DNA from: Minisyncoccota bacterium | Lineage (GTDB): Bacteria; Patescibacteriota; Minisyncoccia; JAHIHE01; JAGLIN01 | Length of the DNA stretch: 64,000 nt | Direction: 5' to 3' | Assembly (NCBI GenBank): GCA_023142995.1 | Contig: JAGLIM010000024.1 | Coordinates: 6,071 to 70,070, forward strand | In this document: piece by piece, positions 1-64,000 of the stretch | Layout: each line of letters begins with the position of its first letter | Position numbering within the stretch: position 1 is the first letter of the stretch | Position numbers and translations under genes: made by a program | Notes under the pieces: model-generated | Seen by the model: only the letters and a program-made list of their open reading frames with translations | Databases searched by the model: none | What the model was told of the DNA's origin: nothing

Positions 1-224
1 CAAAAGCAAAAGTAAAGTATATATTTTTGAGTTATAACAACGAAGGAATAATGTCTTTAGAAGATATAAAGGAAATTATGAGTTTGCGCGGGGAGTATGG
101 TTATTTTACAAAAGACTATAACAGATTTAAAGCAGATAAATCTGAGAACAGAAATTACAAAGCAAATAAAACAACGGAATATTTACATTATGTTGTTTGT
201 GATTCTGCAAAAATTGGTTTATAA
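1..224 (+). CDS. hypothetical protein, 3' end (reading frame open to window start)
   Basis: Frame 3 is open from base 3 with no stop until TAA 222-224. A perfect hairpin plus T-run terminator follows directly. Confidence 0.3.
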   Translation, partial: KAKVKYIFLSYNNEGIMSLEDIKEIMSLRGEYGYFTKDYNRFKADKSENRNYKANKTTEYLHYVVCDSAKIGL

Positions 225-246
225 CTCTCTCAAAATTTACATAAAA

Positions 247-272
247 AAGAGGAATAAGATCCTCTTTTTTTG
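247..272 (+). terminator. intrinsic terminator
   Basis: AAGAGGA-ataaga-TCCTCTT followed by TTTTTT. Confidence 0.6.
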
Positions 273-324
273 TACTTGTTTTTACTGTTCTATGTATGTT
301 TTGTATTTTATGATGTAAAAATAC

Positions 325-358
325 TTGACATATATTTTATTTATGCTAATCTATAAAT
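325..358 (+). promoter_or_regulatory. candidate promoter of lexA (TTGACA -35 at 325-330, A/T-rich -10 region, ATG at 359 with almost no leader)
   Basis: TTGACA hexamer lies 29 nt upstream of the ATG with TATAAAT just before the start. The exact -10 is ambiguous. Confidence 0.35.
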
Positions 359-1039
359 ATGGAGATTTCAAAGCTTACTAAAAAACAACGAAAAGTATTC
401 GATTTAATAGAGTCGTATTTTAATAAATATGGCTGTTCTCCTACAATCACTGAATTAAAAGAAGCATTAGCCGTCAATTCTTTACGAACTGTTGTTCAAT
501 ATCTTGAAGCACTAGAGAAAAAAGGATTTATTTATCGCAAACATAATCAAAAAAGAGGTATAGAACTTGCAAACATAGGAACGACAACGGATTTTGACAC
601 AATATTATTGCCAGTCGTTGCGTCTGTTGGATGCGATGATGCAAGCATATTCGCGGATGAAAAGATAGATGAATATATAACCATAGATAAAAATTTTATT
701 CCCGATGGGAAAAGTATTAAGGATATGGTGGTGGTTAAAGCAATAGGCGCGAGTATGCAAGAAGCGGGAATCAGTTCAGGCGATTATGTATTAGTAGAAA
801 AAATTGATACTGCTCAAGCACAAGAAAACGATCGCGTAGTGGCAATAATAGATGATAACATTGTTATAAAAAAACTTCATTTTGCAAAAAATGCCATAAT
901 CCTAAACCCCGAATCAAAAAATAAACATTACAAAGCGATAATAATGAAAAGAGATTTTTATATTCCAGGGCGGGTAGTGGATGTTATTAAAATGAAACCT
1001 GATTTAGAAATTAAATATATACCAATAGAAAATAATTAA
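359..1039 (+). CDS. lexA: LexA repressor (S24 peptidase)
   Basis: N-terminal winged-helix LexA-type DNA-binding region. C-terminal S24 motifs: Ala-Gly cleavage site region, GASM catalytic Ser, VIKKL Lys. Confidence 0.85.
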   Translation: MEISKLTKKQRKVFDLIESYFNKYGCSPTITELKEALAVNSLRTVVQYLEALEKKGFIYRKHNQKRGIELANIGTTTDFDTILLPVVASVGCDDASIFADEKIDEYITIDKNFIPDGKSIKDMVVVKAIGASMQEAGISSGDYVLVEKIDTAQAQENDRVVAIIDDNIVIKKLHFAKNAIILNPESKNKHYKAIIMKRDFYIPGRVVDVIKMKPDLEIKYIPIENN

Positions 1040-1056
1040 CTAATCTAATCTAAAAC

Positions 1057-1308
1057 ATGGAAAATAAAGAAAGAGCCGTTGAGGCTTTAGAAAAAATTGA
1101 AAAGGTAATTGACGAAATAAGAGATATGTTCCCTGATATTAAAAAAGAGCAGATTAAAATTTTTGTTAAGAATAAGAAATATAATGATCCTGTTAAAATA
1201 TTAAAAAAAGTTGATAGGATAATTATAAATTATAACGAAAGCAACGCTGAAAGAAAATTGGAAAGTCTATTAGGATTTTTAGGTATCACTGTTAAAAAAG
1301 AAAAATAA
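1057..1308 (+). CDS. hypothetical small protein downstream of lexA
   Basis: 83-aa ORF 17 bp after the lexA stop. Its 3' end is partially duplicated just downstream (aaattggaaagt...ttagg repeated at 1256 and 1316). Confidence 0.45.
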   Translation: MENKERAVEALEKIEKVIDEIRDMFPDIKKEQIKIFVKNKKYNDPVKILKKVDRIIINYNESNAERKLESLLGFLGITVKKEK

Positions 1309-1437
1309 AAAACTAAATTGGAAAGTTTTAAGGGTTTTAGAGCATGAAATAATAAAAAATTTTGATAAAACAATTAATAGAATAATTGTTTTTTTAGAAA
1401 GTAAAAATAATTAAACAATATTTAAGTATTTAAAATA

Positions 1438-4400
1438 ATGGATAATATAAGCCAAATCATTTCACCAGACCAATTTTCTAAACTTTGTAAGCATCTTTTT
1501 GCTGCTGAATTTGATGATTTTCAAACTATTGATGATAGCGGTGGCGATAAAGGAAATGATGGGTATTCAGAAAAGCAAAAAACACTTTTTCAGCTTTACT
1601 GTCCCAAAAAACCAAATAAAGCGACCGATTCAAAATATAAATTAAAAATAAAAAGGGATTTAGATAAAGCAAAAGAACTTGTTGATTCTGGAAAATATAT
1701 TATTGAAAAATGGATTTTTGTTACCCCCGCGGAACTGCGAGAGGATGTTCATACTTATATTAGAACAGAGGCTGCGGAGAGAGGGTTTATTGGTATAGCG
1801 TGGGCAAGTTCCAAGTTGATAGTATTTTTTACAAAGCATTCCAATTTACGAAGTCAATTTCCAGATTTAATTCAGCCAGACATTGAACAGAAAATAGATT
1901 TATTAGATTCAAAAATTATAGGGCATACGGAATCAATCAATAATGTCAAGAAGAAATACCGAACGAAGTTGGAACAAAATTATCAACGACGTATTAACGA
2001 AGCAAAGATAAAAATAGATGATGAAAAAAACGAAGCAGCAAAAAAGGAATATGAAACAATTTTAAGAGATTTAAACTCGGAATCAGAAAAAATAGACCCG
2101 CATCTTTTTTTTCGAGTTCATAATAATTTAGGTGCTTGTGAATTAAATCTCGGAAACACAAAAGAAGCAGCGAAATTTTTTGAAAAAGCTTATTCGTTTA
2201 AACCAGACCAATCAATAGCAATTGCGAATTATGCTTTATCAAAATCCTTAGAAGATAATCCAAAAGAAGGGCTGGCGATAATTGAGGATCTGTTAAAAAA
2301 GCATCCTACTGATAATCACGCGATCTCTGTTAAGGCAAATATTCTGTACACTTTAGAAAGATATGAAAAGTTGATACCATTCCTGAAAGAAAAAGGAGAA
2401 ACAGTGTTGTCGTGCTGGTATAAGGGATTTGAAGCAATGTCCAAGGATGACTACGATACCGCAATTTTCTGTTTTGAGAAAGTTATTCATCTTGAACCAA
2501 AAAATATTAAAGCGTACTTTTTAGCTGCTCAAAATGTTATGATCGGGTCAAGAGAATTTGTTAAGAATAATGCTTTTCTGCCTGATAAAATATCTTCTGC
2601 TATAAAAGAAAAATTCACGAAAGCTATTTCTTGGTTAAAAAAGGCAGTTGAACTTTTACAAGATAAGGAACAGAATAAGGAACAGAAAGCTGATTTAGAG
2701 ATGGCATATACTAATTTATCTGGCTGCTTTGTTGCTCTTGGTTTATTTGATGAGGCAATCGAATTTGCGTTAAAAGCTATCTCTGTTGATCCCATATCTC
2801 CCACCCCTTTTCTTAATAAAGGGATAGCTCAACTAAAACTTGGTAAGCATAAAGAAGCAATAAGTAGTTTTAAAAAATATAAAGATTTAGGAGGAGACGA
2901 ATTTAATGTGGATAGGCATAGTGCTTTTTGTTCTTTGAGAACTGGTGATTTAGATACCGCGGAAAAAATAATTATTCCCTTATTAGAACAAAAAAAAGAT
3001 TTAGATTTGGATGTTGCAGAACTTGGAGTGGAGTTATACTCAAGAAGATTAGACAATGACAAGTCAGAAGCGTTATTAAAAAAATTGGAAGAAAACTTTT
3101 CTGACAATTCTCAAGCGTTACGAATTCGTGCTGCACATCTTCAAAGATTAGGAATGTCGGGCGTGGAATTATTACTTCAGAAGGCATTGGAAAGTTCAAA
3201 ATCAGAATCGGAAAAAATGTTGGCTGAAATGGATTTAGCTGATTTTTTATACAGCACAAAAGATTATTCCCGCGCTGCAGAAATATATCAAAGATATATT
3301 AACATTAAAGAAGCAACTACAGGAACTCTTAAATATGCTGAATGTCTGTATAGCTCAGGACAATACGGAAATCTCTTAAAATGGATAGGTACATTAGGCA
3401 CATCTGTGCGTGAACATTCTTTAATTCAACAGGTAGAAGCATACTCAAATCTTTACTTGGGTAATCTTGAAAAAGCATCCTCTTCTTTCAAAAAACTTTT
3501 TGAAAAAACCTCAGACAATCTTAAATACCTCGTATTCTATGGAATGTGTAGATTTAGATTGGGCAAAGAACATGAGGCAAAAAAAGCTTATGATGCCGTA
3601 AAAAATAGAGTAATTGAAACTGATGATGTTGTGATACTATCAGGCGGTTATGAATTTATTGGGGAATGGAAAATTGCATTGGAGCTTACTTATAAAGCTT
3701 TAAAAAACGATTCCAATAATCCAAAAGCTCATCTTGTTTACATTTTTACATTTTTACGTAGAGAACAAGTGGAAGAAAAAGATTTTGAAGATAAATATGT
3801 AAAACTATTTCAAAAATCAATTAGCGAATTTAGTAAAAGATTTCCCGAAGAAAAAGCACTACAAACTTTTGAAGTAAAAGATAAAGACATTAGTCCCATG
3901 TTAAAAATGGTTGATCAGTTAGCAGAGTCAACGGAAAATGCAACTGGGCTTTATAGAGAGTCTAGGGTTCCGCTTGCTGTTATTCCAAAGTTTACAAACA
4001 GAAAACCATTTGATGTTTGGGTTGCCTTTACCAAAATGCCAGATGTTGGGATAAAAATTTTATTTGGTTCGCCAGATGAGATTTCAACAGAAGCTTTAAC
4101 GATTAAAGAGTACTACGACAATTCTGTTGTTGTTGATATTTATCCATTATTTCTTCTGACTCACTTCAATCAGCTTGAATTATTACCAAAACTATTTAAG
4201 AAAATTTATGTGCATCAAAGCGTAATTGATGAATTAACAGAATCAATCGACGAACATAGAATATCGGTGCGCAAAGGACAAACAATTTTTGGAAAAATTA
4301 ATGGTCAGCACAAGTTAATTGATATTCCTCCAGAACAAGTACAAAAAACAGTTGCTCTGCTAGAAAAAGTTAGAGATTTCTTAAGCAGGGATAAATCTTG

Positions 4401-5031
4401 CAAAATTCACGGATTATCCAAAGAAAGGTCGGAAGATGAACGCAATTTAATTAATGCTCTTCATGAAACAACAAAAAATAGTGTTTTTCTTGCTGAAGAC
4501 CTTAATTTACCTATTTATTGTGATGATCGCATATTGCGAGTTATTTTAAAAAATGAACACAAAGTAAAATCTTTCTCTACTCAATCTTTAATCAATTTGG
4601 CGCAAACAAAAGGGGTGATATCGCTTGATAAGCGATTTGAGTTGCAGAAAGAAATGATAGGACTTAAATATGAATTTCTTCCAATAGATGCGACTTTTAT
4701 ATATTATTTTTTAAAAAAGGCAAACTATAAGATAGAGAAGATACAAGATATAATTTTTACACTTGTGCAAAAAGAAACAAGTATTCAATCTCTGGAAGTA
4801 GTACTTGCTGATCTTTTCTTTCTACTTTTAATTGAACGGTTAATAGACAACAAAACAAAACTTAAAATATTTAGAAGTATATTATCGCAAGCTTCGCTAA
4901 ACCATTGTTTAGATAATATAGAAGAAGGAATTTTTATGAACCTTCAAAAAAAAGTAAAACCTGAAAAACATAAACAATTAAAAGATATGCTTAAATTATT
5001 TTTTCGTGATTTACACGGTTCGTGCAGTTAA
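1438..5031 (+). CDS. large multidomain protein: N-terminal Mrr-like PD-(D/E)xK nuclease fold, central TPR repeats, C-terminal PIN-like domain
   Basis: N-terminus FSKLCKHLFAAEFDDFQTIDDSGGDKGNDGY...LFQLYCPKK matches the Mrr_cat D-x-G-x-D-G...Q-x-K pattern. There are multiple TPR-like 34-aa repeats. The C-terminus VVVDIYPLFLL...VIDELTE...FLAEDLNLPIYCDDRIL resembles PIN acidic motifs. No P-loop is seen. Confidence 0.7.
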   Translation: MDNISQIISPDQFSKLCKHLFAAEFDDFQTIDDSGGDKGNDGYSEKQKTLFQLYCPKKPNKATDSKYKLKIKRDLDKAKELVDSGKYIIEKWIFVTPAELREDVHTYIRTEAAERGFIGIAWASSKLIVFFTKHSNLRSQFPDLIQPDIEQKIDLLDSKIIGHTESINNVKKKYRTKLEQNYQRRINEAKIKIDDEKNEAAKKEYETILRDLNSESEKIDPHLFFRVHNNLGACELNLGNTKEAAKFFEKAYSFKPDQSIAIANYALSKSLEDNPKEGLAIIEDLLKKHPTDNHAISVKANILYTLERYEKLIPFLKEKGETVLSCWYKGFEAMSKDDYDTAIFCFEKVIHLEPKNIKAYFLAAQNVMIGSREFVKNNAFLPDKISSAIKEKFTKAISWLKKAVELLQDKEQNKEQKADLEMAYTNLSGCFVALGLFDEAIEFALKAISVDPISPTPFLNKGIAQLKLGKHKEAISSFKKYKDLGGDEFNVDRHSAFCSLRTGDLDTAEKIIIPLLEQKKDLDLDVAELGVELYSRRLDNDKSEALLKKLEENFSDNSQALRIRAAHLQRLGMSGVELLLQKALESSKSESEKMLAEMDLADFLYSTKDYSRAAEIYQRYINIKEATTGTLKYAECLYSSGQYGNLLKWIGTLGTSVREHSLIQQVEAYSNLYLGNLEKASSSFKKLFEKTSDNLKYLVFYGMCRFRLGKEHEAKKAYDAVKNRVIETDDVVILSGGYEFIGEWKIALELTYKALKNDSNNPKAHLVYIFTFLRREQVEEKDFEDKYVKLFQKSISEFSKRFPEEKALQTFEVKDKDISPMLKMVDQLAESTENATGLYRESRVPLAVIPKFTNRKPFDVWVAFTKMPDVGIKILFGSPDEISTEALTIKEYYDNSVVVDIYPLFLLTHFNQLELLPKLFKKIYVHQSVIDELTESIDEHRISVRKGQTIFGKINGQHKLIDIPPEQVQKTVALLEKVRDFLSRDKSCKIHGLSKERSEDERNLINALHETTKNSVFLAEDLNLPIYCDDRILRVILKNEHKVKSFSTQSLINLAQTKGVISLDKRFELQKEMIGLKYEFLPIDATFIYYFLKKANYKIEKIQDIIFTLVQKETSIQSLEVVLADLFFLLLIERLIDNKTKLKIFRSILSQASLNHCLDNIEEGIFMNLQKKVKPEKHKQLKDMLKLFFRDLHGSCS

Positions 5032-5195
5032 TAGAAAGAACGAAAATTATTCACTCAAAAAAATTTGAACTTTTGTAAAAAACAAGACAAAATCTTACTT
5101 TGCATTTGTATAGAACTGTGCAATTTTGATTCTGTTTAATCTGTTTTTTTATATGTGCAAGAACCATAATATTATTTTTTTTCCTTGGTTAATAA

Positions 5196-5299
5196 GTTGC
5201 TTACCCTCTCCAACTTCCCCTCAACTCTCTCCCAATTCTCTAAAATCCCAACCCAAACCACTGGGAAATTGTTCCCAACTGTATCCTGTCGCCCCGACA
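5196..5299 (+). repeat. R1 CT-rich intergenic repeat, copy 1
   Basis: ccctctccaacttcccctcaactctctcccaattctc.aaaatccc.acccaaaccac.gggaaattgttcccaact..atcctgtcgccccgac is shared with copies at 6613, 7476, 8662 and 10543. Confidence 0.8.
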
Positions 5300-5503
5300 C
5301 ACATAGATATTTTGAAAATTAACGCAAGAGCGGATAAATTTTTTTATGACGAACCTAGGCTAAAAAGAAATTATCGCAAAAAGACATGGCAAATTTTAGG
5401 CGTTTAACGGACATGTATTAACAGTTTAGAGAATCATTCACTTCTGAATGTTTAAAAAATTGCTAAAGCGCTATAAATAAATTCTAAATATTTATGTAAC
5501 ATT

Positions 5504-5899
5504 ATGAAAGATTTTGAAGCCTCTCAACACAGAGAAAACCCTCCAAGGAAAGTTGAAAATATTTTTGTGGAGAGCGATGCTCAAAGAAAACCAGCTGAGA
5601 ACAAAAAAAGCGAAAATGAAAATGCAATTGCGAATTGGCCAATTGAAAAAATAATGCGTCGTCTCTTGCGAGAAGACAAACATTTTAATCAAGACATAGT
5701 ATATGAAACTTTAATGAAAGAATTGCCAGCAGAAGAAATAGAGACAAAAATAATGGAAGACTATATGGGCTGTACTGGAGAGTCAATAATTGATAAAGTA
5801 CGTCAAGCTTTGGGCGATGACTATGTTCGATTGTTAATTGAACCTTCGATCGGTACGAGAGTGGACGAGTTGATTGTATTTGCTCAAATAGAAGCTTGA
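5504..5899 (+). CDS. hypothetical protein
   Basis: 131-aa ORF in a cassette-like slot directly after R1 copy 1. Confidence 0.45.
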   Translation: MKDFEASQHRENPPRKVENIFVESDAQRKPAENKKSENENAIANWPIEKIMRRLLREDKHFNQDIVYETLMKELPAEEIETKIMEDYMGCTGESIIDKVRQALGDDYVRLLIEPSIGTRVDELIVFAQIEA

Positions 5900-5908
5900 G
5901 AAGGGAAG

Positions 5909-6508
5909 TTGCCGACACCTATAGAATTAAGGAGAAAGTTTAAGGAATCACTTGGCAAGAAAAAGGTTTACAGAGTTGCGACATTAACAGAGCAAGAATT
6001 ACAAGAAATAAAACAAGATGGATTTCTTGCAAACTATTATCGTGTTCGAAGTGAAGAGGAGATTTTGCAGAATGAGGACGGATATGAAAGCGTTGAGTAT
6101 AACCTTTCCAACTTAATAGGCAGAGTCAATATTCATGCTGGAGGGTTTGCAAGCACTAAAGATTCTATGCTAATCAGTACAAGCGATTTTCCAGAGATGG
6201 CGCAGTATGCAGCATTTGTACAACTTAAAGATGATTGGCAAGAAAGAGAAAAAACAGGGCAAAGACTTTATTCAATTCCTATTGAAATTGATGAGTTTCG
6301 GAACATCCGATATGGCAAATATTTACCACATCACATTAAAGCAGAAGGTACTTGGCATAGTAATCAAAAAGATATTCCTTACAACGATCCAGGTATTGAA
6401 TCATTTGTGGAGTTTAGGATCTCTTCAGAAAATATTTTAACCGACGAGATTAGACAGATTGATACAACACAAATTCCAAATTTTGAATTTGTACCAAAAG
6501 GAAAGTAG
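5909..6508 (+). CDS. hypothetical protein (TTG start, SD-like GAAGGGAAG upstream)
   Basis: 199-aa ORF starting 10 nt after the previous stop. No in-frame ATG near the start. Confidence 0.45.
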   Translation: MPTPIELRRKFKESLGKKKVYRVATLTEQELQEIKQDGFLANYYRVRSEEEILQNEDGYESVEYNLSNLIGRVNIHAGGFASTKDSMLISTSDFPEMAQYAAFVQLKDDWQEREKTGQRLYSIPIEIDEFRNIRYGKYLPHHIKAEGTWHSNQKDIPYNDPGIESFVEFRISSENILTDEIRQIDTTQIPNFEFVPKGK

Positions 6509-6612
6509 TTGCATCCTAAATCAGCATGGTATTTTCCTGTATTTTGTTCAAATTCAAGTGGTGTTTAGTAATTGCGACACTTATATTTGCAACTCAAAAC
6601 TTATAATAAAGC

Positions 6613-6706
6613 CATCAATCTTTCCACTCTTTCCAACTTTCCCTCAACTCTCTCCCAATTCTCCAAAATCCCCGCCCAAACCACTTACATCCTGTTGCCC
6701 CGACAA
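6613..6706 (+). repeat. R1 CT-rich repeat, copy 2 (internal ~18-bp deletion)
   Basis: Same consensus as copy 1 but lacking the cgggaaattgttcccaac segment. Confidence 0.8.
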
Positions 6707-6717
6707 AAAATATCGTA

Positions 6718-6756
6718 AGAGACTAGGTTTCCAATTGGAAACCTAGTCTCTTTTTG
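6718..6756 (+). terminator. intrinsic terminator (15-bp perfect stem)
   Basis: AGAGACTAGGTTTCC-aatt-GGAAACCTAGTCTCT followed by TTTT. Confidence 0.7.
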
Positions 6757-6779
6757 AGAGTTATGGTGCATGCGGGTCA

Positions 6780-6808
6780 TTGACAAGGATGGGATTTTCT
6801 GATAGACT
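6780..6808 (+). promoter_or_regulatory. sigma70-like promoter (TTGACA-17-TAGACT)
   Basis: TTGACA at 6780-6785, 17-bp spacer, TAGACT at 6803-6808. GCATGC lies 7 nt upstream of the -35. Confidence 0.55.
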
Positions 6809-6881
6809 ACACGGTCATGGTAAATCGTGGTAAAAATGTTGTTCTTTTAAATAAAAGGAAGAAAAATAATCTTTTTCGGGC

Positions 6882-6926
6882 GGATAAAATATTCACGAAT
6901 ACTAAAGTATATGTAATATTTTATCC
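6882..6926 (+). promoter_or_regulatory. 12-bp perfect inverted repeat in the 5' leader of the 6964 gene
   Basis: GGATAAAATATT-N21-AATATTTTATCC lies between the promoter at 6780 and the SD-preceded ATG at 6964. Confidence 0.35.
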
Positions 6927-6963
6927 ATCCGAAAGTAATAGTGGTGGAACCGGAGGTGCTCAA

Positions 6964-7356
6964 ATGAGCGATAGTGAACATGAGAAATTTCAAGATAAAA
7001 ATATAGAGATGGGAAGAAAAATCGCTGGATTGCCAGTAAGCGCGTCTTTAAACGAAATCGTCATTGCTCTTGCTAAGAAGGGAGAATATGCAGAGGCAGT
7101 TGAACTGCTCTTTGGATCAGGGAGAGAGCCACCTTTGTCAGATGATCAGATGGGGTTTGGTGTTTATATTCGGCTGTGGATTGGAACCTACCCCGATATG
7201 ATTGAGAAAATCGTGAATGCGTATCATTGGACTTCAGAAGAGGTAAGTGCCAAGAGAAAGAAAGGAGGCTTTAAAATCCACGTATATCCAGATGAAGCAT
7301 TTATGATTGAGGAGCCCGTTGCAACTGAGCTTCTAACAATTTTGTTGCCACAATAA
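6964..7356 (+). CDS. hypothetical protein (start chosen at SD-preceded ATG; ORF track starts at 6817)
   Basis: GGAGGT lies 6 nt before ATG 6964. Upstream in-frame sequence is AT-rich leader containing the inverted repeat. Confidence 0.45.
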   Translation: MSDSEHEKFQDKNIEMGRKIAGLPVSASLNEIVIALAKKGEYAEAVELLFGSGREPPLSDDQMGFGVYIRLWIGTYPDMIEKIVNAYHWTSEEVSAKRKKGGFKIHVYPDEAFMIEEPVATELLTILLPQ

Positions 7357-7475
7357 TGCTATATAAAATTCTTCTTTCGCAGTTCTCAAATATTATAAAG
7401 TGCTGGTCATATTAAATGTGGCTAGCCATTTTTTTTGTAAAGTTTTTTGTAAAGTGTAATTATATTTTTTACTTT

Positions 7476-7586
7476 ATCAACCTTTCCACCCTCTCCAATT
7501 TCCCCTCAACTCTCTCCCAATTCTCCAAAATCCCCACCCAAACCACCGGGAAATTGTTCCCAACTACATCCTGTTGCCCCGACAAG
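7476..7586 (+). repeat. R1 CT-rich repeat, copy 3 (most complete)
   Basis: atcaacctttccaccctctccaatttcccctcaactctctcccaattctccaaaatccccacccaaaccaccgggaaattgttcccaactacatcctgttgccccgacaag. Confidence 0.85.
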
Positions 7587-7589
7587 AAA

Positions 7590-7623
7590 AATAACCTTTT
7601 TATCTGAGAGGTTATTTTTTTTG
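7590..7623 (+). terminator. intrinsic terminator
   Basis: ATAACCT-loop-AGGTTAT followed by TTTTTTTT. Confidence 0.65.
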
Positions 7624-7671
7624 TAGATTTAGAAGCTTCAAGTTTTTTAGTGGTGTGAGATGGCGGAGCTA

Positions 7672-7700
7672 TTGACAAAGATTATGTTTTTGGTATAATG
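7672..7700 (+). promoter_or_regulatory. consensus sigma70 promoter (TTGACA-17-TATAAT)
   Basis: TTGACA at 7672-7677, 17-bp spacer, TATAAT at 7695-7700. Confidence 0.7.
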
Positions 7701-7766
7701 AAAGGTCAGTTAATTTGGAAATAAAAAATAATTTATCAAATTCTGACACAATGGAGTTGCAAAGAA

Positions 7767-8441
7767 ATGATCAAATCAACATTTATTGACAATCTTGAAT
7801 CTATCGGGGAAGGGATCTTTGAAATCTTGAAAACATTAAACATATCTTCAGATACTAACTTTGAATTAGATATGTTTATGTTCAGGTTTTGTGAGAAAAA
7901 AGGTATAATTCGTTTCTGGAAAAAAGATCAGAATGAAATTATTTCAGAATATGACATTGTAGAAAATGGAATCTCAGTTCTAAAGCATGAAAGCATTGAA
8001 TCTTTGACATATGTCTCAACACCAAGAATTGAAGTAGGAATTTGTCAAAAAGATTCTCCTCAGGTTAGATTTTATTGGAAAAAAAATGACAATGTTGGAG
8101 AATTAGTTCATGTCAAAGTTGATCTAGGAGAAAACAAAAGGAGGGAAGGAGATAGAATATTTGTGGGTTACGGTAGAGATATTAACGACTTCAAAGCTCG
8201 TAGAGGAGCGAGCATGGTTAGTGAGAAGATTAGTATACCGCCAAATTTACCTTCGGTTTTATCAGGAGATAAAATATTAGGACATAAAATTCTTTGGAGC
8301 ATTGTTTTTGAACCTAAGGCAAAAAAGATTTTCGATGAATCTGCGCTTCAAGAGTTTCGTAAAGAAATTGATAAACTAATTTCTGATAAAAATCTGCGCT
8401 TCGAGAGTTTTATAAAGAACAAAGGTTTTATAAAAGATTGA
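7767..8441 (+). CDS. hypothetical protein
   Basis: 224-aa ORF. Its 3' end contains a ~53-bp tandem duplication (8338-8462) spanning the stop. Confidence 0.5.
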   Translation: MIKSTFIDNLESIGEGIFEILKTLNISSDTNFELDMFMFRFCEKKGIIRFWKKDQNEIISEYDIVENGISVLKHESIESLTYVSTPRIEVGICQKDSPQVRFYWKKNDNVGELVHVKVDLGENKRREGDRIFVGYGRDINDFKARRGASMVSEKISIPPNLPSVLSGDKILGHKILWSIVFEPKAKKIFDESALQEFRKEIDKLISDKNLRFESFIKNKGFIKD

Positions 8442-8532
8442 TAAAGAAATCTCTGATAAACAAGATTAAAACCATACTATAATAGTTCTTTCGGAATGTT
8501 TGAACTATAAGGATATTTTTTTGGTCTAATTC

Positions 8533-8570
8533 AATGGAGTAAAGGATTCAACCTGATCTCCATTTTTATT
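8533..8570 (+). terminator. intrinsic terminator, T2 module (AATGGAG...CTCCATT + T-run)
   Basis: The stem flanks an 18-nt loop. The same module recurs at 12716 and, diverged, at 14321. Confidence 0.55.
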
Positions 8571-8661
8571 TGTCCCAAATCGAATAATATCTCAAAAATG
8601 ATTGTACGAGAATCTTTTTTGACTCTTGTTATTTATATGATTTTAGTTAATTTTTGATTCA

Positions 8662-8778
8662 TCTCATCAACCTTTCTACTCTCTCCAACTTCTCCTCAAC
8701 TCTTTTCCAATTTTCCAAAATCCCCACCCAGACCACCGGGAAATTGTTCGGGGCTACATCCTGTCGCCCCGACAAAAG
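8662..8778 (+). repeat. R1 CT-rich repeat, copy 4
   Basis: Same consensus. This variant ends gttcggggctacatcctgtcgccccgac. Confidence 0.85.
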
Positions 8779-8808
8779 AAATAATCCTTTAGAGGGTTAT
8801 TTTTTGTA
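8779..8808 (+). terminator. intrinsic terminator
   Basis: ATAATCC-tttagag-GGTTAT (one G.U pair) followed by a T-run. Confidence 0.5.
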
Positions 8809-8843
8809 TAGAGTTAGAAACTTTGAATTTTATATGCGTACCA

Positions 8844-8871
8844 TTGACAAAATCTTTCTTTAATATATTAT
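8844..8871 (+). promoter_or_regulatory. sigma70-like promoter (TTGACA-16-TATTAT)
   Basis: TTGACA at 8844-8849. Candidate -10 TATTAT at 8866-8871. Confidence 0.5.
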
Positions 8872-8975
8872 TGAATGGTTCAAGGAACGAACCGACAATG
8901 CTATTTTCAGTGTTGGATAAAGCAGTGTCCTTTGACAATTTATGAAGGAAAAAATATACGGAGGTATGGAAGAAG

Positions 8976-10190
8976 ATGAACTTTTTAGATCTGGAAACAG
9001 AAACGATAAGAAGGGAAATGGAAGAACAGATGCAAGTTTGCCCTAAATGCGGGATAAAGCAACCTCTAAATGAGGTGTGGATTCAGAAGAAGAGTTGGAA
9101 GGGCAAATATAGTTCTCAAAACCTTAAAAAACTATGCCCGTCATGTGACGAAGATTATAGAATATTCGTAGAATATGGTGGACAGTTTGAAAATTTGAAA
9201 ACACTCGATGATTTCAGGGTGGTTTTTGAAGAATTTTTGGTAAGTCCCAAAGTGGAATTATCGGCAGTTGAACGTAGTTATCAGGTTTTAAAAGAGTTTG
9301 CGGGATTAAGAGTGCAAATTGCAATTGAAGCCCAGAAATTTTCGGGACGATTTAGTTCAAGAAGCAAGCGAATGGATGAGATATATCCAATTAGTCAAAG
9401 CGTTTTTGCTCCTCAGATAACCGAAGAATTCGGTGAAAAAGCAGGAGGTGTAGGATGGCAAAAATTCTTGATGAGCCAAGTGGTGGAAGTAAAAGCGGTC
9501 AAATCAGGACTGGAAAGGGAGATTGCCAAACAAGTTGGCTTTTATCCAATATGGAATATGTATGCAAAACACATCCCAGGAATCGGGGAATGGTTGACAG
9601 GATATTTGATTGCTAGTATTGGCGATCCAAAAAGGTTTCCTGATACAGGACATCTTTGGGGCAATGCAGGTCTAAGGGTCACAAAGGAAAATTTGGCTCA
9701 ATCGCGTACGCGAGGTACAAAACTAAATTATGATCCGTTGCTCAAAACCGTGATTTGCTTTATTCTGCCTCAGTCTTTGCAGTGGCAAAAAAGCAGGTTT
9801 CCTAATTCGCCTTATTCTCAGCTTTTCGAAAGTGTAAGACTCAAGGAACAGGAAAAGGCCATAAATGCTCATCCTGCAATATGTAACATAAGAGGATGTA
9901 AAGAAACCGAGATTGTAAACCTTGGATTTAAGAATGATTCAAAAGGAGGAAGAACATTCCAAGGATTCTGCTGTAAAAAAACGCTTGGTACGAAAAAAGA
10001 GCACAAATTCTTCAATCCTGCCCACATTCAAGCGAGAGTTATGCGAGAAGTTGGCAAAAAGTTCTTTGCTGATTTTTGGCATACAATGTTGTATTTTGAA
10101 AGTGAGAATCCGGATATATACGGCAGAGAAGGTGAACACGCGGCAAACGAAAGAATACTCTGGGTGTTTGAACAAGCATTGAAAGCATAA
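8976..10190 (+). CDS. zinc-ribbon / helix-hairpin-helix DNA-binding protein, possibly related to the IS110-family transposase C-terminal domain
   Basis: CPKCG...CPSCD zinc ribbon. HhH motif HIPGIGEWLTGYLIASIGDPKRFP followed by LWGNAGL, as in the IS110 Transposase_20 domain. Second Cys cluster CNIRGC...GFCCKK near the C-terminus. GGAGG lies 11 nt upstream of the ATG. Confidence 0.5.
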   Translation: MNFLDLETETIRREMEEQMQVCPKCGIKQPLNEVWIQKKSWKGKYSSQNLKKLCPSCDEDYRIFVEYGGQFENLKTLDDFRVVFEEFLVSPKVELSAVERSYQVLKEFAGLRVQIAIEAQKFSGRFSSRSKRMDEIYPISQSVFAPQITEEFGEKAGGVGWQKFLMSQVVEVKAVKSGLEREIAKQVGFYPIWNMYAKHIPGIGEWLTGYLIASIGDPKRFPDTGHLWGNAGLRVTKENLAQSRTRGTKLNYDPLLKTVICFILPQSLQWQKSRFPNSPYSQLFESVRLKEQEKAINAHPAICNIRGCKETEIVNLGFKNDSKGGRTFQGFCCKKTLGTKKEHKFFNPAHIQARVMREVGKKFFADFWHTMLYFESENPDIYGREGEHAANERILWVFEQALKA

Positions 10191-10212
10191 GTCGAAGCCT
10201 AAGACCATAAGT

Positions 10213-10475
10213 TGGGTGTGAAAAACCAGAATTGTTTTGTCTTTCAAGACCATGAGTATCCTGTGTAAAACCACAACGGATTTGTCTTTGGTGGTGTTAG
10301 ATGAAAATTTTACACCACTAAAATTAAGACCATTCAATCGCTATGAGAAATCAGTAAAAAAATGTTTCTTAAGGCCATTTCCCAATTGTGAAAAACCAAC
10401 AAGTCGTTGCTCACTAAAGCCAGCATTCATGTGTGAAAAATTCATGAAGCGTTTTAGAACAATGTCAAGCCTCGG
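10213..10475 (+). repeat. degenerate tandem ~45-bp repeats carrying TGTG(A/T)AAAACCA cores
   Basis: Cores at 10217, 10261, 10386 and 10431. Units are ~70% identical. Confidence 0.35.
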
Positions 10476-10542
10476 AGAAATAATAAACAAAAATTCTTCG
10501 GGGTTATCTTTTTATATTTTTTTGACTGATTATTTTTATCTA

Positions 10543-10657
10543 TCTCATAAACCTTTCCACTCTTTCCAACTTTCCCTCAACCCTATCCCAATTCTCCAAA
10601 ATCTCCACCCAAACCACCGGGAAATTGTTCGGGGCTACATTTTGTTGTCCCGACAAG
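10543..10657 (+). repeat. R1 CT-rich repeat, copy 5
   Basis: Same consensus as copies 3 and 4. Confidence 0.85.
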
Positions 10658-10682
10658 AAAAATAACTTTTCGTTTTGGTATA

Positions 10683-10711
10683 TTGACATTTTGGTAAAGA
10701 TATGCTAAATT
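10683..10711 (+). promoter_or_regulatory. sigma70-like promoter (TTGACA-17-TAAATT)
   Basis: TTGACA at 10683-10688. -10 at 10706-10711. Confidence 0.5.
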
Positions 10712-10757
10712 GACTAGTCAACAGAATTAAGTAAAGCTGTTGTTGGAGGAACCAAGG

Positions 10758-11177
10758 ATGAGAGATTGTAGTGAAATTAGAATTGTACCTTTAAATGGTG
10801 ATGAAAATGAAACGGAGATATTAATTGTTTTCATTGCAATGGATTATGCAAAGGAGTCTATAAGAAAAGACTTTGAGCATGAAGCATTGCTTTATAATGA
10901 TGTAGGTATTCCCGGACTGCGAATAAAAGAACTGATGCATTCATCGTTAATTAGCTGTAAGCAACATTATAAAGAAGAAGAGTATGCTTCAAAAGATGTT
11001 TTTGAAGAATTCGTACAGTATTTTAAGGATGACTGTAGAAAAATAAATGAAAAAGAAAGATACAGGATCATAAAAATAACAGATGATCAAAAGGAGATCA
11101 AATTTGAACAAGAAAAGAAACAAGAAAATAGACTTTTAAGATTTATAAATAGACTTTTAAAAGTCCTAAGGATGTAA
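10758..11177 (+). CDS. hypothetical protein (start at SD-preceded ATG; ORF track begins at TTG 10740)
   Basis: GGAGGA at 10744-10749 lies 8 nt before ATG 10758. Confidence 0.45.
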   Translation: MRDCSEIRIVPLNGDENETEILIVFIAMDYAKESIRKDFEHEALLYNDVGIPGLRIKELMHSSLISCKQHYKEEEYASKDVFEEFVQYFKDDCRKINEKERYRIIKITDDQKEIKFEQEKKQENRLLRFINRLLKVLRM

Positions 11178-11228
11178 ATTTTGCGATTTATATCTTTTTT
11201 ATTTTTTACTTTATTAATTCTTTTATCA

Positions 11229-11258
11229 ATTTTTTCCAAATTCTCCAAAATCCACATT
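11229..11258 (+). repeat. R1 repeat remnant (partial)
   Basis: ccaaattctccaaaatccaca matches the central part of R1. Confidence 0.4.
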
Positions 11259-11299
11259 TAAATAGATAAATAAAAAATAGCTTCTGTAATCCACAGAAA

Positions 11300-11953
11300 C
11301 TATATCAATGATTTTGGTAGCATATTCTCAGATTTCCATTTAGCTCTTAATTCTTCCAAGTTCATATTTATGTCTTGGTAGAAAGTGGGTTTTAAGGATA
11401 CTGGGTTGGCTACAAATTTGAAGAAGATTTGTGCTAGTGGTTCATCTTCAATTGGTAAGAAGAACCAAAAATCGTTCAAATTGATGATCTCAACAGTCCA
11501 GCTATTGTAGTATCCTGGATTGCCAAGTCCAGCATCAAGCGCAATACTAATTCCCCATCTTACTGTAGTGGATCTAGCACGAACCTCGCTTGTTATCCAT
11601 GGCACAGTACTGCCGATGAATTCAACTGTATGCCCCAGTATTCTTTCTATGGGTGCTAGCAAAATTCCCTTTTTGCCTGTTTTCTTTTCTCTTGAATCTT
11701 TCATTTCAAATTCATTTCTCCATTAAGCAATCGTTTTTGCCATAAATGGTCCTTCAAAAACTTTAGAAGGATCGTGTGGTGTTACGATTGTGTTTGGTGG
11801 AAATTTTATAACTCGATAAAAGTCTGGAGCCACGCGTAGATCGCAAGCAGTTCCAGTTAACATTTCAGGATAAAACGGGTCTATAACAATATATCCTTTT
11901 TCTCGAGCTTCTAAAATTGTTTCATCGGAGAGAACTCCTCCTGTTTCAAACAT
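11300..11953 (-). pseudogene. dcd: dCTP deaminase/dUTPase-family gene interrupted by one in-frame TAA
   Basis: N-terminal ORF (11723-11953) carries the DLRV...F motif. C-terminal ORF (11300-11704) carries ARSTTVRWGISIALDAGLGNPGYYNSWTVEIINL, the Dcd/dUTPase core. Both are in the same frame, separated only by TAA plus 6 sense codons. Confidence 0.55.
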
Positions 11954-12044
11954 TATTTATTACCTCCTAATAACTTCAATTCGTATGTTATGTTCGTCAT
12001 AAATTATATGACATCATATTAGATTATCATTAAATTAGTAATTT

Positions 12045-12072
12045 GTCAATGGTAAACACACTCACCATTGAC
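12045..12072 (+). promoter_or_regulatory. operator-like perfect inverted repeat overlapping a -35
   Basis: GTCAATGGT-N10-ACCATTGAC. The right arm overlaps TTGACG of the promoter at 12068. Confidence 0.4.
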
Positions 12073-12096
12073 GAAGATAAAATACTATGATAGACT
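12068..12096 (+). promoter_or_regulatory. sigma70-like promoter (TTGACG-17-TAGACT)
   Basis: It shares the TGATAGACT -10 region with the promoter at 6780. Confidence 0.5.
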
Positions 12097-12157
12097 GTTT
12101 AGTCATGATAAAACCGTGACAAAAATATTGTTTATTTAATTTAGGAGCGTGAAATAA

Positions 12158-12664
12158 TTGACTGAAAAAGTAAACATAGATGAAATAATAGCATCTTTAA
12201 AAACAAATGAGAAAATAGATGTTATTAGAATTATAGAGAAAGTAAGTACCTATCGTAGGATTGTCGAGGTTTTTCTTGTTCCAGCGAAAGTAGAAACTTC
12301 AAATGGAATAGTTGATCTTGATGGTCTGCAGAAACTTTTAGAGGGATTAGTTTCTTGCCAGATGGAAGTTCGGGAGTTCGAACAAGTCGGAGACGATATC
12401 TATTTTGGATACTTACGTGCTAACATAAATGTTATGGCAGCCGTAAACAGAGTGGAAGGAGAAAAATGGGAGAATTTTACAATTCATTTGTATCCAAATA
12501 TTTTAATTGGAATTCCTGCAGCTTATAGTGAAGATAATATTTATTATAGATCAGAGATAACGAGAGCTCACTATTATCAAACGATGATAGCAGCATACTT
12601 TATGGCACCTCATTTTGGTGAAATTGGTTTGTTGTTATCTAATTTAGCTGAAAAGAAAGGATGA
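12158..12664 (+). CDS. hypothetical protein (TTG start, AGGAG 10 nt upstream)
   Basis: 168-aa ORF. Confidence 0.45.
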   Translation: MTEKVNIDEIIASLKTNEKIDVIRIIEKVSTYRRIVEVFLVPAKVETSNGIVDLDGLQKLLEGLVSCQMEVREFEQVGDDIYFGYLRANINVMAAVNRVEGEKWENFTIHLYPNILIGIPAAYSEDNIYYRSEITRAHYYQTMIAAYFMAPHFGEIGLLLSNLAEKKG

Positions 12665-12715
12665 TCAGTAAAATATTTCAACATTGGTATTTCTTTTTTT
12701 AAAGTCTATAAATCT

Positions 12716-12752
12716 ATGGAGCAAAGGGTTCAACCTAACCTCCATTTTTATT
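12716..12752 (+). terminator. intrinsic terminator, T2 module copy
   Basis: ATGGAG-caaagggttcaacctaac-CTCCAT followed by TTTTTATTT. Near-identical to the 8533 module. Confidence 0.55.
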
Positions 12753-12840
12753 TATCTTAAATTGAAAAATATTTCATAATTATTTTTAAAAATCTTGGTT
12801 TGTACTTAATTTATTTTATTAATATTTCTATTTTCTCTAA

Positions 12841-12904
12841 TTTTTCAAAATTCTCATTTAAACTATTGAAAATTTCATTGATTTGACAAGAAAAATATCG
12901 TAAG
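12841..12904 (+). repeat. R1 repeat remnant plus degenerate copy of the 6718 terminator
   Basis: ttttcaaaattctcatttaaa...gacaagaaaaatatcgtaagaaactagatttctaattggaaacctagc parallels 6690-6750. Confidence 0.5.
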
Positions 12905-12969
12905 AAACTAGATTTCTAATTGGAAACCTAGCTTTTTTTGAGAGTATGCATGCAAGAGTATGCATGCTA

Positions 12970-12998
12970 TTGACAAAAATGATGTTTTCTGTTATATT
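12970..12998 (+). promoter_or_regulatory. sigma70-like promoter (TTGACA-17-TATATT)
   Basis: Preceded by a duplicated GTATGCATGC motif. Confidence 0.5.
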
Positions 12999-13038
12999 TC
13001 TCAGTTGTAATAAAATTTTGATAGAAATCGTTCTTTTA

Positions 13039-13086
13039 CAAACATTCCTTGCGGGTCAAATGTAATAAAACAAGCTTTATTACATT
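13039..13086 (+). promoter_or_regulatory. 21-bp perfect inverted repeat (hairpin) in the 5' leader of the 13145 gene
   Basis: TTGCGGGTCAAATGTAATAAA-acaagc-TTTATTACATTTGACCCGCAA. No T-run follows. Confidence 0.45.
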
Positions 13087-13144
13087 TGACCCGCAATATG
13101 GGAATAAATAAAATAATAAAAAATTCAGAAGAGGTAGTATAAAA

Positions 13145-14380
13145 ATGTATAAAAAAAGTATTTTTGTTGTTATGATGGCTATTATTGCTATTATTGCTAC
13201 TGTTGTTGTGATAGCAGCATCTAGCTATGAAGATTGGAAGGAGATGCCAGAGAATAGAGATCCATATCACATAGAAGGAGTGATCTGTGATATGGAAAAT
13301 GACTTACCAGCTAAGGATGTTTCTGTCACTGTTTCTGATGAAACGGGGAGAATATTTGAAACAAAAACTAACACAGATGGCATGTTCAGTTTTGATATTC
13401 TCGCTTGTATTTTGTGTGAATCTCAGTATCAAACCATTTCGACGGAAACAGTAGATCATGATTCTGTCGATTCAATTTCACAGGTTATGATGTATGATGT
13501 ATGGATGTGCAGTGATCCCTGGATAGTATCTATCAAGATAGAAAAAGATGGATACAGCTCAATTGAAGAAACATTTTCATTAGGAAAAGAAGGTGGGTTC
13601 TATAATGTTTTTATTTCTAAGATTGATATTAAAGATAGAGCATCTTCATGGATAGCTCTTTATGAGAAAAACGAATCAGAATTTGTCTCAGAAAAGTTTA
13701 GCAATGCTGAATTCTGGCTAAATTCTGCAAGAGCAGAGCCAGAGTTGTTCAAGATAGATTTTGTCCGAGATAATGCATGCAAGGCAAATATCTCTCTCGA
13801 AGAATTAGGCACATCAAATGATGAGCTTTTAAATCTTGAGAGACAAGCATATATAAGCAATGCTGAATTTTGGTTGGAATCTGCAAGAAATGATCCTGAA
13901 TTGTTCAAGATAGATTTTGTCCGAGATAATGCATGCAAGGCAAATATCTCTCTCGAAGAATTAGGCACATCAAATGATGAGCTTTTAAATCTTGAGAGAC
14001 AAGCACGTATAAATAATGCTGAATTCTGGCTAAATTCTGCAAGAGCAGAACCAGAATTGTTCAAGATAGATTTTGTCCGAGATAATGCATATTATGCGTA
14101 TGTTTCTATTGAATATATAGGCACATCAAATGATGAGCTTTTAAATCTTGAGAGACAAGCACGTATAAATAATGCTGAATTCTGGCTAAATTCTGCAAGA
14201 GCAGAACCAGAATTGTTCAAGATAGATTTTATCAGAGATAATGCATGCAAGGCAAATATCTCTCTTGAAAAGTTAGGCACATCAAATGATGAGCTTTTAA
14301 ATCTTGAGAGAATGGCAAATGGAAGGAAGAAGACAATAGCAATTAGTTCTTCACCTTCCTTTTTATTTGTCTTAAATTGA
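13145..14380 (+). CDS. secreted or membrane-anchored repeat protein with carboxypeptidase-regulatory-like domain
   Basis: N-terminal hydrophobic anchor, then VTVSDETGRIFETKTNTDGMFSF (CarboxypepD_reg-like), then four near-identical 46-aa repeats NAEFWLNSARAEPELFKIDFVRDNACKANISLEELGTSNDELLNLERQARI. Confidence 0.6.
   Translation: MYKKSIFVVMMAIIAIIATVVVIAASSYEDWKEMPENRDPYHIEGVICDMENDLPAKDVSVTVSDETGRIFETKTNTDGMFSFDILACILCESQYQTISTETVDHDSVDSISQVMMYDVWMCSDPWIVSIKIEKDGYSSIEETFSLGKEGGFYNVFISKIDIKDRASSWIALYEKNESEFVSEKFSNAEFWLNSARAEPELFKIDFVRDNACKANISLEELGTSNDELLNLERQAYISNAEFWLESARNDPELFKIDFVRDNACKANISLEELGTSNDELLNLERQARINNAEFWLNSARAEPELFKIDFVRDNAYYAYVSIEYIGTSNDELLNLERQARINNAEFWLNSARAEPELFKIDFIRDNACKANISLEKLGTSNDELLNLERMANGRKKTIAISSSPSFLFVLN
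13690..14310 (+). repeat. 4 x 138-bp tandem coding repeats
   Basis: Units are almost identical at the nucleotide level. Confidence 0.8.
14321..14369 (+). terminator. terminator-like hairpin + T-run (diverged T2 module) lying inside the last codons of the 13145 ORF
   Basis: GGAAGGAAGAAGAC...GTTCTTCACCTTCC then TTTTTATTTG. The same ttatttgtcttaaattgaaaaatattt tail as at 12746. Confidence 0.35.
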
Positions 14381-14566
14381 AAAATATTTTTAAAATGATT
14401 ATACTAGGATCTTTCAGTTTTCATAGAGCCTGAGGCAGATTTTTAGATCTTGTCTCTTATTTTTGATTAAGAGGTAATTCAATTTAAAATAAAAATCCCG
14501 CAGATCATCATATTCGAAAATAGATTATCTACGGGTAAGTTTTCTTATATATTGTTTGATCTAATG

Positions 14567-15562
14567 TTAGCACAATATTAGATCAAGAGTTTCTTTGTAG
14601 GTAGCATCTTTAATCTCCATTGCACATCTTCTTCCGAAATCTATCCTTTCTCCATATAAGTAGAATGGATATGGTGTTGCTCCTGCATCTGGAGACCCTG
14701 GCATTCTGAGGCTCAGATCAATAGGTCTCAATGTTTCTTTTGCATCTCCCATACATTGTATTGCGAAGGGTCCAATCATACCTTGAGGATAATGTTCCTC
14801 AATTGTCTTAACAAGGTTCCAGCCCATATTTACTACTTGCTCAAGCAGAGATTCTCTCAGGCTGATTGGAATGTGCGTAGCTTCTTCGCCGTTTCCAAAT
14901 TGTCTTCTTGTGTCAGCACCCAAGAATTCCAGATCTTCCCACGTTGGAGAATAGAAATAGTTCAGATTGATCAATAGATCACCTGGAATATACTCTTGTA
15001 TAGGCGCGCTTTTGAATGCCGTTTCTACGAAATTCTTATCATCTGATGAAGCATTTCCAATAACCATTTTTAACTTCTCATAGTATTCTTTAGTAGAGTT
15101 TACGACAACAAAGTCTCGAGCGAAAGCTCTTTCCTTTAAGAATTGAGATGCTTTGATCAGAACAGGCCGATCTATTTCCTCTGGACTGTTAAATGCCAAT
15201 GGGGTCGGTAGTTTGGCTTTTTCCATCAGGAAATCCTGGTTCTTTTCTATCTTGTATGGTTCTGCTCGTTCCTCTACTTCCATAAGATAAGGATTTCCAA
15301 AGAATGGAACATCCATTTCATATATCGGATCATAACCGTTTTGTGGATCTCTCAGATATACTGCCAGAGATCTATTCAAATTGATTATTCCATTTTTTTC
15401 TCTCACCCAATCGGCAACTGGTTTGCCGAGAAGTTCTTTCCAGTCTTTAACGACATGGACTTCTTGAACGCAACCTACCTTACGATTTCTGTGACTTCTC
15501 TCGTAGAACATTTCAGTATATGTTCTGTGTCTTCCTTTTTTAGCAAGAACAAAACTTCCCAT
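14567..15562 (-). CDS. purP: PurP-like 5-formaminoimidazole-4-carboxamide ribonucleotide synthetase (ATP-grasp), start uncertain
   Basis: Coordinates run from the first ATG. Homology continues upstream to ~15700 (ILEGYNTDNLSCGTIGSHSALDVCSGARLEG = PurP N-terminal GSHSAL motif), with a GGGAGG SD at 15693-15698 but no canonical start codon. Confidence 0.5.
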   Translation of the reverse strand: MGSFVLAKKGRHRTYTEMFYERSHRNRKVGCVQEVHVVKDWKELLGKPVADWVREKNGIINLNRSLAVYLRDPQNGYDPIYEMDVPFFGNPYLMEVEERAEPYKIEKNQDFLMEKAKLPTPLAFNSPEEIDRPVLIKASQFLKERAFARDFVVVNSTKEYYEKLKMVIGNASSDDKNFVETAFKSAPIQEYIPGDLLINLNYFYSPTWEDLEFLGADTRRQFGNGEEATHIPISLRESLLEQVVNMGWNLVKTIEEHYPQGMIGPFAIQCMGDAKETLRPIDLSLRMPGSPDAGATPYPFYLYGERIDFGRRCAMEIKDATYKETLDLILC

Positions 15563-15841
15563 TCCTTCCAGACGTGCTCCACTACAGACGTCCAGTGCAG
15601 AATGACTTCCAATCGTGCCACAAGAAAGGTTATCTGTGTTATATCCTTCTAATATAGATCCAATATCTTCTCTGTCTTTTTTCGTGTTAATTCCTCCCTG
15701 TTGATGTTTTAAGGAACAAATAAAGCCAAGTTATTTTTTAACTTGACCCTCCTTCCTTAGAACAATACTAAACTAAAACATTTAAAAAGGCAAGGTGATT
15801 ATTAATTTGCCTGAATTATTGTTATTTTAAATTCTGTTTCA

Positions 15842-15964
15842 ACAGGCTGTCTAAAAACTTTCTTGGGTAGATTAAAGCCCTCGCTTTAATCTCTTGCCTA
15901 AGCCATTTGAAATTTGAGCGAGGGCTCAAATCTACTCGAATAGGGACTTATTTAGACAGCCTGT
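15842..15964. repeat. nested imperfect palindrome (MITE-like or structured RNA element)
   Basis: Outer 14-bp perfect stem ACAGGCTGTCTAAA/TTTAGACAGCCTGT enclosing inner stem AGCCCTCGCT/AGCGAGGGCT. Confidence 0.5.
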
Positions 15965-15978
15965 CAAGTCTAAATATC

Positions 15979-16028
15979 AAAAACGTAGTGTATTTTGCAA
16001 CGGCCGTTGCAAAATACACTACGTTTTT
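15979..16028. terminator. bidirectional intrinsic terminator: 25-bp perfect palindrome flanked by A- and T-runs
   Basis: AAAAACGTAGTGTATTTTGCAACGG|CCGTTGCAAAATACACTACGTTTTT, immediately 3' of the minus-strand HD gene. Confidence 0.6.
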
Positions 16029-16090
16029 GACAAAATAAAATATAGAAAAATATAAGATATTGAATAAAGATTATAAAAAAGAGCCATAAT

Positions 16091-16711
16091 TTATATGGCT
16101 TTTAAAAATTCTTGTTCCTTTTCAAATTGCTTGAAGAATGAGTCTATATATTTTTCATTCTCTTCAACAATTTTTTTGGCAATAGATGTTTGCAATAGCG
16201 GTTTTGCTTTTGCAATTTTCTGTTTATACCACTCTACGGCGTCTACAATAGAAATTCCTTGTTGACCACATAATGTAAAGACGCGAGCTAATCCGATCGC
16301 TCCGAAACCATCAAGTTTGTCTGCATCGTATAAGATCTTTGCTTCAATGGTCTCTGGAGAATTAACAACTTCTGAAGAGTGTTGAGAAATAACTTCTAGC
16401 ACTCTTTTGATCTTCTCTTTGGGGTATCCGATGCTTTCCAATATCTCTCTGGACTTTACGACGCTTCCTTGTACGTGTAAGCTTTTCTTTTCGTTATATG
16501 GTTGTCTGACGTCATGAAGCCATACAGCAATTTGAAGAATCTCCAAATTAACTTTTTCGTCATTACCTACCAGTTCTGCTGATATAAGTTTGGCCCAGCT
16601 TAAGACCCTAAGTATATGATCTAATCTATGTGCAACTGATTGATTCGTTTGTGTCTTATCAAGTGCGATCACTTCTTTTTTGACTTTTTCCAAATAGTTT
16701 GGATGATACAT
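16091..16711 (-). CDS. HD-domain phosphohydrolase
   Basis: H...HD...LHD...YDADKLD metal-binding residues. Confidence 0.7.
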   Translation of the reverse strand: MYHPNYLEKVKKEVIALDKTQTNQSVAHRLDHILRVLSWAKLISAELVGNDEKVNLEILQIAVWLHDVRQPYNEKKSLHVQGSVVKSREILESIGYPKEKIKRVLEVISQHSSEVVNSPETIEAKILYDADKLDGFGAIGLARVFTLCGQQGISIVDAVEWYKQKIAKAKPLLQTSIAKKIVEENEKYIDSFFKQFEKEQEFLKAI

Positions 16712-16858
16712 ATTTCTTTTCCTCCATATATGAATTATTTATTTCATTTTAAATATATAGTTACGATCTGTCAATTTTTTAATTTTTCACTATTGCCATT
16801 TTAATTTACTGTGGAAAATATAGATGAGTCAAATTCTATTTTTCTTAATTGACTTATA

Positions 16859-18142
16859 TTGATTATTAATTACACTGAAATTATGAAACAATTATCACAA
16901 TTTTATAAAACAAAATATTTTCAAATTCTTTTTGCCATTTTTGCTTTTCTTGTTGTTTATTATAGAAGAACAGAGATCATATTAGATCCTCAATTCTGGG
17001 CAGAAGATGGTGCGGCTTGGTTTGCAAATGCTTATAATCTAGGAGCTTTTAAAAGCTTGTTTTTGGTACAGGATGGATATTTCCAAACTCTTTCAAGAAT
17101 TGTGGCAATCGTTGCTATGTTATTTCCAATCATCAAAGCGCCTTTGATCTTTAACTTTTCTGCTTTAATCGTTCAAATTCTTCCAGCTATATTTTTACTT
17201 TCTTCAAGATTTGAAAAACTAATCTCAAATTTTAATATTAGGATCCTACTTGTGCTTTTATATCTATTTTTGCCCAATACAGCTGAAATTAGTGGGAATA
17301 TTACAAACGCGCAATGGTTTTTAGCACTCCTAGCTTTTATGGTTCTGATAGCCAAAAGTAGTGACCGAAAGTCATGGAAAATATTTGATTTTTTAGTTCT
17401 ACTCTTAGCTGGTTTGAGTGGTCCGTTTTCAATATTACTTTTACCAATTGCATTTTTTATTTGGTTTTATAAACGAAAAAAATCTTATTTTCAAAATTTT
17501 ATCATTATCTTTTCTACTGCCGCTGTTCAAATCTTTGGAATATTCTATTTAGATGGTGGCGAGCGAATAGCGATTATACCAGATATTACTGTGAAATTAT
17601 TCTTTTCAATTTTTGCCAGACAAATAGTGTGGGGTTCTTTGATTGGTGTGAATGGTTATATGTGGATCTTGAATAATATTTCTTGGTATTTTATATTTTT
17701 TGCTTTTTCAACTTTTCTGGCTTTGGTTCTCATTGTCTATGCTCTGTTTAAATCTTTGTTTGAACTTAAGCTTTTTATAATATTTGGTTTGCTAATTTTT
17801 ATATCATCTTTAATTTCGCCGACAGGACTTCCAAAGGATCACGAATTAGAATTTTTATCTCAGCTGACAACCGGCAATCGTTATTGGATGATTCCGATGT
17901 GTTCTTTTCTTGTAACTTTGGTTTGGGGACTATCTAGAAAAAGTCATATTGTTATAAAAATAATTTCAGCAATGTTTTTGACAACTGCGATCTATGGAGC
18001 TGTTGTTGATTTTCATCATCTGAAATTTGTTGATTATCAATTTAGATCAGAAATCGAAAAATTTGAAGATTTTCCATCAGGACATCAAATGTCTATTCCG
18101 ATCAATCCCTATGGATGGGAGATGGAACTTATAAAACGATGA
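16859..18142 (+). CDS. polytopic integral membrane protein (GT-C-like fold possible)
   Basis: More than 10 hydrophobic segments. Alternative ATG start at 16883. Confidence 0.5.
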   Translation: MIINYTEIMKQLSQFYKTKYFQILFAIFAFLVVYYRRTEIILDPQFWAEDGAAWFANAYNLGAFKSLFLVQDGYFQTLSRIVAIVAMLFPIIKAPLIFNFSALIVQILPAIFLLSSRFEKLISNFNIRILLVLLYLFLPNTAEISGNITNAQWFLALLAFMVLIAKSSDRKSWKIFDFLVLLLAGLSGPFSILLLPIAFFIWFYKRKKSYFQNFIIIFSTAAVQIFGIFYLDGGERIAIIPDITVKLFFSIFARQIVWGSLIGVNGYMWILNNISWYFIFFAFSTFLALVLIVYALFKSLFELKLFIIFGLLIFISSLISPTGLPKDHELEFLSQLTTGNRYWMIPMCSFLVTLVWGLSRKSHIVIKIISAMFLTTAIYGAVVDFHHLKFVDYQFRSEIEKFEDFPSGHQMSIPINPYGWEMELIKR

Positions 18143-18216
18143 TAAAAGTTTCTGGTGTTTCTGGTGTTGTCTATTTTAAAAATAAGATATATAATTATAT
18201 TAGTTATTATATCTAA

Positions 18217-18279
18217 ATATCGTTTGACTTTATGGAGAACTTTGCGCGATAAATTTCTCCACAAGGTCGAAAAATATTT
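18217..18279. repeat. R2 hairpin repeat, dispersed copy
   Basis: atatcgtttgactttatggagaac-loop-tttctccacaaggtcgaaaaatattt. Same family as 60924-61101 and 62591-62797. Confidence 0.75.
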
Positions 18280-18349
18280 GTAGGTTAAAAAATATTTGTA
18301 GGTTAAAAAATATTAATATATTTATACAATAAAAATAAGAGCAATGTAA

Positions 18350-19459
18350 ATGAATTCATTGAATTGGCATAAAATATTGAAAAATCCTTATGTGAAATTT
18401 GTTTTAAATTTAATGTTGATTTTGTTTGTTCTTTATTTATTTTTGCTTAGTATAAAATTAATGGGAACTTCGTTCAAGATGTTCGGGAAGGAGTTTGCTG
18501 AAAATATTATCGCTGGAACATCAAATCCGCTTGTCGCTCTTTTTATTGGAATTTTGGCAACAAGCTTGATCCAAAGTTCTTCAAGTACAACATCTATTGT
18601 AGTTGGACTAGTTGCTTCTGGAGTTTTTCCAATTGCTAATGCGATTCCGATCATTATGGGGGCAAACATTGGTACCACGGTAACGAATACGATCGTGTCT
18701 ATGGCGCATATCACCAGAAAGTTGGAGTTTAAAAGGGCGCTGGCAGGGTCAATTGTTCATGATATATTCAATATTATGACTGTGATCGTTCTGTTTCCTC
18801 TTGAAATGAAATTTCACTTTCTTGAAAAAATATCTAGTGTTCTTGCTAGGTTTTTTGTTGATTTTGGCGGAGCAAAACTTTTTAATCCTTTAAGTGCAAT
18901 TTTAAATCCAGTTATTGATCTTATGAAAGATAATATTAATATTCCTGCTGTTTTATTTGCAATTTCAATTGTATTGATGTTTACCTCACTTATTGCTTTG
19001 GTGAAAATAATGAGAGGATTAATAATTACAAAGGCTAAGGTTCTACTAGATTATTATTTATTCAAAAATGATAGAACAAGTTTTGGGGTAGGTGTTGTGA
19101 TCACAACAATCGTTCAGAGCAGTTCAATATCTACTTCTATAATAGTTCCAATGGTTGGTTCTGGTCTTTTGACGATCAGGCAAATATTTCCCTATACACT
19201 TGGAGCAAACATTGGGACGACAACCACTGCTATGATGGCCTCAATGGCGACTGCTAATCCAATTGCTATAACTGTTGGGTTTGTTCATTTGTTGTTTAAT
19301 GTTTTTGGAATTATAATTATCTATCCATTTCGGAGTATTCCAATCAGAATTGCTGAATCTATTGCTGAATTTGCAGCTAGGTCTAAAAAGAATACCCTTG
19401 TTTTTATAACAGCTTATTGTAGTGCCTATCTTATTCCAATTATAATTATTATTACTTGA
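18350..19459 (+). CDS. Na+/phosphate cotransporter family protein
   Basis: Duplicated QSSS(S/I)TT...GANIGTT motifs typical of Na_Pi_cotrans. Confidence 0.8.
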   Translation: MNSLNWHKILKNPYVKFVLNLMLILFVLYLFLLSIKLMGTSFKMFGKEFAENIIAGTSNPLVALFIGILATSLIQSSSSTTSIVVGLVASGVFPIANAIPIIMGANIGTTVTNTIVSMAHITRKLEFKRALAGSIVHDIFNIMTVIVLFPLEMKFHFLEKISSVLARFFVDFGGAKLFNPLSAILNPVIDLMKDNINIPAVLFAISIVLMFTSLIALVKIMRGLIITKAKVLLDYYLFKNDRTSFGVGVVITTIVQSSSISTSIIVPMVGSGLLTIRQIFPYTLGANIGTTTTAMMASMATANPIAITVGFVHLLFNVFGIIIIYPFRSIPIRIAESIAEFAARSKKNTLVFITAYCSAYLIPIIIIIT

Positions 19460-19500
19460 GTAAAAAATTATTAAATCTTTCTAAATCATAAATTAAATTT

Positions 19501-20178
19501 ATGTTCAAAAAACTAAAGGAAGTTCTGCAAAGGGAAAATTTATTAAAGCAATCTTTTGATACGTTGGAAGTTATGCTTAATAAGAATCGGGAAACATTTA
19601 AGTTGGTAACTGACTTTTTGATTACTGGAAAAGAGATACATAAAAATATACACAAGGAAGATAGAAAGATCAATCGTTATGAAATGGAGATCCGTAAAAA
19701 GATTCTGGAACATGTTTCTATTGACCCAGAGCAAGATGTGACTTTCGCGCTTATTTTGCTTGGAGCAACGAGGGACGTGGAGCGGACAGGGGATTTTATG
19801 AAGAATATATATGATATATCTTTGAAATTAGAAAATGATTTTCCTGATAACAAATATGCAGAAATTATAAAAAAACAAGTTGATATAATCTTAAAGATGT
19901 TTGATCTTACATGTGAGGCTTTTGTAAATTCTGATGAAGAAAAAGCAAAACAAGTTGTTGATATGCATAAGAAGGATATTTGTGGCAGATCAGATCAGAT
20001 CGTAGCAAGTACGATTGATGATAGTGAGATTAAGGTTAAAAATGCAGTTGTCTATGCATTACTTGCTGTTTATTTTCGAAGGATAAGCGCTCATCTTGCA
20101 AATGTTTCTTCAAGTGTCATTAATCCATTTGAAAAGGTAAGATATATTGATAATGATAAGGAATTATCAGATATATAA
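19501..20178 (+). CDS. PhoU-like regulatory protein
   Basis: Two PhoU-type helices (ATRDVERTGDFMKNIYD; AVYFRRISAHLANV). Classic pairing with the upstream Na/Pi transporter. Confidence 0.65.
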   Translation: MFKKLKEVLQRENLLKQSFDTLEVMLNKNRETFKLVTDFLITGKEIHKNIHKEDRKINRYEMEIRKKILEHVSIDPEQDVTFALILLGATRDVERTGDFMKNIYDISLKLENDFPDNKYAEIIKKQVDIILKMFDLTCEAFVNSDEEKAKQVVDMHKKDICGRSDQIVASTIDDSEIKVKNAVVYALLAVYFRRISAHLANVSSSVINPFEKVRYIDNDKELSDI

Positions 20179-20199
20179 ATTTTGTGATATTTTATCTAT

Positions 20200-20236
20200 C
20201 CTCTAAGTGGTTCTTAAAGTCACTTAGAGGTTTTAA
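20200..20236 (+). terminator. intrinsic terminator
   Basis: CCTCTAAGTG-11nt-CACTTAGAGG followed by TTTT. A related CTAAGTG/CACTTAGAGG hairpin recurs at 22795. Confidence 0.6.
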
Positions 20237-20362
20237 ATTTGTAGTTTTTCAGAACTTTCTTAAGTGTAGTTAAGTAGCTTGGAGCTGTTAAGACTTGTTT
20301 TCTTATTTGTAGTTTTTTATATTAAGTAATATAATAAAGAAGGTTAATATTAACTGACAATA

Positions 20363-21550
20363 ATGGAGAATTTATTTTTATTTATTAGCGTAGCTTTTCT
20401 GTTTATTTTTATTTTTGGCAGAATTCTAGAAAAAATAAGGGTGCCTTGGATCTTTGCATCATTAATATTTGGATTATTACTTGCAATTTATAATCCGTTT
20501 AGTTCTATTACAGACTCTGCGATATTTATTTTTATGGCTGAACTGGGAATGTACTTTTTACTTTTTATAGTTGGTTTTGAGATCAATTTACAGGAATTAA
20601 AAGAAAAAGGAAAATTTGTTTTAAAGTCAACATTCTTGATCATTTTTTTTGAAGCATTTCTGGGCAGTTTATTAATTCATTTTATTTTTAATTGTAGCTG
20701 GTTTATATCTCTTTTGGTTTCATTGTCATTTGCTTCTGTTGGAGAGATTATATTGATCCCTCTTCTAGACGAATTTAAGATGCTTAAAACAAAATTAGGA
20801 AGAGCGATCGTTGATATTGGAGTCACAGGTAATGTCATTGAAATATTCATACTTGTTGTTGTTTCTATTTTAATAGCTTCTCATGATCCGGCAAGAATTT
20901 ATGTGACATTGTTATCTTTGCTGGTTTTGTTTTTACTTACTATTGGATTTGTTCATTTCAGGCGAGAAGGAGAACAATTTCATTTTATGAATGTTGATAC
21001 GATGTTTATTTTTTCGATCTTTATTCTCTTTTTATTTCTTGGTATCGGGACATATGCCAATGCTGCTCCGCTTGCCGCACTTGCTGCTGGAATTTCATTG
21101 AAAACTTTTATGCATCAAGAGAGACTGGAACTAATTGAAAAAGAAGTAAAAGCAATCTCTTATGGATTTTTTGCGCCACTTTTCTTTTTGTGGGTAGGAA
21201 TGTCAATTAGTATTGATGCTTTGATAACATATCCGCTTGTTATTTTACTAATTGTTGCAGTTACAAAGAGTGTAAAAATTATTGTGAGCTATTTTGTTGG
21301 CAGAAAAGAGTTAGGCAAGAAGGAATCAATTTTACTTGGTATTGGACTTTCAGTAAAATTTAGTACCAGTATTATTATTACAAAAATTTTATTTCAGGAA
21401 GGGCTTATTAATATTGAATTATATTCAGTTATAATCTCTTCAAGTATAGTTTTTAATTTTGTTGTTCCATTTCTATTCTCTAGTTTGATCGTGAAATGGA
21501 AAATCGCGAGCAATAGAGGTGTATATAAAATGTTTAAATCAAAAATATGA
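20363..21550 (+). CDS. cation:proton antiporter (CPA2/Kef-type Na+/H+ exchanger family)
   Basis: 12-13 TM segments with Na_H_Exchanger-like organisation. Confidence 0.65.
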   Translation: MENLFLFISVAFLFIFIFGRILEKIRVPWIFASLIFGLLLAIYNPFSSITDSAIFIFMAELGMYFLLFIVGFEINLQELKEKGKFVLKSTFLIIFFEAFLGSLLIHFIFNCSWFISLLVSLSFASVGEIILIPLLDEFKMLKTKLGRAIVDIGVTGNVIEIFILVVVSILIASHDPARIYVTLLSLLVLFLLTIGFVHFRREGEQFHFMNVDTMFIFSIFILFLFLGIGTYANAAPLAALAAGISLKTFMHQERLELIEKEVKAISYGFFAPLFFLWVGMSISIDALITYPLVILLIVAVTKSVKIIVSYFVGRKELGKKESILLGIGLSVKFSTSIIITKILFQEGLINIELYSVIISSSIVFNFVVPFLFSSLIVKWKIASNRGVYKMFKSKI

Positions 21551-22116
21551 CTATTAAATCAGCAGAATTTATCAAGGGAGTGGTTAGTGATGATGCGATC
21601 TTATTTGATAATATTCCACATATTGCATTTATCGGAAGATCCAATGTTGGAAAATCAAGTGTTATTAATGCAATTGTTGGTAGGAAAAAATTAGTGAAAT
21701 CGAGTTCAACACCTGGGAAGACAAGAGAGATAAATTTTTTTCTAATTGATGAAAAAGTATATTTTGTTGATCTTCCTGGATATGGTTTTGCTAAAGCATC
21801 TTTTACGCAAAGAGAAAAGATAAGGCAGTTGATCTTATGGTATCTTACAGATATTGAAGTCAAAAACAGAAAAATTGTTTTGATCGTTGATGCAAAAGTT
21901 GGTTTAACAAAACTTGATCTGGAAATGATAGATATTTTAAATGACAATCAGGCTGATTATATTATAGTTGCGAATAAAGCTGATAAGCTTAAGAGGAACG
22001 ATCGACAGAAAACAGTAAAGGAAATTTCAAAAAATTCTTTTGGAAAGATAGTTTATCTTTTTTCTGCAAAAAAAGGAGAAGGTAAAAATGATCTATTAAC
22101 AGCTATTTTTGAATAA
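21547..22116 (+). CDS. engB: ribosome biogenesis GTPase EngB/YsxC
   Basis: FIGRSNVGKSS (G1), TPGKT (G2) and DLPGYG (G3), with EngB spacing. 4-bp overlap with the upstream gene. Confidence 0.85.
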   Translation: MTIKSAEFIKGVVSDDAILFDNIPHIAFIGRSNVGKSSVINAIVGRKKLVKSSSTPGKTREINFFLIDEKVYFVDLPGYGFAKASFTQREKIRQLILWYLTDIEVKNRKIVLIVDAKVGLTKLDLEMIDILNDNQADYIIVANKADKLKRNDRQKTVKEISKNSFGKIVYLFSAKKGEGKNDLLTAIFE

Positions 22117-22166
22117 ATGTTACTAAATTGAATCTAAGTAGGTGATAATGTTATTTGAGCGAACTA

Positions 22167-22190
22167 AAGGACAGTCCTTTTATTTGCTTA
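22167..22190 (+). terminator. terminator-like palindrome after engB
   Basis: AAAGGAC-AG-TCCTTT then TTATTT. The same palindrome recurs at 22248 just before the next gene. Confidence 0.4.
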
Positions 22191-22289
22191 ACAAAGTCAA
22201 ACTATTTCATTTGTAAATAGTAAGAAAATTAAGGACTAAATAATTGATGAAAAGGACTGTCCTTGAGATAAAAAATAATTATAATCAAT

Positions 22290-22721
22290 ATGGAAACAAA
22301 ATCAAACAAAATAACAGGTTATGCTTTATTGATATTAGGTATTCTTATGATTTTCTGTGGAGTTTATTCTTCGTATGGAATATTTACAGCGAAAAATGAT
22401 GTACCAAAAGTTTTTTCAAATGATGATAGTGGGATCGTTGAATTTGAAATAACTGATGATAAAAATGAAAACGTTGATCTGAGCGAAATTGATAAATCAA
22501 GATTAACCGATCCAACATATCTCAAAAGTCTTGAGACGCAACAAAAAGGAGCAACAGGTGATTTGATCCAAGAACAAATCTCAAGCCAATTAAAAGAAAT
22601 AATACCAGTTGGATTTATATTGAAATTATTAAATCTTTCAAGCTGGTCGCTATTTATGTTCATTTTGATCTTTGCAGGAAGTAAAATCTCGACATTGGGA
22701 ATTAAGTTATTGAAAGATTGA
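22290..22721 (+). CDS. hypothetical membrane protein
   Basis: N- and C-terminal hydrophobic segments. Confidence 0.45.
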   Translation: METKSNKITGYALLILGILMIFCGVYSSYGIFTAKNDVPKVFSNDDSGIVEFEITDDKNENVDLSEIDKSRLTDPTYLKSLETQQKGATGDLIQEQISSQLKEIIPVGFILKLLNLSSWSLFMFILIFAGSKISTLGIKLLKD

Positions 22722-22880
22722 TAAGATAAAGAAAAAAATAATAGATTTGTTGCAAATAACACGTTTTATAGAGCTTATGTTAGATTATTTGACAAACTTA
22801 AAACCCCTAAGTGTTTTGAAGAGCCACTTAGAGGCTAGACTAGCTGAAATATTACTAAAAATGTATTTTTCAGAAATTCT

Positions 22881-23057
22881 TTAAGAGTTTTCTTTTGCGG
22901 AAGTTTTAATACATTTTGTACAAATTCTAACTTTCTTACCATCAACATTCTTTGTTTGAAGATTAATATACTGTTTTCTCTTAGTGGCAATATTTGAATG
23001 ACTTCGTGATTGACTAGATGTTGTACCTCGACCGCAAACTTGACATGTTCTACTCAT
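22881..23057 (-). CDS. rpmB: 50S ribosomal protein L28
   Basis: Not in the ORF track (58 aa). The minus-strand translation MSRTCQVCGRGTTSSQSRSHSNIATKRKQYINLQ matches the L28 signature M.R.C...G....GN.SHA.N.TKR. Confidence 0.75.
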   Translation of the reverse strand: MSRTCQVCGRGTTSSQSRSHSNIATKRKQYINLQTKNVDGKKVRICTKCIKTSAKENS

Positions 23058-23114
23058 AAATATAAAATTAACTTATTATTTACAATAATTATATATTAAA
23101 CTAATTAATTAATT

Positions 23115-23768
23115 TTGGCAAGTATGATAGAAATCATTCAAATATTTTCTTTTGTAATTCTTATATTTTCAATTGTTATTCATGAATTTGCGCATGGTTG
23201 GATGGCAAATAGTCTTGGAGATCCGACTGCAAAATTTATGGGTAGATTGACTCTAAATCCTATAGCACATATTGATTTGGTAGGATCTGTTATATTACCA
23301 TTGTTCTTATTATTATCTGGTTCAAGCTATATGTTCGGATGGGCAAAACCAGTTCCATACAATCCATATAATTTAAGAGATAAAAAAAAAGGAGAACTAT
23401 TGGTAGCGGTTGCTGGTCCTGTTTCAAATTTGATGATAGCTTTGATCTTTGGAATTATTATAAGAATGTTATTATTGCAGGGTTATGCCATTGATAATAA
23501 TATAATAATTATGTTTGGAATAATTGTTTTATATAATGTCTTGTTGGCTGTGTTTAATTTGGTGCCAATTCCACCACTTGATGGTTCAAAAGTATTATTT
23601 CATTTTCTTCCATATTCTATGCAGAATATAAGAGAGGTGCTAGAGAAAAATGGAATGATATTTATTATTTTATTTATATTTTTTGGATTTCAGTTTATTA
23701 TTCCAATAATATTAATTTTATTTGTATTTATGACAGGCAGTAGTGATCTATTAATGGTTATGTTCTAA
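23115..23768 (+). CDS. site-2 protease family (M50) zinc metalloprotease
   Basis: HEFAHG zinc motif in a TM helix. NLVPIPPLDGS motif. Confidence 0.75.
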   Translation: MASMIEIIQIFSFVILIFSIVIHEFAHGWMANSLGDPTAKFMGRLTLNPIAHIDLVGSVILPLFLLLSGSSYMFGWAKPVPYNPYNLRDKKKGELLVAVAGPVSNLMIALIFGIIIRMLLLQGYAIDNNIIIMFGIIVLYNVLLAVFNLVPIPPLDGSKVLFHFLPYSMQNIREVLEKNGMIFIILFIFFGFQFIIPIILILFVFMTGSSDLLMVMF

Positions 23769-23928
23769 GTATAGATTATAATGATAATTTTCTTGACATA
23801 TCTATAAACATCTGTTAATCTTTGAGTTATAAGAACTAAAATCAAATCTTAAATGAAAAATTGCACAAGCTTATGCAGTTGTGCTATTTTTAACTGATTT
23901 TTATAATAAAAATATTTAATTTAAAACA

Positions 23929-24345
23929 ATGCCTACTATACAACAATTGATTAGAAAACCAAGGAAGAAAACTGTTAAAAAAACAAAAACACCTGCTTTG
24001 TCGCGAAACTTCAATTTTTTAAAAAATAAGCCATCAACTGCGAAGAAAGGTAATCCATTTAAACGTGGTGTTTGTGTTAAAGTTGGAACAGTAACTCCAA
24101 GAAAGCCAAACTCAGCTCTTCGAAAAATAGCTAGAGTAAAGTTAACAAATGGTTCTGAAGTAACAGCTTATATTCCAGGTATTGGTCATAATTTACAAGA
24201 ACATTCCGTTGTTATGATAAGAGGTGGTAGAGTAAAAGATCTTCCAGGTGTAAGATATCATGTTGTCAGAGGCGTTTTAGATGCTGCTGGAGTTGAAGGA
24301 AGAAAACAAGAAAGAAGTAAATATGGAGCAAAGAAGCCGAAATAG
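23929..24345 (+). CDS. rpsL: 30S ribosomal protein S12
   Basis: [14 protein letters not shown]...PNSALRK...[13 protein letters not shown]. Confidence 0.95.
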
Positions 24346-24394
24346 AACAATTTCAAAATCCAAAATCTAAATATCAAATAATTTTTATAAAAAT

Positions 24395-24865
24395 ATGGGA
24401 AGAAGAAAAAAGACAATTGATAGAGGTATAAAATCAGATTATAAACATAATAACGCTATGTTATCAAGGTTTATAAACTATATTATGAAAGATGGAAAGA
24501 AAAGCGTTGCAACAAAGATCGTTTATAGTATGCTTGATATAATCAAGGAAAAAACCAAAGATGATCCAGTTGAAGTTTTTGAATCAGCTTTTAATAAAGT
24601 TGCTCCGATTTTGGAAGTTAAATCCAAAAGAGTTGGTGGAGCCACTTATCAAGTTCCCATAGAAGTTCGTGGAGATAGAAGGATGCAACTTGCTTTTAGA
24701 TGGTTGATAAGTGCCGCAAAAAGTAAAAAAGGGAAACCAATGTCAGAAAAGCTTGCTGAGGAAGTTCTAGATATTATAAACGGAACTGGAAGTGCAATGA
24801 AGAAAAGAGAAGATGTTCAAAAAATGGCAGAAGCAAACAGAGCATTTGCTCATTTCGCAAGATAA
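24395..24865 (+). CDS. rpsG: 30S ribosomal protein S7
   Basis: Full-length S7 signature. Not followed by fusA/tuf. Confidence 0.95.
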   Translation: MGRRKKTIDRGIKSDYKHNNAMLSRFINYIMKDGKKSVATKIVYSMLDIIKEKTKDDPVEVFESAFNKVAPILEVKSKRVGGATYQVPIEVRGDRRMQLAFRWLISAAKSKKGKPMSEKLAEEVLDIINGTGSAMKKREDVQKMAEANRAFAHFAR

Positions 24866-24892
24866 ATCTACTATTGAATTTTATATGACTTT

Positions 24893-24928
24893 TAGAAACT
24901 AGGTCTTTATACGAGATCTAGTTTTTTG
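24893..24928 (+). terminator. intrinsic terminator after rpsG
   Basis: AACTAGGTC...GATCTAGTT followed by TTTTT. Confidence 0.5.
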
Positions 24929-24997
24929 TTGATTTTTTTACTTGGGAGTGCTAGAGTGAGGTTGTGTCTATAGAGTTTAATTTTTTAAATAAAATTT

Positions 24998-26767
24998 ATG
25001 TTTTTTAAGAAATCTAATCTTTGTTTAATAGTTTCTTTTGCTTTGATTTTGGGGGTTTTTAGTGATTATTTATTTCATCAAAAGTCAGTTGGTGTTTCCT
25101 TTTTTGTTTTTATTTCACTTGTGATCATTCTTATTCTGATTTTGGTTGTAAAATCTAAAAAAAGGATAAGCAAAACTCAATCTCTTATTTTAATTCTAGC
25201 TATTTTACTTTCTGCTTTTATATTTCTAAGATCAAGTTCGTTTTTGTCATTTTTTAATTTCTATGGCAGTATATATTTACTGTTTTTATTTCTTGTTTTA
25301 TTTTTTAATAGAAATATTTTAAATTTCAGCTTTACTAAATATATTAGTTTGCCAACTTCTTTTTTTGTAAGATCTTTTCGTGAAGCTGGATCGTTTGTCA
25401 AAAAATGTAAATTGATGATTCCTGAAAGTAATAAAGTTGGTTCAAAGGAATTTCGTAGTGTGATCAAAGGAACTATTATTGCAATTCCATTTTTGATCAT
25501 TTTTGCTTTGCTTCTGTCTTCAGCAGATCAGGTGTTCCAATCCTATCTTAACAAGTTTTTCAAATTTGATCTTGATTTTGAAATAGTTCTAAGGGTATTA
25601 AAAGTTTCAATAATTTCTTATTTATTTCTTGGAATTTTTTATAGGATCACGAAAGGTTCAGATCAGAGTTCTGAATCAACATTAGATCAGAGTTCTGAAT
25701 TAGTATTGGATAAAAAAGCAGAAGAGGTAAAAGGTTTAGACCATAGGACTGAGGTAACATCAGAAGAGAATGAATCCTCTAGCTTTATTGAATCAGCAAC
25801 TGTTTTGGTTTTGATTGAAGCGTTATTTTTGCTTTTTATCGTTATTCAGTTTTTCTATCTTTTTGGCGGTAAAGATTATGTTTGGGGACTTAACGAATAT
25901 ATTACTTATTCTGAGTATGCTAAGAAAGGATTTCATGAACTAATATATGTTTCTATTCTTTCTTTTATTTTAATCTATGCAATTGATGTATTTGGGAAAA
26001 GAAAAACTCTTAAAGAGAAAAAAATATTTAAAATTCTAGGAACTGTTCTTATTTTAGAAATATCTGTGATAATATATTCAGCTTGGACGCGGATGGCTGT
26101 TTATGTTGATGGCTACGGTTTGACCTTTTCCAGATTTTTTGTCTTTGTATTTCTATTATGGATATTTCTTGTATTTTTGAATTTTCTGTATAAGATACTT
26201 TCAGAGAAAAGAAAGGAATTTTTCTTTCTATCGATATTTTGTTTTTCAGCTATTTTTTGGATAGGAATAAATGTTATAAATCCTGATGCCTTTATTGCCC
26301 GGAAAAATGTTCAAAGGTTAATTCAACTGGGAAGCATAGATCATTACTACTTGTCTCGTTTGTCTGTTGATTCTATTCCAGAGACAATGAAGATCTTTCA
26401 AACAAATGTAGACGAGAAAATAAAAATGGAAGTGGCTGAAGGTTTATATTTCCGTTGTGCTTTTCTTTTTGGAGGAAGATATTATTTTATGGGTCCTTCT
26501 TGGGAAGAGGAGCCGATCTCTTTCGGGGAGAAATTAGAAAATATCAGAGAAAGACAAAATGAAAATTGGCAGTCATTGAATATTTCAGAAAGAAAAGCGT
26601 TGTTAGCTCTGGAAGAAAACTATCAGGAGATTGTGAAATATCAAAGCAAATATTTTAAAAAACAAGCAGATGAATGTTGGGAAATGATGAAAGATTGCAA
26701 TGGAAAATGGGGGTGTGAGAAAGAAATGTGCGAAATGTATGAAAAGAAAGCAAAGTTGGAAGAGTAA
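24998..26767 (+). CDS. hypothetical polytopic membrane protein with C-terminal soluble domain
   Basis: Multiple TM segments and an internal duplicated DQSSES segment. Confidence 0.5.
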   Translation: MFFKKSNLCLIVSFALILGVFSDYLFHQKSVGVSFFVFISLVIILILILVVKSKKRISKTQSLILILAILLSAFIFLRSSSFLSFFNFYGSIYLLFLFLVLFFNRNILNFSFTKYISLPTSFFVRSFREAGSFVKKCKLMIPESNKVGSKEFRSVIKGTIIAIPFLIIFALLLSSADQVFQSYLNKFFKFDLDFEIVLRVLKVSIISYLFLGIFYRITKGSDQSSESTLDQSSELVLDKKAEEVKGLDHRTEVTSEENESSSFIESATVLVLIEALFLLFIVIQFFYLFGGKDYVWGLNEYITYSEYAKKGFHELIYVSILSFILIYAIDVFGKRKTLKEKKIFKILGTVLILEISVIIYSAWTRMAVYVDGYGLTFSRFFVFVFLLWIFLVFLNFLYKILSEKRKEFFFLSIFCFSAIFWIGINVINPDAFIARKNVQRLIQLGSIDHYYLSRLSVDSIPETMKIFQTNVDEKIKMEVAEGLYFRCAFLFGGRYYFMGPSWEEEPISFGEKLENIRERQNENWQSLNISERKALLALEENYQEIVKYQSKYFKKQADECWEMMKDCNGKWGCEKEMCEMYEKKAKLEE

Positions 26768-26890
26768 CGTCAATATGGTCATTCTGAACTTGTTTCAGAA
26801 TCTTCAGTATGTTACATTGATTTGATCTATGAATCACAAGATTTTAAATGAAATTGAAAACACAATAATCATAATATAATATTAAATATT

Positions 26891-27181
26891 ATGAAGATAA
26901 ACAAAACATATTATGTTTACATTATGACAAATGTTAGTGATGCCGTTTTATATATTGGAGTGACTAATGATTTACAAAGAAGAATTTATGAACATAAAAA
27001 CAAATTAGTCAAAGGTTTTTCTGAAAAATATAATCTTTGTAAATTAGTTTATTACGAAGAAACCAATGATATCAAATCAGCAATTGCAAGAGAGAAACAA
27101 TTTAAAAACTGGTGTAGACAGTGGAAAGTGGATTTAATCACGGCTGAAAATCCTGGTTTTGTTGATTTGAATATAAACTAG
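26891..27181 (+). CDS. GIY-YIG nuclease family protein
   Basis: YVYIMTN...LYIGVTNDLQRRIYEH. Confidence 0.8.
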   Translation: MKINKTYYVYIMTNVSDAVLYIGVTNDLQRRIYEHKNKLVKGFSEKYNLCKLVYYEETNDIKSAIAREKQFKNWCRQWKVDLITAENPGFVDLNIN

Positions 27182-27227
27182 AACTAAAATAACAAATCTA
27201 ATCTCTAATCAATTAAAAACAAAAACA

Positions 27228-27797
27228 ATGATCAATAAAAAGTTTATCAAGAATTTAAAAAAAGAATACGACAAAAGAGAAGATCAGAGAACTCAAATTA
27301 TTAGTTTGTCTAGTTCTATATTGCATAATTCTAAAAGAATAATTTTTTCTTTGCATAGAGGAGATATTAAAGAAGCCAAAGAAAAGCTTTCTGAAACAGA
27401 AAAAACTTTTAAAAAGTTAGAAAAAAAGTTTGGACATAAACGAATCACAGAAGAGGGGTCATATCGGGCAGGAGCAGAAGAATATACAGAAGCAAAAATG
27501 TTTTATTTGGTTTTAACAGGAAAGAAAATAGACAGAATAAAAGAAGTTGATCTAGATTTTAATTCCTATCTAGGCGGTCTTTGTGATCTAAGTGGCGAGC
27601 TGGTCAGAAAAGCGGTCAACGAAGCGGCAAGTGGAAATTTAAGTGAAGTAAAAAAGATAAAAGAGATCATCAATGAGATTATGTCAGAACTAACAGAATT
27701 TGATATGGTTGGTTACTTGCGAACCAAATACGATCAAGCAAAGCACAATCTAAGAAAGATAGAACAAATTGATTATGAGATAAAGATAAGGGATTAA
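27228..27797 (+). CDS. translin-family protein (putative)
   Basis: SYLGGLCDLSGELVR and C-terminal LRTKYDQAKHNLRKIEQIDYEIKIR parallel the conserved translin segments. Confidence 0.4.
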   Translation: MINKKFIKNLKKEYDKREDQRTQIISLSSSILHNSKRIIFSLHRGDIKEAKEKLSETEKTFKKLEKKFGHKRITEEGSYRAGAEEYTEAKMFYLVLTGKKIDRIKEVDLDFNSYLGGLCDLSGELVRKAVNEAASGNLSEVKKIKEIINEIMSELTEFDMVGYLRTKYDQAKHNLRKIEQIDYEIKIRD

Positions 27798-28036
27798 ATA
27801 GTAGTTATTAAAAAATAAATTGTATCTTTTCCATTATTTGTGCTATAATAATGGAAATTATGCGTTTAATGTGTAAAGAGATCAAGCTTTTAAATGTGTA
27901 AGTTTTAAAATAAAAATATTATGAGAGATAAAAATAAAGATAATTGTGAAATATTCTGTAGAGATAGTAAGGACTGTTTTTTATTTTTACAGAAAATATC
28001 CCATTCTTGGGATTTTTTGATTTTTAATCATAGTGA

Positions 28037-28897
28037 ATGAGTACTAAACAGATTTTTGTAGTTATTAAGGATGAATTTATTTATGGTGGGCATCTTCTTT
28101 CTTTGGGGGCAGTTAGTATTGTTTTTACTTCGGCTATTTTGTTAAATATTTCGATTAATTGGGATTTTCTAATAGTAGTCTATTTGATCACTTATATAGT
28201 TTATTCATATAATAGGTTTAAAGAATATGAAGAAGATTTTCTGACAAATTATGACAGGACACAACATTTAACAAAATATATTAAATACGTTCCTTCTATT
28301 ATTTTTTGTTTAGTTTTAATTGTTATTGGGATACTTGCATATTTTGGAAATCAATTAGGCTTAATATCTGGTTTGCTATTACTTTTGTTTGGACTGTTCT
28401 ATAGTATGTGCTTTAAAAAAATAACTAAGAAAATAGTTGGTTTTAAAAACTTTTATGTTTCTTTCTTTTGGGCTTTTTTAGTGATATTTTTAGTTTTTTA
28501 CTATTCTTCGCCGTTCGATTTTTCAGTTTTATTGCTTTTTATTTTTGTCTTTTTAAGATGGTTGATAAATACTACTTTTTTTGATATTAAGGATATTGAA
28601 TCTGACAAGAAGTATAATTTAAATACAATTCCAGTTTTGTATAGTAAAAATAAAACTTTGAACTATTTACACATTGTTAATATTTTCTCTCTTGCTTTAA
28701 TTATAATAGTGGTCTATAAAAATATTTTTTCTGTATCTTTCTTATTGCTATCATTTTTTTATTTTTATAGTTTTTACTATATTCAAAAAACTAAAAGTGG
28801 AAGTGTGAATATAAATAAGTTGTCTTATATAATGGTGGATGGAGAATACTTACTTTGGCCTATAGTCTTAATTTTAGGTAAATTTATTTGTTTATGA
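28037..28897 (+). CDS. UbiA-family prenyltransferase
   Basis: 8-9 TM helices. Asp-rich FFDIKDIESD motif. Confidence 0.6.
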   Translation: MSTKQIFVVIKDEFIYGGHLLSLGAVSIVFTSAILLNISINWDFLIVVYLITYIVYSYNRFKEYEEDFLTNYDRTQHLTKYIKYVPSIIFCLVLIVIGILAYFGNQLGLISGLLLLLFGLFYSMCFKKITKKIVGFKNFYVSFFWAFLVIFLVFYYSSPFDFSVLLLFIFVFLRWLINTTFFDIKDIESDKKYNLNTIPVLYSKNKTLNYLHIVNIFSLALIIIVVYKNIFSVSFLLLSFFYFYSFYYIQKTKSGSVNINKLSYIMVDGEYLLWPIVLILGKFICL

Positions 28898-31179
28898 TTG
28901 ATACATACTTAGTGGAAAAAATTATAGTTATTCTAATAAATCTTATTGGTTTTTGGCTGATGTTTTTAGTATATTCTGCAAATAAAAAAGAAAAATTAAA
29001 CCAATGGTTTGTTGCAATGACATTTTTTGTTATATTATGGATTAATTTTGCTTTTTTGGGGTATAGCACTAATGATGTTCAAAGTGCTTTGATCTTTTAT
29101 AGATTAAATTGGGGTTCAGTAGCGTTGTTTCTTGTCTGTTCATTTTATTTTTATTTTATTTATTTTTTAAAATTCAAGAATAAATATAAAATTTTAGAAT
29201 ATTCTGTTTTGTTTTTTGGAATATTTCTTTTTGTACTTTCTTTATTTACAGATTTCATCATAAAAAATGTGATTATAGAGTCTTGGGGAGCTGAAATAAT
29301 TTTTGGATATGGTAATATTTTGTTTAATACTTATTCTATCTTTATAGGAGTGGTGATCATTGTTTTTTTGATCAAAAAATATTTTAAATCTCATGAAAAA
29401 ATACAGAAGATAAGGACTAAATATTTTTTATTCGGAACATTTTTGTTTATTTTATCTAATATTATTTTTAATGTATTTCTTCCGTTAATATCTAATAGTG
29501 TTATTTATCAACATTTTGGTGATTATTCTGCTATCTTTCTTTTAGGTTTTACCGCTTATGCGATCGTTAAACACGAGCTAATGGGCATAAAAACTCTTGT
29601 TACCCAGATTTTGATAATTATTATTTCAGTAATTCTTTTTGTTGATGCGTTTTTTTTATCAAGTGATTTTGTGATGCAAATATTGAAATTTGGAGTTTTG
29701 ATAGCTTTTGTATATTTTAGTCGTGGGATGGTGGAGAGTGTTAGAAAAGAAAAAAAGGCGCGGAAAAAGTTAGAGGATAGTTATGATAAAATAGATCAAA
29801 GCATTAAATATGCTAAGGATACGAATGTGAAACTTAAAGAGAAAAATGAAGATCTTAAAGTATTGTTAACTATTAGTGATATAATAGCAAGAACCCTTGA
29901 TCCAAAAAAAATAGGACAAGACATTGTGGACAGTGTGCCTAAAAATCTTCATTATTTGAAGTATATAGCCAGTTTTATGGTTTTATATGATGCGAGAACC
30001 AAACGTACTTATGCTTATTTCATTACAGAATCAATAATTACAAAGAAAATAAGGAAATTAGTGGGAAAAACACTTGGAAAACGTTCGGGAGAAATTAGTG
30101 TTTGTTTGGGTTCGGATGATCTTATTGCTAAAACGATTGAGAAAGAAAAAATTCAGATCAGTAATAAGTTGGAAGATTTTATAGCTCCGTCAGTAAATGT
30201 AAATGTTTGCAGAATAATTCAAAAGCTAGCCAAGGCAAAATCGTATGTCTCTGTCCCTTTGTTCTCAAGCGGAAGAGTTATTGGAGCTATTATTTTTGTT
30301 AGCATAAAGTCAAAAAAAGAAATTACTCAAAGGGATAAAAAGATACTTTCTGGGTTTTCTTCTCACATTGGTTCTGCTATTGAAAATGCTGAGCTTTATA
30401 AAAAAACAAGCATACAAATGAAAGAAGTAAAAAGGTTAAATATGAGTTTAGAAAATGCGAACCAAAAGTTAAAAGAACTTTTGGAAGTGAAAAACGAATT
30501 TTTACATATTACATCTCATCAACTCAGAACACCTTTAACAGCGATAAGAGGAATGATCTCAATGTGGTATGATGGTGATTTTGATGATTTACCTAAAAAA
30601 GAAAAAAGAAGAATGGTGAAAAGAATTTTAACTAGTACTGAAAGATTGAATAATATTACTAATGATATGCTTGATTCGCTTGAGCTTGAAGGAGGATTTT
30701 TGAGGTTTCAGTTTAAAGCGTCTTCTATTAGCAATATCATAAGAGAAACAATAAATACCTTGAAACCTAATTTTGAAGAAAAGAAAATTTATATAAAAAT
30801 GAAGGTAGATCCAAAAATACCTGATGTTGAAGTAGAATCAAATTATATCAGACAGGTATTTATGAATATAATTGACAATGCCTGTAAATATACGAAAGAA
30901 GGAGGAGTTGATGTTAGTATTAAAAAGATCAAAAATAATTGTGTAGAAATTAAGGTTGTAGATTCAGGAATTGGTATCAGTGAAGATGATTATGAAAAAG
31001 TTTTCGAAAAATTCTCAAGAGGAGAAAATGCTATAAAAGAAAATGCGTCTGGTAGCGGACTTGGATTGTTTATTGCAAGGGAAATTATTAATGCGCATGG
31101 TGGTAAGATTGACTTTCAAAGTGACGGAATTGGACAGGGGACAACTGTTAGAGTATTATTAAAAATAAAACATAAATAA
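28888..31179 (+). CDS. sensor histidine kinase (multi-TM sensor, HisKA + HATPase)
   Basis: H-box HITSHQLRTPLTAIRG. N-box IIDNACKYT. G-boxes DSGIGI and GSGLGL. Confidence 0.85.
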   Translation: MFMIDTYLVEKIIVILINLIGFWLMFLVYSANKKEKLNQWFVAMTFFVILWINFAFLGYSTNDVQSALIFYRLNWGSVALFLVCSFYFYFIYFLKFKNKYKILEYSVLFFGIFLFVLSLFTDFIIKNVIIESWGAEIIFGYGNILFNTYSIFIGVVIIVFLIKKYFKSHEKIQKIRTKYFLFGTFLFILSNIIFNVFLPLISNSVIYQHFGDYSAIFLLGFTAYAIVKHELMGIKTLVTQILIIIISVILFVDAFFLSSDFVMQILKFGVLIAFVYFSRGMVESVRKEKKARKKLEDSYDKIDQSIKYAKDTNVKLKEKNEDLKVLLTISDIIARTLDPKKIGQDIVDSVPKNLHYLKYIASFMVLYDARTKRTYAYFITESIITKKIRKLVGKTLGKRSGEISVCLGSDDLIAKTIEKEKIQISNKLEDFIAPSVNVNVCRIIQKLAKAKSYVSVPLFSSGRVIGAIIFVSIKSKKEITQRDKKILSGFSSHIGSAIENAELYKKTSIQMKEVKRLNMSLENANQKLKELLEVKNEFLHITSHQLRTPLTAIRGMISMWYDGDFDDLPKKEKRRMVKRILTSTERLNNITNDMLDSLELEGGFLRFQFKASSISNIIRETINTLKPNFEEKKIYIKMKVDPKIPDVEVESNYIRQVFMNIIDNACKYTKEGGVDVSIKKIKNNCVEIKVVDSGIGISEDDYEKVFEKFSRGENAIKENASGSGLGLFIAREIINAHGGKIDFQSDGIGQGTTVRVLLKIKHK

Positions 31180-31206
31180 TTTATTTAATTAACCTAATTA
31201 TTCTAT

Positions 31207-32280
31207 ATGCAGATTGATGATCATCTCGGAGTTTTTAAAAAGCGAATTGACGGTGAAATCGAAGAATATTTTAAGATAAAGACCAATGAAATAAAAAGTA
31301 ATGGGAATCAGGAGAATATATTGTATATTACTGAAAATCTTAAGAAATTTATTTTAAGCGCAGGGAAAAGGATACGACCTATTCTTTTTTATTTTGGTTA
31401 TATTATTGCAGGAGGAGAGAAAAAATCAGATGCACTCAAAACATCGGTTGCAGTTGAATTAATACATTCATATTTATTAATTCACGATGATATAATTGAT
31501 CGTGATGATTTTAGGCATGAGAATCATTCAATGCATTATGTTTGTACAGAATATTTTCAGAAAAGATTTAGCAATGTTGATTCAAAACATTTAGGTACTT
31601 CTATGGCTATTCTTGTTGGAGATATTTCTTCAACTTATGGATATGAGGTATTAACGAATTCAGAATTTTCAGTTGATCTAAAAATGAAGGCGTTAGAAAG
31701 GATGAACAAAATTATTTCAAACACAATAATCGGTGAGTCTTTAGACGTTATGCTGGCTGAATGTACTAATGTAAAAGAAGAAAAAATTCTTGAAATGCAA
31801 AAGTATAAAACTGCAAAATATACGATAGAAGGCCCGCTTCATTTAGGTGCAATATTAGCTGGTGCGGATGAAACTTTTTTAAACGAAATTAGTGAATTTG
31901 CAATACCTATGGGAATTGCTTTTCAGATCAGAGATGATATTATTGGAGTTTTTGGAAATAGAGATAAAACTGGAAAGCCAGTTGGCTCAGATTTAAAAGA
32001 AGGTAAAAAGACTTTATTAATTGCAAAAGCGCTAGAGAATGCTAATGAGGATGATCGAAAGTTTTTAATGAGTGTTCTAGGAAATGAAAATATTGATTTT
32101 GAAGAAATTGAGAAAGCCAGAAAGATCATCATTGACACTGGATCGCTAAAATACTCAGAAGATAAAGCTGAAGAGCTGATATCTATCGTAAAGCAGAAAT
32201 TAGATCTATTGAACATTAGTAATGAAGAAAAAGGATTTTTAATAGGTTTATCTGATTATATAGTGAAAAGAGATCATTAA
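31207..32280 (+). CDS. polyprenyl diphosphate synthase (trans-IPPS)
   Basis: FARM LIHDDIIDRDDFR and SARM FQIRDDIIG. Confidence 0.85.
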   Translation: MQIDDHLGVFKKRIDGEIEEYFKIKTNEIKSNGNQENILYITENLKKFILSAGKRIRPILFYFGYIIAGGEKKSDALKTSVAVELIHSYLLIHDDIIDRDDFRHENHSMHYVCTEYFQKRFSNVDSKHLGTSMAILVGDISSTYGYEVLTNSEFSVDLKMKALERMNKIISNTIIGESLDVMLAECTNVKEEKILEMQKYKTAKYTIEGPLHLGAILAGADETFLNEISEFAIPMGIAFQIRDDIIGVFGNRDKTGKPVGSDLKEGKKTLLIAKALENANEDDRKFLMSVLGNENIDFEEIEKARKIIIDTGSLKYSEDKAEELISIVKQKLDLLNISNEEKGFLIGLSDYIVKRDH

Positions 32281-32416
32281 AAGAACTCTCTGGCAACAAA
32301 ATAGATAGAAATGTGGGCAAACTGTGGATAGTTTGTCGCTTTTTTTTTGCTCAAAAATCATTGCGATAACCTAAATAAGCCTAAAAGCGAAGATATCAAT
32401 ATTTGGTCTTAGTGGT

Positions 32417-32500
32417 TTGACTAATATATAAAGTGGAGTATAATGGAGATATGGAGCATCAAAGTGGATAAAAGTGGGGAAAAGTTTAAATAATTGTGGA
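32417..32500 (+). promoter_or_regulatory. mraZ promoter (TTGACT-16-TATAAT) with downstream GTGG(A/G) direct repeats (candidate MraZ boxes)
   Basis: TTGACT at 32417, TATAAT at 32439. GTGGA/GTGGG repeats at 32433, 32464, 32474 and 32496 with ~10/21-bp phasing. Confidence 0.45.
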
Positions 32501-32508
32501 CAATTAAT

Positions 32509-32940
32509 ATGTTTATTGGAGAATATAATCATAATCTTGATGAAAAAGGAAGATTAGCAGTTCCAGTTAAGTTCAGAGGTGAACTAAAAAAAGGAGCTGT
32601 AGTAACAAAAGGCCTTGATGGTTGTTTATTTTTTTACACAATTGATGAATGGAAAATCTTGGCAGAAAAATTAAGCAATCTTCCGATCAGCCAATCAAAC
32701 ACAAGGGCGTTTGCAAGATTAATGTTAGCAGGAGCAATGGATGTTCAGTTGGATAAACAAGGTAGAATAGTTCTTCCAGACTATCTTAGAAAATATGCAA
32801 AACTAACAAAGAAAATTGTCATTGGAGGTTTATATAATCGATTAGAAATTTGGGATGAAGAGACTTGGAAAAAATATAAGAGCAAAACAGAAAAAGAGAG
32901 TGGAGATATTGCCGAGAAGCTAGGAGAATTGGGAGTATAG
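32509..32940 (+). CDS. mraZ: transcriptional regulator MraZ
   Basis: MFIGEYNHNLDEKGRLAVP... Duplicated MraZ half-domains. Confidence 0.85.
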   Translation: MFIGEYNHNLDEKGRLAVPVKFRGELKKGAVVTKGLDGCLFFYTIDEWKILAEKLSNLPISQSNTRAFARLMLAGAMDVQLDKQGRIVLPDYLRKYAKLTKKIVIGGLYNRLEIWDEETWKKYKSKTEKESGDIAEKLGELGV

Positions 32941-33008
32941 AGAATAAAATTCTCAATTTACAATTCTCAATTTTCATTGAATTTTCAATTTTAAAATTTT
33001 AAAACAAA

Positions 33009-33971
33009 ATGAAAGATAGGACAATGTATTTTCATGAACCGGTTTTACTAGATGAAGTTATTAATGTTATAGATCCGAAACAGGGAGAAAATTTGATTGA
33101 TGGGACTTTGGGTGGAGGCGGGCATGCTGAAGCGATCTTGAAAAAGACCTCTCCAGGCGGAAAAATGCTTGGAATTGATTTGGACGATGAAGCATTGATC
33201 GAAAGTAAAAGAAGGCTAGAAAAATATGTTGATAGAGTAATTTTAGAAAAAGGAAATTTTGTTAATTTTTTAGAGTTTACGGAAAAACATAATTTTCATC
33301 CAATTAATATTTTCTTTCTTGATTTAGGAATTTCTTCACAACAGCTTGATAGTGATTCAATGGGATTATCTTTTCTAAAGAATAATTTACTTGATATGAG
33401 AATTGGAGGAGGCGGGTCTTATGATGATGAGAGAATAACAGCTGAACAGATAATAAATAATTGGAGCGCAGATGAGATAATAAAAATATTAAAAGATTAC
33501 GGAGAAGAGAGATATGCAAAGCTGATTGTCAGGACAATTATCTCAACAAGAGCAGAAAAGAAAATTGAAAATACAGAGCAATTAGTAGATATTATTTCAT
33601 CTTCAGTTCCAGAGAGATATAAAAATCAAAAAATACATTATGCAACAAAAACATTCCAAGCACTTCGAATTGCAGTTAATCAAGAATTAGAAAGTTTGCA
33701 AATCGTGCTTCCAAAAGCATTCGAACTGCTTCAAAGTGGCGGGAGGATTGGAATTATTTCATTTCATTCTCTTGAAGATAGAATTGTTAAAAGATTTTTT
33801 CAAAAAGAAGCTAAAGATTGTTTATGTGAGGTTGGAACTCCAACTTGTGTTTGTAATCATAAGAAAAGTTTGGAAATATTAACAAAAAAACCAATTACAG
33901 CAAGCTCAGAAGAGCTTCAAAAAAACCCAAGATCAAGAAGCGCGAAGTTAAGGGTAGCTAAAAAAATATAA
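33009..33971 (+). CDS. rsmH: 16S rRNA m4C1402 methyltransferase RsmH (MraW)
   Basis: DGTLGGGGHAEAIL and LGISSQQLD motifs. Confidence 0.9.
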   Translation: MKDRTMYFHEPVLLDEVINVIDPKQGENLIDGTLGGGGHAEAILKKTSPGGKMLGIDLDDEALIESKRRLEKYVDRVILEKGNFVNFLEFTEKHNFHPINIFFLDLGISSQQLDSDSMGLSFLKNNLLDMRIGGGGSYDDERITAEQIINNWSADEIIKILKDYGEERYAKLIVRTIISTRAEKKIENTEQLVDIISSSVPERYKNQKIHYATKTFQALRIAVNQELESLQIVLPKAFELLQSGGRIGIISFHSLEDRIVKRFFQKEAKDCLCEVGTPTCVCNHKKSLEILTKKPITASSEELQKNPRSRSAKLRVAKKI

Positions 33972-33984
33972 TTAAAATAAGGAT

Positions 33985-34356
33985 ATGTCTAAAGTTTATA
34001 CTGCTAAAAATTTCAATTTCAATAAGAATCGAATAAAGCGAAGAACTGTTTCACAAAAAATGAAAGAGAGTGAATTGCTGATCGGATTTGTTGTTGTTTG
34101 CGTGATATTAACATTGAGTATGTTCTATATCTATCAAATTAGTAGTATAGCCACAAATGGATATGAGATTGAAGAATACGAAAGAAAATTAGATGAATTA
34201 AAAAAAGATAATCAAAAGATAAATATAAAATTAGCGGACTTAAAATCAATAATAAATTTTGAAAATGAAAATGTAAATAAAGATTTAATTTCGATTGAAT
34301 ATGATAATATAAATCATATAACATCAAGCTCTAGCGTTGTTGCTTTGGAAAGATAG
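33985..34356 (+). CDS. ftsL: cell division protein FtsL-like (single TM + coiled coil)
   Basis: Position between rsmH and ftsI. TM helix followed by a coiled-coil segment. Confidence 0.5.
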   Translation: MSKVYTAKNFNFNKNRIKRRTVSQKMKESELLIGFVVVCVILTLSMFYIYQISSIATNGYEIEEYERKLDELKKDNQKINIKLADLKSIINFENENVNKDLISIEYDNINHITSSSSVVALER

Positions 34357-34390
34357 GTCTTGTAAGAAAAATAATTTCGATTATAACTAT

Positions 34391-36139
34391 ATGAAAAAGA
34401 GTTATTCAAGCTTGAATTGTAAAAATGTTTTTATAGTGCGTTTATATATTTTAATTGCTTTTGTAATATTGCTGTTTTTTTTGATTTTATTTAGGGTATT
34501 TCATATACAAGTTGTAAAAAATGATTTCTATAAAGCTCTAGCACAGAATCAGCATGAATTTTTTTCGAAAACAATGCCCAGAAGGGGAGAGATATTTATA
34601 AAAGATATATATTCAGATAGATTATATCCTTTAGCTGTTAATCAGGAATTAAATACGATTTATGTAGTTCCAAAATATATTCAAAATAAAAAAGATGTAG
34701 CAGATAAGCTTAGTGAATTGTTAGAATTAGATAGTGACGATATTTATAATAAAATTAATAAAAAAGATGATCCTTATGAAGCTATCAAAGATAAGCTTAG
34801 TGATGAATTTGTAGAGAAAATAAGAAGTGAGGAGATTGAAGGAGTCTATTTTATGCCAGAGATCATAAGATATTATCCAGGGGATACTCTTGCTTCAAAT
34901 GTAATAGGCTTTTTAGGATATAACGGAGAAAAAAGAGAAGGTCAATATGGAATTGAAGGTTACTATAATGAAAGACTTGAAGGTAAGATGGGATTTTTAG
35001 AAATTGAAAAAGATGCTTCTGGAAATTGGATATCGTTTGGCTTAAAAAGTTCTCAATCTCCGAAAGATGGAAGCAGTATAATTCTGACAATTGATCGAAC
35101 GATTCAATATCTGGCAGAGAAAAAGTTAAAAAATGCTATAGAATTATATGATGCTAGTAAAGGAGATATTATAGTTATGGATCCTAGAACTGGAGAGGTA
35201 ATAGCGCTTGCTCAATATCCAAATTATAATTCAAATGAATATTTCAAAGAGGAAGATATGAGTGTATTTTTAAACTCTGGTATTCATAATTTATATGAGC
35301 CTGGATCAGTCCAAAAGCCAATTACAATGGCGATCGGTATTGATTTAGGTAAAATTAGTCCAAATACAACTTATATTGATAAAGGATATTCGGAGGTTGA
35401 TGATTGGACTATAAAGAATTCAGACGGAAAGGCAAATGGAAAACAAACTATGACAGAAGTGTTAGAGAAATCATTGAACACTGGAACGATATTTGTTGCG
35501 CAAAATATTAAAAAAGATGATTTCTATGATTATTTAAGTAATTTCGGACTTGATCAACTGACAGGGATTGAAATTGCTGGAGAAGCCAGAGGTAATTTAT
35601 CGAATTTGAAAAACCGCAAAGATATTAGTTATGCGACTGCGTCATATGGTCAGGGAATTTCTGTTACTCCTCTTGCAATGATAAGCGCTATTTGTGTATT
35701 CGCAAATGACGGAAAACTTATGAAGCCGCATATTGTAAGTGAATTTATTAATGCAGATGATACAAGGGAAAAGAATAAGCCCATTTCATTAAGACAAGTG
35801 GTATCTCCCAGAACAGCAAATATTATTTCTGCAATGATGGTGAGTGTGATTGAAAATGGTCATGCAACTCAGGCAAAAGTTAAGGGTTATAATTTTGCTG
35901 GAAAGACTGGAACAGCTCAAATACCAAAAAAGGACGGTAGAGGATATGAAGAAGACAAAACTATTCATACATTTGTTGGATTTGGTCCGATGCCTAATCC
36001 AAAATTTGCAATTTTAGTTAAGTTAGATGAACCTAAAAATGCTCCTTTTGCTGCGAATACAACAGCAGTCGTGTTCAAAGAATTTGCAGAGATGCTTGTA
36101 AATTATTATAATATTCCTCCAACTAAAGATATAGAGTAA
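34391..36139 (+). CDS. ftsI: penicillin-binding protein transpeptidase (FtsI/PBP2 class)
   Basis: N-terminal TM, PBP dimerisation domain, SxxK (GSVQKP) and KTG (AGKTGTAQ) motifs. The ORF track starts at 34337. Confidence 0.85.
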   Translation: MKKSYSSLNCKNVFIVRLYILIAFVILLFFLILFRVFHIQVVKNDFYKALAQNQHEFFSKTMPRRGEIFIKDIYSDRLYPLAVNQELNTIYVVPKYIQNKKDVADKLSELLELDSDDIYNKINKKDDPYEAIKDKLSDEFVEKIRSEEIEGVYFMPEIIRYYPGDTLASNVIGFLGYNGEKREGQYGIEGYYNERLEGKMGFLEIEKDASGNWISFGLKSSQSPKDGSSIILTIDRTIQYLAEKKLKNAIELYDASKGDIIVMDPRTGEVIALAQYPNYNSNEYFKEEDMSVFLNSGIHNLYEPGSVQKPITMAIGIDLGKISPNTTYIDKGYSEVDDWTIKNSDGKANGKQTMTEVLEKSLNTGTIFVAQNIKKDDFYDYLSNFGLDQLTGIEIAGEARGNLSNLKNRKDISYATASYGQGISVTPLAMISAICVFANDGKLMKPHIVSEFINADDTREKNKPISLRQVVSPRTANIISAMMVSVIENGHATQAKVKGYNFAGKTGTAQIPKKDGRGYEEDKTIHTFVGFGPMPNPKFAILVKLDEPKNAPFAANTTAVVFKEFAEMLVNYYNIPPTKDIE

Positions 36140-36242
36140 ATATTATTGAAATAAAGCTTGTCTTGAGCTTATTGAATGACTCAGTATAAACTTCAGTGAC
36201 AAATGCATAAGTCCTATATTCATCAATAAAGAAATTAAGTAT

Positions 36243-37505
36243 ATGAGAAAAATCGTTATTAAAATTCTGAATTTACTTGCAAAAGAAACGTTGCATAAAT
36301 ATAATCCAATAGTTATTGGTATTACTGGCGGTGTTGGCAAAAGCAGTACAAAAAAGATCGTTCATGAAATATTAAAAGATAATTATAGTATTCATTGTGA
36401 TAGATCTAGATATAATGTAGACATTGGGATTCCTTTGACAATACTTGGATTAGAAAGTGGTGGGCATTCTGTTACCAAATGGATGAAGATTATATTTAAA
36501 GCAATAATGAAATTGATTAAAAAATCGGATTATCCCGATGTATTGATCTTGGAAATGGGAGTAAATCGTCCTGGAGATATGAAAAAGATGTTAAAAGTTG
36601 TTAAGCCTCATATTGCTATTATGACAACAATTGGAAAATATCCTTCTCATATTAAATATTTTAAAGATATAAAACATATTTTTAGAGAGAAATCGTTATT
36701 GATCAAGTCTTTGGGAAAAAAAGATCTGGCTATTTTAAATTGTGATGATGAATTTATAGATGATCTGAAAAAGAGTACTAGATCAAAAGTTATAACATAT
36801 GGTTTTGACCAGAAGGCATTAGTAAGAGGTGATGAAATATTACTTGGAGATAAAAAGTTTAAGATGGAAGATGGATCAATGGGAATGACTTTCAAAATCT
36901 CTCATAAAGGAACAACGGTTCCATTTCGTTTGATATATGCATTAGGCAAGGGTCAAATATATTCAACCTTGGCTGCTGTTTCTGTGGGAATCAATTTTGA
37001 TATGAATCTTGTCAAAATGTCTCAAGCTGTTTTAAAATATCGGCCATTGGCAGGGAGGATGAATTTAATAGGAGGAATAAATAATTCAATGATTATTGAT
37101 GATACATTCAATGCAAATCCAGGTTCTATGTTTTTTTCACTTGAAACCATTAGAAAGTTAAGTGCTTCTCAAAAAATCGCTGTGCTAGGAGATATGCTTG
37201 AATTGGGCGAATATTGCCAGAAAGGTCATCGGGAAGTTGGAAAGAAGGTTTTAGGATCGGTTGACATCCTGATCACTTTTGGTTCCAGAAGCAAATTAAT
37301 ATCACAAGAGGCTATTAAAATGGGAATGGACAGAGAAAAGATATTTCATTTTGAAGATATGGAAGATGTTGTTAAATTATTATCAAAAATAATAGAAAAT
37401 GATACCATTGTGTTGGTAAAAGGTTCAAGAGCAATGAATATGGAAAAGATTGTAAAAAAGCTTATGGCAGAGCCAAAACTATCAGACGAATTACTTGTAA
37501 AATAG
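36243..37505 (+). CDS. murF: UDP-N-acetylmuramoyl-tripeptide--D-alanyl-D-alanine ligase
   Basis: Mur ligase P-loop GITGGVGKSST. C-terminal IDDTFNANPGSM typical of MurF. Confidence 0.75.
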   Translation: MRKIVIKILNLLAKETLHKYNPIVIGITGGVGKSSTKKIVHEILKDNYSIHCDRSRYNVDIGIPLTILGLESGGHSVTKWMKIIFKAIMKLIKKSDYPDVLILEMGVNRPGDMKKMLKVVKPHIAIMTTIGKYPSHIKYFKDIKHIFREKSLLIKSLGKKDLAILNCDDEFIDDLKKSTRSKVITYGFDQKALVRGDEILLGDKKFKMEDGSMGMTFKISHKGTTVPFRLIYALGKGQIYSTLAAVSVGINFDMNLVKMSQAVLKYRPLAGRMNLIGGINNSMIIDDTFNANPGSMFFSLETIRKLSASQKIAVLGDMLELGEYCQKGHREVGKKVLGSVDILITFGSRSKLISQEAIKMGMDREKIFHFEDMEDVVKLLSKIIENDTIVLVKGSRAMNMEKIVKKLMAEPKLSDELLVK

Positions 37506-37602
37506 TTCCAGCTATGATAGATTATTGAAGTATCAAGTGACGAGTATTGAATATCAAGTATTTAATAGCGGTTGCTTAATACTAAATACTAAATACTGAT
37601 CT

Positions 37603-37677
37603 GCCGCCTTCGTCTAACGGTTAGGACATCAGGTTCTCATCCTGGCAATAGGGGTTCGATTCCCCTAGGTGGTACCA
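37603..37677 (+). tRNA. tRNA-Glu (anticodon CUC)
   Basis: GCCGCCT acceptor pairs with AGGTGGT. D-arm GTCTAACGGTTAGGAC. Anticodon stem TCAGG/CCTGG with loop TTCTCAT. T-arm AGGGGTTCGATTCCCCT. 3' ACCA. Confidence 0.85.
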
Positions 37678-39220
37678 TAAGGGATTTGAGGTCGTATGAC
37701 CTCTTTTTTATTGCTAAAACTGGCGATATTTGAGGGGTTTGAAACTTTTTATAATCGTATATTGGCTTTTCAGGGAAAATCAAACCCTGTATTTTTATTT
37801 TTTGGTTAAAATTTGCTTTTCTCCAATACTTCGGAATATTTGCAATGAAATCAAAGACATGGCTTACGGTTTCATCAATATTAAATTCTTCTATCTCATC
37901 ATCGCTTAATACAATTTGTTTATTAAATATTTCTTGTTTTAATTTATCAAATACTTCTTTAAAATCTTCATCAGATAAAAGTTCTTTTCTTTTCATATTT
38001 ATAAGTTCTATTTTTTCTGTTTTCAATTTTTCTAATTCCTTGAGAGCGTTTTGTCTATATTGATTTAATTCCTTATATCGTCTTTTCCAAGTATCAATAA
38101 TATTAATTTTAAAAATATTTAAATAAGTAGTTTTTGGGGTTATGTCTTCGAGATATTGTAAAAAGGCTTTCTCTAATTTTTCTTTTGCGATTGATTTTTT
38201 TGAATCGCAATTTCTATTGTAACATCTATAATAAGGATATTTACCTCCCCATCTTCCAGTTGAAAAATATGCTGTTAGCGGTCGTTCACAATATGCACAG
38301 ACAACAAAATGTTTTAAGGGAAAATTTTCATTTGGTTGATTAGTTGAGATATTTTCTGCTTTGTTTTTTTTATTTAGGATATTCTGGCATTTGAAAAAAG
38401 TCTGATCGCTAATAATATGTTCGTAGTTATTTTCGTATTCTTTATCTTTAACAGTCATGATTCCTATATAGAATTTACGCTTAATGATTTTACTCATTGT
38501 TTGCGGTGAAATTTCTTTATTCTGCCAGCTTTTCAAACCTTTTTTATTCACAATGTTTCTAATTTCTTCAAGGGTATATAATCCTGTCGAAAATTTCTCA
38601 AAAATCCATTTGATCATTGGAGCTTTTTTCTTATCTACAATAATTTCTTTTTTTCCAAGTTTGTCTATTGTATTTAGATAGCCAATAGGAGCTTTACCAC
38701 ACCAGTATCCTTGTTCAGCTTTTTCTTTTAAGCAGTCAGTAATTCTTTGACTTTTTGTATCATTATCAAACTGTGCACTTGAAGCTAGAAAATTTCCTAG
38801 AAACTTTCCCATTGGCGTATCATCAATCGCTTCTGATGTGGAAATAAGTCTTATGCCGAGTTTCTTGAGGGCAAGATGAATATTTGAATAGTCATTAACA
38901 TTTCTCGAGAGCCTATCAATCTTGTAAACAATAACACAATCGATTTTATTACTTCTTGCTCTGCAGAATTTAAGCATTTCTTGCAGAGATGGTCTATCGA
39001 CAGTTTTTGCAGATACTCCGTCGTCATGAAACATTTCTACTATTTCTATATTATTGCTTTCAGCATAATTTAAACAATTCTTTTTCTGTTGATCTAAACT
39101 TACACCAAATTGAGCTTGGTCTTCTGTTGAAACACGATAATACATTATTCCTCTTTTATTTATTGTCATATATTTATTGTTATTTACAAAAAGGGAGCAT
39201 TTATTCTGCTTTGAACTCAA
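37637..39220 (-). CDS. large serine recombinase (integrase); 3' end reads through the tRNA
   Basis: YYRVSTEDQ catalytic Ser region, resolvase plus recombinase domains, zinc ribbon CAYCE...YYRC, coiled coil. The last ~15 codons (..PPRGIEPLLPG) are the antisense tRNA. Confidence 0.85.
   Translation of the reverse strand: MSSKQNKCSLFVNNNKYMTINKRGIMYYRVSTEDQAQFGVSLDQQKKNCLNYAESNNIEIVEMFHDDGVSAKTVDRPSLQEMLKFCRARSNKIDCVIVYKIDRLSRNVNDYSNIHLALKKLGIRLISTSEAIDDTPMGKFLGNFLASSAQFDNDTKSQRITDCLKEKAEQGYWCGKAPIGYLNTIDKLGKKEIIVDKKKAPMIKWIFEKFSTGLYTLEEIRNIVNKKGLKSWQNKEISPQTMSKIIKRKFYIGIMTVKDKEYENNYEHIISDQTFFKCQNILNKKNKAENISTNQPNENFPLKHFVVCAYCERPLTAYFSTGRWGGKYPYYRCYNRNCDSKKSIAKEKLEKAFLQYLEDITPKTTYLNIFKINIIDTWKRRYKELNQYRQNALKELEKLKTEKIELINMKRKELLSDEDFKEVFDKLKQEIFNKQIVLSDDEIEEFNIDETVSHVFDFIANIPKYWRKANFNQKIKIQGLIFPEKPIYDYKKFQTPQISPVLAIKKRSYDLKSLMVPPRGIEPLLPG
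37688..37714 (+). terminator. intrinsic terminator of the tRNA
   Basis: GAGGTC-gtat-GACCTC followed by TTTTTTATT. Confidence 0.7.
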
Positions 39221-39338
39221 CTAACTAAAAGGAAGTTGAAGCAGAAAATGCTCCCATTATGTATCACAATAAGATCATTATTATGATATAAAAAACCTTT
39301 TAGTTTTTGTTGAGTTCAAGAACATAATACCATATTTA

Positions 39339-39515
39339 CTATTTTGAATCAATATCTCGGTTCAATTTTTGTTTCAGTCCTTTTTTAATTACCCAAGTAT
39401 CAAAAGCCAACTCTGCAAACTGGCATTGTGCGTCGATAATTTGCTCAATCTCTTCATCTGTGAGACCTTGAGCTTCTTTCCCTGCTAGTTGTCTGAATTT
39501 TGATATTGAGATCAT
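39339..39515 (-). CDS. small hypothetical protein (58 aa)
   Basis: Not in the ORF track. Minus-strand ORF MISISKFRQLAGKEAQGLTDEEIEQIIDAQCQFAELAFDTWVIKKGLKQKLNRDIDSK lies between the integrase and the Cys-rich gene. Confidence 0.3.
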   Translation of the reverse strand: MISISKFRQLAGKEAQGLTDEEIEQIIDAQCQFAELAFDTWVIKKGLKQKLNRDIDSK

Positions 39516-39671
39516 GTTATATAATATCTTTTAAAATTTACGATTTTCCATGGTTTTCCATGGTTTTTTAGCTAATCTTTCAAAAATCCACCATTTTCCA
39601 CCATTTTATTCACTTTATTTCTCACACAACGTCAAATTTAGTTTATAAACTATTTTTGATGTTGTGGTTAA

Positions 39672-40028
39672 TTAATTCCTTGTATTCTTCGCCAGTGAAC
39701 CAGTTGAATGGTTAATTATTCTAAGTTGCTTTCCATTTCCACCTATTCCTTTACGTGTTGGATTATGGCCCGTTCTATAAGGGAAAAGAGGACAATCAGT
39801 AAAGGGACAATTTCTTGTATATGAAGATCCTTCTGTGCAGTCTAAGCAACATTTTCTTATGGCCCTTAAAGAGGATTTCTTTTCTGTTCTTTTTCCAAAG
39901 CGAAAAGGAAATAGGGGACAGTCGGTACTTGAACATAAACGCACTTCTTTTTGTTGATTATTCATGCATGAATTTACACAGTATTTTCTTATGGATTTTA
40001 GAGGAGTTAATTTCTTTTTTATTTTCAT
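39672..40028 (-). CDS. cysteine-rich protein with duplicated C-x2-DCPLFP(F/Y)R motif
   Basis: Two copies of a zinc-ribbon-like motif. Confidence 0.45.
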   Translation of the reverse strand: MKIKKKLTPLKSIRKYCVNSCMNNQQKEVRLCSSTDCPLFPFRFGKRTEKKSSLRAIRKCCLDCTEGSSYTRNCPFTDCPLFPYRTGHNPTRKGIGGNGKQLRIINHSTGSLAKNTRN

Positions 40029-40092
40029 ATTTTTAATTTAGTTTTTAAACTGGCAATTTGGCAATGTATATATATAATGCCAAATTGCCGTT

Positions 40093-41160
40093 TCAGATTA
40101 AGACTTCTTGAGTTTTTTCTTCTTTGCTAAATTTTGAAAGATAGCATATTTTTGTGTTTCCTTCTCCCTTTTTTTCTAAGATAATATTTTGTATTAAAAG
40201 ATCTTTTATTGCGCTCATGATACTCTTATCGCCAATATCTTCCAGGTCTTTTACTTTCTTACATATCTCATTTTTAGCAAGTCCCCTCTGTTCTTTTTCT
40301 AGAACTGATAATACTATTTCTTTAGCTATATTTCTTTTGCTTATTTTTTCAGGACATACTCCTAGATAATTAATTTCTACTTTCCCTTCATTTTCTTCAA
40401 CAATAATATTGAATGGCTCAATTTCTTTATCGGTTCTAAGTTTAGCCTGTTCAACCAAAATTTTAGATCTGTCATCTTTATCTCTCTTGAGTGCTATATG
40501 CGCATCAACAGCTGCTGAAATATCAGAAGAGCCTCTTAGTCTATTTTGAGCGGTAGTTTTAGCGAAATATTCTTTTTTGTCGTGATGAGTTATTATTATG
40601 GTTTTACCATGTTGACAGAAAAATTTAATACATCTAAAGACTTCTGCCATTTGAGAAGCATCATTCTCTTCTGCTGTATTTACTCTCACTAAAGAATCAA
40701 TAAAAATAACATCTATTTCCTTTTGTTCGCAGATTTCTAATACGTTTTTAACTAATTCTTTTTTGGATACTAAAAATCCATTTTGCGATAAAAAATAAAT
40801 TGGAAGAGTTGATTCAGCCCCTAGTAATTTAAGCCTATCTCTTACCAATCTTAAATGATTCTCTTCGTCAATAATAAGAACTTTATTTTTTTCACATTTA
40901 AATTGACCAAATAAATTTTCTCCTTTGGCAATATCTAATGCCATTCTTAAAAGTAGCCAGGTTTTGAAACTCGCTGGAGCACCTGAAAGAATAGTTATTC
41001 CTTGGTGTGGGATAAGTTTTTCAATTACCCATTTATTTTCATGGAATTTCATGGAAAATAACTCATCCAAGCTAATAGGATTTAATTTCCATTTTTTCTG
41101 TTTTTCATCAATATTTTCTTTTTCTAACTCTAAAGTCTTTTTTTCATTTTCATTTTTCAT
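40093..41160 (-). CDS. RepA/DnaB-like replicative ATPase (AAA_25 family) of mobile elements
   Basis: Walker A GAPASFKT. Walker B LIIDEE-like region. C-terminal wHTH-like tail. Confidence 0.6.
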   Translation of the reverse strand: MKNENEKKTLELEKENIDEKQKKWKLNPISLDELFSMKFHENKWVIEKLIPHQGITILSGAPASFKTWLLLRMALDIAKGENLFGQFKCEKNKVLIIDEENHLRLVRDRLKLLGAESTLPIYFLSQNGFLVSKKELVKNVLEICEQKEIDVIFIDSLVRVNTAEENDASQMAEVFRCIKFFCQHGKTIIITHHDKKEYFAKTTAQNRLRGSSDISAAVDAHIALKRDKDDRSKILVEQAKLRTDKEIEPFNIIVEENEGKVEINYLGVCPEKISKRNIAKEIVLSVLEKEQRGLAKNEICKKVKDLEDIGDKSIMSAIKDLLIQNIILEKKGEGNTKICYLSKFSKEEKTQEVLI

Positions 41161-41173
41161 ATTTTTTAATTTA

Positions 41174-41773
41174 ATAATTATTTAAATATTCTACAGCTTC
41201 TTTAAACGAATAGTTATAAAGAAGTCTTACAAAATTTATTGAGTTACCCCCATAATTGCAACCAAAGCATCAACAAGAATTAGTTTCAAGATAGATATGG
41301 AAAGACGGGGTTTTTTCGTCATGGAGAGGACAGAGACAGACTAATGACTTACTTGTTCTTCTCAGTGGTTGATTTATAAGTGTTTCAATCGGGACCGCTA
41401 TGGCTTGTTGAATTTGATCTTCAGTTACCCATCCTTTCGGAGTTTTATTCGATGCGAACATTAATATTCCTTTAAGCTTTTTCGTTTGTTTTTCAATTTC
41501 AAGTAATTTTTGCACTTTATTTGCTTTTACCCATTCACGACAAAACCATTTTGAAAATTCATCGCCGTCTATGTTTTTTATAATAGTTAAATGTCTTTTG
41601 ATTTCTTTTGTTAAGCTTGCTTGTAATGTTTCATGTTCAATTATCTTATTTCGAATAACTTCCTTGGCCTCGGGAAATATATTCAAAAGTTCTTTATTGT
41701 TATATCTTGAAAGCGACATTCTCCATTGTTTTTCAACTTCATAATTGTATTCTTTTTTTGATTTGAATTTCAT
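41174..41773 (-). pseudogene. primase-type CHC2 zinc-finger protein interrupted by an in-frame TGA inside the zinc finger
   Basis: ..CPLHDEKTPSFHIYLETNSC-TGA-CFGCNYGGNSINFVRLLYNYSFKEAVEYL. The finger is split between the annotated ORF and the 32 in-frame codons after the stop. Confidence 0.5.
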
Positions 41774-41781
41774 ATAATGAT

Positions 41782-42030
41782 TTAACTGTTATAAATTCTT
41801 GTTTTAATATTTTTTATACAACTAGCGAAAGCAGTAGGTTCAACGCGTAATTGTTGCATGAAATATTTCTGAATTAAATTATCTAATTTCTTATCTTTTT
41901 TTATTAAGAAAATCGCTTTAGATGGATTTTGTTTGTCTATTGATTCGATTTGATAGCCGTAACAACAAAGCGTGGCACATAGAGAAAGATCACTTGATTT
42001 GTAATAATCGTTTTTTATTGATGTTTTCAT
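41782..42030 (-). CDS. hypothetical protein
   Basis: 82-aa ORF in the element replication module. Confidence 0.35.
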   Translation of the reverse strand: MKTSIKNDYYKSSDLSLCATLCCYGYQIESIDKQNPSKAIFLIKKDKKLDNLIQKYFMQQLRVEPTAFASCIKNIKTRIYNS

Positions 42031-42192
42031 GATAATTTTAGTTAATAATTATTTAATTAATTACAAGTATATTTTACTGTACTAGCTTAATACCTCTAGT
42101 GACCTCTATCTTCTTTTCGTAAAACAAAAAACAGCTCAAGTAAGCTGTTTCTTAATAAGTTATTAACACCAACCAAAAGTTAACCTAAAGTT

Positions 42193-42924
42193 TTAATCAA
42201 CAAATTTTATATTATATTTATCATTTAATTTATAACCACCAGTATCAAGATTAATTATTAAATCTTCTTTCAGTTTGAGTTTGTTTTTAAAATTTTCATT
42301 AATTTCCTTAATCTCTTTGCTTAATTGCGACAAATTCTTGTTGTATAAAATTTCAGCTAATAAGTTGCCATTTTTTTTGTTATCTTTTAAATTATGTATT
42401 ATTTTTTTTCTTTTACTCGCTGTCTTCATTGGGTAACTTAGTTCGCTATCTTTATTCTTTCTATAAATTCCTTTATTGTTGGATATAATTATATTTATTT
42501 TGTTTGTATCATTATTACTCTTTTTCACTTTGGCTCTCATTTCGTTTTTAGTAGCTTTATCAAGTATTTCATCTATTTTCTTTTCATATTCCTTGCATTT
42601 CTGTAAAAATTTTATAGTTTTTTTAACTATATAACCCTCGACAATAATCTCATTGGAATTGAAATTTTTATTTTTTTCCAGCGTCTTGTTCATTTCGTCA
42701 ATGTCACGCTTCTCAATTTTAATAATCTTCAACCTTTCCAGTTCCTCAAAAAGGGCAAGGTTTTTAGTGTTCTCATTATAAAAGGTTTTATTATTTCTTA
42801 TTGTGATAATTGGAAAATACACGGAGCCATCACTTAAGCTTTCATGTTCAGTTTTATATTTAATCCTTTGTAAGAGATTGTTTATCTCAATATTATTTTG
42901 CCTATCAGCATTGAAAATTTTCAT
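42193..42924 (-). CDS. hypothetical K/N-rich protein
   Basis: 243-aa ORF. Confidence 0.45.
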   Translation of the reverse strand: MKIFNADRQNNIEINNLLQRIKYKTEHESLSDGSVYFPIITIRNNKTFYNENTKNLALFEELERLKIIKIEKRDIDEMNKTLEKNKNFNSNEIIVEGYIVKKTIKFLQKCKEYEKKIDEILDKATKNEMRAKVKKSNNDTNKINIIISNNKGIYRKNKDSELSYPMKTASKRKKIIHNLKDNKKNGNLLAEILYNKNLSQLSKEIKEINENFKNKLKLKEDLIINLDTGGYKLNDKYNIKFVD

Positions 42925-43039
42925 ATAATTTAATATTAATTAACTTCATTCTAATACATTTTACGGGATTTATCAAAGAAATTTATCTCTGAACTTGTAA
43001 AATAATTATTTAAGAAGTATAATAATATTATAGTAAAAA

Positions 43040-43206
43040 AAACAATTTAAGTGCCTAACCCCGTAGTTTTCAACTACGGATATGGCATAAAAAACCAGTT
43101 AAGTATAAAGACGGCTATCTGTCTTGTTTCTACTTAACTGGTCATAATTCGAAAGGATTATGGGTTCTCCGAAAGGGGAGCCAGAGCAAGCGGGTAGCCT
43201 TTTTTG
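43040..43206 (+). ncRNA. GC-rich hairpin cluster: candidate replication origin/sso or small structured RNA
   Basis: CCGTAGTT-ttc-AACTACGG. CCAGTTAAGTA...TACTTAACTGG enclosing AGACGG-ctat-CTGTCT. Two GAAA-tetraloop hairpins (TAATTC-GAAA-GGATTA; GGTTCTCC-GAAA-GGGGAGCC). The cluster ends in a T-run and is embedded in AT-rich DNA between divergent genes. Confidence 0.3.
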
Positions 43207-43268
43207 ATTGCTCGTTATTAAGAATAATAATAAATTATTTATATTGTTAATCTATTACATATAATATT

Positions 43269-44471
43269 ATGAAAAAGCTATTAATAGTCGTGGGAATATT
43301 ATTTGCCTTCAGTGCAAATGCAACAACAATTCCAGAGGGTGCAGTTATAAAGACTGCAAATAATCCAGATGTATATATTGTAAAATATAAGAATGGGAAG
43401 CAGTTTAAGAGGTTGGTTTTAAACCAGCAGGTTTTTGAAAGTTACGGTCATTTAAGATGGGAGGATATTTTAATTGTTGATCAAGCCGCGATAGATTCTT
43501 TCATGACATCTAATCTGGTAAGGGCTGACGGTCAAGCAAAAGTTTATCAATTAGTTGCTAATGGAGATATTGGTAGTAAACATTATTTAGATTTCAATAG
43601 CTATGATTTGGATTCAGTTTATACTATAAATTCAGTAGATTTTGGAAATTATGTAATAGGAGAAGTTAGAGGAATTACCAAAACAAGTCAAGAAAATATT
43701 AATACTGAAAGTACTGATGAAAAACTTCAAAAGATGATATCTATAAATAAAGAATGCATCAAAACGAATACTGAAAGAATAAAAGAAAATGAGGCGCTTG
43801 TTATAAAAATAAACAATGAAATAAATAAGTATTCAGAATATTCTTTAGTTCAACAGTCAGGGCAACAACTTATTAGCGAAATAAAAAATGATTCGCATAT
43901 ATCAAATAAAATAAGCAATATTTGTAATGAATTAGTTGACGAATCAATTGCTTTACTTGGTTTGGAAAAAAGTTCTTTCAGTAGAATTTCATATTTGACG
44001 GATCAATTTACTTCTTACACAAAACAACGAGATATGAATTATGATAAAATCGGTTCTATCATGAATTCTTATGTTTTGAATGTTAAATCAGCGTTGAAAC
44101 AGGAAATAGCAGAAAAGAGCGAAAAGCTGGAAAGAATGACAGCTTCCTATGAAGCCATAGAGCAATTAAATAGTTTAATTAGCGAAGCAGATAATCAGCT
44201 GAATATTTTAAGTGTGCAAATAGAGAAAAAAAATGCAGAGATAGAAAATGCAAAAAATGGACAGTGTCTTGCAACTACTGCTCAACTAGATAGAATATTA
44301 GCGAAATTAATACCAGAATATAATTCTTTGATTGAACAATATAATGTTTATCTTGAGATAAGAAGTGATCTTGTGTCTGTTGCTGGCAAGGTAAATGATT
44401 ACGGAAAATACGGAATTCCTCTTTCTTATAAAGACAAATTATTTTTACAAGATTTGGGAATAAACTTTTAA
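43269..44471 (+). CDS. secreted coiled-coil protein (signal peptide)
   Basis: MKKLLIVVGILFAFSANA signal. Coiled-coil-rich C-terminal half. Confidence 0.5.
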   Translation: MKKLLIVVGILFAFSANATTIPEGAVIKTANNPDVYIVKYKNGKQFKRLVLNQQVFESYGHLRWEDILIVDQAAIDSFMTSNLVRADGQAKVYQLVANGDIGSKHYLDFNSYDLDSVYTINSVDFGNYVIGEVRGITKTSQENINTESTDEKLQKMISINKECIKTNTERIKENEALVIKINNEINKYSEYSLVQQSGQQLISEIKNDSHISNKISNICNELVDESIALLGLEKSSFSRISYLTDQFTSYTKQRDMNYDKIGSIMNSYVLNVKSALKQEIAEKSEKLERMTASYEAIEQLNSLISEADNQLNILSVQIEKKNAEIENAKNGQCLATTAQLDRILAKLIPEYNSLIEQYNVYLEIRSDLVSVAGKVNDYGKYGIPLSYKDKLFLQDLGINF

Positions 44472-44480
44472 TTTATAAAT

Positions 44481-44921
44481 ATGGACAAAAACAGATTAAT
44501 TTTATCAATTGCAATTTTATCAGCAAGCATTATTTTGGGCGGTTTTTATTATGCGAGCCAAGTTAATAAACAGCAGTCCATTGAGAGACAACAAGCTATT
44601 AGAATAGAAGAAGATAAAAAAGCAGATTATTTTAAAAAGAAAATAGAGTGCGAAGAATATGCCGAAGGCATAAAAAAGGAAATAGATGAATCTAATGGAG
44701 GTCGTTATATTTCTATATATACAGAAACATTTGAAATGATTTTTTATAGTCCCAAAGATAATAGTTGTTTATATGTGACTCATCGTCTAACTGGAGGTAG
44801 GGAATACTTTATTTATAACGCATTAACAAAAAATAAAATAACTTCATTTCAATTTCCAGAGCAATGGGAAGATTATAAAGAATTTATTTTAGAATATTCA
44901 GATGGAGAGATAAGGTTGTAA
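44481..44921 (+). CDS. membrane-anchored hypothetical protein
   Basis: Single N-terminal TM. Confidence 0.45.
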   Translation: MDKNRLILSIAILSASIILGGFYYASQVNKQQSIERQQAIRIEEDKKADYFKKKIECEEYAEGIKKEIDESNGGRYISIYTETFEMIFYSPKDNSCLYVTHRLTGGREYFIYNALTKNKITSFQFPEQWEDYKEFILEYSDGEIRL

Positions 44922-44960
44922 AATTTAAAATACAACAAAATATATTATTTAACAAATTTT

Positions 44961-45599
44961 ATGGCTATTTTTACACCACGAGGATTAAAAATAAGACTTC
45001 CGTTTAACTATGCATTTACCCTAGTTGCAAGACTTTATCCTAAAGTTGACGCTTTTAAGGTTTTAAAAACGACTGAAGGGCTAGAATCAATTCCTGTTTT
45101 AATAACTTTTATAGCTGGATTATTATCTTTCTATTTTAGATTGTCTTTATTCGAAATTGGTTTGTATGTTTTTATTGCTTCAGTTGTTGGCTTCCTTGTA
45201 ATGTTTTCTGGGTTGTATATAATTTCTAGACTAGATTACTTAGGAGTATTTTATAGTTATGTTTCGGGTTTTGGAATTTTGCTAATTTTGCTTATAGCAT
45301 ATGGATTTATAATGGTTGGCTGGCAAGGTGTAGTTGTCTTTTTTGTAGCAAAATTTTTAGCGGGAATTGTCAAAACGCCAATAGAAGTTAAGTTAATGAA
45401 ACAACACGGAGAATTAGGATTTCTTACTCTTTCAGAAGAACATTTTTTTAATGCATATAGAATTCATGCAAAGAGATTAGGAAAAACGACTGATATTGTC
45501 GTGTCAAACGAAGAGCTTGAAGAAGAAAATTGGAAATCAGTCTTTGAAGACTTAGCGAAGAAATGGCCAGAAGTGGTTAGAAGATTTACGATGGATTGA
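44961..45599 (+). CDS. hypothetical membrane protein
   Basis: 3-4 TM segments. Confidence 0.45.
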   Translation: MAIFTPRGLKIRLPFNYAFTLVARLYPKVDAFKVLKTTEGLESIPVLITFIAGLLSFYFRLSLFEIGLYVFIASVVGFLVMFSGLYIISRLDYLGVFYSYVSGFGILLILLIAYGFIMVGWQGVVVFFVAKFLAGIVKTPIEVKLMKQHGELGFLTLSEEHFFNAYRIHAKRLGKTTDIVVSNEELEEENWKSVFEDLAKKWPEVVRRFTMD

Positions 45600-45641
45600 G
45601 CATGATAAGATATAATTATTTTTCAGCAAAAAAATAAAATT

Positions 45642-46343
45642 ATGAATACAGAACAATTAAACAAATACTGCAAAAAGTTATGTGAAGACAGTATAGTTCA
45701 TTTTTTAAAAGATACTTGTAGTAAAGATATCTCGTGTCAGATGTCAATGCGTAATTTTATTTTGTCTCGTCGTGACTGGACGAAAAGTGATAAAGCAGAC
45801 GACATATTTGTGTTTATGGACAAACAATTTATCACCATAAATATGTTATGTTATAAATCAACGAATATACTTATAAATACGGTGATTTGTATTGCAAAAG
45901 TAGAATTAATTGATAAATCTGATAAAGATAATGAAGAAAATCTTGAAAACAATGTAAAAGAAATTGTTAAATGTGTTGAAGGTCAAGATTGGACTATTCC
46001 GTTTATACGTAAAAGATTGATTAATAAAAATAAGGAGAAAAATAAAGAAGAAGGTATATTTCCATTTACTGATGAGTTATTGAATCGTGGTTCGGCTTTA
46101 GATCGTCAGAAAAAATTAGACAGAGAAATAGAAAAGACTATTAAAAAAAGAAACTTGAACAAGAATCCAATTATATTTGAATTAGAGTTAACTGAAGAAC
46201 ATTATCCGGTCCTAAGGAGAAGAGCATTGAAGAGTCCAGAGATGTTAGAGAAAGAGATAAAGAGCATAGCGAACGCATGGCACGAAGGGGACGCGATAAG
46301 CGCGATGCAGGCACTAGAGAGCGACCTAGAGCATAGTGGTTAA
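45642..46343 (+). CDS. hypothetical protein
   Basis: 233-aa ORF upstream of the FtsZ-like gene. Confidence 0.45.
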   Translation: MNTEQLNKYCKKLCEDSIVHFLKDTCSKDISCQMSMRNFILSRRDWTKSDKADDIFVFMDKQFITINMLCYKSTNILINTVICIAKVELIDKSDKDNEENLENNVKEIVKCVEGQDWTIPFIRKRLINKNKEKNKEEGIFPFTDELLNRGSALDRQKKLDREIEKTIKKRNLNKNPIIFELELTEEHYPVLRRRALKSPEMLEKEIKSIANAWHEGDAISAMQALESDLEHSG

Positions 46344-46423
46344 TACATAAATGCAAATAAATTTTAACATTTTCTCATTTTTAACTATTCTGCTATACTT
46401 ATAATAATCAATAATCTAAATTT

Positions 46424-47338
46424 ATGCTCAAATTAGAATCTAAAATTAATATAAAAGTTGTCTCGGTTGGAAATCGTGGTTGCAATGTCCTAGAAAGATT
46501 GAATAAGTTAAAGAAAAATGGTGTGGAGTTTTGCGCAATTTCCAAGGCAGGAAAAGCTTTTAACGGTTTAAGAATTGAAAATAAGATTGAACTTCCATAC
46601 AGTTTTGATCTGGACCATAATAAAAATATCGATAAAATGGCAAAGAGTGTTGTAAATGAAAAACAAAAGGAAATTATAGAACTAGCCAGAGGAACCGATA
46701 TAGTCTTTTTTGTTTGCAATTTAGCTAATAAAGCGTCAGTTCTTCAAACGAAAGAGATTGCACAAACATTCAAAAAAACTGGCTCACTAGTGTTTTTTGT
46801 TGGAGCAACTCCTTTTCATTTTGAAGGTAAAATAAGGCGAGAATTAGTAGAGAAGGCAAGAAAAGATTTAAATAAAGAAGTTGACGCTCTTTTGATTATT
46901 GACAATGAGAAAGTTGCTAAACGAGAAATAAGCGCAAACGAAGCATTTACACAAGTAGATAGTATTGTTTCTGGTGTAATAGATTCTATACTTGATATAA
47001 TCATCAAGGAAGGTATTATCAACATTGATTTTGCTGATTTGAAAACCATTGTTCAAAATTCCGGTGAAACATTTTTCAATAATTCCACTGGCTCAAAAAA
47101 AGAAATAGTCACTGTTATAAATAATCTTTTTTCAAAATCAAACCTGTCTATTCAGAAAAATAGTTTTAGTAAGGTCCTGTATGTTATTTATGCTGGAAAA
47201 AATCTATTAACAAACGAGGTAAAGCAAATTGGTGAAAAAATCCATCAAAAAACAAGGGGGAACGAGAAGATTATTTTCGGAATAGTAGAAGATAAAAAAA
47301 TGAAAGATAAATTAAAGATAGTGATGATTGGGAGTTAA
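46424..47338 (+). CDS. FtsZ/tubulin-fold homologue with degenerate GTP-binding loops but intact T7 loop
   Basis: Colinear with FtsZ: IKVVSVGNRGCN (vs IKVIGVGGGGGN), GVEFCAIS (GVEFFAVNT), TPFHFEGKIRR (KPFNFEGKKR), ALLIIDNEKV (SLITIPNDKL), NIDFADLKTIV (NVDFADVRTVM), IVMIGS (VVATGIG). The tubulin signature GGGTGTG is replaced by NLANKAS. Confidence 0.7.
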   Translation: MLKLESKINIKVVSVGNRGCNVLERLNKLKKNGVEFCAISKAGKAFNGLRIENKIELPYSFDLDHNKNIDKMAKSVVNEKQKEIIELARGTDIVFFVCNLANKASVLQTKEIAQTFKKTGSLVFFVGATPFHFEGKIRRELVEKARKDLNKEVDALLIIDNEKVAKREISANEAFTQVDSIVSGVIDSILDIIIKEGIINIDFADLKTIVQNSGETFFNNSTGSKKEIVTVINNLFSKSNLSIQKNSFSKVLYVIYAGKNLLTNEVKQIGEKIHQKTRGNEKIIFGIVEDKKMKDKLKIVMIGS

Positions 47339-47386
47339 GTCAGTGATTAATCGACACTAGGGCAGTTAAATAATTAAATTATAACT

Positions 47387-47707
47387 ATGTTTTGGAGACA
47401 TAGATCAGGAAAAGACGGCAAAGATAAGTTTGGAAGAACTTTTGACGAGGCATGGCGAGAGCATGCTTCGTGGTGTCTTGATACATTTAAAAAGAATGAG
47501 CCTGATGACATAGCGAAAATGAATTATATTTTCAATAATTCTCCAACGCATGTAGGATGTCCTGCCGAACTTAGAAAACACTTATCAGGCAATGCGGTAT
47601 ATAATGCCTATCTTGAAATAAAAATGCATTTTAAATCATTTAAAAAATATTACACTCAAGAGGAGATTGACTCAATAAGCTACTATTTTGAAGATAATAC
47701 AGAATAA
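47387..47707 (+). CDS. hypothetical protein
   Basis: 106-aa ORF. Confidence 0.4.
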   Translation: MFWRHRSGKDGKDKFGRTFDEAWREHASWCLDTFKKNEPDDIAKMNYIFNNSPTHVGCPAELRKHLSGNAVYNAYLEIKMHFKSFKKYYTQEEIDSISYYFEDNTE

Positions 47708-48276
47708 AATTTATATGGAATTAGCAAGTAAACTATAAATTTTAACTAATTTACGTGAAAAGTAATAACAAGTAAGTTTTTTGTATAAAAAATAATGTTA
47801 ACTAATGTTAAGTTTTTGTAAAAAGTAAGCTAAAGCAAGCTTCTTTTTTTGTGAATAATCAGTTCAAGTCAATTTCTCTAATTTTCAGGCTATATAGATT
47901 ATTTGAGCTTATTCTTTACTAAAAGGGTAAGATTGAATTATAGTCAAAAATCAAGGTACGCCTTAAAAATTGACGATTTAAGGGCGTATTGTTTGTGTAT
48001 AAATAAATAAATTATAGCAAAAGAACCTAAACATAAAAAATCAAAAAAACTTAAAAAGCATTGAGGAAACTCTATGGGATTCTGCGACTAAGCTTCGTGG
48101 TACAGTTGAGTCGTCTGATCATGGTATTTATAAGAAAAATTGTATTTGAAAAAATAGAGAAAGCAATACCTCGCTTATTTAGAAAGATATTTAAAACAGT
48201 TGTATTGACATTATTATTGGTTATACAAAATAACGCTCAAAGGCGTTATTTTGTATATGCAGAAAATTTTATCTAT

Positions 48277-48305
48277 TGACATATTATATTACATGGTATA
48301 GTATT
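48277..48305 (+). promoter_or_regulatory. sigma70-like promoter of higBA (TTGACA-17-TAGTAT)
   Basis: TTGACA at 48277. Confidence 0.4.
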
Positions 48306-48345
48306 ACCAATATGGGAATATATATAAATGTAACTTGTAATAAGC

Positions 48346-48633
48346 ATGAAGCTAGTGGGAAGAAAAATACTGTACGATTACAAAGAAAAACACTCTGATT
48401 CTAAATTACATATTGCGTCATGGGAAGCTGAAGTTGAAGAAGCTCAATGGAATACTCCACATGAGCTTAAGCTTAGGTATCCTAAAGCCAGTATTTTAGG
48501 AAATTTACGAGTAGTTTTTGATATTTGTGGGAATAGGTATAGGTTATTGACTATAGTTAATTATAAAAACCAAATAGTATTTGTAGAAAAAATTGGTACA
48601 CATAAGGAATATGATAAATGGAAATTAGGTTAA
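48346..48633 (+). CDS. higB: type II toxin HigB (RelE/ParE superfamily)
   Basis: VVFDICGNRYRLLTIVNYKNQIVFVEKIGTHKEYDK matches the HigB core (ViDv.GN..RLI..i.f....i.vk.I..H.EYDK). Confidence 0.7.
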   Translation: MKLVGRKILYDYKEKHSDSKLHIASWEAEVEEAQWNTPHELKLRYPKASILGNLRVVFDICGNRYRLLTIVNYKNQIVFVEKIGTHKEYDKWKLG

Positions 48634-48637
48634 AAAT

Positions 48638-49861
48638 ATGAGTAAAATAAAAGTTATAAAAACTGAAAAAGATTATAAAGAAGCACTCGAATTACTTGAA
48701 GTGCTAATGATTCGTGATCCAGATCCTGATTCAGATGAGGGTGAACAGCTTGCTGTACTTAGTACTCTTATTCGAGATTATGAATCACAATCTTTTCCTA
48801 AAACACTTCCTGGCCCTATTGATGCTATTAAATTCAGAATGGAGCAAGCCAATCTGACGCCAGTGGACCTAATTCCATATATTGGGAGTAGAAGTAGAGT
48901 GTCGGAGATTTTGTCTGGTAAACGTCAACTCACTATGCAGATGGTGAGGGCAATAGAAACTGGTTTGGGGATTCCAGCTAAAGTTCTTATAAGGAAGCCT
49001 GAAATTGAAGAGAATACGGATATTGATTTAGAATATCAAGCATGGGATAATTGTCTCGTTTCTGAAATGGAATCACGAGGATATTTTGATAGTAGTTCAT
49101 TGAAGAAAAATATCAAGGCGGAATTGTTAAAAAATTTCTTTTCCCGAATGGGACCGCAAGCTCGAATTGTTGGAATGTTGCGTAAATCAAACTATAGATC
49201 ATCGCCCCTTACAGATAAACGAGCTTTAACTGCTTGGTCTACTCGAGTTATTCAGAAAGCAGGGGGTATAAAAGTTTCAAAAAAATATAAAGATGGAACT
49301 GTTACACCTGTTTTTATGCAAAATATTGTAAAATTAAGCGTAGAAGAAGACGGAGTTTTATTAGTTCAAAAATATCTAAAAAAATATGGAATTTTATTAA
49401 TCATTGAACCTCATTTTTCTAAAACTTACTTAGATGGAGCAGCAATTTTTGTAAATAAGGATAACCCGATTATTGGTTTAACCATAAGATATGATCGATT
49501 AGATAATTTTTGGTTCACATTAATGCATGAATTGGCACATATCTCTCTTCACTATAATGAAGATATTAGTCTTTTTTATGACGAAATTGAAGGAGTTACG
49601 ATTGATATAGACGATAAGGAAAAAGAGGCAGATGCATTAGCAGAAGAGTCATTATTACCTAGGGCAAAATGGGAAGTTAGTCCCGCTAGACTAATTCCTT
49701 CTTCTATGGCAGCAAATAGTTTAGCAAAAGAACTTGGTGTACATGTAGTAATAATTGCTGGCCAAATTAGACATAAAGGAAATAAGTACATCTATTTAAA
49801 TAAAATAATTAACAAAGAGAAAGTAAGGCATTACTTTTCTAATGAGAAATGGAATAAATAA
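48638..49861 (+). CDS. higA: HigA-like XRE-HTH antitoxin fused to ImmA/IrrE-type zinc metallopeptidase domain
   Basis: HTH SRSRVSEILSGKRQLTMQMVRAIETGLGIPAKVL. HExxH FTLMHELAHISLH in the C-terminal domain. Confidence 0.65.
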   Translation: MSKIKVIKTEKDYKEALELLEVLMIRDPDPDSDEGEQLAVLSTLIRDYESQSFPKTLPGPIDAIKFRMEQANLTPVDLIPYIGSRSRVSEILSGKRQLTMQMVRAIETGLGIPAKVLIRKPEIEENTDIDLEYQAWDNCLVSEMESRGYFDSSSLKKNIKAELLKNFFSRMGPQARIVGMLRKSNYRSSPLTDKRALTAWSTRVIQKAGGIKVSKKYKDGTVTPVFMQNIVKLSVEEDGVLLVQKYLKKYGILLIIEPHFSKTYLDGAAIFVNKDNPIIGLTIRYDRLDNFWFTLMHELAHISLHYNEDISLFYDEIEGVTIDIDDKEKEADALAEESLLPRAKWEVSPARLIPSSMAANSLAKELGVHVVIIAGQIRHKGNKYIYLNKIINKEKVRHYFSNEKWNK

Positions 49862-50948
49862 TATGTTTGATTTAAAACACTACGTACCAATATTGAAATG
49901 GAAGCGGGCCGAACAAGGTGCCCTAGCTGCTTTAAGCGTGGAACATAAAAAAAATATTACTCCGTTAATTCAGTTTGTTATGCCTAACCAAAAGAAAGAA
50001 GAACAACTCAAAGACGTTGTTCAAAGATTTACAGAGCAAATTTATCAAATTCCCGATAAAATTGGAGAGGTTTGGGGTAATACGCCTATTTTTGTCGATT
50101 TTAGCTTGCTGTTTACAACTGAGCTTAAAATTAAAAGTCTTAAATATATTTTAAAAGAAGGAAGAGATCCTGGAATTACTTTAATTCCGGTTATACATCT
50201 TAATGATGATAGTAAAATAAAAAAAGTTGCTTATTCGTTGTCGAAAGAAAATGGAAGTGGTTTATGTTTGCGAATAATTTGTTCAGACTTTTCTGATTTA
50301 ATGAAATTCAATAAAGATGTCGCAGATATACTTTCAGTATCTGGATTGTCAGAAAAAGATATAGATTTATTGGTAGACATAAAAGAAATAGAAGAAAAAG
50401 ATAATAAATGCGCTAAATATTTTGCGTTGGGGCAGAAAATTAATAATTTATCAAAGTGGAGAACTTTTACTTTTGCCAGTGGCGCTTTCCTTAAGGATTT
50501 ATCTAATTGTAAATTCGATGAAGAAAACCATATATTACGTCTTGATTGGGAAAATTGGAAGGATAAAATTACAAACCAGAAGTTGAATAGAAAGCCATCA
50601 TTTGCTGACTACACAATTCAGTATCCTATTTATGAAAATATTTCGCAATTTTTTCATCCAACCACAAGCATTAAATATACTTTAGAGAATGAATGGTTGA
50701 TTATGAAAGGGAAAAAGCAAAAATTTGAATTATATTTGGCCAGTGCCGCTGAGCTAGTAAAGGATAATAGATTTTATGGAGAAAATTTTAGCTTTGGTGA
50801 CAAATATATTGCTGACAAAGCAAGACATTTTATGGTATATATAAAAAATCCTGCAATCAAAGGTACAGGAAGCACTGAAACGTGGTTAAAGGCTGGAATT
50901 AATCACCATTTAGTATTAACGGCGAATCAGGTCGCCAGTTTACCCTAA
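49842..50948 (+). CDS. hypothetical protein, possibly sce7725-like partner of the convergent PD-(D/E)xK gene
   Basis: 368-aa ORF. Its 3' end overlaps the 3' end of the minus-strand gene by ~50 bp. Confidence 0.45.
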   Translation: MRNGINNMFDLKHYVPILKWKRAEQGALAALSVEHKKNITPLIQFVMPNQKKEEQLKDVVQRFTEQIYQIPDKIGEVWGNTPIFVDFSLLFTTELKIKSLKYILKEGRDPGITLIPVIHLNDDSKIKKVAYSLSKENGSGLCLRIICSDFSDLMKFNKDVADILSVSGLSEKDIDLLVDIKEIEEKDNKCAKYFALGQKINNLSKWRTFTFASGAFLKDLSNCKFDEENHILRLDWENWKDKITNQKLNRKPSFADYTIQYPIYENISQFFHPTTSIKYTLENEWLIMKGKKQKFELYLASAAELVKDNRFYGENFSFGDKYIADKARHFMVYIKNPAIKGTGSTETWLKAGINHHLVLTANQVASLP

Positions 50949-51513
50949 AGAATATTTTTTCTCTTACTTTGTTTCCAAGAGTTTGCTGATCAAAAACTGT
51001 TGATAATTTTTGATAAATTACATCTCTTGGTTTTGAATACATTCCCTTAGCTTCATTTATTTCTTCTAAAAGTATTAGTGCTTCTTCTTTCCATAAAAGC
51101 CTTGCAACAGAAACTCTGTCTTGATCTTTATTATATTCTTCTTCTCTAATACGGTTAAACATAACTGAACCATTTGTATTAATTTTTGCTAGAATAATAC
51201 CCCACCAACTTGGTGCCATTTTTATAGTATCATATAGATGACTTTTACCAACAACTAAAGTAATCTTATTAAATACTGAATTATAGATTTCAATTTGATT
51301 CGGCAGTCTTTGTAAAGTATCTTGATCACTTTTTATTTCATAGCCGTGCATGATTCCATTGACAACTGCAATATCAATTCTGGCGTTACCATGTTGAACA
51401 CCCATTTCTTCAATTATCCTTACTCTTCTATCATTTAAATGACGTTTTTTTAGAATTTCCCTGAGAACTGAGCGTATCATTATATCGTTTGTAGAAATTG
51501 TTTCGTGAGACAT
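50899..51513 (-). CDS. PD-(D/E)xK nuclease-fold protein (sce7726-like)
   Basis: GNARIDIAVVNGIMHGYEIKSDQDTLQRL = D...(E)IK restriction-endonuclease-like core. Confidence 0.5.
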   Translation of the reverse strand: MSHETISTNDIMIRSVLREILKKRHLNDRRVRIIEEMGVQHGNARIDIAVVNGIMHGYEIKSDQDTLQRLPNQIEIYNSVFNKITLVVGKSHLYDTIKMAPSWWGIILAKINTNGSVMFNRIREEEYNKDQDRVSVARLLWKEEALILLEEINEAKGMYSKPRDVIYQKLSTVFDQQTLGNKVREKIFFRVNWRPDSPLILNGD

Positions 51514-51645
51514 ATAAATTTATCTTTATAGTTATTTATATATAAATAAGCTTACTTATATTTTATCATAAATTCGACAATAAAAGAACAGCGCCTTATT
51601 TAATTAAAATCTAATAATTATTAATATGTTCAATAAATCTATATT

Positions 51646-52008
51646 ATGAATCAAGCTCAAATTCCTCCTGAATTTTGGTATCAATCGCTACAAGCTCTAG
51701 GCGAGGGACCAAAAATACTAGCTTCAATTCTAATGGAAACAACAAAACAATTATTGTCGTCTTATTGGCAATGTATTTTATTTCTCATATTATTTACAGC
51801 ACTAATAAAAATTTTAGCGGGTAAAATTGGTAGTTTGATATATAATTTAATTTATTTTGGAATTTTATTTGTAATAATAGCAATAAGCGGATTTGAAATA
51901 TTATTTAATCCTTATTTTGATATTCTTTATTTGTTATTTCGTCCTGTTTCATTTTTTTTGACGGGGTGTATATTGGATAAATTGAAGCCGAGACATGGAA
52001 TTTATTGA
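51646..52008 (+). CDS. small hypothetical membrane protein
   Basis: Three hydrophobic segments. Confidence 0.35.
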   Translation: MNQAQIPPEFWYQSLQALGEGPKILASILMETTKQLLSSYWQCILFLILFTALIKILAGKIGSLIYNLIYFGILFVIIAISGFEILFNPYFDILYLLFRPVSFFLTGCILDKLKPRHGIY

Positions 52009-52044
52009 AGGATATAATTGATTATAATTCATTGAATCATCAAA

Positions 52045-52548
52045 ATGAAAACAAAGATCACAGTTATCAAAGATGATATAACAAAACTCAAAGTTGATGC
52101 TATTGTTAATGCAGCCAACAAAACTTTATTGGGTGGTGGAGGAGTTGATGGCGCGATTCATAATGAGGCCGGACCTAAATTACTAGAAGAGTGTAAAACA
52201 CTTGGTGGTTGCGAAGTGGGTGAGGCGAAAATAACAAAGGGATATAATTTACCTGCAAAATATATCATCCACACAGTCGGTCCGATTCATGGCCATGAAG
52301 ACGGAAAAGAGGATTCTTTACTTTTTTCTTGTTATAAAAATAGTTTAATGATTGCGAAGGAAAAAGACATTAAAACAATCGCTTTCTCTTGTATATCAAC
52401 AGGAGTCTTCAGGTTTCCAAAGGACAAAGCAGCAGAAATCGCCATGGGTACTGTAAAAAGTTTTATTCAAGAATATCCAGATGTATTCGAAGAGATTACA
52501 TTCGTGACTTTCTCGGAATCGGATTTTGATATTTATAAAGAAAACTAA
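52045..52548 (+). CDS. macro-domain protein (ADP-ribose binding / O-acetyl-ADP-ribose deacetylase family)
   Basis: [23 protein letters not shown]...[15 protein letters not shown]. Confidence 0.85.
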
Positions 52549-52628
52549 AATTATCAAAAAAGCTTTCTTGTGAAGTTTTTAAGTTATTATGAATGTGAGA
52601 ATAATTTAAATTATATTAACCTAAAAAG

Positions 52629-53972
52629 ATGTTCAATAAACCTATATCACAATTAAATTTGGAAGATATTCAAATACTCATTGATAATCAGGAAAAGGAA
52701 AGTTTGATCTTGGAATACAAACAAGAATTAACTGGAAACGATAAAGAGAAGAAAGAAATATCCAAAGATGTTTCTGCTATAGCTAACACCTGTGGCGGTT
52801 ATTTAATTATTGGTATAGAAGAGGAGGACGGGAAGGCTGCTTCAATATCTGGAACACAAGGGAAAATTGGCAGACAACCGGTTGAGGAATGGATTGAAAG
52901 TGTTCTTATCTCTAATGTCCGACCAAGATTAACAATTACTCCAAAAATTATAAGTATTGAAGCTGATCGTGATAAAGTAGTTGTAGTTATTCATATTCCA
53001 CAAAGCACTAGACGACCACATATGGTTACAATTGGTGGCAAGAACGCATATTATAGACGTCATAATTATCAAGCGACTTATGCTGATGAACATGAGGTTC
53101 GATCAATGTTTTTGGAAAACAAAAGCTCAAGTGATGAAATGAATATATTTTTGAATACACGTAATCTTATAGATTCTTCGAAAGATAATTTTGCTATTAC
53201 ACCATTATCCTCTTTGCTATTAAAATCCTTAAGAGAGACAAGAGAGCTTCCAGAGGGATTTAGTGGTGATCCTTTTGTTTTATTTTCAGCTTGTCCTCGA
53301 TACCTAGAAGAACGGGTTGATATTGCTTCAACGGATTTTCGGTCATGGCTTGATGAAAATGACAAGATAAACCTTTTTGATCTTGATATTGATTTTTTGG
53401 ATTATAACAAAGTAATTTCTGCGGACAGTATCCGTTCTTTAACCGAAGTACAAAGCGAGAAAAGAGAAGATAGATTGCCCTACAGATATGTTGAAATATT
53501 TCGAAATGGATATATAGAAAACGGCATAAGCAATGAACTAATGTGGTCTAATAACAAAATGGGACTTATGTTTCAGATTGCCTATTTTACAGCTTCTTTT
53601 TGGTTGTTCATGAAGTTTATTAAAAATATGTATGAACACATAGAATATATTGATGAAGTTAATTTGATAGTCGCGTTGTCTGATATTGATAATGTAACAC
53701 TTCATGGTTTTGGTAATAAAAATGAAAATACAAAATGGGCTAATCCTTACGATGTGTTTCATACGTCAAATATACCAACATGTAAACAGAAAAACGTAAA
53801 GATAGAAAGAAATATTGTAATAGCTGAGTTAAATGATGAATACATAGAAGAAATTGTAAAAGAAGTTTCAAGAAGAGTATCTAACGCTTTCGGGGAAAGC
53901 ATAGCAAAATGTTTTGATGATCAGGGTGTTTTTAATCGTGATCAACTAAGGGGTTTTAGAAATGTTCAATAA
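52629..53972 (+). CDS. AlbA_2 (Schlafen-like) domain protein with C-terminal domain of unknown function
   Basis: N-terminal ESLILEYKQEL...DVSAIANTCGGYLIIGIEEEDGK matches the AlbA_2 / divergent AAA_4 signature. Confidence 0.55.
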   Translation: MFNKPISQLNLEDIQILIDNQEKESLILEYKQELTGNDKEKKEISKDVSAIANTCGGYLIIGIEEEDGKAASISGTQGKIGRQPVEEWIESVLISNVRPRLTITPKIISIEADRDKVVVVIHIPQSTRRPHMVTIGGKNAYYRRHNYQATYADEHEVRSMFLENKSSSDEMNIFLNTRNLIDSSKDNFAITPLSSLLLKSLRETRELPEGFSGDPFVLFSACPRYLEERVDIASTDFRSWLDENDKINLFDLDIDFLDYNKVISADSIRSLTEVQSEKREDRLPYRYVEIFRNGYIENGISNELMWSNNKMGLMFQIAYFTASFWLFMKFIKNMYEHIEYIDEVNLIVALSDIDNVTLHGFGNKNENTKWANPYDVFHTSNIPTCKQKNVKIERNIVIAELNDEYIEEIVKEVSRRVSNAFGESIAKCFDDQGVFNRDQLRGFRNVQ

Positions 53973-54084
53973 ACTAAATCTGTTCTTGTGCAGATAGATT
54001 TGAGATATGAATATATTCATCCGTGCACACAATGCGGAGAAATAAGATAAAATTTATCAAAATATTATAATAAAAAATAACACG

Positions 54085-54276
54085 ATGATTTCCGAGGAAC
54101 AACTTAAAAAATACAAAGATATTTACAGAAAGAAATTTGGTAAGGAAATATCAGATCAAGAAGCGCTAGAGCAAGGAACAAAATTGATTAGTCTTATGGA
54201 AATTATATATAAACCAATAACTAAGAATAAATTTAAAGCAGTTCAAAAAAGGAGAAGAGAAACAGGTGATATATAG
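54085..54276 (+). CDS. small basic hypothetical protein
   Basis: 63-aa ORF. Confidence 0.25.
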   Translation: MISEEQLKKYKDIYRKKFGKEISDQEALEQGTKLISLMEIIYKPITKNKFKAVQKRRRETGDI

Positions 54277-54705
54277 TTACGAAGTAAAAAAGCAGAATAT
54301 TAAGCACAAACAAGCTTATCCAACTCCTTTATTCCTACATCCCATTTCTTAATATCTACTAATAAGGGGTTTGAACTCTCAATGCTAGGGTGTACTAGTT
54401 CAGAAAGTGGCTCTTGAAACAAAATTTGGGAGCTACCTTTTTTTATTTAAAATCTTTTAAAATGTTATCCATTAATGTGTTCTAAGTGTAAAATAGGTCA
54501 GAATGTGTTAATATGATTATAAAGAAATTTTAAAAAACTTTGATTTATGCTCTTTCGTTTTTATACTCCTCCGCTTTTAAAATTCTAATCTTGTTATTTT
54601 AAGATAATATCTCTTTGTCTAAAGATTGGTTGATTCTTAATATAGACTTGCGGCGTATTATATAAAATTATTTAAATAAATGAGTATAGATCTGTAATTA
54701 TTGCT

Positions 54706-54828
54706 ATAAATGTCACAATTAGCCATTGAAAATGTCGCAATTAAATGCCTTATTTCAAAGGTTAAACCGATTTTATTGTATATAATGTCACAATTAGCCC
54801 TTGAAAATGTCGCAATTAAATGTTAGAC
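54706..54828 (+). repeat. two ~40-bp direct repeats, each an internal TGTC(A/G)CAATTA dyad: candidate operator of the Fic-HTH gene
   Basis: aatgtcacaattagcc.ttgaaaatgtcgcaattaaatg at 54709 and 54788, ending 8 nt before the ATG. Confidence 0.5.
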
Positions 54829-54835
54829 TATTAAT

Positions 54836-55888
54836 ATGGAATCTCTAAATAAAAGACAAGAATATATTAAAGAATATATTAAAAATAAAAAAGAAACCCA
54901 AATCAGGGATATTTTAGTGTATATCAAAAATGATTTTAATGTAGATAGAAGAACAGTCATTAGAGATATAGATACATTATTAAGATTAGGATACGTGTCT
55001 AAACAGGGAGCTGGTAGAAGTACTTCTTATTCTATTTCAAACAGATATGATCTTTTAAAAGAGATAGATGTTGAAAAATATTTTTCAATTCCTTTTAATG
55101 AGAGAGAGATAAAAACAAATTTTAATTTTGACATTTTTGACATTTTAAAAGAAAGTGTTTTTTCAGAAGATGAAGAAAAAAAGCTTGCACAATTACATAG
55201 TGGTTTTGTGAAGAATTTTTCACAGTATGATAGTCAAACTCTTATCAATAAGGAATTTGAGAGAATTTTAATAGAATTTTCTTGGAAGTCTTCGCAAATT
55301 GAAGGAAATACTTACTCGCTTCTTAATACTGAACAACTTATTAAAAATAATAAGTTAGATAGGAAAAAGACCAAAAAAGAAACTCAAATGATACTAAATC
55401 ACAAAGACGCGTTTAACGAATCGTTACAAAACAAAAACGTTTTCGTGCGATTATCTCGTGCTAATATTGAGCATATTCATTATCTTTTAACAAAAGATCT
55501 AGATATTCCCAGAAATCTTCGTAAATCATTAGTCAGGATAACTGGCACGAATTACAAACCTCTTGATAATATATATCAAATAGAAGAGGCTCTTCAAATG
55601 ATGATAAAATTGATCAATAATAAAGAAAACTTTTTTGAAAAAGCATTTTTGTCCTTGGTATTGCTTTCATATATTCAAGCGTTTGAAGATGGGAATAAAC
55701 GAACGGCAAGAATGACGGCTAATGCAATTTTGTTATCATATAATTCTATTCCTATATCATATCGGGCAGTTAACGAAATTGAATATAAGAAAGCGAGTTT
55801 ATTGTTCTATGAGGTTAATAACTTATTTCATTTCAAAGATATTTTTTTAAAACAATTTGAATTTGCGGTAGAAAATTATTTTAAATAA
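54836..55888 (+). CDS. Fic/DOC-family protein with N-terminal wHTH; Fic motif degenerate (QAFEDGNKRTAR)
   Basis: HxFx(D/E)GNGRxxR reads QAFEDGNKRTAR, with the catalytic His replaced by Gln. Confidence 0.65.
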   Translation: MESLNKRQEYIKEYIKNKKETQIRDILVYIKNDFNVDRRTVIRDIDTLLRLGYVSKQGAGRSTSYSISNRYDLLKEIDVEKYFSIPFNEREIKTNFNFDIFDILKESVFSEDEEKKLAQLHSGFVKNFSQYDSQTLINKEFERILIEFSWKSSQIEGNTYSLLNTEQLIKNNKLDRKKTKKETQMILNHKDAFNESLQNKNVFVRLSRANIEHIHYLLTKDLDIPRNLRKSLVRITGTNYKPLDNIYQIEEALQMMIKLINNKENFFEKAFLSLVLLSYIQAFEDGNKRTARMTANAILLSYNSIPISYRAVNEIEYKKASLLFYEVNNLFHFKDIFLKQFEFAVENYFK

Positions 55889-55975
55889 TATGATCTAAGT
55901 CTTTTTGTATTGTAGTACGGGACAGGCTTTAGGGTCTGTTTTAAAAATGGAATAAATTCTATTAACTTATTTACT

Positions 55976-56518
55976 ATGAAAATATTCTTAATTGGTCCTG
56001 GCGGTGTTGGTAAAACGACCTGTGGAGCAATTTTGGCGAATTTATTAGGCTATAATTTTATTGATTTGGATAGGGAATTCAATGAACGTATTGCTGATAC
56101 CAGTGATTTCATTGATGCTTATGGACATAAAAAATATTGGCTTATGAATTCAAAACTGTTTTATGAAATTTTAAGCCAATATTCAGGGAACTTTGTTTTT
56201 TCTTTATCTGCTGGATTTTTAGATCATAAGAATATGGATGAATTGACCTTAGAACACAAGCGAACTTTAAAAGAATTAGGAATTTCTGTTTTACTTCTTC
56301 TTTCTGAATCTTTGGATAAAAGTATGAAGATTGTGGTTAAGAGACAGCTCTTGCGAGGTTTTGGCTTAACAAGAGATAGAGAAGAGGTTAGATTTATTCA
56401 ACGCTTTCAAAAATATAAGATTCTTGGAGATATTAAAATATTTTCATACGATAAGCCTGAAACTATAGCTGAACAAATGAAAGATAGAATAGAAATATAT
56501 AATAAGGAGAATAATTAA
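55976..56518 (+). CDS. P-loop kinase (shikimate/adenylate-kinase-like fold)
   Basis: LIGPGGVGKTT Walker A directly after Met. FIDLD motif. Confidence 0.45.
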   Translation: MKIFLIGPGGVGKTTCGAILANLLGYNFIDLDREFNERIADTSDFIDAYGHKKYWLMNSKLFYEILSQYSGNFVFSLSAGFLDHKNMDELTLEHKRTLKELGISVLLLLSESLDKSMKIVVKRQLLRGFGLTRDREEVRFIQRFQKYKILGDIKIFSYDKPETIAEQMKDRIEIYNKENN

Positions 56519-56648
56519 ATAGAGAATATTAAGGATAAATTAGTTTATCTAATTTTTTTGTTTTTTTTAATATTTACTAGTAGGAAATTCAAATATTTCA
56601 TATAATAGCATTGACAAGTTGTAATATTTATGATAATGTTTCAGTATT

Positions 56649-56936
56649 ATGACGTTGAAAGATGAATTGGAAAAAGGATTGGTTGATCGATTGGGATTTT
56701 CGTCTAAAAGTTATTTGCTGGGAATGGCTATCCCAGTATCAGAAGTTTTTGGAGAAACAGAAAGTCCAGAAGAAGTGGCAAATTTGATTATTGATAAGGT
56801 AATCGAAGATATGCCATTGGAGATAAGTAGTATGGGTCCTGATGGGCCTGCAGCATTTTTCCAAAGTTTTAATTATGATTGTCAAAAGGAAGAGATGATC
56901 AAAGTAGCTAAGGAAGTTAAGTCTGCGCAAAAGTAA
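56649..56936 (+). CDS. hypothetical acidic protein
   Basis: 95-aa ORF. Confidence 0.35.
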   Translation: MTLKDELEKGLVDRLGFSSKSYLLGMAIPVSEVFGETESPEEVANLIIDKVIEDMPLEISSMGPDGPAAFFQSFNYDCQKEEMIKVAKEVKSAQK

Positions 56937-57150
56937 AGATAAAAGTGTAGATTGGGGAAATCGTGCTACAGAAAGCCGATTCCTCATTTTTTTATTTAAT
57001 TAATATAAAAGAGCATAGTAGTATATTACTGAATAGCTTTTTAGCTAGAGGACTATTAAAAATGGCTATTAAAAATGGAATTATATTTAATTATTTGATA
57101 TAATAGAGTTATAGAGGAAATAAAATTGAACCTTAACAACGGAGGATGAA

Positions 57151-58431
57151 ATGAAAAGAAATATATTAGTGATAGGAAGCGGAGGAAGAGAGCATGCAAT
57201 TGTATGGAAGCTTTCTCAATCATTCCAAGCAGGAGAAATATATGTTGCTCCTGAAAATGGAGAAACACATAGGTTAGCAACAAATATTTCGATTAATGTT
57301 GATGAGACGAATTGTCTAGTTAATTTTGCAAAGGAAAACAAAATTGATATTACGATCGTAGGACCAGATGATTCTCTTGCAGATGGAATTGTAGATGCAT
57401 TTCAGAAAAATGGATTAAAAATATTTGGTCCAAATAGATATACAGCTCAAATTGAATCTTCAAAATCATTCGCAAAAAAGATGATGATAGAAGAAAGCAT
57501 ACTTACGGCACAGTTTGAAATTTTCAGTGATCATCAAAAAGCGCTAGATTATGTTATCAAGCAAGGGGTGCCAATTGTAATTAAGGCAAGCGGTTTGGCT
57601 TTGGGAAAAGGCGTGTATATCTGTAAAACAATTGAAGAGGCAGAAACGGCTCTTAGAGAGATTATGCTTGATCGAAAATATGGAGATGCTGGAAATGAAA
57701 TAATTATTGAAGAATATTTTGAAGGAGGGCAAGAAATATCAGTACATGCTTTTTCAGATGGAATTACTACGAAATTATTTCCGATGACACAAGATCACAA
57801 ACCAATTTTTGCTGGCAATCAAGGTCCGAATACAGGAGGAATGGGAATAGTTCCAATGTTGCTTAGTTCTGAAATGATAACTGGGATTCAAAGACAAGTT
57901 GTTGATCCAATAATAAATGCTTTTCAAAGAAAAGGAGAATCATTTGTTGGAGTTTTATATCCTGGGTTGATGATTACTTCTAATGGAATTAGAGTATTGG
58001 AATATAACGCCAGATTTGGAGATCCAGAAACGCAATATTATATGCGTCTGTTGAAAACTGATTTGGTTGATATTATTGAAGCTTGTATTGAAGAAAGGCT
58101 TTCAGAAATTGAGATTGAATGGAATCCTATACCTTGTGTATGCGTTATTGTTTCATCTAATGGGTATCCTGGTGAATATAAAACAGGTTTTCCTATATGT
58201 GGAATTAATGAAGCAGAAAGAGTTCCTGGAGTTGTGATATTTCATGCAGGAACGTCTTATGAAGATGGAAAACTAAAAACGTCTGGAGGGCGAGTTTTAG
58301 GAATAACAGCTATAGGAGAAACCGTTGAAATAGCATTGAGCAGAGCATATGAAGCAATAAATCTTATAAGTTTTGACGGTATGTATTACCGTGAAGACAT
58401 AGGATTTCAAATTACAAAAAGAGAGTCTTAA
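57151..58431 (+). CDS. purD: phosphoribosylamine--glycine ligase
   Basis: ILVIGSGGREHAI. ATP-grasp core. Full length 426 aa. Confidence 0.9.
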   Translation: MKRNILVIGSGGREHAIVWKLSQSFQAGEIYVAPENGETHRLATNISINVDETNCLVNFAKENKIDITIVGPDDSLADGIVDAFQKNGLKIFGPNRYTAQIESSKSFAKKMMIEESILTAQFEIFSDHQKALDYVIKQGVPIVIKASGLALGKGVYICKTIEEAETALREIMLDRKYGDAGNEIIIEEYFEGGQEISVHAFSDGITTKLFPMTQDHKPIFAGNQGPNTGGMGIVPMLLSSEMITGIQRQVVDPIINAFQRKGESFVGVLYPGLMITSNGIRVLEYNARFGDPETQYYMRLLKTDLVDIIEACIEERLSEIEIEWNPIPCVCVIVSSNGYPGEYKTGFPICGINEAERVPGVVIFHAGTSYEDGKLKTSGGRVLGITAIGETVEIALSRAYEAINLISFDGMYYREDIGFQITKRES

Positions 58432-58692
58432 TAATATTAAGTTAACTCTCATTTTTTTTAAATATTTATATTTTAAAGGTCTTTATAAAAAACAGTTTTT
58501 TACTCAAATTTTTCATTTTTCATTTTTCATTTATAGCATCTTTTGATGCTATCGCACTAGAAGACACTATTTTTTATTTGTTGAGTTTTTTGTTTATTGT
58601 TAAGTTAAGTGTTTGATGTTAAGTGGTAAAGCAAGATGAAATGTGCTAATATGATCATAGAAAAAAATATATTTTAACAATAACACAAAACT

Positions 58693-59826
58693 ATGAAAGC
58701 AATTGCTCATGCCTGGCTAGCATTAATGGCTTTGGAGAGATTGAAAAAATTCAAAAGATCAAAATCTTTTAGACGTAGCTTTTTAGGAAGAAATTTTAAA
58801 GGATATTTTCTTGGAAATAGTTTTGATAGTCATTTTGAAAAACAAGCAGAAAGCTTTGTTAGATTTTTTGATAAGCGCAAGGATGCTTTTCTGAAAGGTG
58901 CTTGGTTTCCTGACAGTGTAATTGCTGATAATTTAACTGGAGGACATACTTTGAAACTAAAAAAACCGACGAATGAAAAAGAGCGAGAAGGAGCGAAAGA
59001 GTTTAAAAACCGCGTTCCAGGACATCTCTCTTCGTTTAGCGCATTGAATATCAATGAAGCTAGATTAAAAGAAAAAGTTTATCGCAAATCAAAGTATATT
59101 CTTCCTGATCGCTGTGAAGCGCTGACTTATTCTATTAGAGATATGGTTTTAATTCGAAAAGATGAATCAAAGGGATCTGAAATTATTTTTAATGATAATC
59201 AGATAACTCTCTATTTCTTAATGCTCAGTCATTATCTGGCAGATGCCCATGTTCCGCCTCATAGTGATGCCAGAGATTTCTATGGACCTTCAACTATTCA
59301 TCCTGATATGGAAAAGCATTGGGACAAAGAAATTAAAAAGTTTTATGAATTTGATAAAAAAAGAAAAGTTTTTGACTATGATCTTGATGGTGCGCCAGAA
59401 CTTATTGAAGATGAAAAGAAAAAAGAACAATTTAAAGATTCTTTTCTCTATCAAACAATAGAAGAACTGAGTCAAAGAAAATGGGAGTTAAAGAAGACAA
59501 AAGGAAAACTAGCTGACAAGGAAATAATCGGAGAGGGGAACAAAAAGATCTATGACTATGTTAAAGCAGTTTGTTTTGTTTCTTATCTAGTTTCTACGGA
59601 TTTTATTCCAGAAAATGTTAAAGAGAGTGAATATAAGAAATTAAAGATTTTGGAAGATCCAAAATATAAAGATAAGCTTGACCAAATCAGTATTCATACT
59701 CTTGCTGATACAATTGATTCTATTGCTCTTGTTTGGCTTTTAACTTGGGATAAATATAATAAACTGAAAGAAGAAATACAAGGCAAGATGAAAGGGATTA
59801 AGAAAGAGGGTGGAATCATTAAGTAG
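58693..59826 (+). CDS. zinc-dependent phospholipase C / P1-nuclease superfamily protein (putative)
   Basis: N-terminal HAW and SHYLADAHVPPHSD resemble the PLC/P1 zinc ligands (LHYLGD..QP.H). Confidence 0.35.
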   Translation: MKAIAHAWLALMALERLKKFKRSKSFRRSFLGRNFKGYFLGNSFDSHFEKQAESFVRFFDKRKDAFLKGAWFPDSVIADNLTGGHTLKLKKPTNEKEREGAKEFKNRVPGHLSSFSALNINEARLKEKVYRKSKYILPDRCEALTYSIRDMVLIRKDESKGSEIIFNDNQITLYFLMLSHYLADAHVPPHSDARDFYGPSTIHPDMEKHWDKEIKKFYEFDKKRKVFDYDLDGAPELIEDEKKKEQFKDSFLYQTIEELSQRKWELKKTKGKLADKEIIGEGNKKIYDYVKAVCFVSYLVSTDFIPENVKESEYKKLKILEDPKYKDKLDQISIHTLADTIDSIALVWLLTWDKYNKLKEEIQGKMKGIKKEGGIIK

Positions 59827-60074
59827 ACTGAAAAATTATAAAAAAATTAAAATTATAGAAAATAAAAAATTGGACTTTAGATATCTGAAGTCCAATTTTG
59901 TGAAAGCTTTTATTGCTAGAGTAGATATTTTATTATTATACGAATTTAGGTATTTTTTGTAATGTTGCACTTGGGAGTAGAATGTAGGCTTGCTTGGTTG
60001 ACAATATTTAAAAAATATGTTAAGATAATTTGTTGTTCTTTGTGTAAACAGGGTAGGTTTGATCGTTAATATTA

Positions 60075-60770
60075 ATGGTTAGACTTACCCTGTTAATGAA
60101 AAATAAAATATTTCAGGGACTTGGAGGAAAAGTAACTATGAATAATAGTGATGAATTATTTACTGAAATCGCCAATTTAGGCGGAGTATGTATCGATAGG
60201 ATGATGAGATCTTCTCTGTTTTTAATGGATGAAATTTATAATATTGGTGAGTTTGAAGCCATATTAATGCCTTCCTTGGTTGGGGACGATGGACCATCTC
60301 TTGATTTTTGGAAGAAAGGAAAAAAAGACCAGAAGTTTATAAGAGTTGCTAACCAATTCCTGGCTATTTTCAGAGGAAAAGAAAATGTCACTTTGAGCGA
60401 TTTTGCGGGACTTAATATTAGCAAGTCCATTGGGAGATATCCGAGTTTTCCTCTATTCGAATTTACTTGGATAGGGAGATCAACTGAAGGAACACTAAAA
60501 GGCACATTGAAATTTGCCAGAGCCGATTTGAACAGTAGCAATTTTGTGAGCTATCATTATGATAGCTCTTCAAGAAAATACAATCCTTATAGTCCAAAAA
60601 AGATATATCCTGAGAGTTCAGATTTTGATTTTCCAAAAAATTTGGAAAAAGTCAACGAAATTCTGGGAATTCCCTTTAAAAGAATGATTGATTTTGATGA
60701 GGAGATGGATAAAATAAAGAAAAGCTCAGGGCTTGAAGGGTTTTATCAAGCACTATTGAACTGTACCTAA
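60075..60770 (+). CDS. hypothetical protein
   Basis: 231-aa ORF. Confidence 0.45.
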   Translation: MVRLTLLMKNKIFQGLGGKVTMNNSDELFTEIANLGGVCIDRMMRSSLFLMDEIYNIGEFEAILMPSLVGDDGPSLDFWKKGKKDQKFIRVANQFLAIFRGKENVTLSDFAGLNISKSIGRYPSFPLFEFTWIGRSTEGTLKGTLKFARADLNSSNFVSYHYDSSSRKYNPYSPKKIYPESSDFDFPKNLEKVNEILGIPFKRMIDFDEEMDKIKKSSGLEGFYQALLNCT

Positions 60771-60923
60771 ATAAAGGTACGGCTTAGAAAAAAAGGAGGT
60801 TGCGATATATGTCGTAACCCCTTATTTTATTTTTGGAAGCTTTAGAAAACTTTTAATTTCTTTAATTTACTTTTTGATTTTAATTTATACTATTTAACAC
60901 TATACTTTTTTTGATATAAATAC

Positions 60924-61101
60924 AATAATATTGTTCGACTTTATGGAGAACTTTGCGTGGTAGCTTTCTCCACAAGGTCGAAAAATATTATAGTTGTTAT
61001 ATTATAATATCGTTTGAGATTATGGAGAAGTATATAATAATATTGTTCGACTTTATGGAGAACTATATGCGGTGAATTTCGGAGCAAGGTCGAAAAATAT
61101 T
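60924..61101. repeat. R2 hairpin repeats (two full copies 60924-60990 and 61036-61101, plus a half copy 61003-61030)
   Basis: aataatattGTTCGACTTTATGGAGAAC-loop-TTCTCCACAAGGTCGAAaaatatt. 17-bp stems with variable loops. Confidence 0.75.
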
Positions 61102-61224
61102 AAAAGATTATTTTAATGTATAGGAATTTTAATGCCTATAACATTGTAGAGATGAGGCACTGCCTCGTTCCTACTATCGCGATAGTGTATGTGTTGAAAA
61201 CTTAATTTATAGGTTTTTATTTTC

Positions 61225-61252
61225 TTGACAGTATGTTCTAGTGGTATATAAT
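61225..61252 (+). promoter_or_regulatory. consensus sigma70 promoter (TTGACA-16-TATAAT)
   Basis: TTGACA at 61225-61230. TATAAT at 61247-61252. Confidence 0.6.
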
Positions 61253-61441
61253 ATGATTAAGATTAATATTATGAATTCAACAAAAACAACAAATAAAAAA
61301 TACTTCATGCCTTTAAAAGGATAAGTTGTTTGTTGCGATAAATTGAGTTTAATAAATAGATCTTAAAAACGAACGACTTATCCTTAAGGCGTTTTTTTGT
61401 TGTAAGTAAAATAAAAATAAAAAACAAAAGAGGAGATTAAA

Positions 61442-61624
61442 ATGGAAAACAATGGAAATTTCTTTAATTTTACTAAAGAAGAAATAGAAGAAGTAATAGT
61501 GAGGATTTTTGAAGAATTTGCAGGAACAGATGTTGAGATCATAAGGAATCAATATTTGGCTCATGTGGAATATTGGGAAGGGGTATTACAGAAAATAAAA
61601 TGTAATTCCCTTTTTATTTTGTAA
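61442..61624 (+). CDS. small hypothetical protein with strong SD
   Basis: AGAGGAG lies 7 nt before the ATG. 60 aa. Confidence 0.4.
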   Translation: MENNGNFFNFTKEEIEEVIVRIFEEFAGTDVEIIRNQYLAHVEYWEGVLQKIKCNSLFIL

Positions 61625-61848
61625 AAAAATCAAGTACTAGACTCACTGCGTATTAGTTTCTACTGCAACTTCTCCTCCCAAGGCGGACATAAGCATATTT
61701 GGTCAAATTTTCCAAAAACTTTTTCAGCTTAGATTAGGCTAAACTTCAAAAATTATTTGAAAAATTATGCCTCAAAATATGAAAATTTCGTAATGAAATT
61801 AATATGCAGTGAGTCTATTGAATTGTTTGAAAGTAACTGTTATGATAA

Positions 61849-62577
61849 GTGTATAGGACATTAATCAATAAATATATTTCAATGATATATCCAATAAGAA
61901 TTAATAAATATTTAGCTCAGAAGAAAGTTTGCAGTAGGAGAGAAGCTGATGAGTTGATAAAAGAAGGAAAAGTAGAGTTAAATGGTAAATTAGCACAATT
62001 AGGGGATAAGATCAATGAGAATGATAAGGTTTTTGTACAAGGAGATCTGAAAAAACTTGTTTATCTGGCATTTAATAAACCAAAAGGCATAGTAACTAAT
62101 TCTCCTCAGGAAGGAGAATCTAGTATTGCTGATATGTTAGAATTCAATTATGAAGTTTTTCCTTTGGGAAGGCTGGATAAAGAATCCAGAGGTTTGATAT
62201 TGCTAACTAATGATGGAAGAGTGACAGATAGATTATTAAATCCAGCATATATGCATGAAAAAGAATATGTTGTAAAAGTGAATAAGCCAATTGATGATAA
62301 TTTCGTAAATACAATAGAAGCTGGTATAAAGCTAGATGATGGATATGTCACAAGAAAATGTAAATTAAAGATTATTGATGATTTTACATTTACAATTGTT
62401 TTGACAGAGGGAAAAAACAGGCAGATCAGGAGAATGTGTAGATTTATGAAATATGGGATTGTGGATCTGAAAAGAATTAGAATAATGAATATTTGTCTTG
62501 GAGATATAAAAGCAGGAGACTACAAAGAGATTTACGGTGAAGAATTAGAAGACTTTCTTTCAATGATCAATTTATAG
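61849..62577 (+). CDS. rluB: pseudouridine synthase, RluB/RsuA family (S4 + PseudoU_synth_2)
   Basis: S4 motif YPIRINKYLAQKKVCSRREADELIKEGKV. Catalytic GRLDKESRGLILLTNDG. Confidence 0.8.
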   Translation: MYRTLINKYISMIYPIRINKYLAQKKVCSRREADELIKEGKVELNGKLAQLGDKINENDKVFVQGDLKKLVYLAFNKPKGIVTNSPQEGESSIADMLEFNYEVFPLGRLDKESRGLILLTNDGRVTDRLLNPAYMHEKEYVVKVNKPIDDNFVNTIEAGIKLDDGYVTRKCKLKIIDDFTFTIVLTEGKNRQIRRMCRFMKYGIVDLKRIRIMNICLGDIKAGDYKEIYGEELEDFLSMINL

Positions 62578-62590
62578 GTAGTACAATGTT

Positions 62591-62797
62591 ATTATATAAT
62601 ATCGTTCGACTTTATGGAGAACTCTGTGCGTTTGATTTCTCCACAAGGTCGAAAGATATTAAAGCAAGATTGAGCAATGTTATTATATAATATCGTTCGA
62701 CTTTATGTAGAACTCTGTGCGTTTGATTTCTCCACAAGGTCGAAAAATATTATAGTTTCGTTGAATAATAATATTGTTCGACTTTTTATGGAGAACA
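62591..62797. repeat. R2 hairpin repeats: ~92-bp tandem duplication (two full copies) plus a partial third
   Basis: Copies 62591-62660 and 62682-62753 share the identical loop ctctgtgcgtttgat. Partial copy at 62766-62797. Confidence 0.75.
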
Positions 62798-62952
62798 AAA
62801 TATAATTTTAATCATTAATATATAAAAACATTAATAACTTTAATATCCCTAGAGAAAATAACAAAAGGAAGATTTTAGTATATGGTGCTGTTTTATTGAG
62901 CTTTGGTATCTTTATTGCTCATACTTATTCTGAGAGATATAAAGTTGATGTT

Positions 62953-64000
62953 ATGGAAATTGATGACCAGACGATCTTGCAGGATCATTTAACCAAGAAA
63001 GAAGTTTTTGATTGGAATTATATTGTTGAAGAAGGAGATAATCTTTCTTCTATTTTGGAATTACAAAATATTCAAGGAGAAGAGGCATTGAATATTATTA
63101 ATGCTTTTGATGGAATTCATAGTCTTTCAAAAATTAAGATTGGAAATATTATTAGTGTTAACTTTAATGAAGACAAAGAATCCATTAAACTTCTTCAATA
63201 TCAAATAGACAATGAAAATAATTTAAAACTTGAAAAAATTGAAGGTTCTTGGATCGCAAGAGAGGAAATCATTGAATATGAAATTAAGAAAGTTGTTGCA
63301 AGAGGAGAGATCAATAGTTCATTATTTGAAACTGGAGTTGATATGGGATTAGATTTTGCTACGATCTTAAAAATGAGTGATATTCTTTCAGGGGAAATTG
63401 ATTTTTCATCTGATATTCAAAAAGGTGATAGCTTCAAAATATTATACGAAAAAAGGTTTTTAGATAATGAATTTATTCTTGATGGAAAAATTTTGGCTGT
63501 TGAATTTAATAATCAAGGAGAAACATTTAAAGGCTATCATTTCGAAATTGATAACAAAAAGGACTATTATGATGAGAATGGTGATTCACTTCGAAAGATA
63601 TTTTTGAAATCTCCTTTGAACTTTAAGTATATTAGTTCAGGATATTCAAATGGAAGATTTCATCCAATTTTGAAAAGAGTTATGCCACACAAAGCAATTG
63701 ACTATGCTGCGGCGCACGGTACTCCTATTATTTCTGTTGGTGATGGAAAAGTCATTTTTGCGAATTGGAGAAATGGCTATGGATATTATGTGATCATACG
63801 TCATGCTAATTCCTACGTTACTCAGTATGCGCATCTATCTGGATTTGGAACAGGGATCAAATATGGAGCAAAAGTTGATCAGGGTCAGATAATTGGATTT
63901 GTTGGTTCAACAGGGTTTTCTACAGGACCTCATTTAGACTTTTCAATGAAAAAAAATGGAGTGTTTGTAAATCCTTTGACTGTAGATTTGCCTTCTGGAG
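62953..64000 (+). CDS. M23/LytM-family peptidase, 3' partial; true start upstream and non-canonical
   Basis: HKAIDYAAAHGTPIISVGDGKV...GYGYYVIIRHANSYVTQYAHLS...GSTGFSTGPHLDF. The frame is open from 62812 and encodes a TM anchor before the first ATG. Confidence 0.7.
   Translation, partial: MEIDDQTILQDHLTKKEVFDWNYIVEEGDNLSSILELQNIQGEEALNIINAFDGIHSLSKIKIGNIISVNFNEDKESIKLLQYQIDNENNLKLEKIEGSWIAREEIIEYEIKKVVARGEINSSLFETGVDMGLDFATILKMSDILSGEIDFSSDIQKGDSFKILYEKRFLDNEFILDGKILAVEFNNQGETFKGYHFEIDNKKDYYDENGDSLRKIFLKSPLNFKYISSGYSNGRFHPILKRVMPHKAIDYAAAHGTPIISVGDGKVIFANWRNGYGYYVIIRHANSYVTQYAHLSGFGTGIKYGAKVDQGQIIGFVGSTGFSTGPHLDFSMKKNGVFVNPLTVDLPSG

Follow-up and report, generated by a model that had tools for sequence, protein, structure and literature searches.

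The 1197-aa protein analysed here, encoded within a window of 64,000 nt (the whole stretch examined of contig JAGLIM010000024.1 from a Minisyncoccota bacterium), is probably a stand-alone anti-phage or anti-mobile-element immune protein, namely a variant of the TGP family that is devoid of the GreA/B-C domain and carries a REase-fold effector. The family as such is already known, and the GreA/B-C-less architecture is a rare variant of it. To our knowledge, TGP is among the larger predicted single-gene immune families and is almost unstudied. CPR/Patescibacteria possess streamlined, tiny genomes, their immune repertoire is poorly known and they have few known defences beyond restriction-modification (R-M); the gene adds a candidate to this repertoire. 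In addition, proteins named merely 'tetratricopeptide repeat protein' can now be given a domain-level description.

An initial sequence-only reading had classified the protein as a conflict system consisting of a sensor plus nuclease, and this interpretation is upheld by its PF20698 domain, its relationship to Bab/Agp, the defence-rich contexts of the gene and its swappable N-terminal module.

Domain architecture of the 1197-aa protein

The open reading frame is present exactly as initially described and begins with an ATG codon, in agreement with approximately 50 full-length orthologues (1180-1190 aa long, 47-94% identity), which belong to Patescibacteria/CPR. The family is rare, with 57 clusters among the 5.8 billion proteins searched; its distant relatives reside on plasmids, and a word-indexed search for homologues of the C-terminal 418 residues retrieved fragments of its own clade only. 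One genome contains a split copy (P0049+P0063), indicating that the gene is dispensable. From the N-terminus onward, a REase fold is followed by a helical connector and the TPR array; then come the conserved helical linker, the PF20698-type PIN and a helical domain at the C-terminus (Table 1). As the sequence-only reading had noted, there is no NTPase: a Pfam profile search and a motif scan revealed neither an NTPase family match nor a Walker A/B motif.

Table 1. Features of the gene, its product and its surroundings (window coordinates; residues refer to the 1197-aa protein).
Feature	Coordinates	Strand	Basis or remark
Dam-type (MethyltransfD12) methyltransferase 3' end, R-M-like cluster	1..224	+	98% identity to L008, full gene there
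lexA, 226 aa, upstream neighbour	359..1039	+	TIGR00498, 127.7 bits
83-aa ORF, no family assigned	1057..1308	+	limited to the window and ~95%-identical relatives
REase-TPR-PIN gene	1438..5031 (including stop codon)	+	ORF list; ~50 full-length orthologues
Mrr-like PD-(D/E)xK-fold (REase) effector module, residues 1-140	1438..1857	+	AF2, Foldseek, PADLOC LmuA, conservation
Long helical connector from nuclease module to TPR array, residues 147-215	1876..2082	+	AF2 H147-194 and H198-215, pLDDT 51-70
TPR array, residues ~185-780	1990..3777	+	multiple Pfam TPR families
Site of absent GreA/B-C domain, residues ~779/781	3775..3780	+	MAFFT gap, profile score
Conserved helical linker, residues 781-895 ('KYxKxFQ...RFP' helix onward)	3778..4122	+	AF2; alignment with P0196, P0088, P0092, P0198
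PF20698-type PIN, residues 896-1035	4123..4542	+	Pfam, fold matches, invariant columns
All-helical C-terminal domain, residues 1036-1197	4543..5028	+	AF2 pLDDT ~90; P0196, P0213-P0216 sequences
First copy of ~105-135-nt C-rich intergenic repeat	5180..5314	+	repeat and synteny comparison

The Mrr-like character initially proposed for the N-terminus is sustained by structure prediction, fold comparison and a PADLOC profile, with the caveat that the β3 lysine is absent. The AF2 model of residues 1-225 displays an alpha-beta-beta-beta-alpha-beta-alpha-beta core with pLDDT values of 84-94, in which the elements of the REase core are H10-24, E28-31, E41-44, E49-53, H64-84 and E91-95; the alpha-beta-beta-beta-alpha-beta core expected of the PD-(D/E)xK fold is thus present within residues 1-140. 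The best PDB fold matches found by Foldseek were EcoT38I, the N-terminal nuclease of Avs4 (prob 0.98), Cap4, Nt.BspD6I and EcoO109I, all with weak E-values (0.02-0.4). At the sequence level, neither terminus gave a significant match in PDB, whether a single sequence or a profile was used as query. The PADLOC model of LmuA (PDLC03852) matches residues 6-218 with an E-value of 2e-12 and the Aga_REase-TIR model gives a weak match to the module, while among family members P0090 matches the Mrr-like ZorD and P0072, weakly, Mrr_cat.

Residues D37 and D41, which form an Mrr-like 'DxGxDG' motif, are invariant in all 128 divergent family members compared, and D74 and K77 are further conserved positions. 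At the β3 position, [A/Q]52-x-[Y/H/F]54 stands in place of the canonical (D/E/Q)xK, so that the canonical lysine is missing there. K70, located in the helix following β3 and conserved in 127 of the 128 members, may substitute for it, and it is from the invariance of D37, D41 and K70 that we infer the catalytic competence of the module.

There are 266 representative clusters in the N-terminal domain family, some of them fusions to NACHT/STAND NTPases (P0071, P0105, P0190 and P0093). Within the clade, the REase module has been replaced in P0006/9/10/21/35, which open with an unrelated 25-aa peptide and are 60-73% identical to the window protein from residue ~137 onward. Conversely, P0051 carries the same REase module on another TPR/PIN core. 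The N-terminal module is hence a portable, swappable effector on a constant C-terminal core.

The TPR array of the initial description is matched by many Pfam TPR models over residues ~188-730 (best E=3.2e-20) and presumably acts as both scaffold and sensor. It is conserved fairly evenly (~65-75% column identity), unlike the hypervariable part of some immune sensors, which counts against an immune role.

The PIN-like region had been placed at the C-terminus; its identity stands, its position does not, as it is followed by a helical domain of ~160 residues. Pfam profile searches assign residues 898-1035 to PF20698 with 64.2 bits (E=1.9e-17; cutoff 27.8). The AF2 model of residues 770-1197 (pLDDT 87) matches the PIN structures PAE2754 (prob 1.00), SMG6, VapC4 and PRORP, fold-search E-values for the PIN and REase matches being weak (0.02-0.05), and PDC-S70 models in PADLOC match the first ~45 PIN residues (E=9e-7). 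All 39 orthologue sequences compared retain the acidic residues D900, D931, D1029 and D1030, which are also found in canonical TGP members. The same holds for the regions on either side: the linker is common to canonical TGP proteins, as are the KET..QSL and NHD motifs of the C-terminal helical domain.

The missing GreA/B-C domain and a possible mechanism

The window protein and its ~50 patescibacterial orthologues lack GreA/B-C, the FKBP-like, RNA-polymerase-binding domain by which the TGP family is defined and named, an absence that could not be seen in the sequence-only reading. When aligned with P0196 in MAFFT, the window protein has a clean gap of ~72 columns at the very place where this and other distant relatives carry a GreA-like insert of ~75 residues, and its residues 770-895 consist of helices only in the AF2 model. 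A profile of the insert built from five canonical members matches residues 93-142 of E. coli GreA (1grj_A; E=1.3e-4); this match required the five-sequence profile, as the P0196 insert alone retrieved nothing in a PDB sequence search. Applied to the window protein, the same profile scored -0.5 bits, and on the orthologues it gave no match. Nor does a neighbouring gene supply the domain in trans: the window and 18 loci, translated in all six frames, yielded no match. A GreA gene sought for a control alignment was not found in the DNA examined.

Both the mechanism proposed for TGP and the sole experimental data, those on Agp, rest on the docking of GreA/B-C onto RNA polymerase (RNAP). Without an RNAP-docking GreA/B-C, the trigger cannot be the engagement of the RNAP secondary channel proposed for canonical TGP and would have to be received by the TPR array or by the conserved helical domains. 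Since GreA/B-C is needed for defence in Bab/Agp, the domain-less version might work differently or be degenerate. A well-conserved clade that keeps the rest of the TGP core with GreA/B-C cleanly lost constitutes a natural experiment: should its members still confer defence, the sensor would have to lie in the TPR array or in the conserved helical domains, and the TGP model would need revision.

As a working model, the TPR solenoid would keep the protein inactive and serve as the sensor. Binding of a trigger, either an invader-derived protein or a host complex changed by infection, would free or assemble the nuclease modules; the PIN domain would then cut RNA and the REase-fold module DNA, and infection would be halted, at a cost either to the cell or to the nucleic acids of the invader.

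Genomic neighbourhoods and competing explanations

We compared 12 distinct contexts of the gene, which proved to vary and to contain many defence genes. R-M genes are adjacent in half of them (window/L008, L001, L005, L011-13, L015 and L019), with R-M types varying by context (type I, DpnII, AlwI, EcoO109I, type IIG). Another locus (L018) has BREX, SIR2/DUF87 (SIR2-HerA) and GmrSD directly upstream. Recombinases or transposases occur in L001, L005, L014, L015 and L019, and GT4-type glycosyltransferases are neighbours in L001 and L010. Two loci (L016 and L017) are without defence neighbours, a point against a defence role, and in L017 the gene is inserted singly between housekeeping operons. 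No small partner gene is common to the lineages across the 12 contexts. The neighbour in L019 was considered as a Bab/Agp-like partner for a short-N-terminus variant and rejected, as it turned out to be an R-M enzyme and to share no motif with such a partner.

These contexts bear directly on whether the protein could have a housekeeping function in RNA processing or quality control in CPR, that is, as a TPR-scaffolded PIN RNase comparable to SMG6/Nob1-type PIN proteins. SMG6 and PRORP are indeed among the PIN fold matches, and the whole protein, TPRs included, is evenly conserved and constant in length over ~50 orthologues. However, ubiquitous single-copy conservation in a housekeeping setting, named at the outset as the pattern that would speak against a defence role, is contrary to what is seen, as synteny is not conserved over the 12 variable contexts and the neighbours are defence genes or mobile elements. 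The rarity of the family (57 clusters in 5.8 billion proteins), the split copy in one genome, the swapping of N-terminal modules and the sharing of the N-terminal domain with STAND immune-type proteins point the same way. The context data largely refute a housekeeping role, which we regard as very improbable.

The recurrent R-M neighbours raise the question of whether the protein works with the adjacent R-M system, for example as a back-up nuclease when restriction fails, rather than independently. Adjacency is immediate in 6 of the 12 contexts and may be tight: the gene overlaps that of an Eco57I/MmeI-type enzyme by 7 nt in L019 and follows RE_EcoO109I after a gap of 75 nt in L001. Yet the R-M type differs in every case, which fits clustering in defence islands better than a specific partnership, six contexts contain no R-M at all, and the family is mostly stand-alone in the survey of Kaur et al. 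(PMC8195603). We accordingly consider an R-M accessory role unlikely.

In the window itself, the neighbours of the gene are lexA, the 83-aa ORF and ORFs of 131-224 aa; both the small ORF between lexA and the gene and the repeat-separated small ORFs downstream, pointed out initially, are real. Synteny with the close relative L008 stops at the first copy of the C-rich repeat. In L008, a lineage-specific repeat of ~105 nt flanks the R-M/LexA/gene block on both sides. A search of positions 1-14000 against Rfam gave no match.

The adjoining lexA is genuine, its product scoring 127.7 bits against the TIGR00498 equivalog (cutoff 110.95) and retaining, on reading the sequence, the Ser/Lys dyad motifs. 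The protein could consequently be envisaged as an SOS-controlled nuclease, with LexA repressing a lexA-orf83-gene unit that DNA damage, e.g. from a phage or failed restriction, would induce. The three genes are co-oriented and no terminator is predicted between them, the terminator scan having placed a terminator-like hairpin at 243-270, after the methyltransferase gene; moreover, a second lineage (L005-7) encodes a LexA-S24-Dam fusion divergently adjacent to the orthologue. Against this, lexA adjoins the gene in only 2 of the 12 contexts, each time in association with an R-M cluster's Dam-type methyltransferase, to which it is fused in L005-7, and is therefore more likely part of that cluster; it is not a conserved partner of the gene. 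A LexA box, suggested as a check for the interval between lexA and the gene, was not recovered there, nine published consensus patterns being absent from 1030-1440 as well as from 225-360, although the CPR LexA motif may differ from the consensus. The lexA promoter has no motif in common with the sequence preceding the gene, and the palindrome at 1369-1390 (8+8), unique in the window, is equalled by 17% of composition-preserving shuffles. Of the suggestion that the gene is 'SOS-linked or defence-related', the defence part is well supported, with PF20698 and the defence-rich contexts in its favour, while the SOS part, which we deem improbable, is not.

The position of the 83-aa ORF directly upstream, together with PIN domains being the classic VapC toxins, recalls a toxin-antitoxin pair in which the small product would neutralise the PIN/REase protein. 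The ORF nevertheless occurs only in the window and in relatives ~95% identical to it, none of the other lineages has a homologue or an equivalent small partner at its locus, and it matches no antitoxin family among Pfam, PADLOC and TIGR-type profiles. VapBC-type toxin-antitoxin was rejected as a candidate since there is no conserved small upstream antitoxin gene, and a toxin-antitoxin arrangement appears extremely unlikely.

An immune protein acting on its own hence remains our preferred reading. A bolder extension of it, which we put forward as rather unlikely, is that the GreA/B-C-less REase-TPR-PIN proteins might form a distinct, RNAP-independent TGP branch of compact immune sensors that combine DNase and RNase outputs and TPR-only sensing in one polypeptide. 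They would recur in small CPR defence islands, which in some lineages would be controlled by a repressor of the LexA/S24 type that responds to DNA damage and is linked, or even fused, to a Dam methyltransferase.

Comparison with known systems

Two architectures of immune sensors share individual modules with the window protein and were rejected as identifications. Lamassu (LmuA/LmuB) is represented by the LmuA match to the N-terminal part only, and no SMC-like LmuB is found among the neighbours; a STAND/Avs-type NLR-like sensor would call for the NTPase family match or Walker A/B motif that the protein lacks. Avs4 (PDB 8dgf), Cap4 (6vm5) and LmuA (PDLC03852) resemble it in using a REase fold as the N-terminal effector of an immune sensor, but they are driven by a STAND ATPase, a SAVED cyclic-nucleotide receptor and SMC-like LmuB, respectively, none of which is present here; the replaced β3 lysine is a departure from the canonical PD-(D/E)xK motif. 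Similarly, the PIN domain resembles PDC-S70 over its first ~45 residues and has the fold of the VapC-like PAE2754; whereas PDC-S70 and VapC-type toxins are ~130-160 aa long, it is one of several domains of a 1197-aa protein that has no antitoxin.

Bab/Agp of E. coli ECOR25, an anti-phage abortive infection system that confers T5 resistance, contains the only experimentally tested relative (Ibarlosa et al., bioRxiv 10.1101/2024.11.07.622273). Agp likewise belongs to TGP and contains TPR and PIN domains; it shows that the family couples the sensing of phage to a death effector. Its GreA/B-C domain is essential for defence (S628L, L634P), and its N-terminal amyloid motif signals to a separate pore-like partner, Bab (bioRxiv 10.1101/2024.11.07.622273). 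In the window protein, by contrast, the effector is a nuclease and is fused, and both a partner gene and GreA/B-C are missing.

The closest correspondence is with TGP (TPR-GreA/B-C-PIN) itself, a predicted conflict system that is mostly stand-alone and for whose PIN the Pfam family PF20698 was defined (Kaur, Iyer, Burroughs & Aravind 2021, eLife 10:e70394, PMC8195603). Its N-terminal effectors are of 13 types, among them REase, which is found in about one third of the listed members, and the combination REase+TPR+GreAB-C+PIN is common, e.g. in ABA73572.1 of Pseudomonas fluorescens Pf0-1 (PMC8195603). The window protein shares with TGP the PF20698 PIN (64 bits), the TPRs upstream of it, a variable N-terminal effector, the linker and the helical C-terminus, as well as its occurrence as a single gene on its own in surroundings rich in defence genes, GT4-type glycosyltransferases being among the neighbours (L001, L010). 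It differs by the lack of the domain behind the family name and proposed mechanism, and by its host, Patescibacteria/CPR being absent from the TGP table of Kaur et al. (PMC8195603). GreA/B-C-less architectures do figure in Figure 2-source data of that study, with 3 REase+TPR+PIN rows and roughly 180 TPR+PIN rows, e.g. NLD36189.1 from Desulfatiglans (1360 aa) and BBZ79150.1 from Mycolicibacterium (1186 aa); they are listed in the table and undiscussed in the text (PMC8195603). The window protein has the same GreA/B-C-less architecture string as is recorded in these rows, a likeness at the level of the table entries.

Domain architecture and effector exchange

The open reading frame at 1438..5031 (+) encodes 1197 residues, exactly as the sequence-only reading had it, and its start codon and length match those of about 50 full-length orthologues (1180-1190 aa, 47-94% identity). 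The source names of the latter, solely 'Minisyncoccota bacterium' and 'Candidatus Pacebacteria bacterium', place them in the CPR/Patescibacteria. Many Pfam TPR models match about residues 188-730, and PF20698 ('PIN domain associated with the TPR-GreAB-C-PIN system') was detected on residues 898-1035 with 64 bits (cutoff 27.8). The AlphaFold2 model of residues 770-1197 (pLDDT 87, pTM 0.83) resembles the PIN structures PAE2754 (probability 1.00), SMG6 and VapC4, and after the PIN it has a helical domain, some 160 residues long, that is predicted with confidence. The acidic PIN residues D900, D931, D1029 and D1030 do not vary among 39 aligned orthologues. At the N terminus, the core of the residue 1-225 model (pLDDT 84-94) has the alpha-beta-beta-beta-alpha-beta order of PD-(D/E)xK nucleases. 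Its best PDB fold matches, with weak E-values (0.02-0.4), are the restriction enzyme EcoT38I, the Avs4 N-terminal nuclease (probability 0.98), Cap4, Nt.BspD6I and EcoO109I; the PADLOC LmuA model PDLC03852 matches residues 6-218 (E=2e-12) and the PADLOC Argonaute-associated REase model matches weakly. Neither a Walker A/B motif nor an NTPase family was found in the protein by motif scan and family searches. The Mrr-like N terminus, TPR array and PIN domain without an NTPase, proposed from sequence, are thus borne out by profile searches and by structure prediction of both ends.

Comparison of 128 divergent proteins from the N-terminal domain family shows D37 and D41 (Mrr-like 'DxGxDG'), K70, D74 and K77 to be its invariant polar residues; the beta3 site, usually (D/E/Q)xK, is [A/Q]-x-[Y/H/F]. 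Catalysis with K70 as a relocated lysine is a plausible prediction. The module occurs in 266 representative clusters, NACHT/STAND NTPase fusions among them. In five orthologous clusters (P0006, P0009, P0010, P0021 and P0035; 1078-1082 aa, one copy at 2326-5562 of locus L019), which are 60-73% identical to the window protein from residue ~137 on, it is replaced by an unrelated glycine-rich peptide of ~25 residues, MMEAIFGWIIKKIGETAFGKMIGDALEEKF. No Pfam family matches this peptide, which might act as an adaptor, as a membrane-active helix or as an amyloid-type signalling motif of the kind present in E. coli Agp. Separately, the 1077-aa homologue P0051 carries a nuclease module ~60% identical to that of the window protein on a quite different TPR/PIN core (PF20698 only 32 bits), which suggests that recombination has moved the effector module from one core to another. 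The largest class with the module consists of ~450-aa proteins (about 61 of 148 representatives, 420-500 aa; for example P0073, P0076, P0090, P0096). For the last ~300 residues of these proteins neither Pfam nor PADLOC gives a family match, LmuA being confined to the N-terminal part, and the architecture is uncharacterised.

Absence of the GreA/B-C domain

PF20698 originates from the study of Kaur, Iyer, Burroughs and Aravind (eLife 2021; PMC8195603) on the TPR-GreA/B-C-PIN (TGP) conflict system, in which a variable N-terminal effector (including EAD10, REase, HNH, PNPase, TIR, SIR2 and peptidases) is joined to a constant TPR, GreA/B-C and PIN region, mostly in stand-alone genes. 'REase+TPR+GreAB-C+PIN' is among the commonest architectures in their source table, which also holds 'REase+TPR+PIN' (n=3) and 'TPR+PIN' (n~180) rows, without discussion in the text, and contains no Patescibacteria (PMC8195603).

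Five concordant results show that GreA/B-C is absent from the window protein. Residues 770-895 are helical in the AlphaFold2 model, with no FKBP-like beta domain. In P0196, a distant relative of 1309 aa that shares the N-terminal module, an insert of ~75 residues separates the last TPR helix from the conserved 'KYxKxFQ...RFP' helix; at exactly this point the alignment leaves a clean gap in the window protein and in P0050, P0072, P0088, P0092 and P0198. An insert profile built from five proteins (P0196, P0213-P0216) has as its top PDB match the C-terminal domain of E. coli GreA (1grj_A residues 93-142, E=1.3e-4), and PF01272 matches P0214 weakly, indicating that the insert is a genuine GreA/B-C domain. 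This profile scores 101-136 bits on its source proteins versus -0.5 bits on the window protein, and matches none of the latter's orthologues. Nor did it match the 64-kb window or 18 homologue loci when these were translated in all six frames; the domain is therefore not supplied in trans. Within this family, which has been described before but is mostly uncharacterised, the window protein represents a rare variant without GreA/B-C.

Genomic contexts, the lexA neighbour and repeats

Twelve distinct genomic contexts of orthologues were examined (Table). Restriction-modification (R-M) genes adjoin the TPR-PIN gene in six, the R-M type differing in each. One genome has a split copy (P0049 and P0063), and distant relatives are located on plasmids. 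An N-terminal effector that can be swapped, a core that stays constant and a location in defence islands together form the signature of an immune protein; they rule out a ubiquitous housekeeping gene, and the earlier proposal of a defence-related role can be held with good confidence.

Table. Features of the window and of homologue loci (L0xx)
Feature	Location	Strand	Remark
lexA	359..1039		upstream of TPR-PIN gene; TIGR00498 127.7 bits (cutoff 110.95), genuine
83-aa ORF	upstream of TPR-PIN gene		no match in family-profile searches
LexA_DNA_bind + Peptidase_S24 + MethyltransfD12 fusion, 563 aa	L005/L006/L007 8207-9898	-	next to RE_AlwI
C-rich repeat, ~105-135 nt	5180-5314, 6603-6737, 7465-7599, 8655-8789, 10536-10670	+	degenerate copy near 11226
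C-rich repeat	L008/L009 5480-5635, 13769-13863
Second repeat family, ~91 nt	18202-18292, 60913-61003, 61025-61115, 62584-62674, 62675-62765
R-M neighbours	window/L008		N6_N4 methyltransferase, 389-aa gene, Dam-type methyltransferase
R-M neighbour	L001		EcoO109I type
R-M neighbour	L005		AlwI type
R-M neighbour	L011-13		type I, with ThsB-like TIR
R-M neighbour	L015		DpnII type, plus AIPR
R-M neighbour	L019		Eco57I/MmeI type, 7-nt overlap with TPR-PIN gene
BREX (PglZ, BrxL), SIR2 + DUF87, GmrSD	L018		directly upstream
Serine recombinases or transposase-type genes	L001, L005, L014, L015, L019
Single-gene insertion	L017		between uvrC/ddl and ATP synthase operon
Uninformative neighbours	L016

Glycosyltransferases with GT4-conflict (PF20706) matches adjoin two orthologues (L001 14738-15874, L010 8660-9724), echoing the association of conflict-type GT4 domains with GreA/B-C systems (PMC8195603). 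A 123-aa protein (L003 13630-14001) directly downstream of the orthologue at that locus is 31% identical to a distant 120-aa window ORF (51646-52008).

The first 5.3 kb of the window are 95-98% identical to L008, the locus of a close relative, where the full upstream cluster reads N6_N4 methyltransferase, 389-aa gene, Dam-type methyltransferase, LexA, 83-aa ORF and TPR-PIN gene. The suggested SOS link is unsupported. lexA lies near an orthologue only in the window/L008 and L005-7 lineages, ten of the twelve contexts having none. In both it goes with a Dam-type (MethyltransfD12) methyltransferase, as neighbouring genes in the former (window 1-1039, L008 7709-9602) and as a fusion in the latter, so that LexA tracks the methyltransferase rather than the TPR-PIN gene. 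It is unusual for a self-cleaving S24 repressor to be fused to an R-M methyltransferase, and the arrangement may link R-M regulation to DNA damage. Upstream of lexA (225-360) and of the TPR-PIN gene (1030-1440), none of nine LexA-box consensus patterns from the literature, which may not be those of CPR, is matched, and the two upstream regions have no motif in common. An 8+8 palindrome at 1369-1390, the single perfect one, occurs nowhere else in the window, and 17% of shuffles of this AT-rich spacer match it. Co-transcription from the lexA promoter is possible, because a terminator scan predicted none between the two genes.

On the 3' side of the TPR-PIN gene, small ORFs are separated by the C-rich repeat, in which a GGGAA-ATTG-TTCCC hairpin comes after the core, TCAACTCTCTCCCAATTCTCCAAAATCCCCACCCAAACCAC. 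Each copy precedes the next + strand gene by ~115-200 nt; the element has no Rfam match and is absent from all homologue loci other than L008/L009. Since two copies flank the whole 8-kb R-M/LexA/orf83/TPR-PIN block in L008 and the window-L008 synteny ends within the repeat, this block may be one unit of a 'cassette array'. Elsewhere, a tandem array of period 156 nt (13703-14467; four copies, 63-89% identical) lies mostly within ORF 13145..14380, implying a protein with 52-residue repeats, and its last copy extends ~90 nt beyond the stop. The ~91-nt repeats contain an internal inverted repeat, GACTTTATGGAGAA ... TTCTCCACAAGGTC, and are dispersed across the window, in tandem near 61-62.7 kb.

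Proposed mechanism and relation to TGP proteins

The protein most likely works alone. Its TPR solenoid would serve both as scaffold and as sensor; a ligand derived from the infection, or an altered host complex, would relieve autoinhibition or drive assembly. The PIN would then degrade RNA and the REase-fold module DNA, so that the infection is aborted or the invader is destroyed directly. For TGP proteins, GreA/B-C is proposed to dock on the RNA-polymerase secondary channel, after which PIN cuts the extruded transcript and the N-terminal effector is released as back-up (PMC8195603). Lacking GreA/B-C, the window protein cannot use this route. Agp, the TGP member of the E. coli Bab/Agp pair, provides abortive-infection resistance to phage T5, which the GreA/B-C point mutations S628L and L634P abolish (bioRxiv 10.1101/2024.11.07.622273). 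Because it has cleanly lost a domain that the only tested relative cannot do without, this clade offers a useful test of the family mechanism, and the gene adds to sparse knowledge of CPR immunity. Apart from the missing GreA/B-C, the constant core of the window protein agrees with that of canonical TGP members: it has their linker helices, the acidic residues of the PIN, and the 'KET..QSL' and 'NHD' motifs at the C terminus.

Follow-up and report, generated by a model that had tools for sequence, protein, structure and literature searches.

Genomic islands that stand in tandem, divided by partial copies of a tRNA or tmRNA gene and with the older islands pushed inward, have been described previously (bioRxiv 10.1101/2020.12.28.424599; PMC3146451), as have CIMEs, which lack an integrase and retain att sites (PMC5704250). 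The locus analyzed here, from the tiny CPR (Patescibacteria) bacteria, belongs to a known kind of genomic island, in this case unusually regular and without an integrase; it looks as if small cassettes devoid of an integrase had accumulated one behind another at a tRNA gene. With Dehalococcoides ssrA-GIs (PMC3146451) and Prochlorococcus tycheposons (bioRxiv 10.1101/2020.12.28.424599) it shares several features: one end is occupied by an intact tRNA or tmRNA gene, direct repeats of that gene's 3' end lie between successive islands, an extra conserved element sequence is found just upstream of every repeat, older insertions are displaced inward by newer ones and their remnants decay, and the cargo is strain-specific, some units being devoid of integration genes. 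However, ssrA-GIs and tycheposons have recognizable integrases (the serine recombinase DsiB, and tyrosine or large serine recombinases, respectively), whereas none was found in the units of the CPR arrays; their units typically span several to tens of kb, whereas many CPR units hold one gene (0.7-2 kb); and the CPR arrays reach 7-8 candidate att copies per 10 kb, with a conserved arm of ~95 nt that is extremely C-rich. Like CIMEs (PMC5704250), the CPR units are att-bounded, have no integrase or transfer genes, and are lined up in tandem where a target gene has its 3' end. CIMEs, however, are described as having decayed from one particular ICE or IME, beside which they are usually found singly, whereas no parent element is in sight of the CPR array, and the compact promoter-gene-arm architecture recurs in many CPR genomes. 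In this respect, the CPR units look more like a dedicated cassette format.

The window, i.e., the whole 64-kb stretch of DNA that was analyzed, contains five near-intact direct copies of a C-rich repeat of ~115 nt, all on the + strand (nhmmer coordinates). Beyond these and the decayed remnants, no further copies were found elsewhere in the 64 kb. A 31-mer taken from the repeat has five matches at no more than three mismatches, with zero expected from shuffles. The five copies, the two remnants, and the notion of a cassette array bounded by a conserved repeat, all proposed in the initial annotation, are borne out. The features of the array are as follows, the repeat copies being named att in anticipation of the interpretation given below.

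1-5185, + strand: first cassette, cut by the window start, with a LexA-like repressor (359-1039) and an 83-aa ORF (1057-1308)
1438-5031, + strand: 1197-aa LmuA-like nuclease/TPR/PIN protein of the first cassette (cassette annotated by Pfam and PADLOC matches)
5186-5299, + strand: att copy 1, C-rich P arm and tRNA-like core ...ATCCTGTCGCCCCGACA, the last 10 nt at the 3' end identical to tRNA-Pro; nhmmer 103 bits
5300-6610, + strand: cassette, ORFs 5504-5899 (131 aa) and 5909-6508 (199 aa) from the ORF list, neither matched in Pfam or PADLOC
6611-6705, + strand: att copy 2, with a 17-nt internal deletion; nhmmer 64 bits
6706-6760, + strand: hairpin module after the core, stem 6717-6752, found also behind the remnant at ~12841 and behind L006_5162
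6780-7356, + strand: cassette, promoter TTGACA-17-TAGACT (6780-6808), ORF 6817-7356 (179 aa)
7470-7584, + strand: att copy 3, of all copies the nearest to the family consensus, 94% identical to L001_532; nhmmer 107 bits
7585-7643, + strand: P' arm after copy 3, terminator hairpin 7591-7616, T-run, then GTAGATTTAGAAGCTTCAAG
7672-8441, + strand: cassette, consensus promoter TTGACA-16-TATAAT (7672-7699), ORF 7767-8441 (224 aa)
8661-8774, + strand: att copy 4, a variant carrying a CGGGGC...GCCCCG local hairpin
8775-8828, + strand: P' arm after copy 4, hairpin, T-run, then GTATAGAGTTAGAAACTTTGAA
8844-10190, + strand: cassette, promoter 8844-8871, ORF 8976-10190 (404 aa)
10542-10655, + strand: att copy 5; nhmmer 100 bits
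10683-11177, + strand: cassette, promoter 10683-10711, ORF 10740-11177 (145 aa)
11227-11260, + strand: att remnant, truncated and decayed, weakly detected (8 bits)
11300-12664, both strands: conserved distal block, split dcd on the - strand (11300-11704, 11723-11953) and ORF 12158-12664 on the + strand
12841-12940, + strand: AT-decayed att remnant and hairpin module (stem 12902-12931), from alignment
12970-14380, + strand: last promoter-bearing unit, promoter 12970-12998, ORF 13145-14380

The remnant at 11227 has as its positional counterpart a better-kept copy in a related contig (L032, 15306-15401). The one at ~12841 is below the nhmmer threshold and is visible only through alignment and the hairpin module next to it, which matches the module after copy 2 at 88% identity; duplication of sub-modules had been noticed before and is confirmed. 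The initial annotation also had the repeat always downstream of a small ORF, but copy 1 comes after the gene for the 1197-aa protein.

In the repeat, a P arm is joined to a tRNA core, in many cases followed by a P' arm with a covarying terminator hairpin. Its 3' terminus reads ...ATCC(C/T)G(G/T)(C/T)GCCCCGACA, and the last 9-19 nt match the 3' end of tRNA-Pro(UGG). Most of the 50 listed copies agree exactly with that end over their last 9-10 nt, which are the only exact bases in common; identity reaches 15-19 nt in L004_2155, L005, L015, L007_18241, two copies in L012, and L020/L021. An intact tRNA-Pro(UGG) gene, found with ARAGORN on the strand of the repeat, occupies the upstream end of the array in seven related loci (L004, L007, L010, L011, L012, L019 and L022), with priA just past it in four of the seven (L010, L011, L012 and L022). 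Two further loci, L008 and L009, have this P arm joined to ATCCCTCAGCGCCCACC, the 3' end of tRNA-Val(UAC), and a tRNA-Val gene lies upstream of the array on the same strand; that is, the core covaries with the type of tRNA. Copy score falls with distance from the tRNA (pooled Spearman rho -0.37, p 0.04). Because of the tRNA-Pro 3' end within the repeat, the upstream tRNA-Pro in seven loci, and the switch to tRNA-Val in two, we consider the repeat to be, quite probably, the att site of a family of small integrative units of Parcubacteria-type CPR bacteria, with the 3' end of a tRNA gene as their target. The tRNA-Pro gene of the window's own genome would be located just left of the window, judging by the 95%-identical relative L007. 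The tRNA 3' end in the repeat and the tRNA at the array head had escaped the initial annotation.

The P arm (about 80-95 nt; C 49%, G 3%) has essentially no structure and is made of iterated ~10-nt CTCTCCAAY motifs, with autocorrelation peaks at 9 nt and 21 nt; in most cassettes it is on the coding strand. Insertions of 20 or 25 nt are seen in six copies, and a 17-nt deletion in one. A short target-identical core, a long arm of iterated ~10-nt motifs and a second arm opposite are also properties of lambda-type attP, but the composition of the CPR arm is far more skewed than that of known attP arms, and its motifs are putative binding sites of a recombinase or accessory protein. Identification of the repeat as a MITE was rejected, and so was that as a structured RNA: in agreement with the earlier view, the arm is without covariation and without an Rfam family, and a stem is restricted to copies 4 and 5.

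The P' arm at 7585-7643 aligns with sequences 3' of tRNA-Pro in L004 and of tRNA-Val in L008. This post-core sequence (hairpin, T-run, TATAGAGTCAGAACCTTCGAAC) thus occurs also after the intact tRNA genes, with a more diverged version 3' of tRNA-Pro in L022, as an element-derived P' arm in attL would be expected to look. Its hairpin has 13 pairs; compensatory changes are seen in five, and the G-U wobbles are consistent with the + strand, on which the hairpin is predicted to be an intrinsic terminator. The claim that every copy is followed by a terminator holds for copies 2, 3 and 4, but is overstated, because the hairpin and T-run are missing after copy 1 and vestigial after copy 5; moreover, the supposed terminator/promoter module includes, as one part, the conserved P' arm belonging to the att site. 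P' arms fall into several unrelated classes that are mixed within arrays and have no strict linkage to either neighboring cassette, which a single-crossover model does not predict. The near-consensus promoters reported earlier are present, with TTGACA -35 boxes and good -10 boxes at 6780, 7672, 8844, 10683 and 12970, and TTGACG at 12068.

A unit, read on the + strand, would thus comprise an optional P' arm with the intrinsic terminator, a sigma70-type promoter, one to few cargo genes, the P arm, and the core, the latter being a copy of the tRNA from the T-loop through the discriminator base. Units would have entered successively beside tRNA-Pro(UGG), each insertion re-forming the tRNA and displacing older units downstream, where their att copies decay; such successive insertions would account for the arrayed direct repeats and for the unrelated cargo, largely of the defence type, between them. 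Crossover may take place where the variable part of the T-stem meets the invariant (C)GCCCCGACA, and insertion may be carried out by a site-specific recombinase in trans; alternatively, the units may be decayed remnants, by now mobilizable only in cis.

The same repeat is found in at least 20 other CPR/Patescibacteria contigs, in arrays that reach 7-8 copies per 10 kb and with different cassette content, as the initial annotation would have it for a shuffling locus; the cargo there is largely of the defence type (restriction-modification, OLD, AbiEii-like, reverse transcriptase), and some cassettes run on the strand opposite to the repeat. Window positions 1-5299 are 95% identical to L007 10002-15294, and the homology breaks off exactly at 5299. 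In L007, this lexA/TPR-PIN unit has att repeats on both sides and is positioned downstream of tRNA-Pro, so that what was first taken for the upstream flank is one more cassette. L032 shares the distal flank with the window (83% identity, L032 15490-16955) and yet has six att copies with wholly different cargo. Where cassettes are common to genomes in differing contexts, the 3' boundary is exactly ...CCCCGACA (window/L007, L001/L006) and the 5' boundary is close to the -35 box (L001/L006, L006/L012). The nearest relative of a copy is in another genome for 33 of 37 copies, which we read as a sign of their probable independent origin.

No recombinase was found that could serve the array: tyrosine or serine recombinases are absent from the 25 most recurrent of the 104 families matched by 107 ORFs in and around arrays, although the other matched families may include a single occurrence; none adjoins the tRNA in six loci (L007, L010, L011, L012, L019, L022); and the 49 ORFs scanned across the window, a set that leaves out some ORFs of at least 110 aa, contain none other than a large serine recombinase that is part of a separate element at tRNA-Glu, in line with the earlier remark on the lack of an integrase nearby. 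The C-rich arm has no match in IMG/VR, GenBank phages or PLSDB plasmids, and neither excision products nor empty sites were observed. As no integrase was found, the enzyme may act in trans. The failure to find an integrase, together with the mixing of P' classes, might also indicate that RecA-type homologous recombination alone, e.g., after natural transformation, keeps and reshuffles the array, the tRNA-like end being a relic with no active dedicated integrase. Repeats of 115-175 nt at about 82-94% identity suffice for double crossovers, and breakpoints at repeat borders, as always seen, are likewise predicted. We nevertheless consider this unlikely: homologous recombination cannot join a single arm precisely, and at one and the same T-loop position, to the 3' ends of two different tRNAs; non-functional scars should not remain ~82% identical across genomes when flanking housekeeping DNA of the same genomes is at 74-79%; and the invariant 9-10 nt that enter the functional tRNA, next to a variable T-stem part, fit a defined crossover.

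It is distinctly improbable that the arm works mainly as a 3'-UTR RNA, either rut-like or anti-Shine-Dalgarno/regulatory, that insulates or silences foreign genes. Its composition, lack of structure and placement on the coding strand of most cassettes, immediately before a covarying terminator, would suit such a role. However, rut sites require composition and not ~82% identity between genomes, some cassettes lie on the opposite strand, the arm has neither covariation nor an Rfam family, and no explanation is given for the tRNA core, for the tRNA that heads the array or for the Pro/Val switch. We place the locus among tRNA-seeded tandem integrative islands, and not in a family of 3'-UTR regulators, one of the two options first suggested, because the repeat ends in a tRNA 3' end and arrays start at tRNA-Pro or tRNA-Val. 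An RNA-level role of the arm could coexist with that of an att site.

We give very little weight to the idea that the repeat encodes a ~38-aa minus-strand protein (M/L-SGQQDVVGNNFPVVWVGILENWERVEGKLERVERLMR), each cassette having its own small amphipathic-helix protein. Most copies keep the frame open (2 stops in 24), pN/pS is 0.47, entropy in the last 20 codons is 0.66 at third positions and 0.29 at others, the stop codon position is conserved, a heptad pattern is present, and public databases hold eight such predicted "proteins". But the period-3 signal of the whole ORF is not significant (p 0.09), an antisense frame scores nearly equal (0.52), the start codon varies (TTG, GTG, ATG, CTG, TTA, TAG, GGG), and the 20/25-nt insertions in six copies and the 17-nt deletion shift the frame while the nucleotides of both halves are still conserved. 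In addition, AACAATTTC is near-invariant even at synonymous sites (one base changed in 2 of 24 copies), a terminator without a promoter is directly upstream, the first codons are merely the reverse complement of the tRNA end, and a heptad could be imitated, with no coding involved, by iterated motifs at spacings of 9-12 nt and of 21 nt, i.e., seven codons.

An integron-type system, in which an IntI-like integrase would act on the repeat as an attC folded from one DNA strand, has next to no probability and is refuted on structure: the array does resemble sedentary chromosomal integrons (Vibrio VCR) in its length, in its small cassettes, which mostly share one orientation and each precede a ~120-nt family-homogeneous repeat, and in its accessory, defence-type cargo, but the analogy drawn in the initial annotation fails, as the repeat ends cannot pair, one strand being almost all pyrimidine and the other almost all purine, DNA folds are short local hairpins only (MFE -6 to -15 kcal/mol), RYYYAAC/GTTRRRY cores, hairpin-forming attC, attI and IntI are lacking, every cassette brings a promoter of its own, and recombination would use a tRNA 3' end as its core.

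The genes between repeat copies are mutually unrelated and have their own TTGACA promoters. The 404-aa protein, correctly described as IS110-like, combines zinc ribbons with a single part of the IS110-type transposases, their C-terminal domain (Pfam Transposase_20 at residues 198-266; match to PDB 9mty_A limited to residues 173-295) and has no homologue in the other repeat loci compared. The decayed state of dcd is evident from its Pfam DCD match, split into two pieces at 11300-11953; the gene is intact in L032. ORF 13145-14380 contains four tandem repeats of 52 aa each.

The C-rich direct repeats of the array are attachment (att) sites that carry the 3' end of a tRNA gene. A repeat search of the window recovered a five-member family with starts at 5180, 6603, 7465, 8655 and 10536, and a 31-mer taken from the repeat has five matches with at most three mismatches, all on the forward strand and confined to the array within the 64 kb, against none in 100 shuffles. 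The conserved unit, as delimited by an nhmmer profile, and the near-consensus promoters found 3' of the repeats are as follows.

5186-5299, forward strand, repeat copy 1
6611-6705, forward strand, repeat copy 2, with a 17-nt deletion
7470-7584, forward strand, repeat copy 3
8661-8774, forward strand, repeat copy 4
10542-10655, forward strand, repeat copy 5
6780, TTGACA -35 box of a near-consensus promoter
7672, TTGACA -35 box of a near-consensus promoter
8844, TTGACA -35 box of a near-consensus promoter
10683, TTGACA -35 box of a near-consensus promoter
12970, TTGACA -35 box of a near-consensus promoter

A promoter near consensus is present for each cassette (the unit between repeats). Two remnants accompany the five copies: one at 11227 is a weak nhmmer match (8 bits), and the other, near 12841, is more decayed and AT-shifted and was recognised from the alignment and from the hairpin module that follows it, 88% identical to the module after copy 2. 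The recurring repeat and the cassette array proposed in the initial annotation are both confirmed, with the repeats now read as att sites. Its claims that every copy is followed by a terminator and lies 3' of a small ORF need correction: copy 1 has no terminator and comes after a 1197-aa gene, and copy 5 retains only a vestigial hairpin. A duplicated terminator module (8527, 12709 and 14324) is window-specific and was rejected as a part of the family.

The ORFs between the repeats are mostly unannotatable, as had been noted from the sequence; they have no Pfam or PADLOC match, save for a protein matching only Transposase_20 and a split dcd, and the exceptions upstream are a LexA-like repressor and an LmuA-like/TPR/PIN protein. 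The Transposase_20 protein is the IS110-like product recognised earlier (404 aa, 8976-10190). It has zinc-ribbon-like Cys pairs at both termini and, of the domains of IS110-family recombinases, only the C-terminal one (Tnp/HhH), with no detectable DEDD/RuvC domain, and its gene is cassette cargo unique to the window among the loci examined. The dCTP deaminase gene, also described before as decayed, is split into ORFs of 76 and 134 aa (11300-11953, minus strand), is intact in the related locus L032 (217 aa, 15530-16183), and is probably a recent pseudogene. Further on, four tandem 156-nt (52-aa) repeats of 87-100% identity (13703-14467) lie inside ORF 13145-14380, whose product has a CarboxypepD_reg-like N-terminal domain and is probably secreted or membrane-anchored.

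A search beyond the genome, suggested in the initial annotation, placed the repeat in other contigs of CPR (Patescibacteria), with differing cargo. A conserved 38-aa ORF read from the minus strand of the repeat served as the search handle. In a scan of one genome per species it was found in ten contigs, nine of them from CPR metagenome-assembled genomes labelled Parcubacteria, Paceibacterota, Moraniibacteriota, Saccharibacteria or Patescibacteria; the tenth, from Nitrospirota, has no repeat copy. Eleven further contigs came from a metagenome scan and nine more from protein look-ups. Most of the longer loci contain arrays by nhmmer (eight copies in 9.8 kb in L004, seven each in L006 and L021, six in L032 and four in L012). 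Within any one locus the copies are clustered and always in a single orientation, and mean pairwise identity among 37 full-length copies is 82%. Most cassette genes share the C-rich strand and have the repeat 3' of them, and some are inverted. Predicted proteins P0001-P0009 (25-64 aa, from metagenome annotations in public databases) are translations of either strand of the att arm, most likely spurious gene calls.

The identity of the core follows from the tRNA genes next to the arrays. When the cassette common to L003 and L004 is compared together with its flanks, L004 has an intact tRNA gene where the upstream repeat would sit, and the 3' end of this gene, ...GAATCCCGGCGCCCCGACA, runs into the same hairpin and TATAGAC...CTTCGAAC that are found after many repeats. 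All repeats end in tRNA-like ...ATCC(C/T)G(G/T)(C/T)GCCCCGACA, and exact identity to the 3' end of tRNA-Pro(UGG) extends over the last 9-10 nt in most copies and over 15-19 nt in eight. ARAGORN places tRNA-Pro(UGG) at the upstream end of the array, on the strand of the repeat, in L004, L007, L010, L011, L012, L019 and L022, and priA is found just beyond it in L010, L011, L012 and L022. At two other loci, L008 and L009, the same C-rich arm is fused at the same T-loop position to ATCCCTCAGCGCCCACC, which is the 3' end of tRNA-Val(UAC) (17 nt identical in L008), and a tRNA-Val gene lies upstream on the same strand in both.

L008 234-343, tRNA-Val(UAC)-retargeted arm variant, 2-8 kb downstream of a tRNA-Lys/tRNA-Val pair
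L009 4575-4683, tRNA-Val(UAC)-retargeted arm variant, 2-8 kb downstream of a tRNA-Lys/tRNA-Val pair

Restriction-modification, AbiEii-like and radical-SAM proteins make up the cargo of these variant loci. Altogether, nine related loci have the intact target tRNA at the array end in the same orientation (seven tRNA-Pro, two tRNA-Val). The core covaries with the neighbouring tRNA, since the L008 and L009 cores match the tRNA-Val that lies upstream of them; such covariation is the signature of an attachment site, and the switch from Pro to Val is the decisive natural control. The window begins inside its first cassette, so that the tRNA predicted to head its array would fall outside; in L007, a 95%-identical relative, the tRNA is about 4 kb beyond the position that matches window base 1.

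Each att site consists of a P arm, a core and a P' arm. The P arm, about 95 nt long and C-rich, is made of iterated CTCTCCAAY-like motifs, with an autocorrelation z of about 4 at lags of 9 and 21 nt; a near-invariant GGGAAATTGTTCCC hairpin comes next. The core extends from the T-loop to the discriminator base plus CA; its T-stem part is variable (CCTGT, CCTCG, CCCGG) and (C)GCCCCGACA is invariant. We infer that crossover takes place at the border of these two parts, because each integration makes the bases on its right part of a functional tRNA and leaves those on its left with the element. In its commonest form the P' arm measures about 55 nt and comprises a hairpin, a U-run and then (A/G)GTATAGASTCAGAACCTTCGAAC; further classes of post-core sequence exist. 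The same P' sequence stands after tRNA-Pro in L004 and after tRNA-Val in L008, and L022 has a more diverged form of it after tRNA-Pro, which argues that the P' arm comes from the element (attL being tRNA, core and P'). Five of the 13 pairs of the P' hairpin have compensatory double changes, a T-run comes after it, and its G-U wobbles fit the forward strand only; this covariation and strand bias point to a genuine intrinsic terminator, predicted to serve both tRNA and cassette transcripts.

About ten copies have a GC-rich palindrome of 9-36 nt (GCCTGCC...GGCRGGC) inserted at one identical place in the P arm, following TGGGAGAG as read on the purine strand; a T-G wobble in its stem fits that strand.

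L004 5191-5325, palindrome insertion
L004 2155-2275, palindrome insertion
L012 5030, palindrome insertion
L012 10002, palindrome insertion
L021, palindrome insertion
L022, palindrome insertion
L023, palindrome insertion

Comparisons between genomes show where the cassettes begin and end. Window 1-5299 and L007 10002-15294 are 95% identical, and the homology ends exactly after ...CCCCGACA. The cassette common to L001 and L006 has its 3' end at the core, and cassettes shared by L001 and L006 and by L006 and L012 start at about the -35 box. In L032 the distal block containing dcd is 83% identical to that of the window, yet all six cassettes differ, so relatives do not have identical cassette content. 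For 33 of 37 copies the nearest relative is in another genome (identity 0.85 within loci and 0.81 between loci), and local duplication or concerted evolution is therefore not the source of the copies. Decay tends to grow with distance from the tRNA (pooled rho -0.37, p 0.04), the trend that entry of new units at the tRNA would produce. The P' classes show no strict linkage to the cassette on either side, which suggests a further contribution from homologous exchange within the repeats.

A LexA-like repressor, an 83-aa protein and the 1197-aa LmuA-like nuclease/TPR/PIN protein (Pfam PIN-TPR-GreABC) travel jointly (window 1-5031, L007 10292-18115), and the unit is 95% identical in two genomes that are otherwise unalignable around it. 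In L007 it also holds two methyltransferases and a NucS-like nuclease, has a second repeat as a boundary and is about 4 kb downstream of tRNA-Pro. The unit is likely to be a mobile defence module controlled by an SOS-like switch. Cargo elsewhere includes HinP1I-type and type IIG restriction-modification systems, DNA methyltransferases with a NucS-like nuclease, OLD-family AAA_15-TOPRIM proteins, AbiEii-like AAA_21 proteins, reverse transcriptases partnered with PD-(D/E)XK and HTH proteins, HTH/SocA-Panacea modules, RhuM, GNAT, an MFS transporter and a C39-peptidase/VWA protein. Cargo at the same site varies between related genomes while the flanks stay, with priA and tRNA-Pro on one side and Na/Pi transporter, PhoU, Na/H exchanger and rpsL on the other. 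The distal flank of L010 (Na/Pi cotransporter, PhoU, Na/H exchanger, EngB, M50 peptidase, rpsL, rpsG) corresponds to window 18350-24865; L012 has the same block from the Na/H exchanger onward, and L004 and L006 have only the Na/H exchanger, at the contig end.

One alternative is a small protein gene, the 38-aa minus-strand ORF itself. Its frame is open in most copies, with pN/pS of 0.47 and with third positions most variable in the last 20 codons. An antisense frame has a pN/pS of 0.52, the period-3 signal over the whole ORF is not significant (p 0.09), and the putative start codon varies between TTG, GTG, ATG, CTG, TTA, TAG and GGG. In addition, AACAATTTC is almost invariant, synonymous sites included, and internal repeats at 9-12 nt and at 21 nt (seven codons) could alone yield a heptad-like translation. 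A 17-nt deletion and the 20- or 25-nt insertions, GC-rich palindromic sequences, in six copies shift the frame, with both halves conserved as nucleotides. A coding role is thus improbable, and the indels, the variable start and the period-3 statistic probably bear out the earlier view that the repeat is non-coding. That view also held that the repeat is not a structured RNA, and we agree: the region has no Rfam match, the arm shows no compensatory pairs on either strand, its wobbles give contradictory evidence, and RNA-type covariation is limited to the P' terminator hairpin. The suggestion of a 3'-UTR regulatory element is superseded by att sites with a tRNA 3' end. Resemblance to integrons of the Vibrio superintegron type, also proposed, does not extend to their defining features, namely attC folds with RYYYAAC/GTTRRRY cores, IntI with attI/Pc, and promoterless cassettes. 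The two ends of the repeat cannot pair, because the first 80 nt of one strand comprise 49% C and 3% G; they remain unpaired, and the only folds are small local hairpins within the last 40 nt. No IntI was found in scans of the window ORFs or among the 25 most recurrent families of array ORFs, and the cassettes have their own promoters, unlike the promoterless cassettes of integrons. MITE or IS ends were considered in view of the TGT... terminus and the iterated motifs of the arm, and were rejected because the terminus has no inverted copy and the copies of the repeat are clustered and co-oriented. The 3' end of a longer gene serving as attB was dismissed, as there is no longer homologue among 5.8 billion proteins and no long ORF at single-copy loci.

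The best-supported reading of the arrays is that units were integrated one after another by site-specific recombination at the tRNA 3' end and would thereby have accreted in tandem. Tandem accretion is known from the ssrA islands of Dehalococcoides (PMC3146451), the tycheposon islands of Prochlorococcus (bioRxiv 10.1101/2020.12.28.424599) and ICE/IME/CIME tandems (PMC5704250). The loci are of a known kind, tRNA-seeded tandem islands, with which they share repeats containing a tRNA 3' end, a tRNA at the array end and variable cargo; an accompanying recombinase is the feature that was not found. They also resemble CIMEs (integrase-less cis-mobilisable elements), having att sites on both sides and no integration or transfer genes, and no parent ICE or IME from which the cassettes could derive was found. 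Their format appears to be undescribed, and we found no report of it in the literature: single-gene, self-promoted, integrase-less units in dense arrays with a conserved arm of about 95 nt that is C-rich, in CPR.

The initial annotation had also proposed a search for a co-occurring tyrosine or serine recombinase, and none came to light in the array, next to the tRNAs at the array heads, or among the 25 most recurrent of the 104 Pfam families matched by 107 array ORFs. The array and the 49 scanned window ORFs have none, save for the large serine recombinase of a separate element at tRNA-Glu, and no integrase was found in contigs with matches to the small ORF. The Transposase_20-only protein was rejected for this role (C-terminal domain only, no homologue in the other loci). 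The 427-aa ORFs near the arrays of the window and L007 were also set aside, being unrelated to one another. The arm was not found in IMG/VR (scanned with one peptide and three DNA patterns, whose few matches are chance k-mers), in GenBank phages or in PLSDB plasmids. Within tandem accretion, units may be mobilised in trans, in an integron-like economy, or may be CIME-like relics now moved solely by homologous recombination. We put forward tentatively that CPR may hold a new integron-like gene-capture platform, in which free-standing mini-cassettes are inserted and excised singly at tRNA-Pro or tRNA-Val by a recombinase from elsewhere in the genome or from a helper element, making up a shuffleable reservoir of defence genes. 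Such a mini-cassette would have its own promoter, one to three genes and an attP of about 175 nt composed of C-rich arm, tRNA core and terminator arm.

CPR bacteria have tiny genomes and many defence systems and, to our knowledge, almost no characterised mobile elements. The locus shows how their defence genes are stacked and exchanged, at a fixed chromosomal hotspot between priA/tRNA-Pro and phosphate/ion transporter genes that is filled with compact cassettes, each tagged by a 115-nt att arm. Finders of the TIGER/Islander type, which depend on integrases, are likely to overlook these arrays, whose units have none; the arm is a sequence handle for finding the islands and their largely unannotated cargo in metagenomes, and for the recombinase hunt. 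If the cassettes are individually mobile in trans, they would represent a second, mechanistically different solution to the job of integrons, and gene capture of this sort would give a defence-gene reservoir to organisms with almost no known mobile-element biology.

The separate small integrated element occupies window 37603-43200, at tRNA-Glu(CUC) (37603-37677), and ends near a LOOT RNA.

37637-39220, minus strand, large serine recombinase, 3' end overlapping tRNA-Glu
40093-41160, AAA_25 RepA-like ATPase
41270-41773, DnaG-type zinc-ribbon protein

The LOOT RNA, an sRNA motif of unknown function (Rfam RF03000, 43052-43182; 84 bits against a gathering score of 46), is just upstream of a 400-aa ORF without a Pfam match. 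Defence-like genes are also found outside the array, at 48638-55888: an M78 (IrrE-like) peptidase with a Beta_protein (48638-50948), a Schlafen/AlbA_2 protein (52629-53972) and a Fic protein (54836-55888).

Follow-up and report, generated by a model that had tools for sequence, protein, structure and literature searches.

Phage serine integrases (Listeria A118/LI Int, Bxb1, phiC31) combine resolvase, recombinase and zinc-ribbon domains and act on recombining sites that share few bases. As described in the available parts of PMC3783163 and in abstracts, the serine recombinases studied act on sites of 40-50 bp and exchange strands at a 2-bp crossover dinucleotide inside them, and PMC3783163 places the outer motif, that of the zinc-ribbon domain, 5 bp nearer the centre in attB than in attP. 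Integration of serine recombinases into tRNA genes is termed rare in the available text of PMC3218068, which describes it for the Mycobacterium AICEs (tRNA-Leu) and the filamentous phage phiRSM1 (tRNA-Ser); by that text, their hosts and element types differ from the Patescibacteria element reported here, the phiRSM1 enzyme is small and resolvase-like, and an overlap of recombinase ORF and tRNA is not reported for either. Siphovirus-type proviruses, compared here by their description, also have a serine recombinase gene next to a tRNA gene, with tRNA-Glu the commonest neighbour; recognition of the tRNA is the authors' hypothesis, and the report makes no mention of attP, attL, an attachment site, an overlap or a direct repeat. 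Tyrosine-integrase islands resemble our locus in that the integrase gene adjoins the 3' end of a tRNA gene, the tRNA is functional and the site is a variable hotspot. An attP within coding sequence, with integration altering the encoded protein, is a feature of SSV1-type archaeal integrases and of integration-dependent immunity in mycobacteriophages. Both rely on tyrosine integrases: in SSV1 the entire int gene is split, in the mycobacteriophages a repressor is truncated.

In the window, the whole 64,000-nucleotide stretch of a Patescibacteria genome that was analysed, we identified a 16,720-bp element at 37676-54395, integrated at A73/C74 of a tRNA-Glu(CUC). We put at roughly 85% the probability that this is an integrative element placed by a large serine recombinase (LSR) at the extreme 3' end of the tRNA. 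A preliminary description of the locus had proposed an LSR-driven element at tRNA-Glu, about 16.8 kb in size with its right end near 54.4 kb, and the tRNA call, the LSR domains and the ends bore this out. The tRNA is intact (37603..37677, + strand, ARAGORN), differs from that of a relative (L094) by 1 substitution, and contributes its acceptor 3' strand and T arm as the B arm of attL. The only block common to attL and attR was GTAC, at 37672..37675 (attL core) and 54392..54395 (attR core, the right boundary of the element by attL/attR comparison, translation and tail profile). In contrast to tyrosine-integrase islands, the tRNA 3' end is not duplicated as a long direct repeat at our locus, whose two ends are identical over 4 nt only, and the locus has no tyrosine recombinase, with no Phage_integrase domain in any ORF scanned. 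GT was the sole dinucleotide common to 7/7 attL/attR pairs, and the reading frames of the LSR and of the tail exon at attR both cross the core in register. Read from these alignments, the crossover dinucleotide is probably tRNA A73-C74 (37674-37675), which is GT in the LSR sense and falls within the Val491 codon.

The LSR gene lies on the minus strand and encodes 502 aa in its integrated isoform (37637..39145), or 527 aa when read from 39220. As had been proposed, it runs antisense into the 3' end of the tRNA, with an overlap of 41 nt, and the antisense reading of tRNA-Glu supplies its C-terminal 11 residues (PPRGIEPLLPG). Pfam assigned Resolvase (PF00239, E 1.5e-35, residues 25-172), Recombinase (PF07508, E 1.2e-15) and Zn_ribbon_recom (PF13408, E 2.4e-10), the domains of phage serine integrases, and homologues support the call. 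Alignment of 40 homologues showed invariance of the R-V-S of YYRVSTEDQ, of the D-R-L-S-R residues and of Val491; the ORF of the window's copy is intact and has all the invariant catalytic-domain residues. Identity to the phage enzymes is nevertheless at most 32%, over the N-terminal two thirds only, and the LSR differs from them in an extra C-terminal region of ~90 residues, in its target, a tRNA 3' end, and in an attP inside the recombinase ORF. An AlphaFold2 model of a homologue (P0020) predicted long helices at 347-394 and 400-423 in the zinc-ribbon region, where characterised serine integrases carry a coiled coil. In viral databases, we found just one close relative of the LSR in IMG/VR and none in INPHARED.

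An alternative LSR tail exon, V-HPSIESSNPLLVDIKKWDVGIKELDKLVCA followed by a stop, was located by tblastn (E 0.002), translation and HMM at 54300..54395 on the minus strand, and its translation continues the LSR frame through the GTAC core. When 3036 six-frame segments were searched with a tail profile HMM built without the window, the top match ran from 54395 to 54321 (-) at E 2.7e-6, with the runner-up at 0.042. At attR the exon is still open over 31 codons and includes the conserved ..D-I-K-K-W.., and the P arm of attP corresponds to its opening ~35 nt (54358-54391). Published site lengths of 40-50 bp imply an attP half-site of ~25 bp, and the (D/E)-I-(K/R)-(K/R)-W motif, 39-54 nt past the crossover, falls outside it. 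Because this motif survives synonymous and conservative codon changes, the sequences suggest that the tail is under selection at the protein level.

The same arrangement recurred in homologous elements. Of 74 species-level loci that could be evaluated, 62 had an LSR ORF that ended in, or read through, an antisense tRNA, which was mostly tRNA-Glu; the tails of 120 protein homologues included 103 of the tRNA type and 4 full-length ones of the attP type, with 2 partial homologues also diverging at the tail point. P0020 is encoded on a 10,823-bp contig that has a 30-nt terminal overlap, no tRNA and an LSR with the long tail, consistent with a circle. In tandem arrays at tRNA-Arg, the inner junction encoded the long tail and the outer one the tRNA tail; the frame of the tail stretch remains open in homologues, whether free or in tandem. 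L011 and L015 each had a similar attR, located upstream of the LSR and on the strand expected, and weaker ones of that kind were found in four more contexts (L013, L005/L006, L021/L019 and L039). The boundaries, the continuity of the frame, the family-wide pattern and the circular homologue are thus read from sequence comparison.

On the other side of the crossover, the predicted P' arm of attP (37676..37713, +) doubles as a putative intrinsic terminator for the tRNA. The terminator scan detected a hairpin at 37688-37703 (GAGGTC-GTAT-GACCTC) followed by TTTTTTATT, antisense inside the LSR codons for KKRSYDLKSLM. A hairpin with a T-run was found inside the LSR ORF right after the tRNA in 43/53 loci, and the hairpin showed compensatory changes in 5/8 pairs; from these patterns a terminator role appears likely.

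We considered whether the overlap of ORF and tRNA might be a meaningless read-through, with a functional recombinase that ends before the tRNA and tails that have no role. This reading draws on the P0020 model, in which pLDDT was below 50 at residues 485-528, the part encoded by P', core and P, compared with ~75-95 in the body; given these low values, the tail probably forms a flexible appendage. On the other side, none of the full-length relatives examined had an in-frame stop ahead of the crossover codon, Val491 was invariant, and the (D/E)-I-(K/R)-(K/R)-W motif was maintained outside the half-site as described above. A meaningless read-through is thus a plausible account that we place somewhat short of even odds.

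The remaining genes of the element were annotated by Pfam, PHROGs (run on ten ORFs) and PADLOC. Adjoining the LSR gene on the minus strand is a 58-aa ORF (39339..39515, from the ORF list), a candidate accessory protein or directionality factor that is annotated as a gene in the source contigs and lies outside the Pfam and PHROGs scans; a tblastn search with an overlapping query (39298-39474, -) matched at L010, but that query is in another reading frame and the match therefore does not concern the 58-aa product. There follow on the same strand, in agreement with the preliminary description, a Cys-rich 118-aa protein with two CxxC-type repeats (39672..40028; zf-C4pol below the Pfam cut-off; a relative in L013), a RepA/DnaB-like AAA_25 ATPase, the helicase part of primase-helicases (40093..41160; Pfam E 1.8e-25; PHROGs primase/helicase families matched), and a protein with a C-terminal CHC2 primase zinc ribbon and an in-frame stop (41165..41773; Pfam and translation). 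The zinc ribbon spans 41270-41773, the finger is split by the stop (..CPLHDEKTPSFHIYLETNSC*CFGCNYGG..), and a TOPRIM domain after the ribbon is absent. Since the primase zinc finger carries a stop, the element may have lost autonomous replication. A DUF5659 protein (41782-42030, -, Pfam), which recurs in L010 and L055, and a 243-aa protein (42193-42924, -) complete this strand's run.

Cargo on the opposite strand, as had also been noted, begins at 43269 with a stretch (43269..47707, +) containing a 304-aa FtsZ-core paralogue (46424-47338, +; Pfam; PDB FtsZ matches at E 1e-30) that by sequence reading has no GGGTGTG GTP-binding signature. A PD-Lambda-2 anti-phage defence system occupies 48346-50948 (+), its three contiguous genes matching PADLOC A (1.5e-36), B (1.8e-140, profile positions 1-399 of 402) and C (1.9e-39) nearly end to end, as in the known system. 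With the Pfam domains HigB_toxin, Peptidase_M78 and Beta_protein, the system is complete: A is HigB-like, B has an HTH and an M78 peptidase, and C is Beta-protein-like. Here it resides in a Patescibacteria mobile element, with a P4 cII-like gene (50899-51513, -; PADLOC cII 6.9e-29) adjacent on the opposite strand. Further on, all on the plus strand, are a 120-aa hydrophobic protein (within 51646..54276; Pfam scan), a Macro-domain protein (52045-52548; Pfam), a Schlafen/AlbA_2 protein (52629-53972; Pfam) and a 63-aa ORF (54085-54276). We count the Macro and Schlafen-like proteins, together with PD-Lambda-2, as the element's defence cargo. Capsid, terminase, portal, tail and lysis genes were not detected by Pfam or PHROGs in the ORFs scanned from 37637 to 54395, nor relaxase or T4SS domains by Pfam in the ORFs scanned, several of which had no annotation and might include a novel relaxase. 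We know of no common sequence family for recombination directionality factors. No such factor was identified here, in contrast to phage serine integrases, and the small ORFs at 39339-39515, 39672-40028 and 54085-54276 are candidates.

The element may still be mobile and active in the window's copy, as we infer from the integrity of its recombinase. The predicted empty-site (attB) junction would read ..GGTGGTAC|TAGTTCAGAAAG.. and the predicted circle (attP) junction ..GCTAGGGTGTAC|CATAAGGG... Neither an excised circle junction nor an empty site of the window's own element was found, and scans of JGI metagenomes for the exact junction sequences gave 0 matches. The element was integrated in every contig examined that had the identical MurF (4 contigs) or Fic (8 contigs), the locations listed for these being five ZHAN22-2 metagenome samples and one NCBI assembly. 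These observations, together with the stop in the primase zinc finger, would fit a copy that has the proposed boundaries but is a fixed, immobile remnant with a domesticated defence island. The intact LSR ORF with its invariant catalytic-domain residues argues otherwise, as does the open 31-codon tail exon with ..D-I-K-K-W.., which would be unexpected after long inactivity; moreover, minority excised forms seldom appear in assemblies. We consider a fixed remnant possible but doubtful.

We also evaluated the right boundary, since a larger mobile unit might include the Fic, shikimate-kinase-like and 95-aa genes at 54836-56936 and end near purD, at ~57.1 kb. These genes look accessory (Fic is SoFic-like, E 2.3e-16) and are missing downstream of the tRNA in both element-free relatives, for which 4-10 kb of flank was available. 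However, the window has a single tail/P-arm signal, at 54395; directly after it comes a terminator of the kind usual in tRNA 3' flanks, and 54.4-57.2 kb yielded no match to a tRNA or an alternative tail. The stretch at 54396..54446 (+) would be the B' arm, which flanked the tRNA 3' end before insertion and includes the tRNA's own intrinsic terminator, for which the terminator scan gave a hairpin at 54407-54436 plus a T-run; the L011 attR has a terminator directly after the core in the same arrangement. Comparison of the flank 3' of the attR core with the tRNA flank of a relative (L095) gave a weak likeness, not above chance. The genes at 54836-56936 may alternatively have been left behind by an older insertion at the hotspot, and a unit reaching purD is very improbable.

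The preliminary description gave the sequence at 54361-54398 exactly and took it for a possible decayed attR resembling the tRNA 3' half; its place stands, whereas its interpretation as a decayed copy of a displaced tRNA 3' half does not. Relative to the crossover, the stretch is on the element's side, and it is the intact P arm of attP rather than a decayed tRNA repeat, and its likeness to the tRNA is meaningful only under a serine-integrase model with a 5-nt insertion. With one such insertion the P arm matched the tRNA half-site at 20/32 positions, which 0.018 of shuffles reached. Across 7 pairs of P and B arms, the best alignment required an insertion of 5 nt (5 pairs) or 4 nt (2 pairs), and the summed matches were 113-116 at 4-5 nt compared with 72 at 0; singly, the likeness was significant just in the window and L011. 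Dyad symmetry of P' and P, at 4-7/24 complementary positions about the GT centre in 7 attP, was at random level, a further difference from phage serine integrases, which resemble the LSR in having the outer motif ~5 bp farther out in attP than in attB (PMC3783163). That the element is a classical tRNA island carrying a copy of the tRNA 3' half, with 54361-54398 as a mutated, displaced direct repeat, is hardly credible: the ~20/32 positions alike with one gap and the recombinase gene beside the tRNA 3' end, the geometry of tyrosine-integrase islands, speak for it, but the enzyme is a serine recombinase, a class whose studied members, in the text available, use a 2-bp crossover and no long identical core, just 4 nt are identical between the element ends, the likeness needs a 5-nt indel that recurs in 7/7 pairs, plain local alignment scores 16 against a shuffled mean best of 20.8 for the same target, and the intact, conserved 31-codon frame is also present in a free circular homologue that has no host DNA.

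The suggestion that the insertion parts murF from later dcw genes was refuted by two element-free relatives (MurF 74% and 66% identical). Both have mraZ-rsmH-ftsL-PBP-murF-tRNA-Glu(CUC) and then unrelated genes, with synteny stopping at the same tRNA-Glu; because murF is followed by tRNA-Glu there as well, the dcw cluster has not been split.

We propose that, in the free circle, attP would straddle the 3' end of the recombinase gene. Its P' arm would comprise codons ~480-490, with the hairpin and T-run on the other strand, the crossover GT would sit inside the invariant Val491 codon, and the P arm would coincide with the codons that open a 30-residue tail (HPSIESSNP..DIKKW..). This arm would mimic the B arm, the T-arm/acceptor half-site of the tRNA, but carry the outer motif 5 bp farther from the centre, the shift by which serine integrases tell attP from attB. 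Integration would leave the tRNA whole, give it a new terminator supplied by the element, and replace the conserved tail with 11 antisense-tRNA residues, converting a 521-aa enzyme into one of 502 aa. The earlier remark that a serine recombinase at a tRNA is uncommon holds for the literature, as far as the available text of PMC3218068 goes, but not for this LSR clade, in which it is the rule. With attP inside the LSR gene, integration swaps the C-terminal tail of the enzyme, and here, compared with SSV1 and the mycobacteriophages, the exchange is confined to the final ~30 residues of a serine recombinase. The swap may have a role in the life of these elements, and the LSR belongs to a widespread and apparently undescribed clade with the attachment site inside the recombinase gene.

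The only tRNA gene that ARAGORN finds in the window, tRNA-Glu(CUC) at 37603-37677 on the plus strand, is preceded by mraZ-rsmH-ftsL-PBP-murF. We assigned the open reading frame at 37637-39145 on the minus strand (502 aa from its ATG) as a large serine recombinase (LSR) because it has Resolvase, Recombinase and Zn_ribbon_recom domains. The 3'-most 41 nt of the LSR gene lie inside the tRNA gene, and the last residues of the protein, MVPPRGIEPLLPG, come from reading the acceptor 3' strand and T arm in antisense. Such a tRNA-antisense tail (for example ..V-PRGIEPLLPG, APTGIEPVLPH or RRIELLLPH) was present in 103 of the 120 closest homologues, which are 31-100% identical and mostly from Patescibacteria. 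Four full-length homologues have another, mutually similar tail, ..DYCIENLHPLILDIRRW.., that begins exactly after an invariant valine, and two partial homologues part from the rest at the same point. Searching the window with this tail gave one match, at 54461-54342 on the minus strand (E 0.002), in the site at 54361-54398 that the preliminary description had proposed as a decayed attR. A profile of eight long tails, none of them from the window, matched the minus strand from 54395 to 54321 with an E-value of 2.7e-6, ranking first among 3036 six-frame segments of the window (runner-up, E 0.042). The frame at this tail exon reads V-HPSIESSNPLLVDIKKWDVGIKELDKLVCA-stop. No member of the 90% cluster of the window LSR has the long tail; P0122, 56 aa long, is an unrelated sequence.

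On the plus strand, attL reads ..CCCCTAGGTGGTAC|CATAAGGG.. and attR reads ..CAATGCTAGGGTGTAC|TAGTTCAGAAAG.., and the block common to both is limited to GTAC (37672-37675 and 54392-54395). A valine codon complementary to tRNA positions 74-73-72 is in register at both junctions, so that recombination within GTAC would have two outcomes. The LSR body would be fused in frame to a 30-residue tail, giving a 521-aa enzyme, and the tRNA gene would be restored, ending in ..GGTGGTAC followed by TAGTTCAG.... The reconstructed junctions are ...CTCTCAATGCTAGGGTGTAC|CATAAGGGATTTGAGGTCG... for attP and ...GGTTCGATTCCCCTAGGTGGTAC|TAGTTCAGAAAGTGGCTC... for attB. What the attL/attR pairs of the window and of six other loci have in common is GTAC, GTAG, GTGG or just GT; since GT is common to all seven, it is the probable crossover dinucleotide in the LSR sense, equivalent to A73-C74 of the tRNA. 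Serine integrases need a non-palindromic crossover dinucleotide to fix orientation, and GT is non-palindromic. A crossover at GT within GTAC delimits the element to 37676-54395 (16,720 bp). The encoded CCA of the window tRNA is partly derived from the element (..GGTAC|CA, 37675-37677); it is absent from the reconstructed empty site, and the element of L010, the locus of the closest relative, gives TA instead. We found neither an empty site nor a circle of this element, as all contigs with an identical MurF or Fic protein carry it, and the exact attP and attB junctions had no matches in JGI metagenomes.

The resemblance of the attR site to the tRNA, which the preliminary description took for a decayed repeat, is real but has a different origin. 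The sequence quoted for that site is present in the window. Plain alignment with the tRNA gave a score of 16, compared with an average best score of 20.8 for shuffled queries against the same target, and when the tRNA (entire, as its 3' half, or with its flank) was locally aligned with the rest of the window, including this site and the 56.7-57.1 kb region, nothing exceeded shuffled controls. Read outward from the core, the tRNA arm (B) is GTACCACCTAGG-----GGAATCGAACCCCTATT and the element arm (P) is GTACACCCTAGCATTGAGAGTTCAAACCCCTTATT; with this 5-nt insertion 20 of 32 positions match, a value reached by 0.018 of shuffles. The best insertion was 4 or 5 nt in each of the seven pairs, with summed matches peaking at 113-116 at 4-5 nt versus 72 without insertion. 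In serine integrases, the zinc-ribbon-domain motif occurs in both sites and lies 5 bp closer to the centre in attB than in attP (PMC3783163). The 4-5 nt shift fits this arrangement, and we therefore read the site as the P arm of attP, which imitates the target half-site. The echo between GIEPLL and IESSNPLL in the two tails results from this same DNA constraint. The P' and P arms of attP showed no more dyad symmetry about GT, or about centres close to it, than expected at random.

We scanned GTDB, using one genome per species, and recovered 80 loci with LSR relatives at 26-76% identity. Among the hosts of the clade are Patescibacteria of several classes (Saccharibacteria included), Gastranaerophilales, Chitinophagales and other Bacteroidota, and single genomes of Myxococcota, Dormiibacterota and Aegiribacteria. 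The LSR reading frame stops inside an antisense tRNA in 53 of 74 evaluable loci, typically 39-41 nt in, and reads fully through it in nine more. The targets in the 53 loci are tRNAs for Glu (28), Ala (10), Arg (7), Met (4), Lys (2), Pro (1) and Leu (1). The closest relative (L010, Moraniibacteriota), with an LSR 76% identical, occupies the same murF-tRNA-Glu(CUC) locus and has little cargo in common with the window element. In L011 (E 8e-12, element about 10 kb) and L015, an attR-type tail exon was recovered on the expected strand and upstream of the LSR; L013, L005, L021, L019 and L039 gave weaker ones.

The long tail was also found where no tRNA adjoins the recombinase. The homologue P0020 (59% identical) is encoded on a 10,823-bp Logan contig (L003) whose ends overlap by 30 nt, as expected of a circular assembly; the contig lacks a tRNA and its LSR has the long tail. 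It would be a good substrate for reconstruction of a native attP. It carries a restriction-modification module (N6_N4_Mtase, ResIII and DUF5655). The homologue P0095 occurs in tandem arrays at tRNA-Arg(UCU), in which the inner LSR, at the element-element junction, has the long tail and the outer LSR has a 39-nt overlap with the tRNA. In L005-L009, tandem arrays at tRNA-Arg(UCU) consist of related LSR elements, every element with a rolling-circle Rep gene; the array of L009 (5137-11894) has two LSR genes, and L005 and L006 have, further upstream, a tail site of the attR type that may mark a third junction. A diversity-generating retroelement (RVT_1 and bAvd) lies beside these arrays.

The DNA next to the tRNA has a further predicted function. 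In the tRNA sense, 11 nt past the gene, GAGGTC-GTAT-GACCTC is followed by TTTTTTATT (37688-37703), and the opposite strand of this hairpin encodes LSR residues KKRSYDLK. Of 53 loci, 43 have a hairpin and T-run at the same position, with stems that differ greatly in sequence, and an 18-sequence alignment revealed compensatory changes in five of eight stem pairs. This conservation argues that the LSR peptide ..K-K-E-L-A-x-A-x-S-S.. is partly the imprint of a predicted terminator handed by the element to the tRNA. The tRNA's own predicted terminator lies 12 nt past the attR core (54407-54436), where the model places it, and L011 has the same arrangement, with a terminator past its attR core.

Two relatives, L094 (MurF 74% identical) and L095 (66%, on an 831-kb scaffold), have the order UbiA...mraZ-rsmH-ftsL-PBP-murF-tRNA-Glu(CUC) without an LSR. 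As both keep the same order up to the tRNA, the insertion did not interrupt the dcw cluster, contrary to the proposal that it had split murF from the later dcw genes. Similarity to the window ends at the tRNA in both genomes, which makes the tRNA a boundary of variable content in all three. In lacking an encoded CCA, the tRNA gene of L095, which ends in ..GGTAC|AAATTCAAAG, is like the reconstructed attB (..GGTAC|TAGTTCAGAAAG). When 80 nt past the L095 tRNA were aligned to the window, the best matches lay elsewhere and were within the shuffled range; a position-restricted alignment of this flank with 54396 onward was suggestive, with similarity that was not significant. A possible LSR remnant past the L094 tRNA (..GGTACCATAA.., like the window attL) gained no support from alignment. 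A SoFic-like Fic gene (54836-55888) falls just beyond the element, in DNA missing from the available flanks of L094 and L095. Just upstream of it are two 50-nt direct repeats (54698-54822; 88% identical, 75 nt apart), each containing AATGTCACAATTAGCC..AATGTCGCAATTAAATG, which look like an operator.

Upstream of the LSR, the minus strand has a 58-aa ORF (39339-39515), a Cys-rich protein of 118 aa (39672-40028), an AAA_25 RepA-like ATPase (40093-41160, Pfam), a CHC2 zinc ribbon (41270-41773 within 41165-41773) with an in-frame stop (..ETNSC*CFGCNYGG..) and without TOPRIM, a DUF5659 protein (41782-42030, Pfam) and a 243-aa protein without annotation in the Pfam scan (42193-42924). The split CHC2 gene has an identical 167-aa gene call in other contigs from the same population. 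The plus strand encodes unannotated proteins with an FtsZ-core paralogue among them (43269-47707, Pfam), a complete PD-Lambda-2 defence system (genes A, B and C; 48346-50948), adjoined by a convergent P4 cII-like gene (50899-51513, minus strand), a Macro domain protein (52045-52548, Pfam) and a Schlafen/AlbA_2 protein (52629-53972, Pfam). Among the element genes queried across loci, only the LSR is general; AAA_25, DUF5659 and the Cys-rich protein are each in one or two other LSR loci, and one or two also match a stretch that overlaps the 58-aa ORF and was queried in a different frame. The 58-aa ORF and a 63-aa ORF (54085-54276, plus strand) are small, acidic and loosely alike; they flank the two att regions and may be accessory recombination factors. 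The FtsZ-core paralogue (46424-47338, plus strand, 304 aa) is matched over residues 8-302 by PDB FtsZ structures (E 1e-30). Its GTP-binding signature GGGTGTG is replaced by ..FFVCNLANKASV.., its N-terminal GGGGGN motif is GNRGCN, and it has neither linker nor tail at its C-terminus. Its role may be that of a division inhibitor, decoy or partition protein; the other LSR loci yielded no counterpart. ICE and IME identities were rejected because Pfam scans gave no hallmark genes among the ORFs covered. A prophage was likewise rejected, as Pfam and PHROGs (the latter run on ten ORFs) gave no hallmark genes, and only one close LSR relative was found in IMG/VR and none among INPHARED phages (best match 32% over the N-terminal two thirds). 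As an object, the element is of an ordinary kind: integrative, site-specific and loaded with defence cargo.

The architecture of the recombinase clade is unusual and apparently undescribed. The usual description of serine integrases is that they disrupt protein-coding genes. A large LSR survey sorts its targets according to protein-coding gene, with no mention of tRNA (PMC10083194), in a review of mobilizable elements the sites of serine recombinases fall within genes (PMC5704250), and the text of bioRxiv 10.1101/2020.11.07.368316 contains no att-site vocabulary. According to Ghinet et al., serine recombinases rarely integrate into tRNA genes; their examples are phiRSM1 and eight Mycobacterium elements (PMC3218068). 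We found no description in the open-access literature of an LSR clade with attP in its own reading frame, nor of tail exchange or a donated terminator.

The AlphaFold2 model of P0020 is mostly confident over the body, where means of 10-residue blocks are about 75-95 apart from dips near residues 270-280 and 420-430, and falls below 50 over residues 485-528, which are encoded by P', core and P; the tail is therefore probably a flexible appendage. The motif (D/E)-I-(K/R)-(K/R)-W lies 39-54 nt past the crossover, beyond the half-site of ~25 bp that follows from att sites of 40-50 bp in the literature. It survives synonymous and conservative codon changes, which hints at a role at the protein level. 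The free element would produce the 521-aa enzyme with the conserved ..(D/E)-I-(K/R)-(K/R)-W.. tail, and the integrated element the 502-aa enzyme with a tail set by the host tRNA. Stability, a bias towards integration or excision, or partner binding could distinguish these isoforms, and we infer that tail exchange may influence activity or direction. That attP inside the recombinase gene is a built-in state switch, with directionality partly encoded by the recombination product itself, is a reading we consider unlikely, at roughly one chance in five. If it is true, a separate directionality factor would not be the sole source of directionality, and the clade would represent natural integrases aimed at near-universal tRNA 3' ends.

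The window thus leads to an LSR clade that integrates at tRNA genes systematically, in which one short DNA stretch serves as coding sequence, recombination half-site and predicted tRNA terminator, and in which the recombinase protein would differ by integration state. It also offers a rule for delimiting islands in uncultured bacteria: the LSR reading frame ends antisense in a tRNA, and the opposite end encodes the alternative tail. Few genetic tools are known for Patescibacteria; integrases that target conserved tRNA 3' ends and leave the tRNA whole could be landing-pad tools, in Patescibacteria included.
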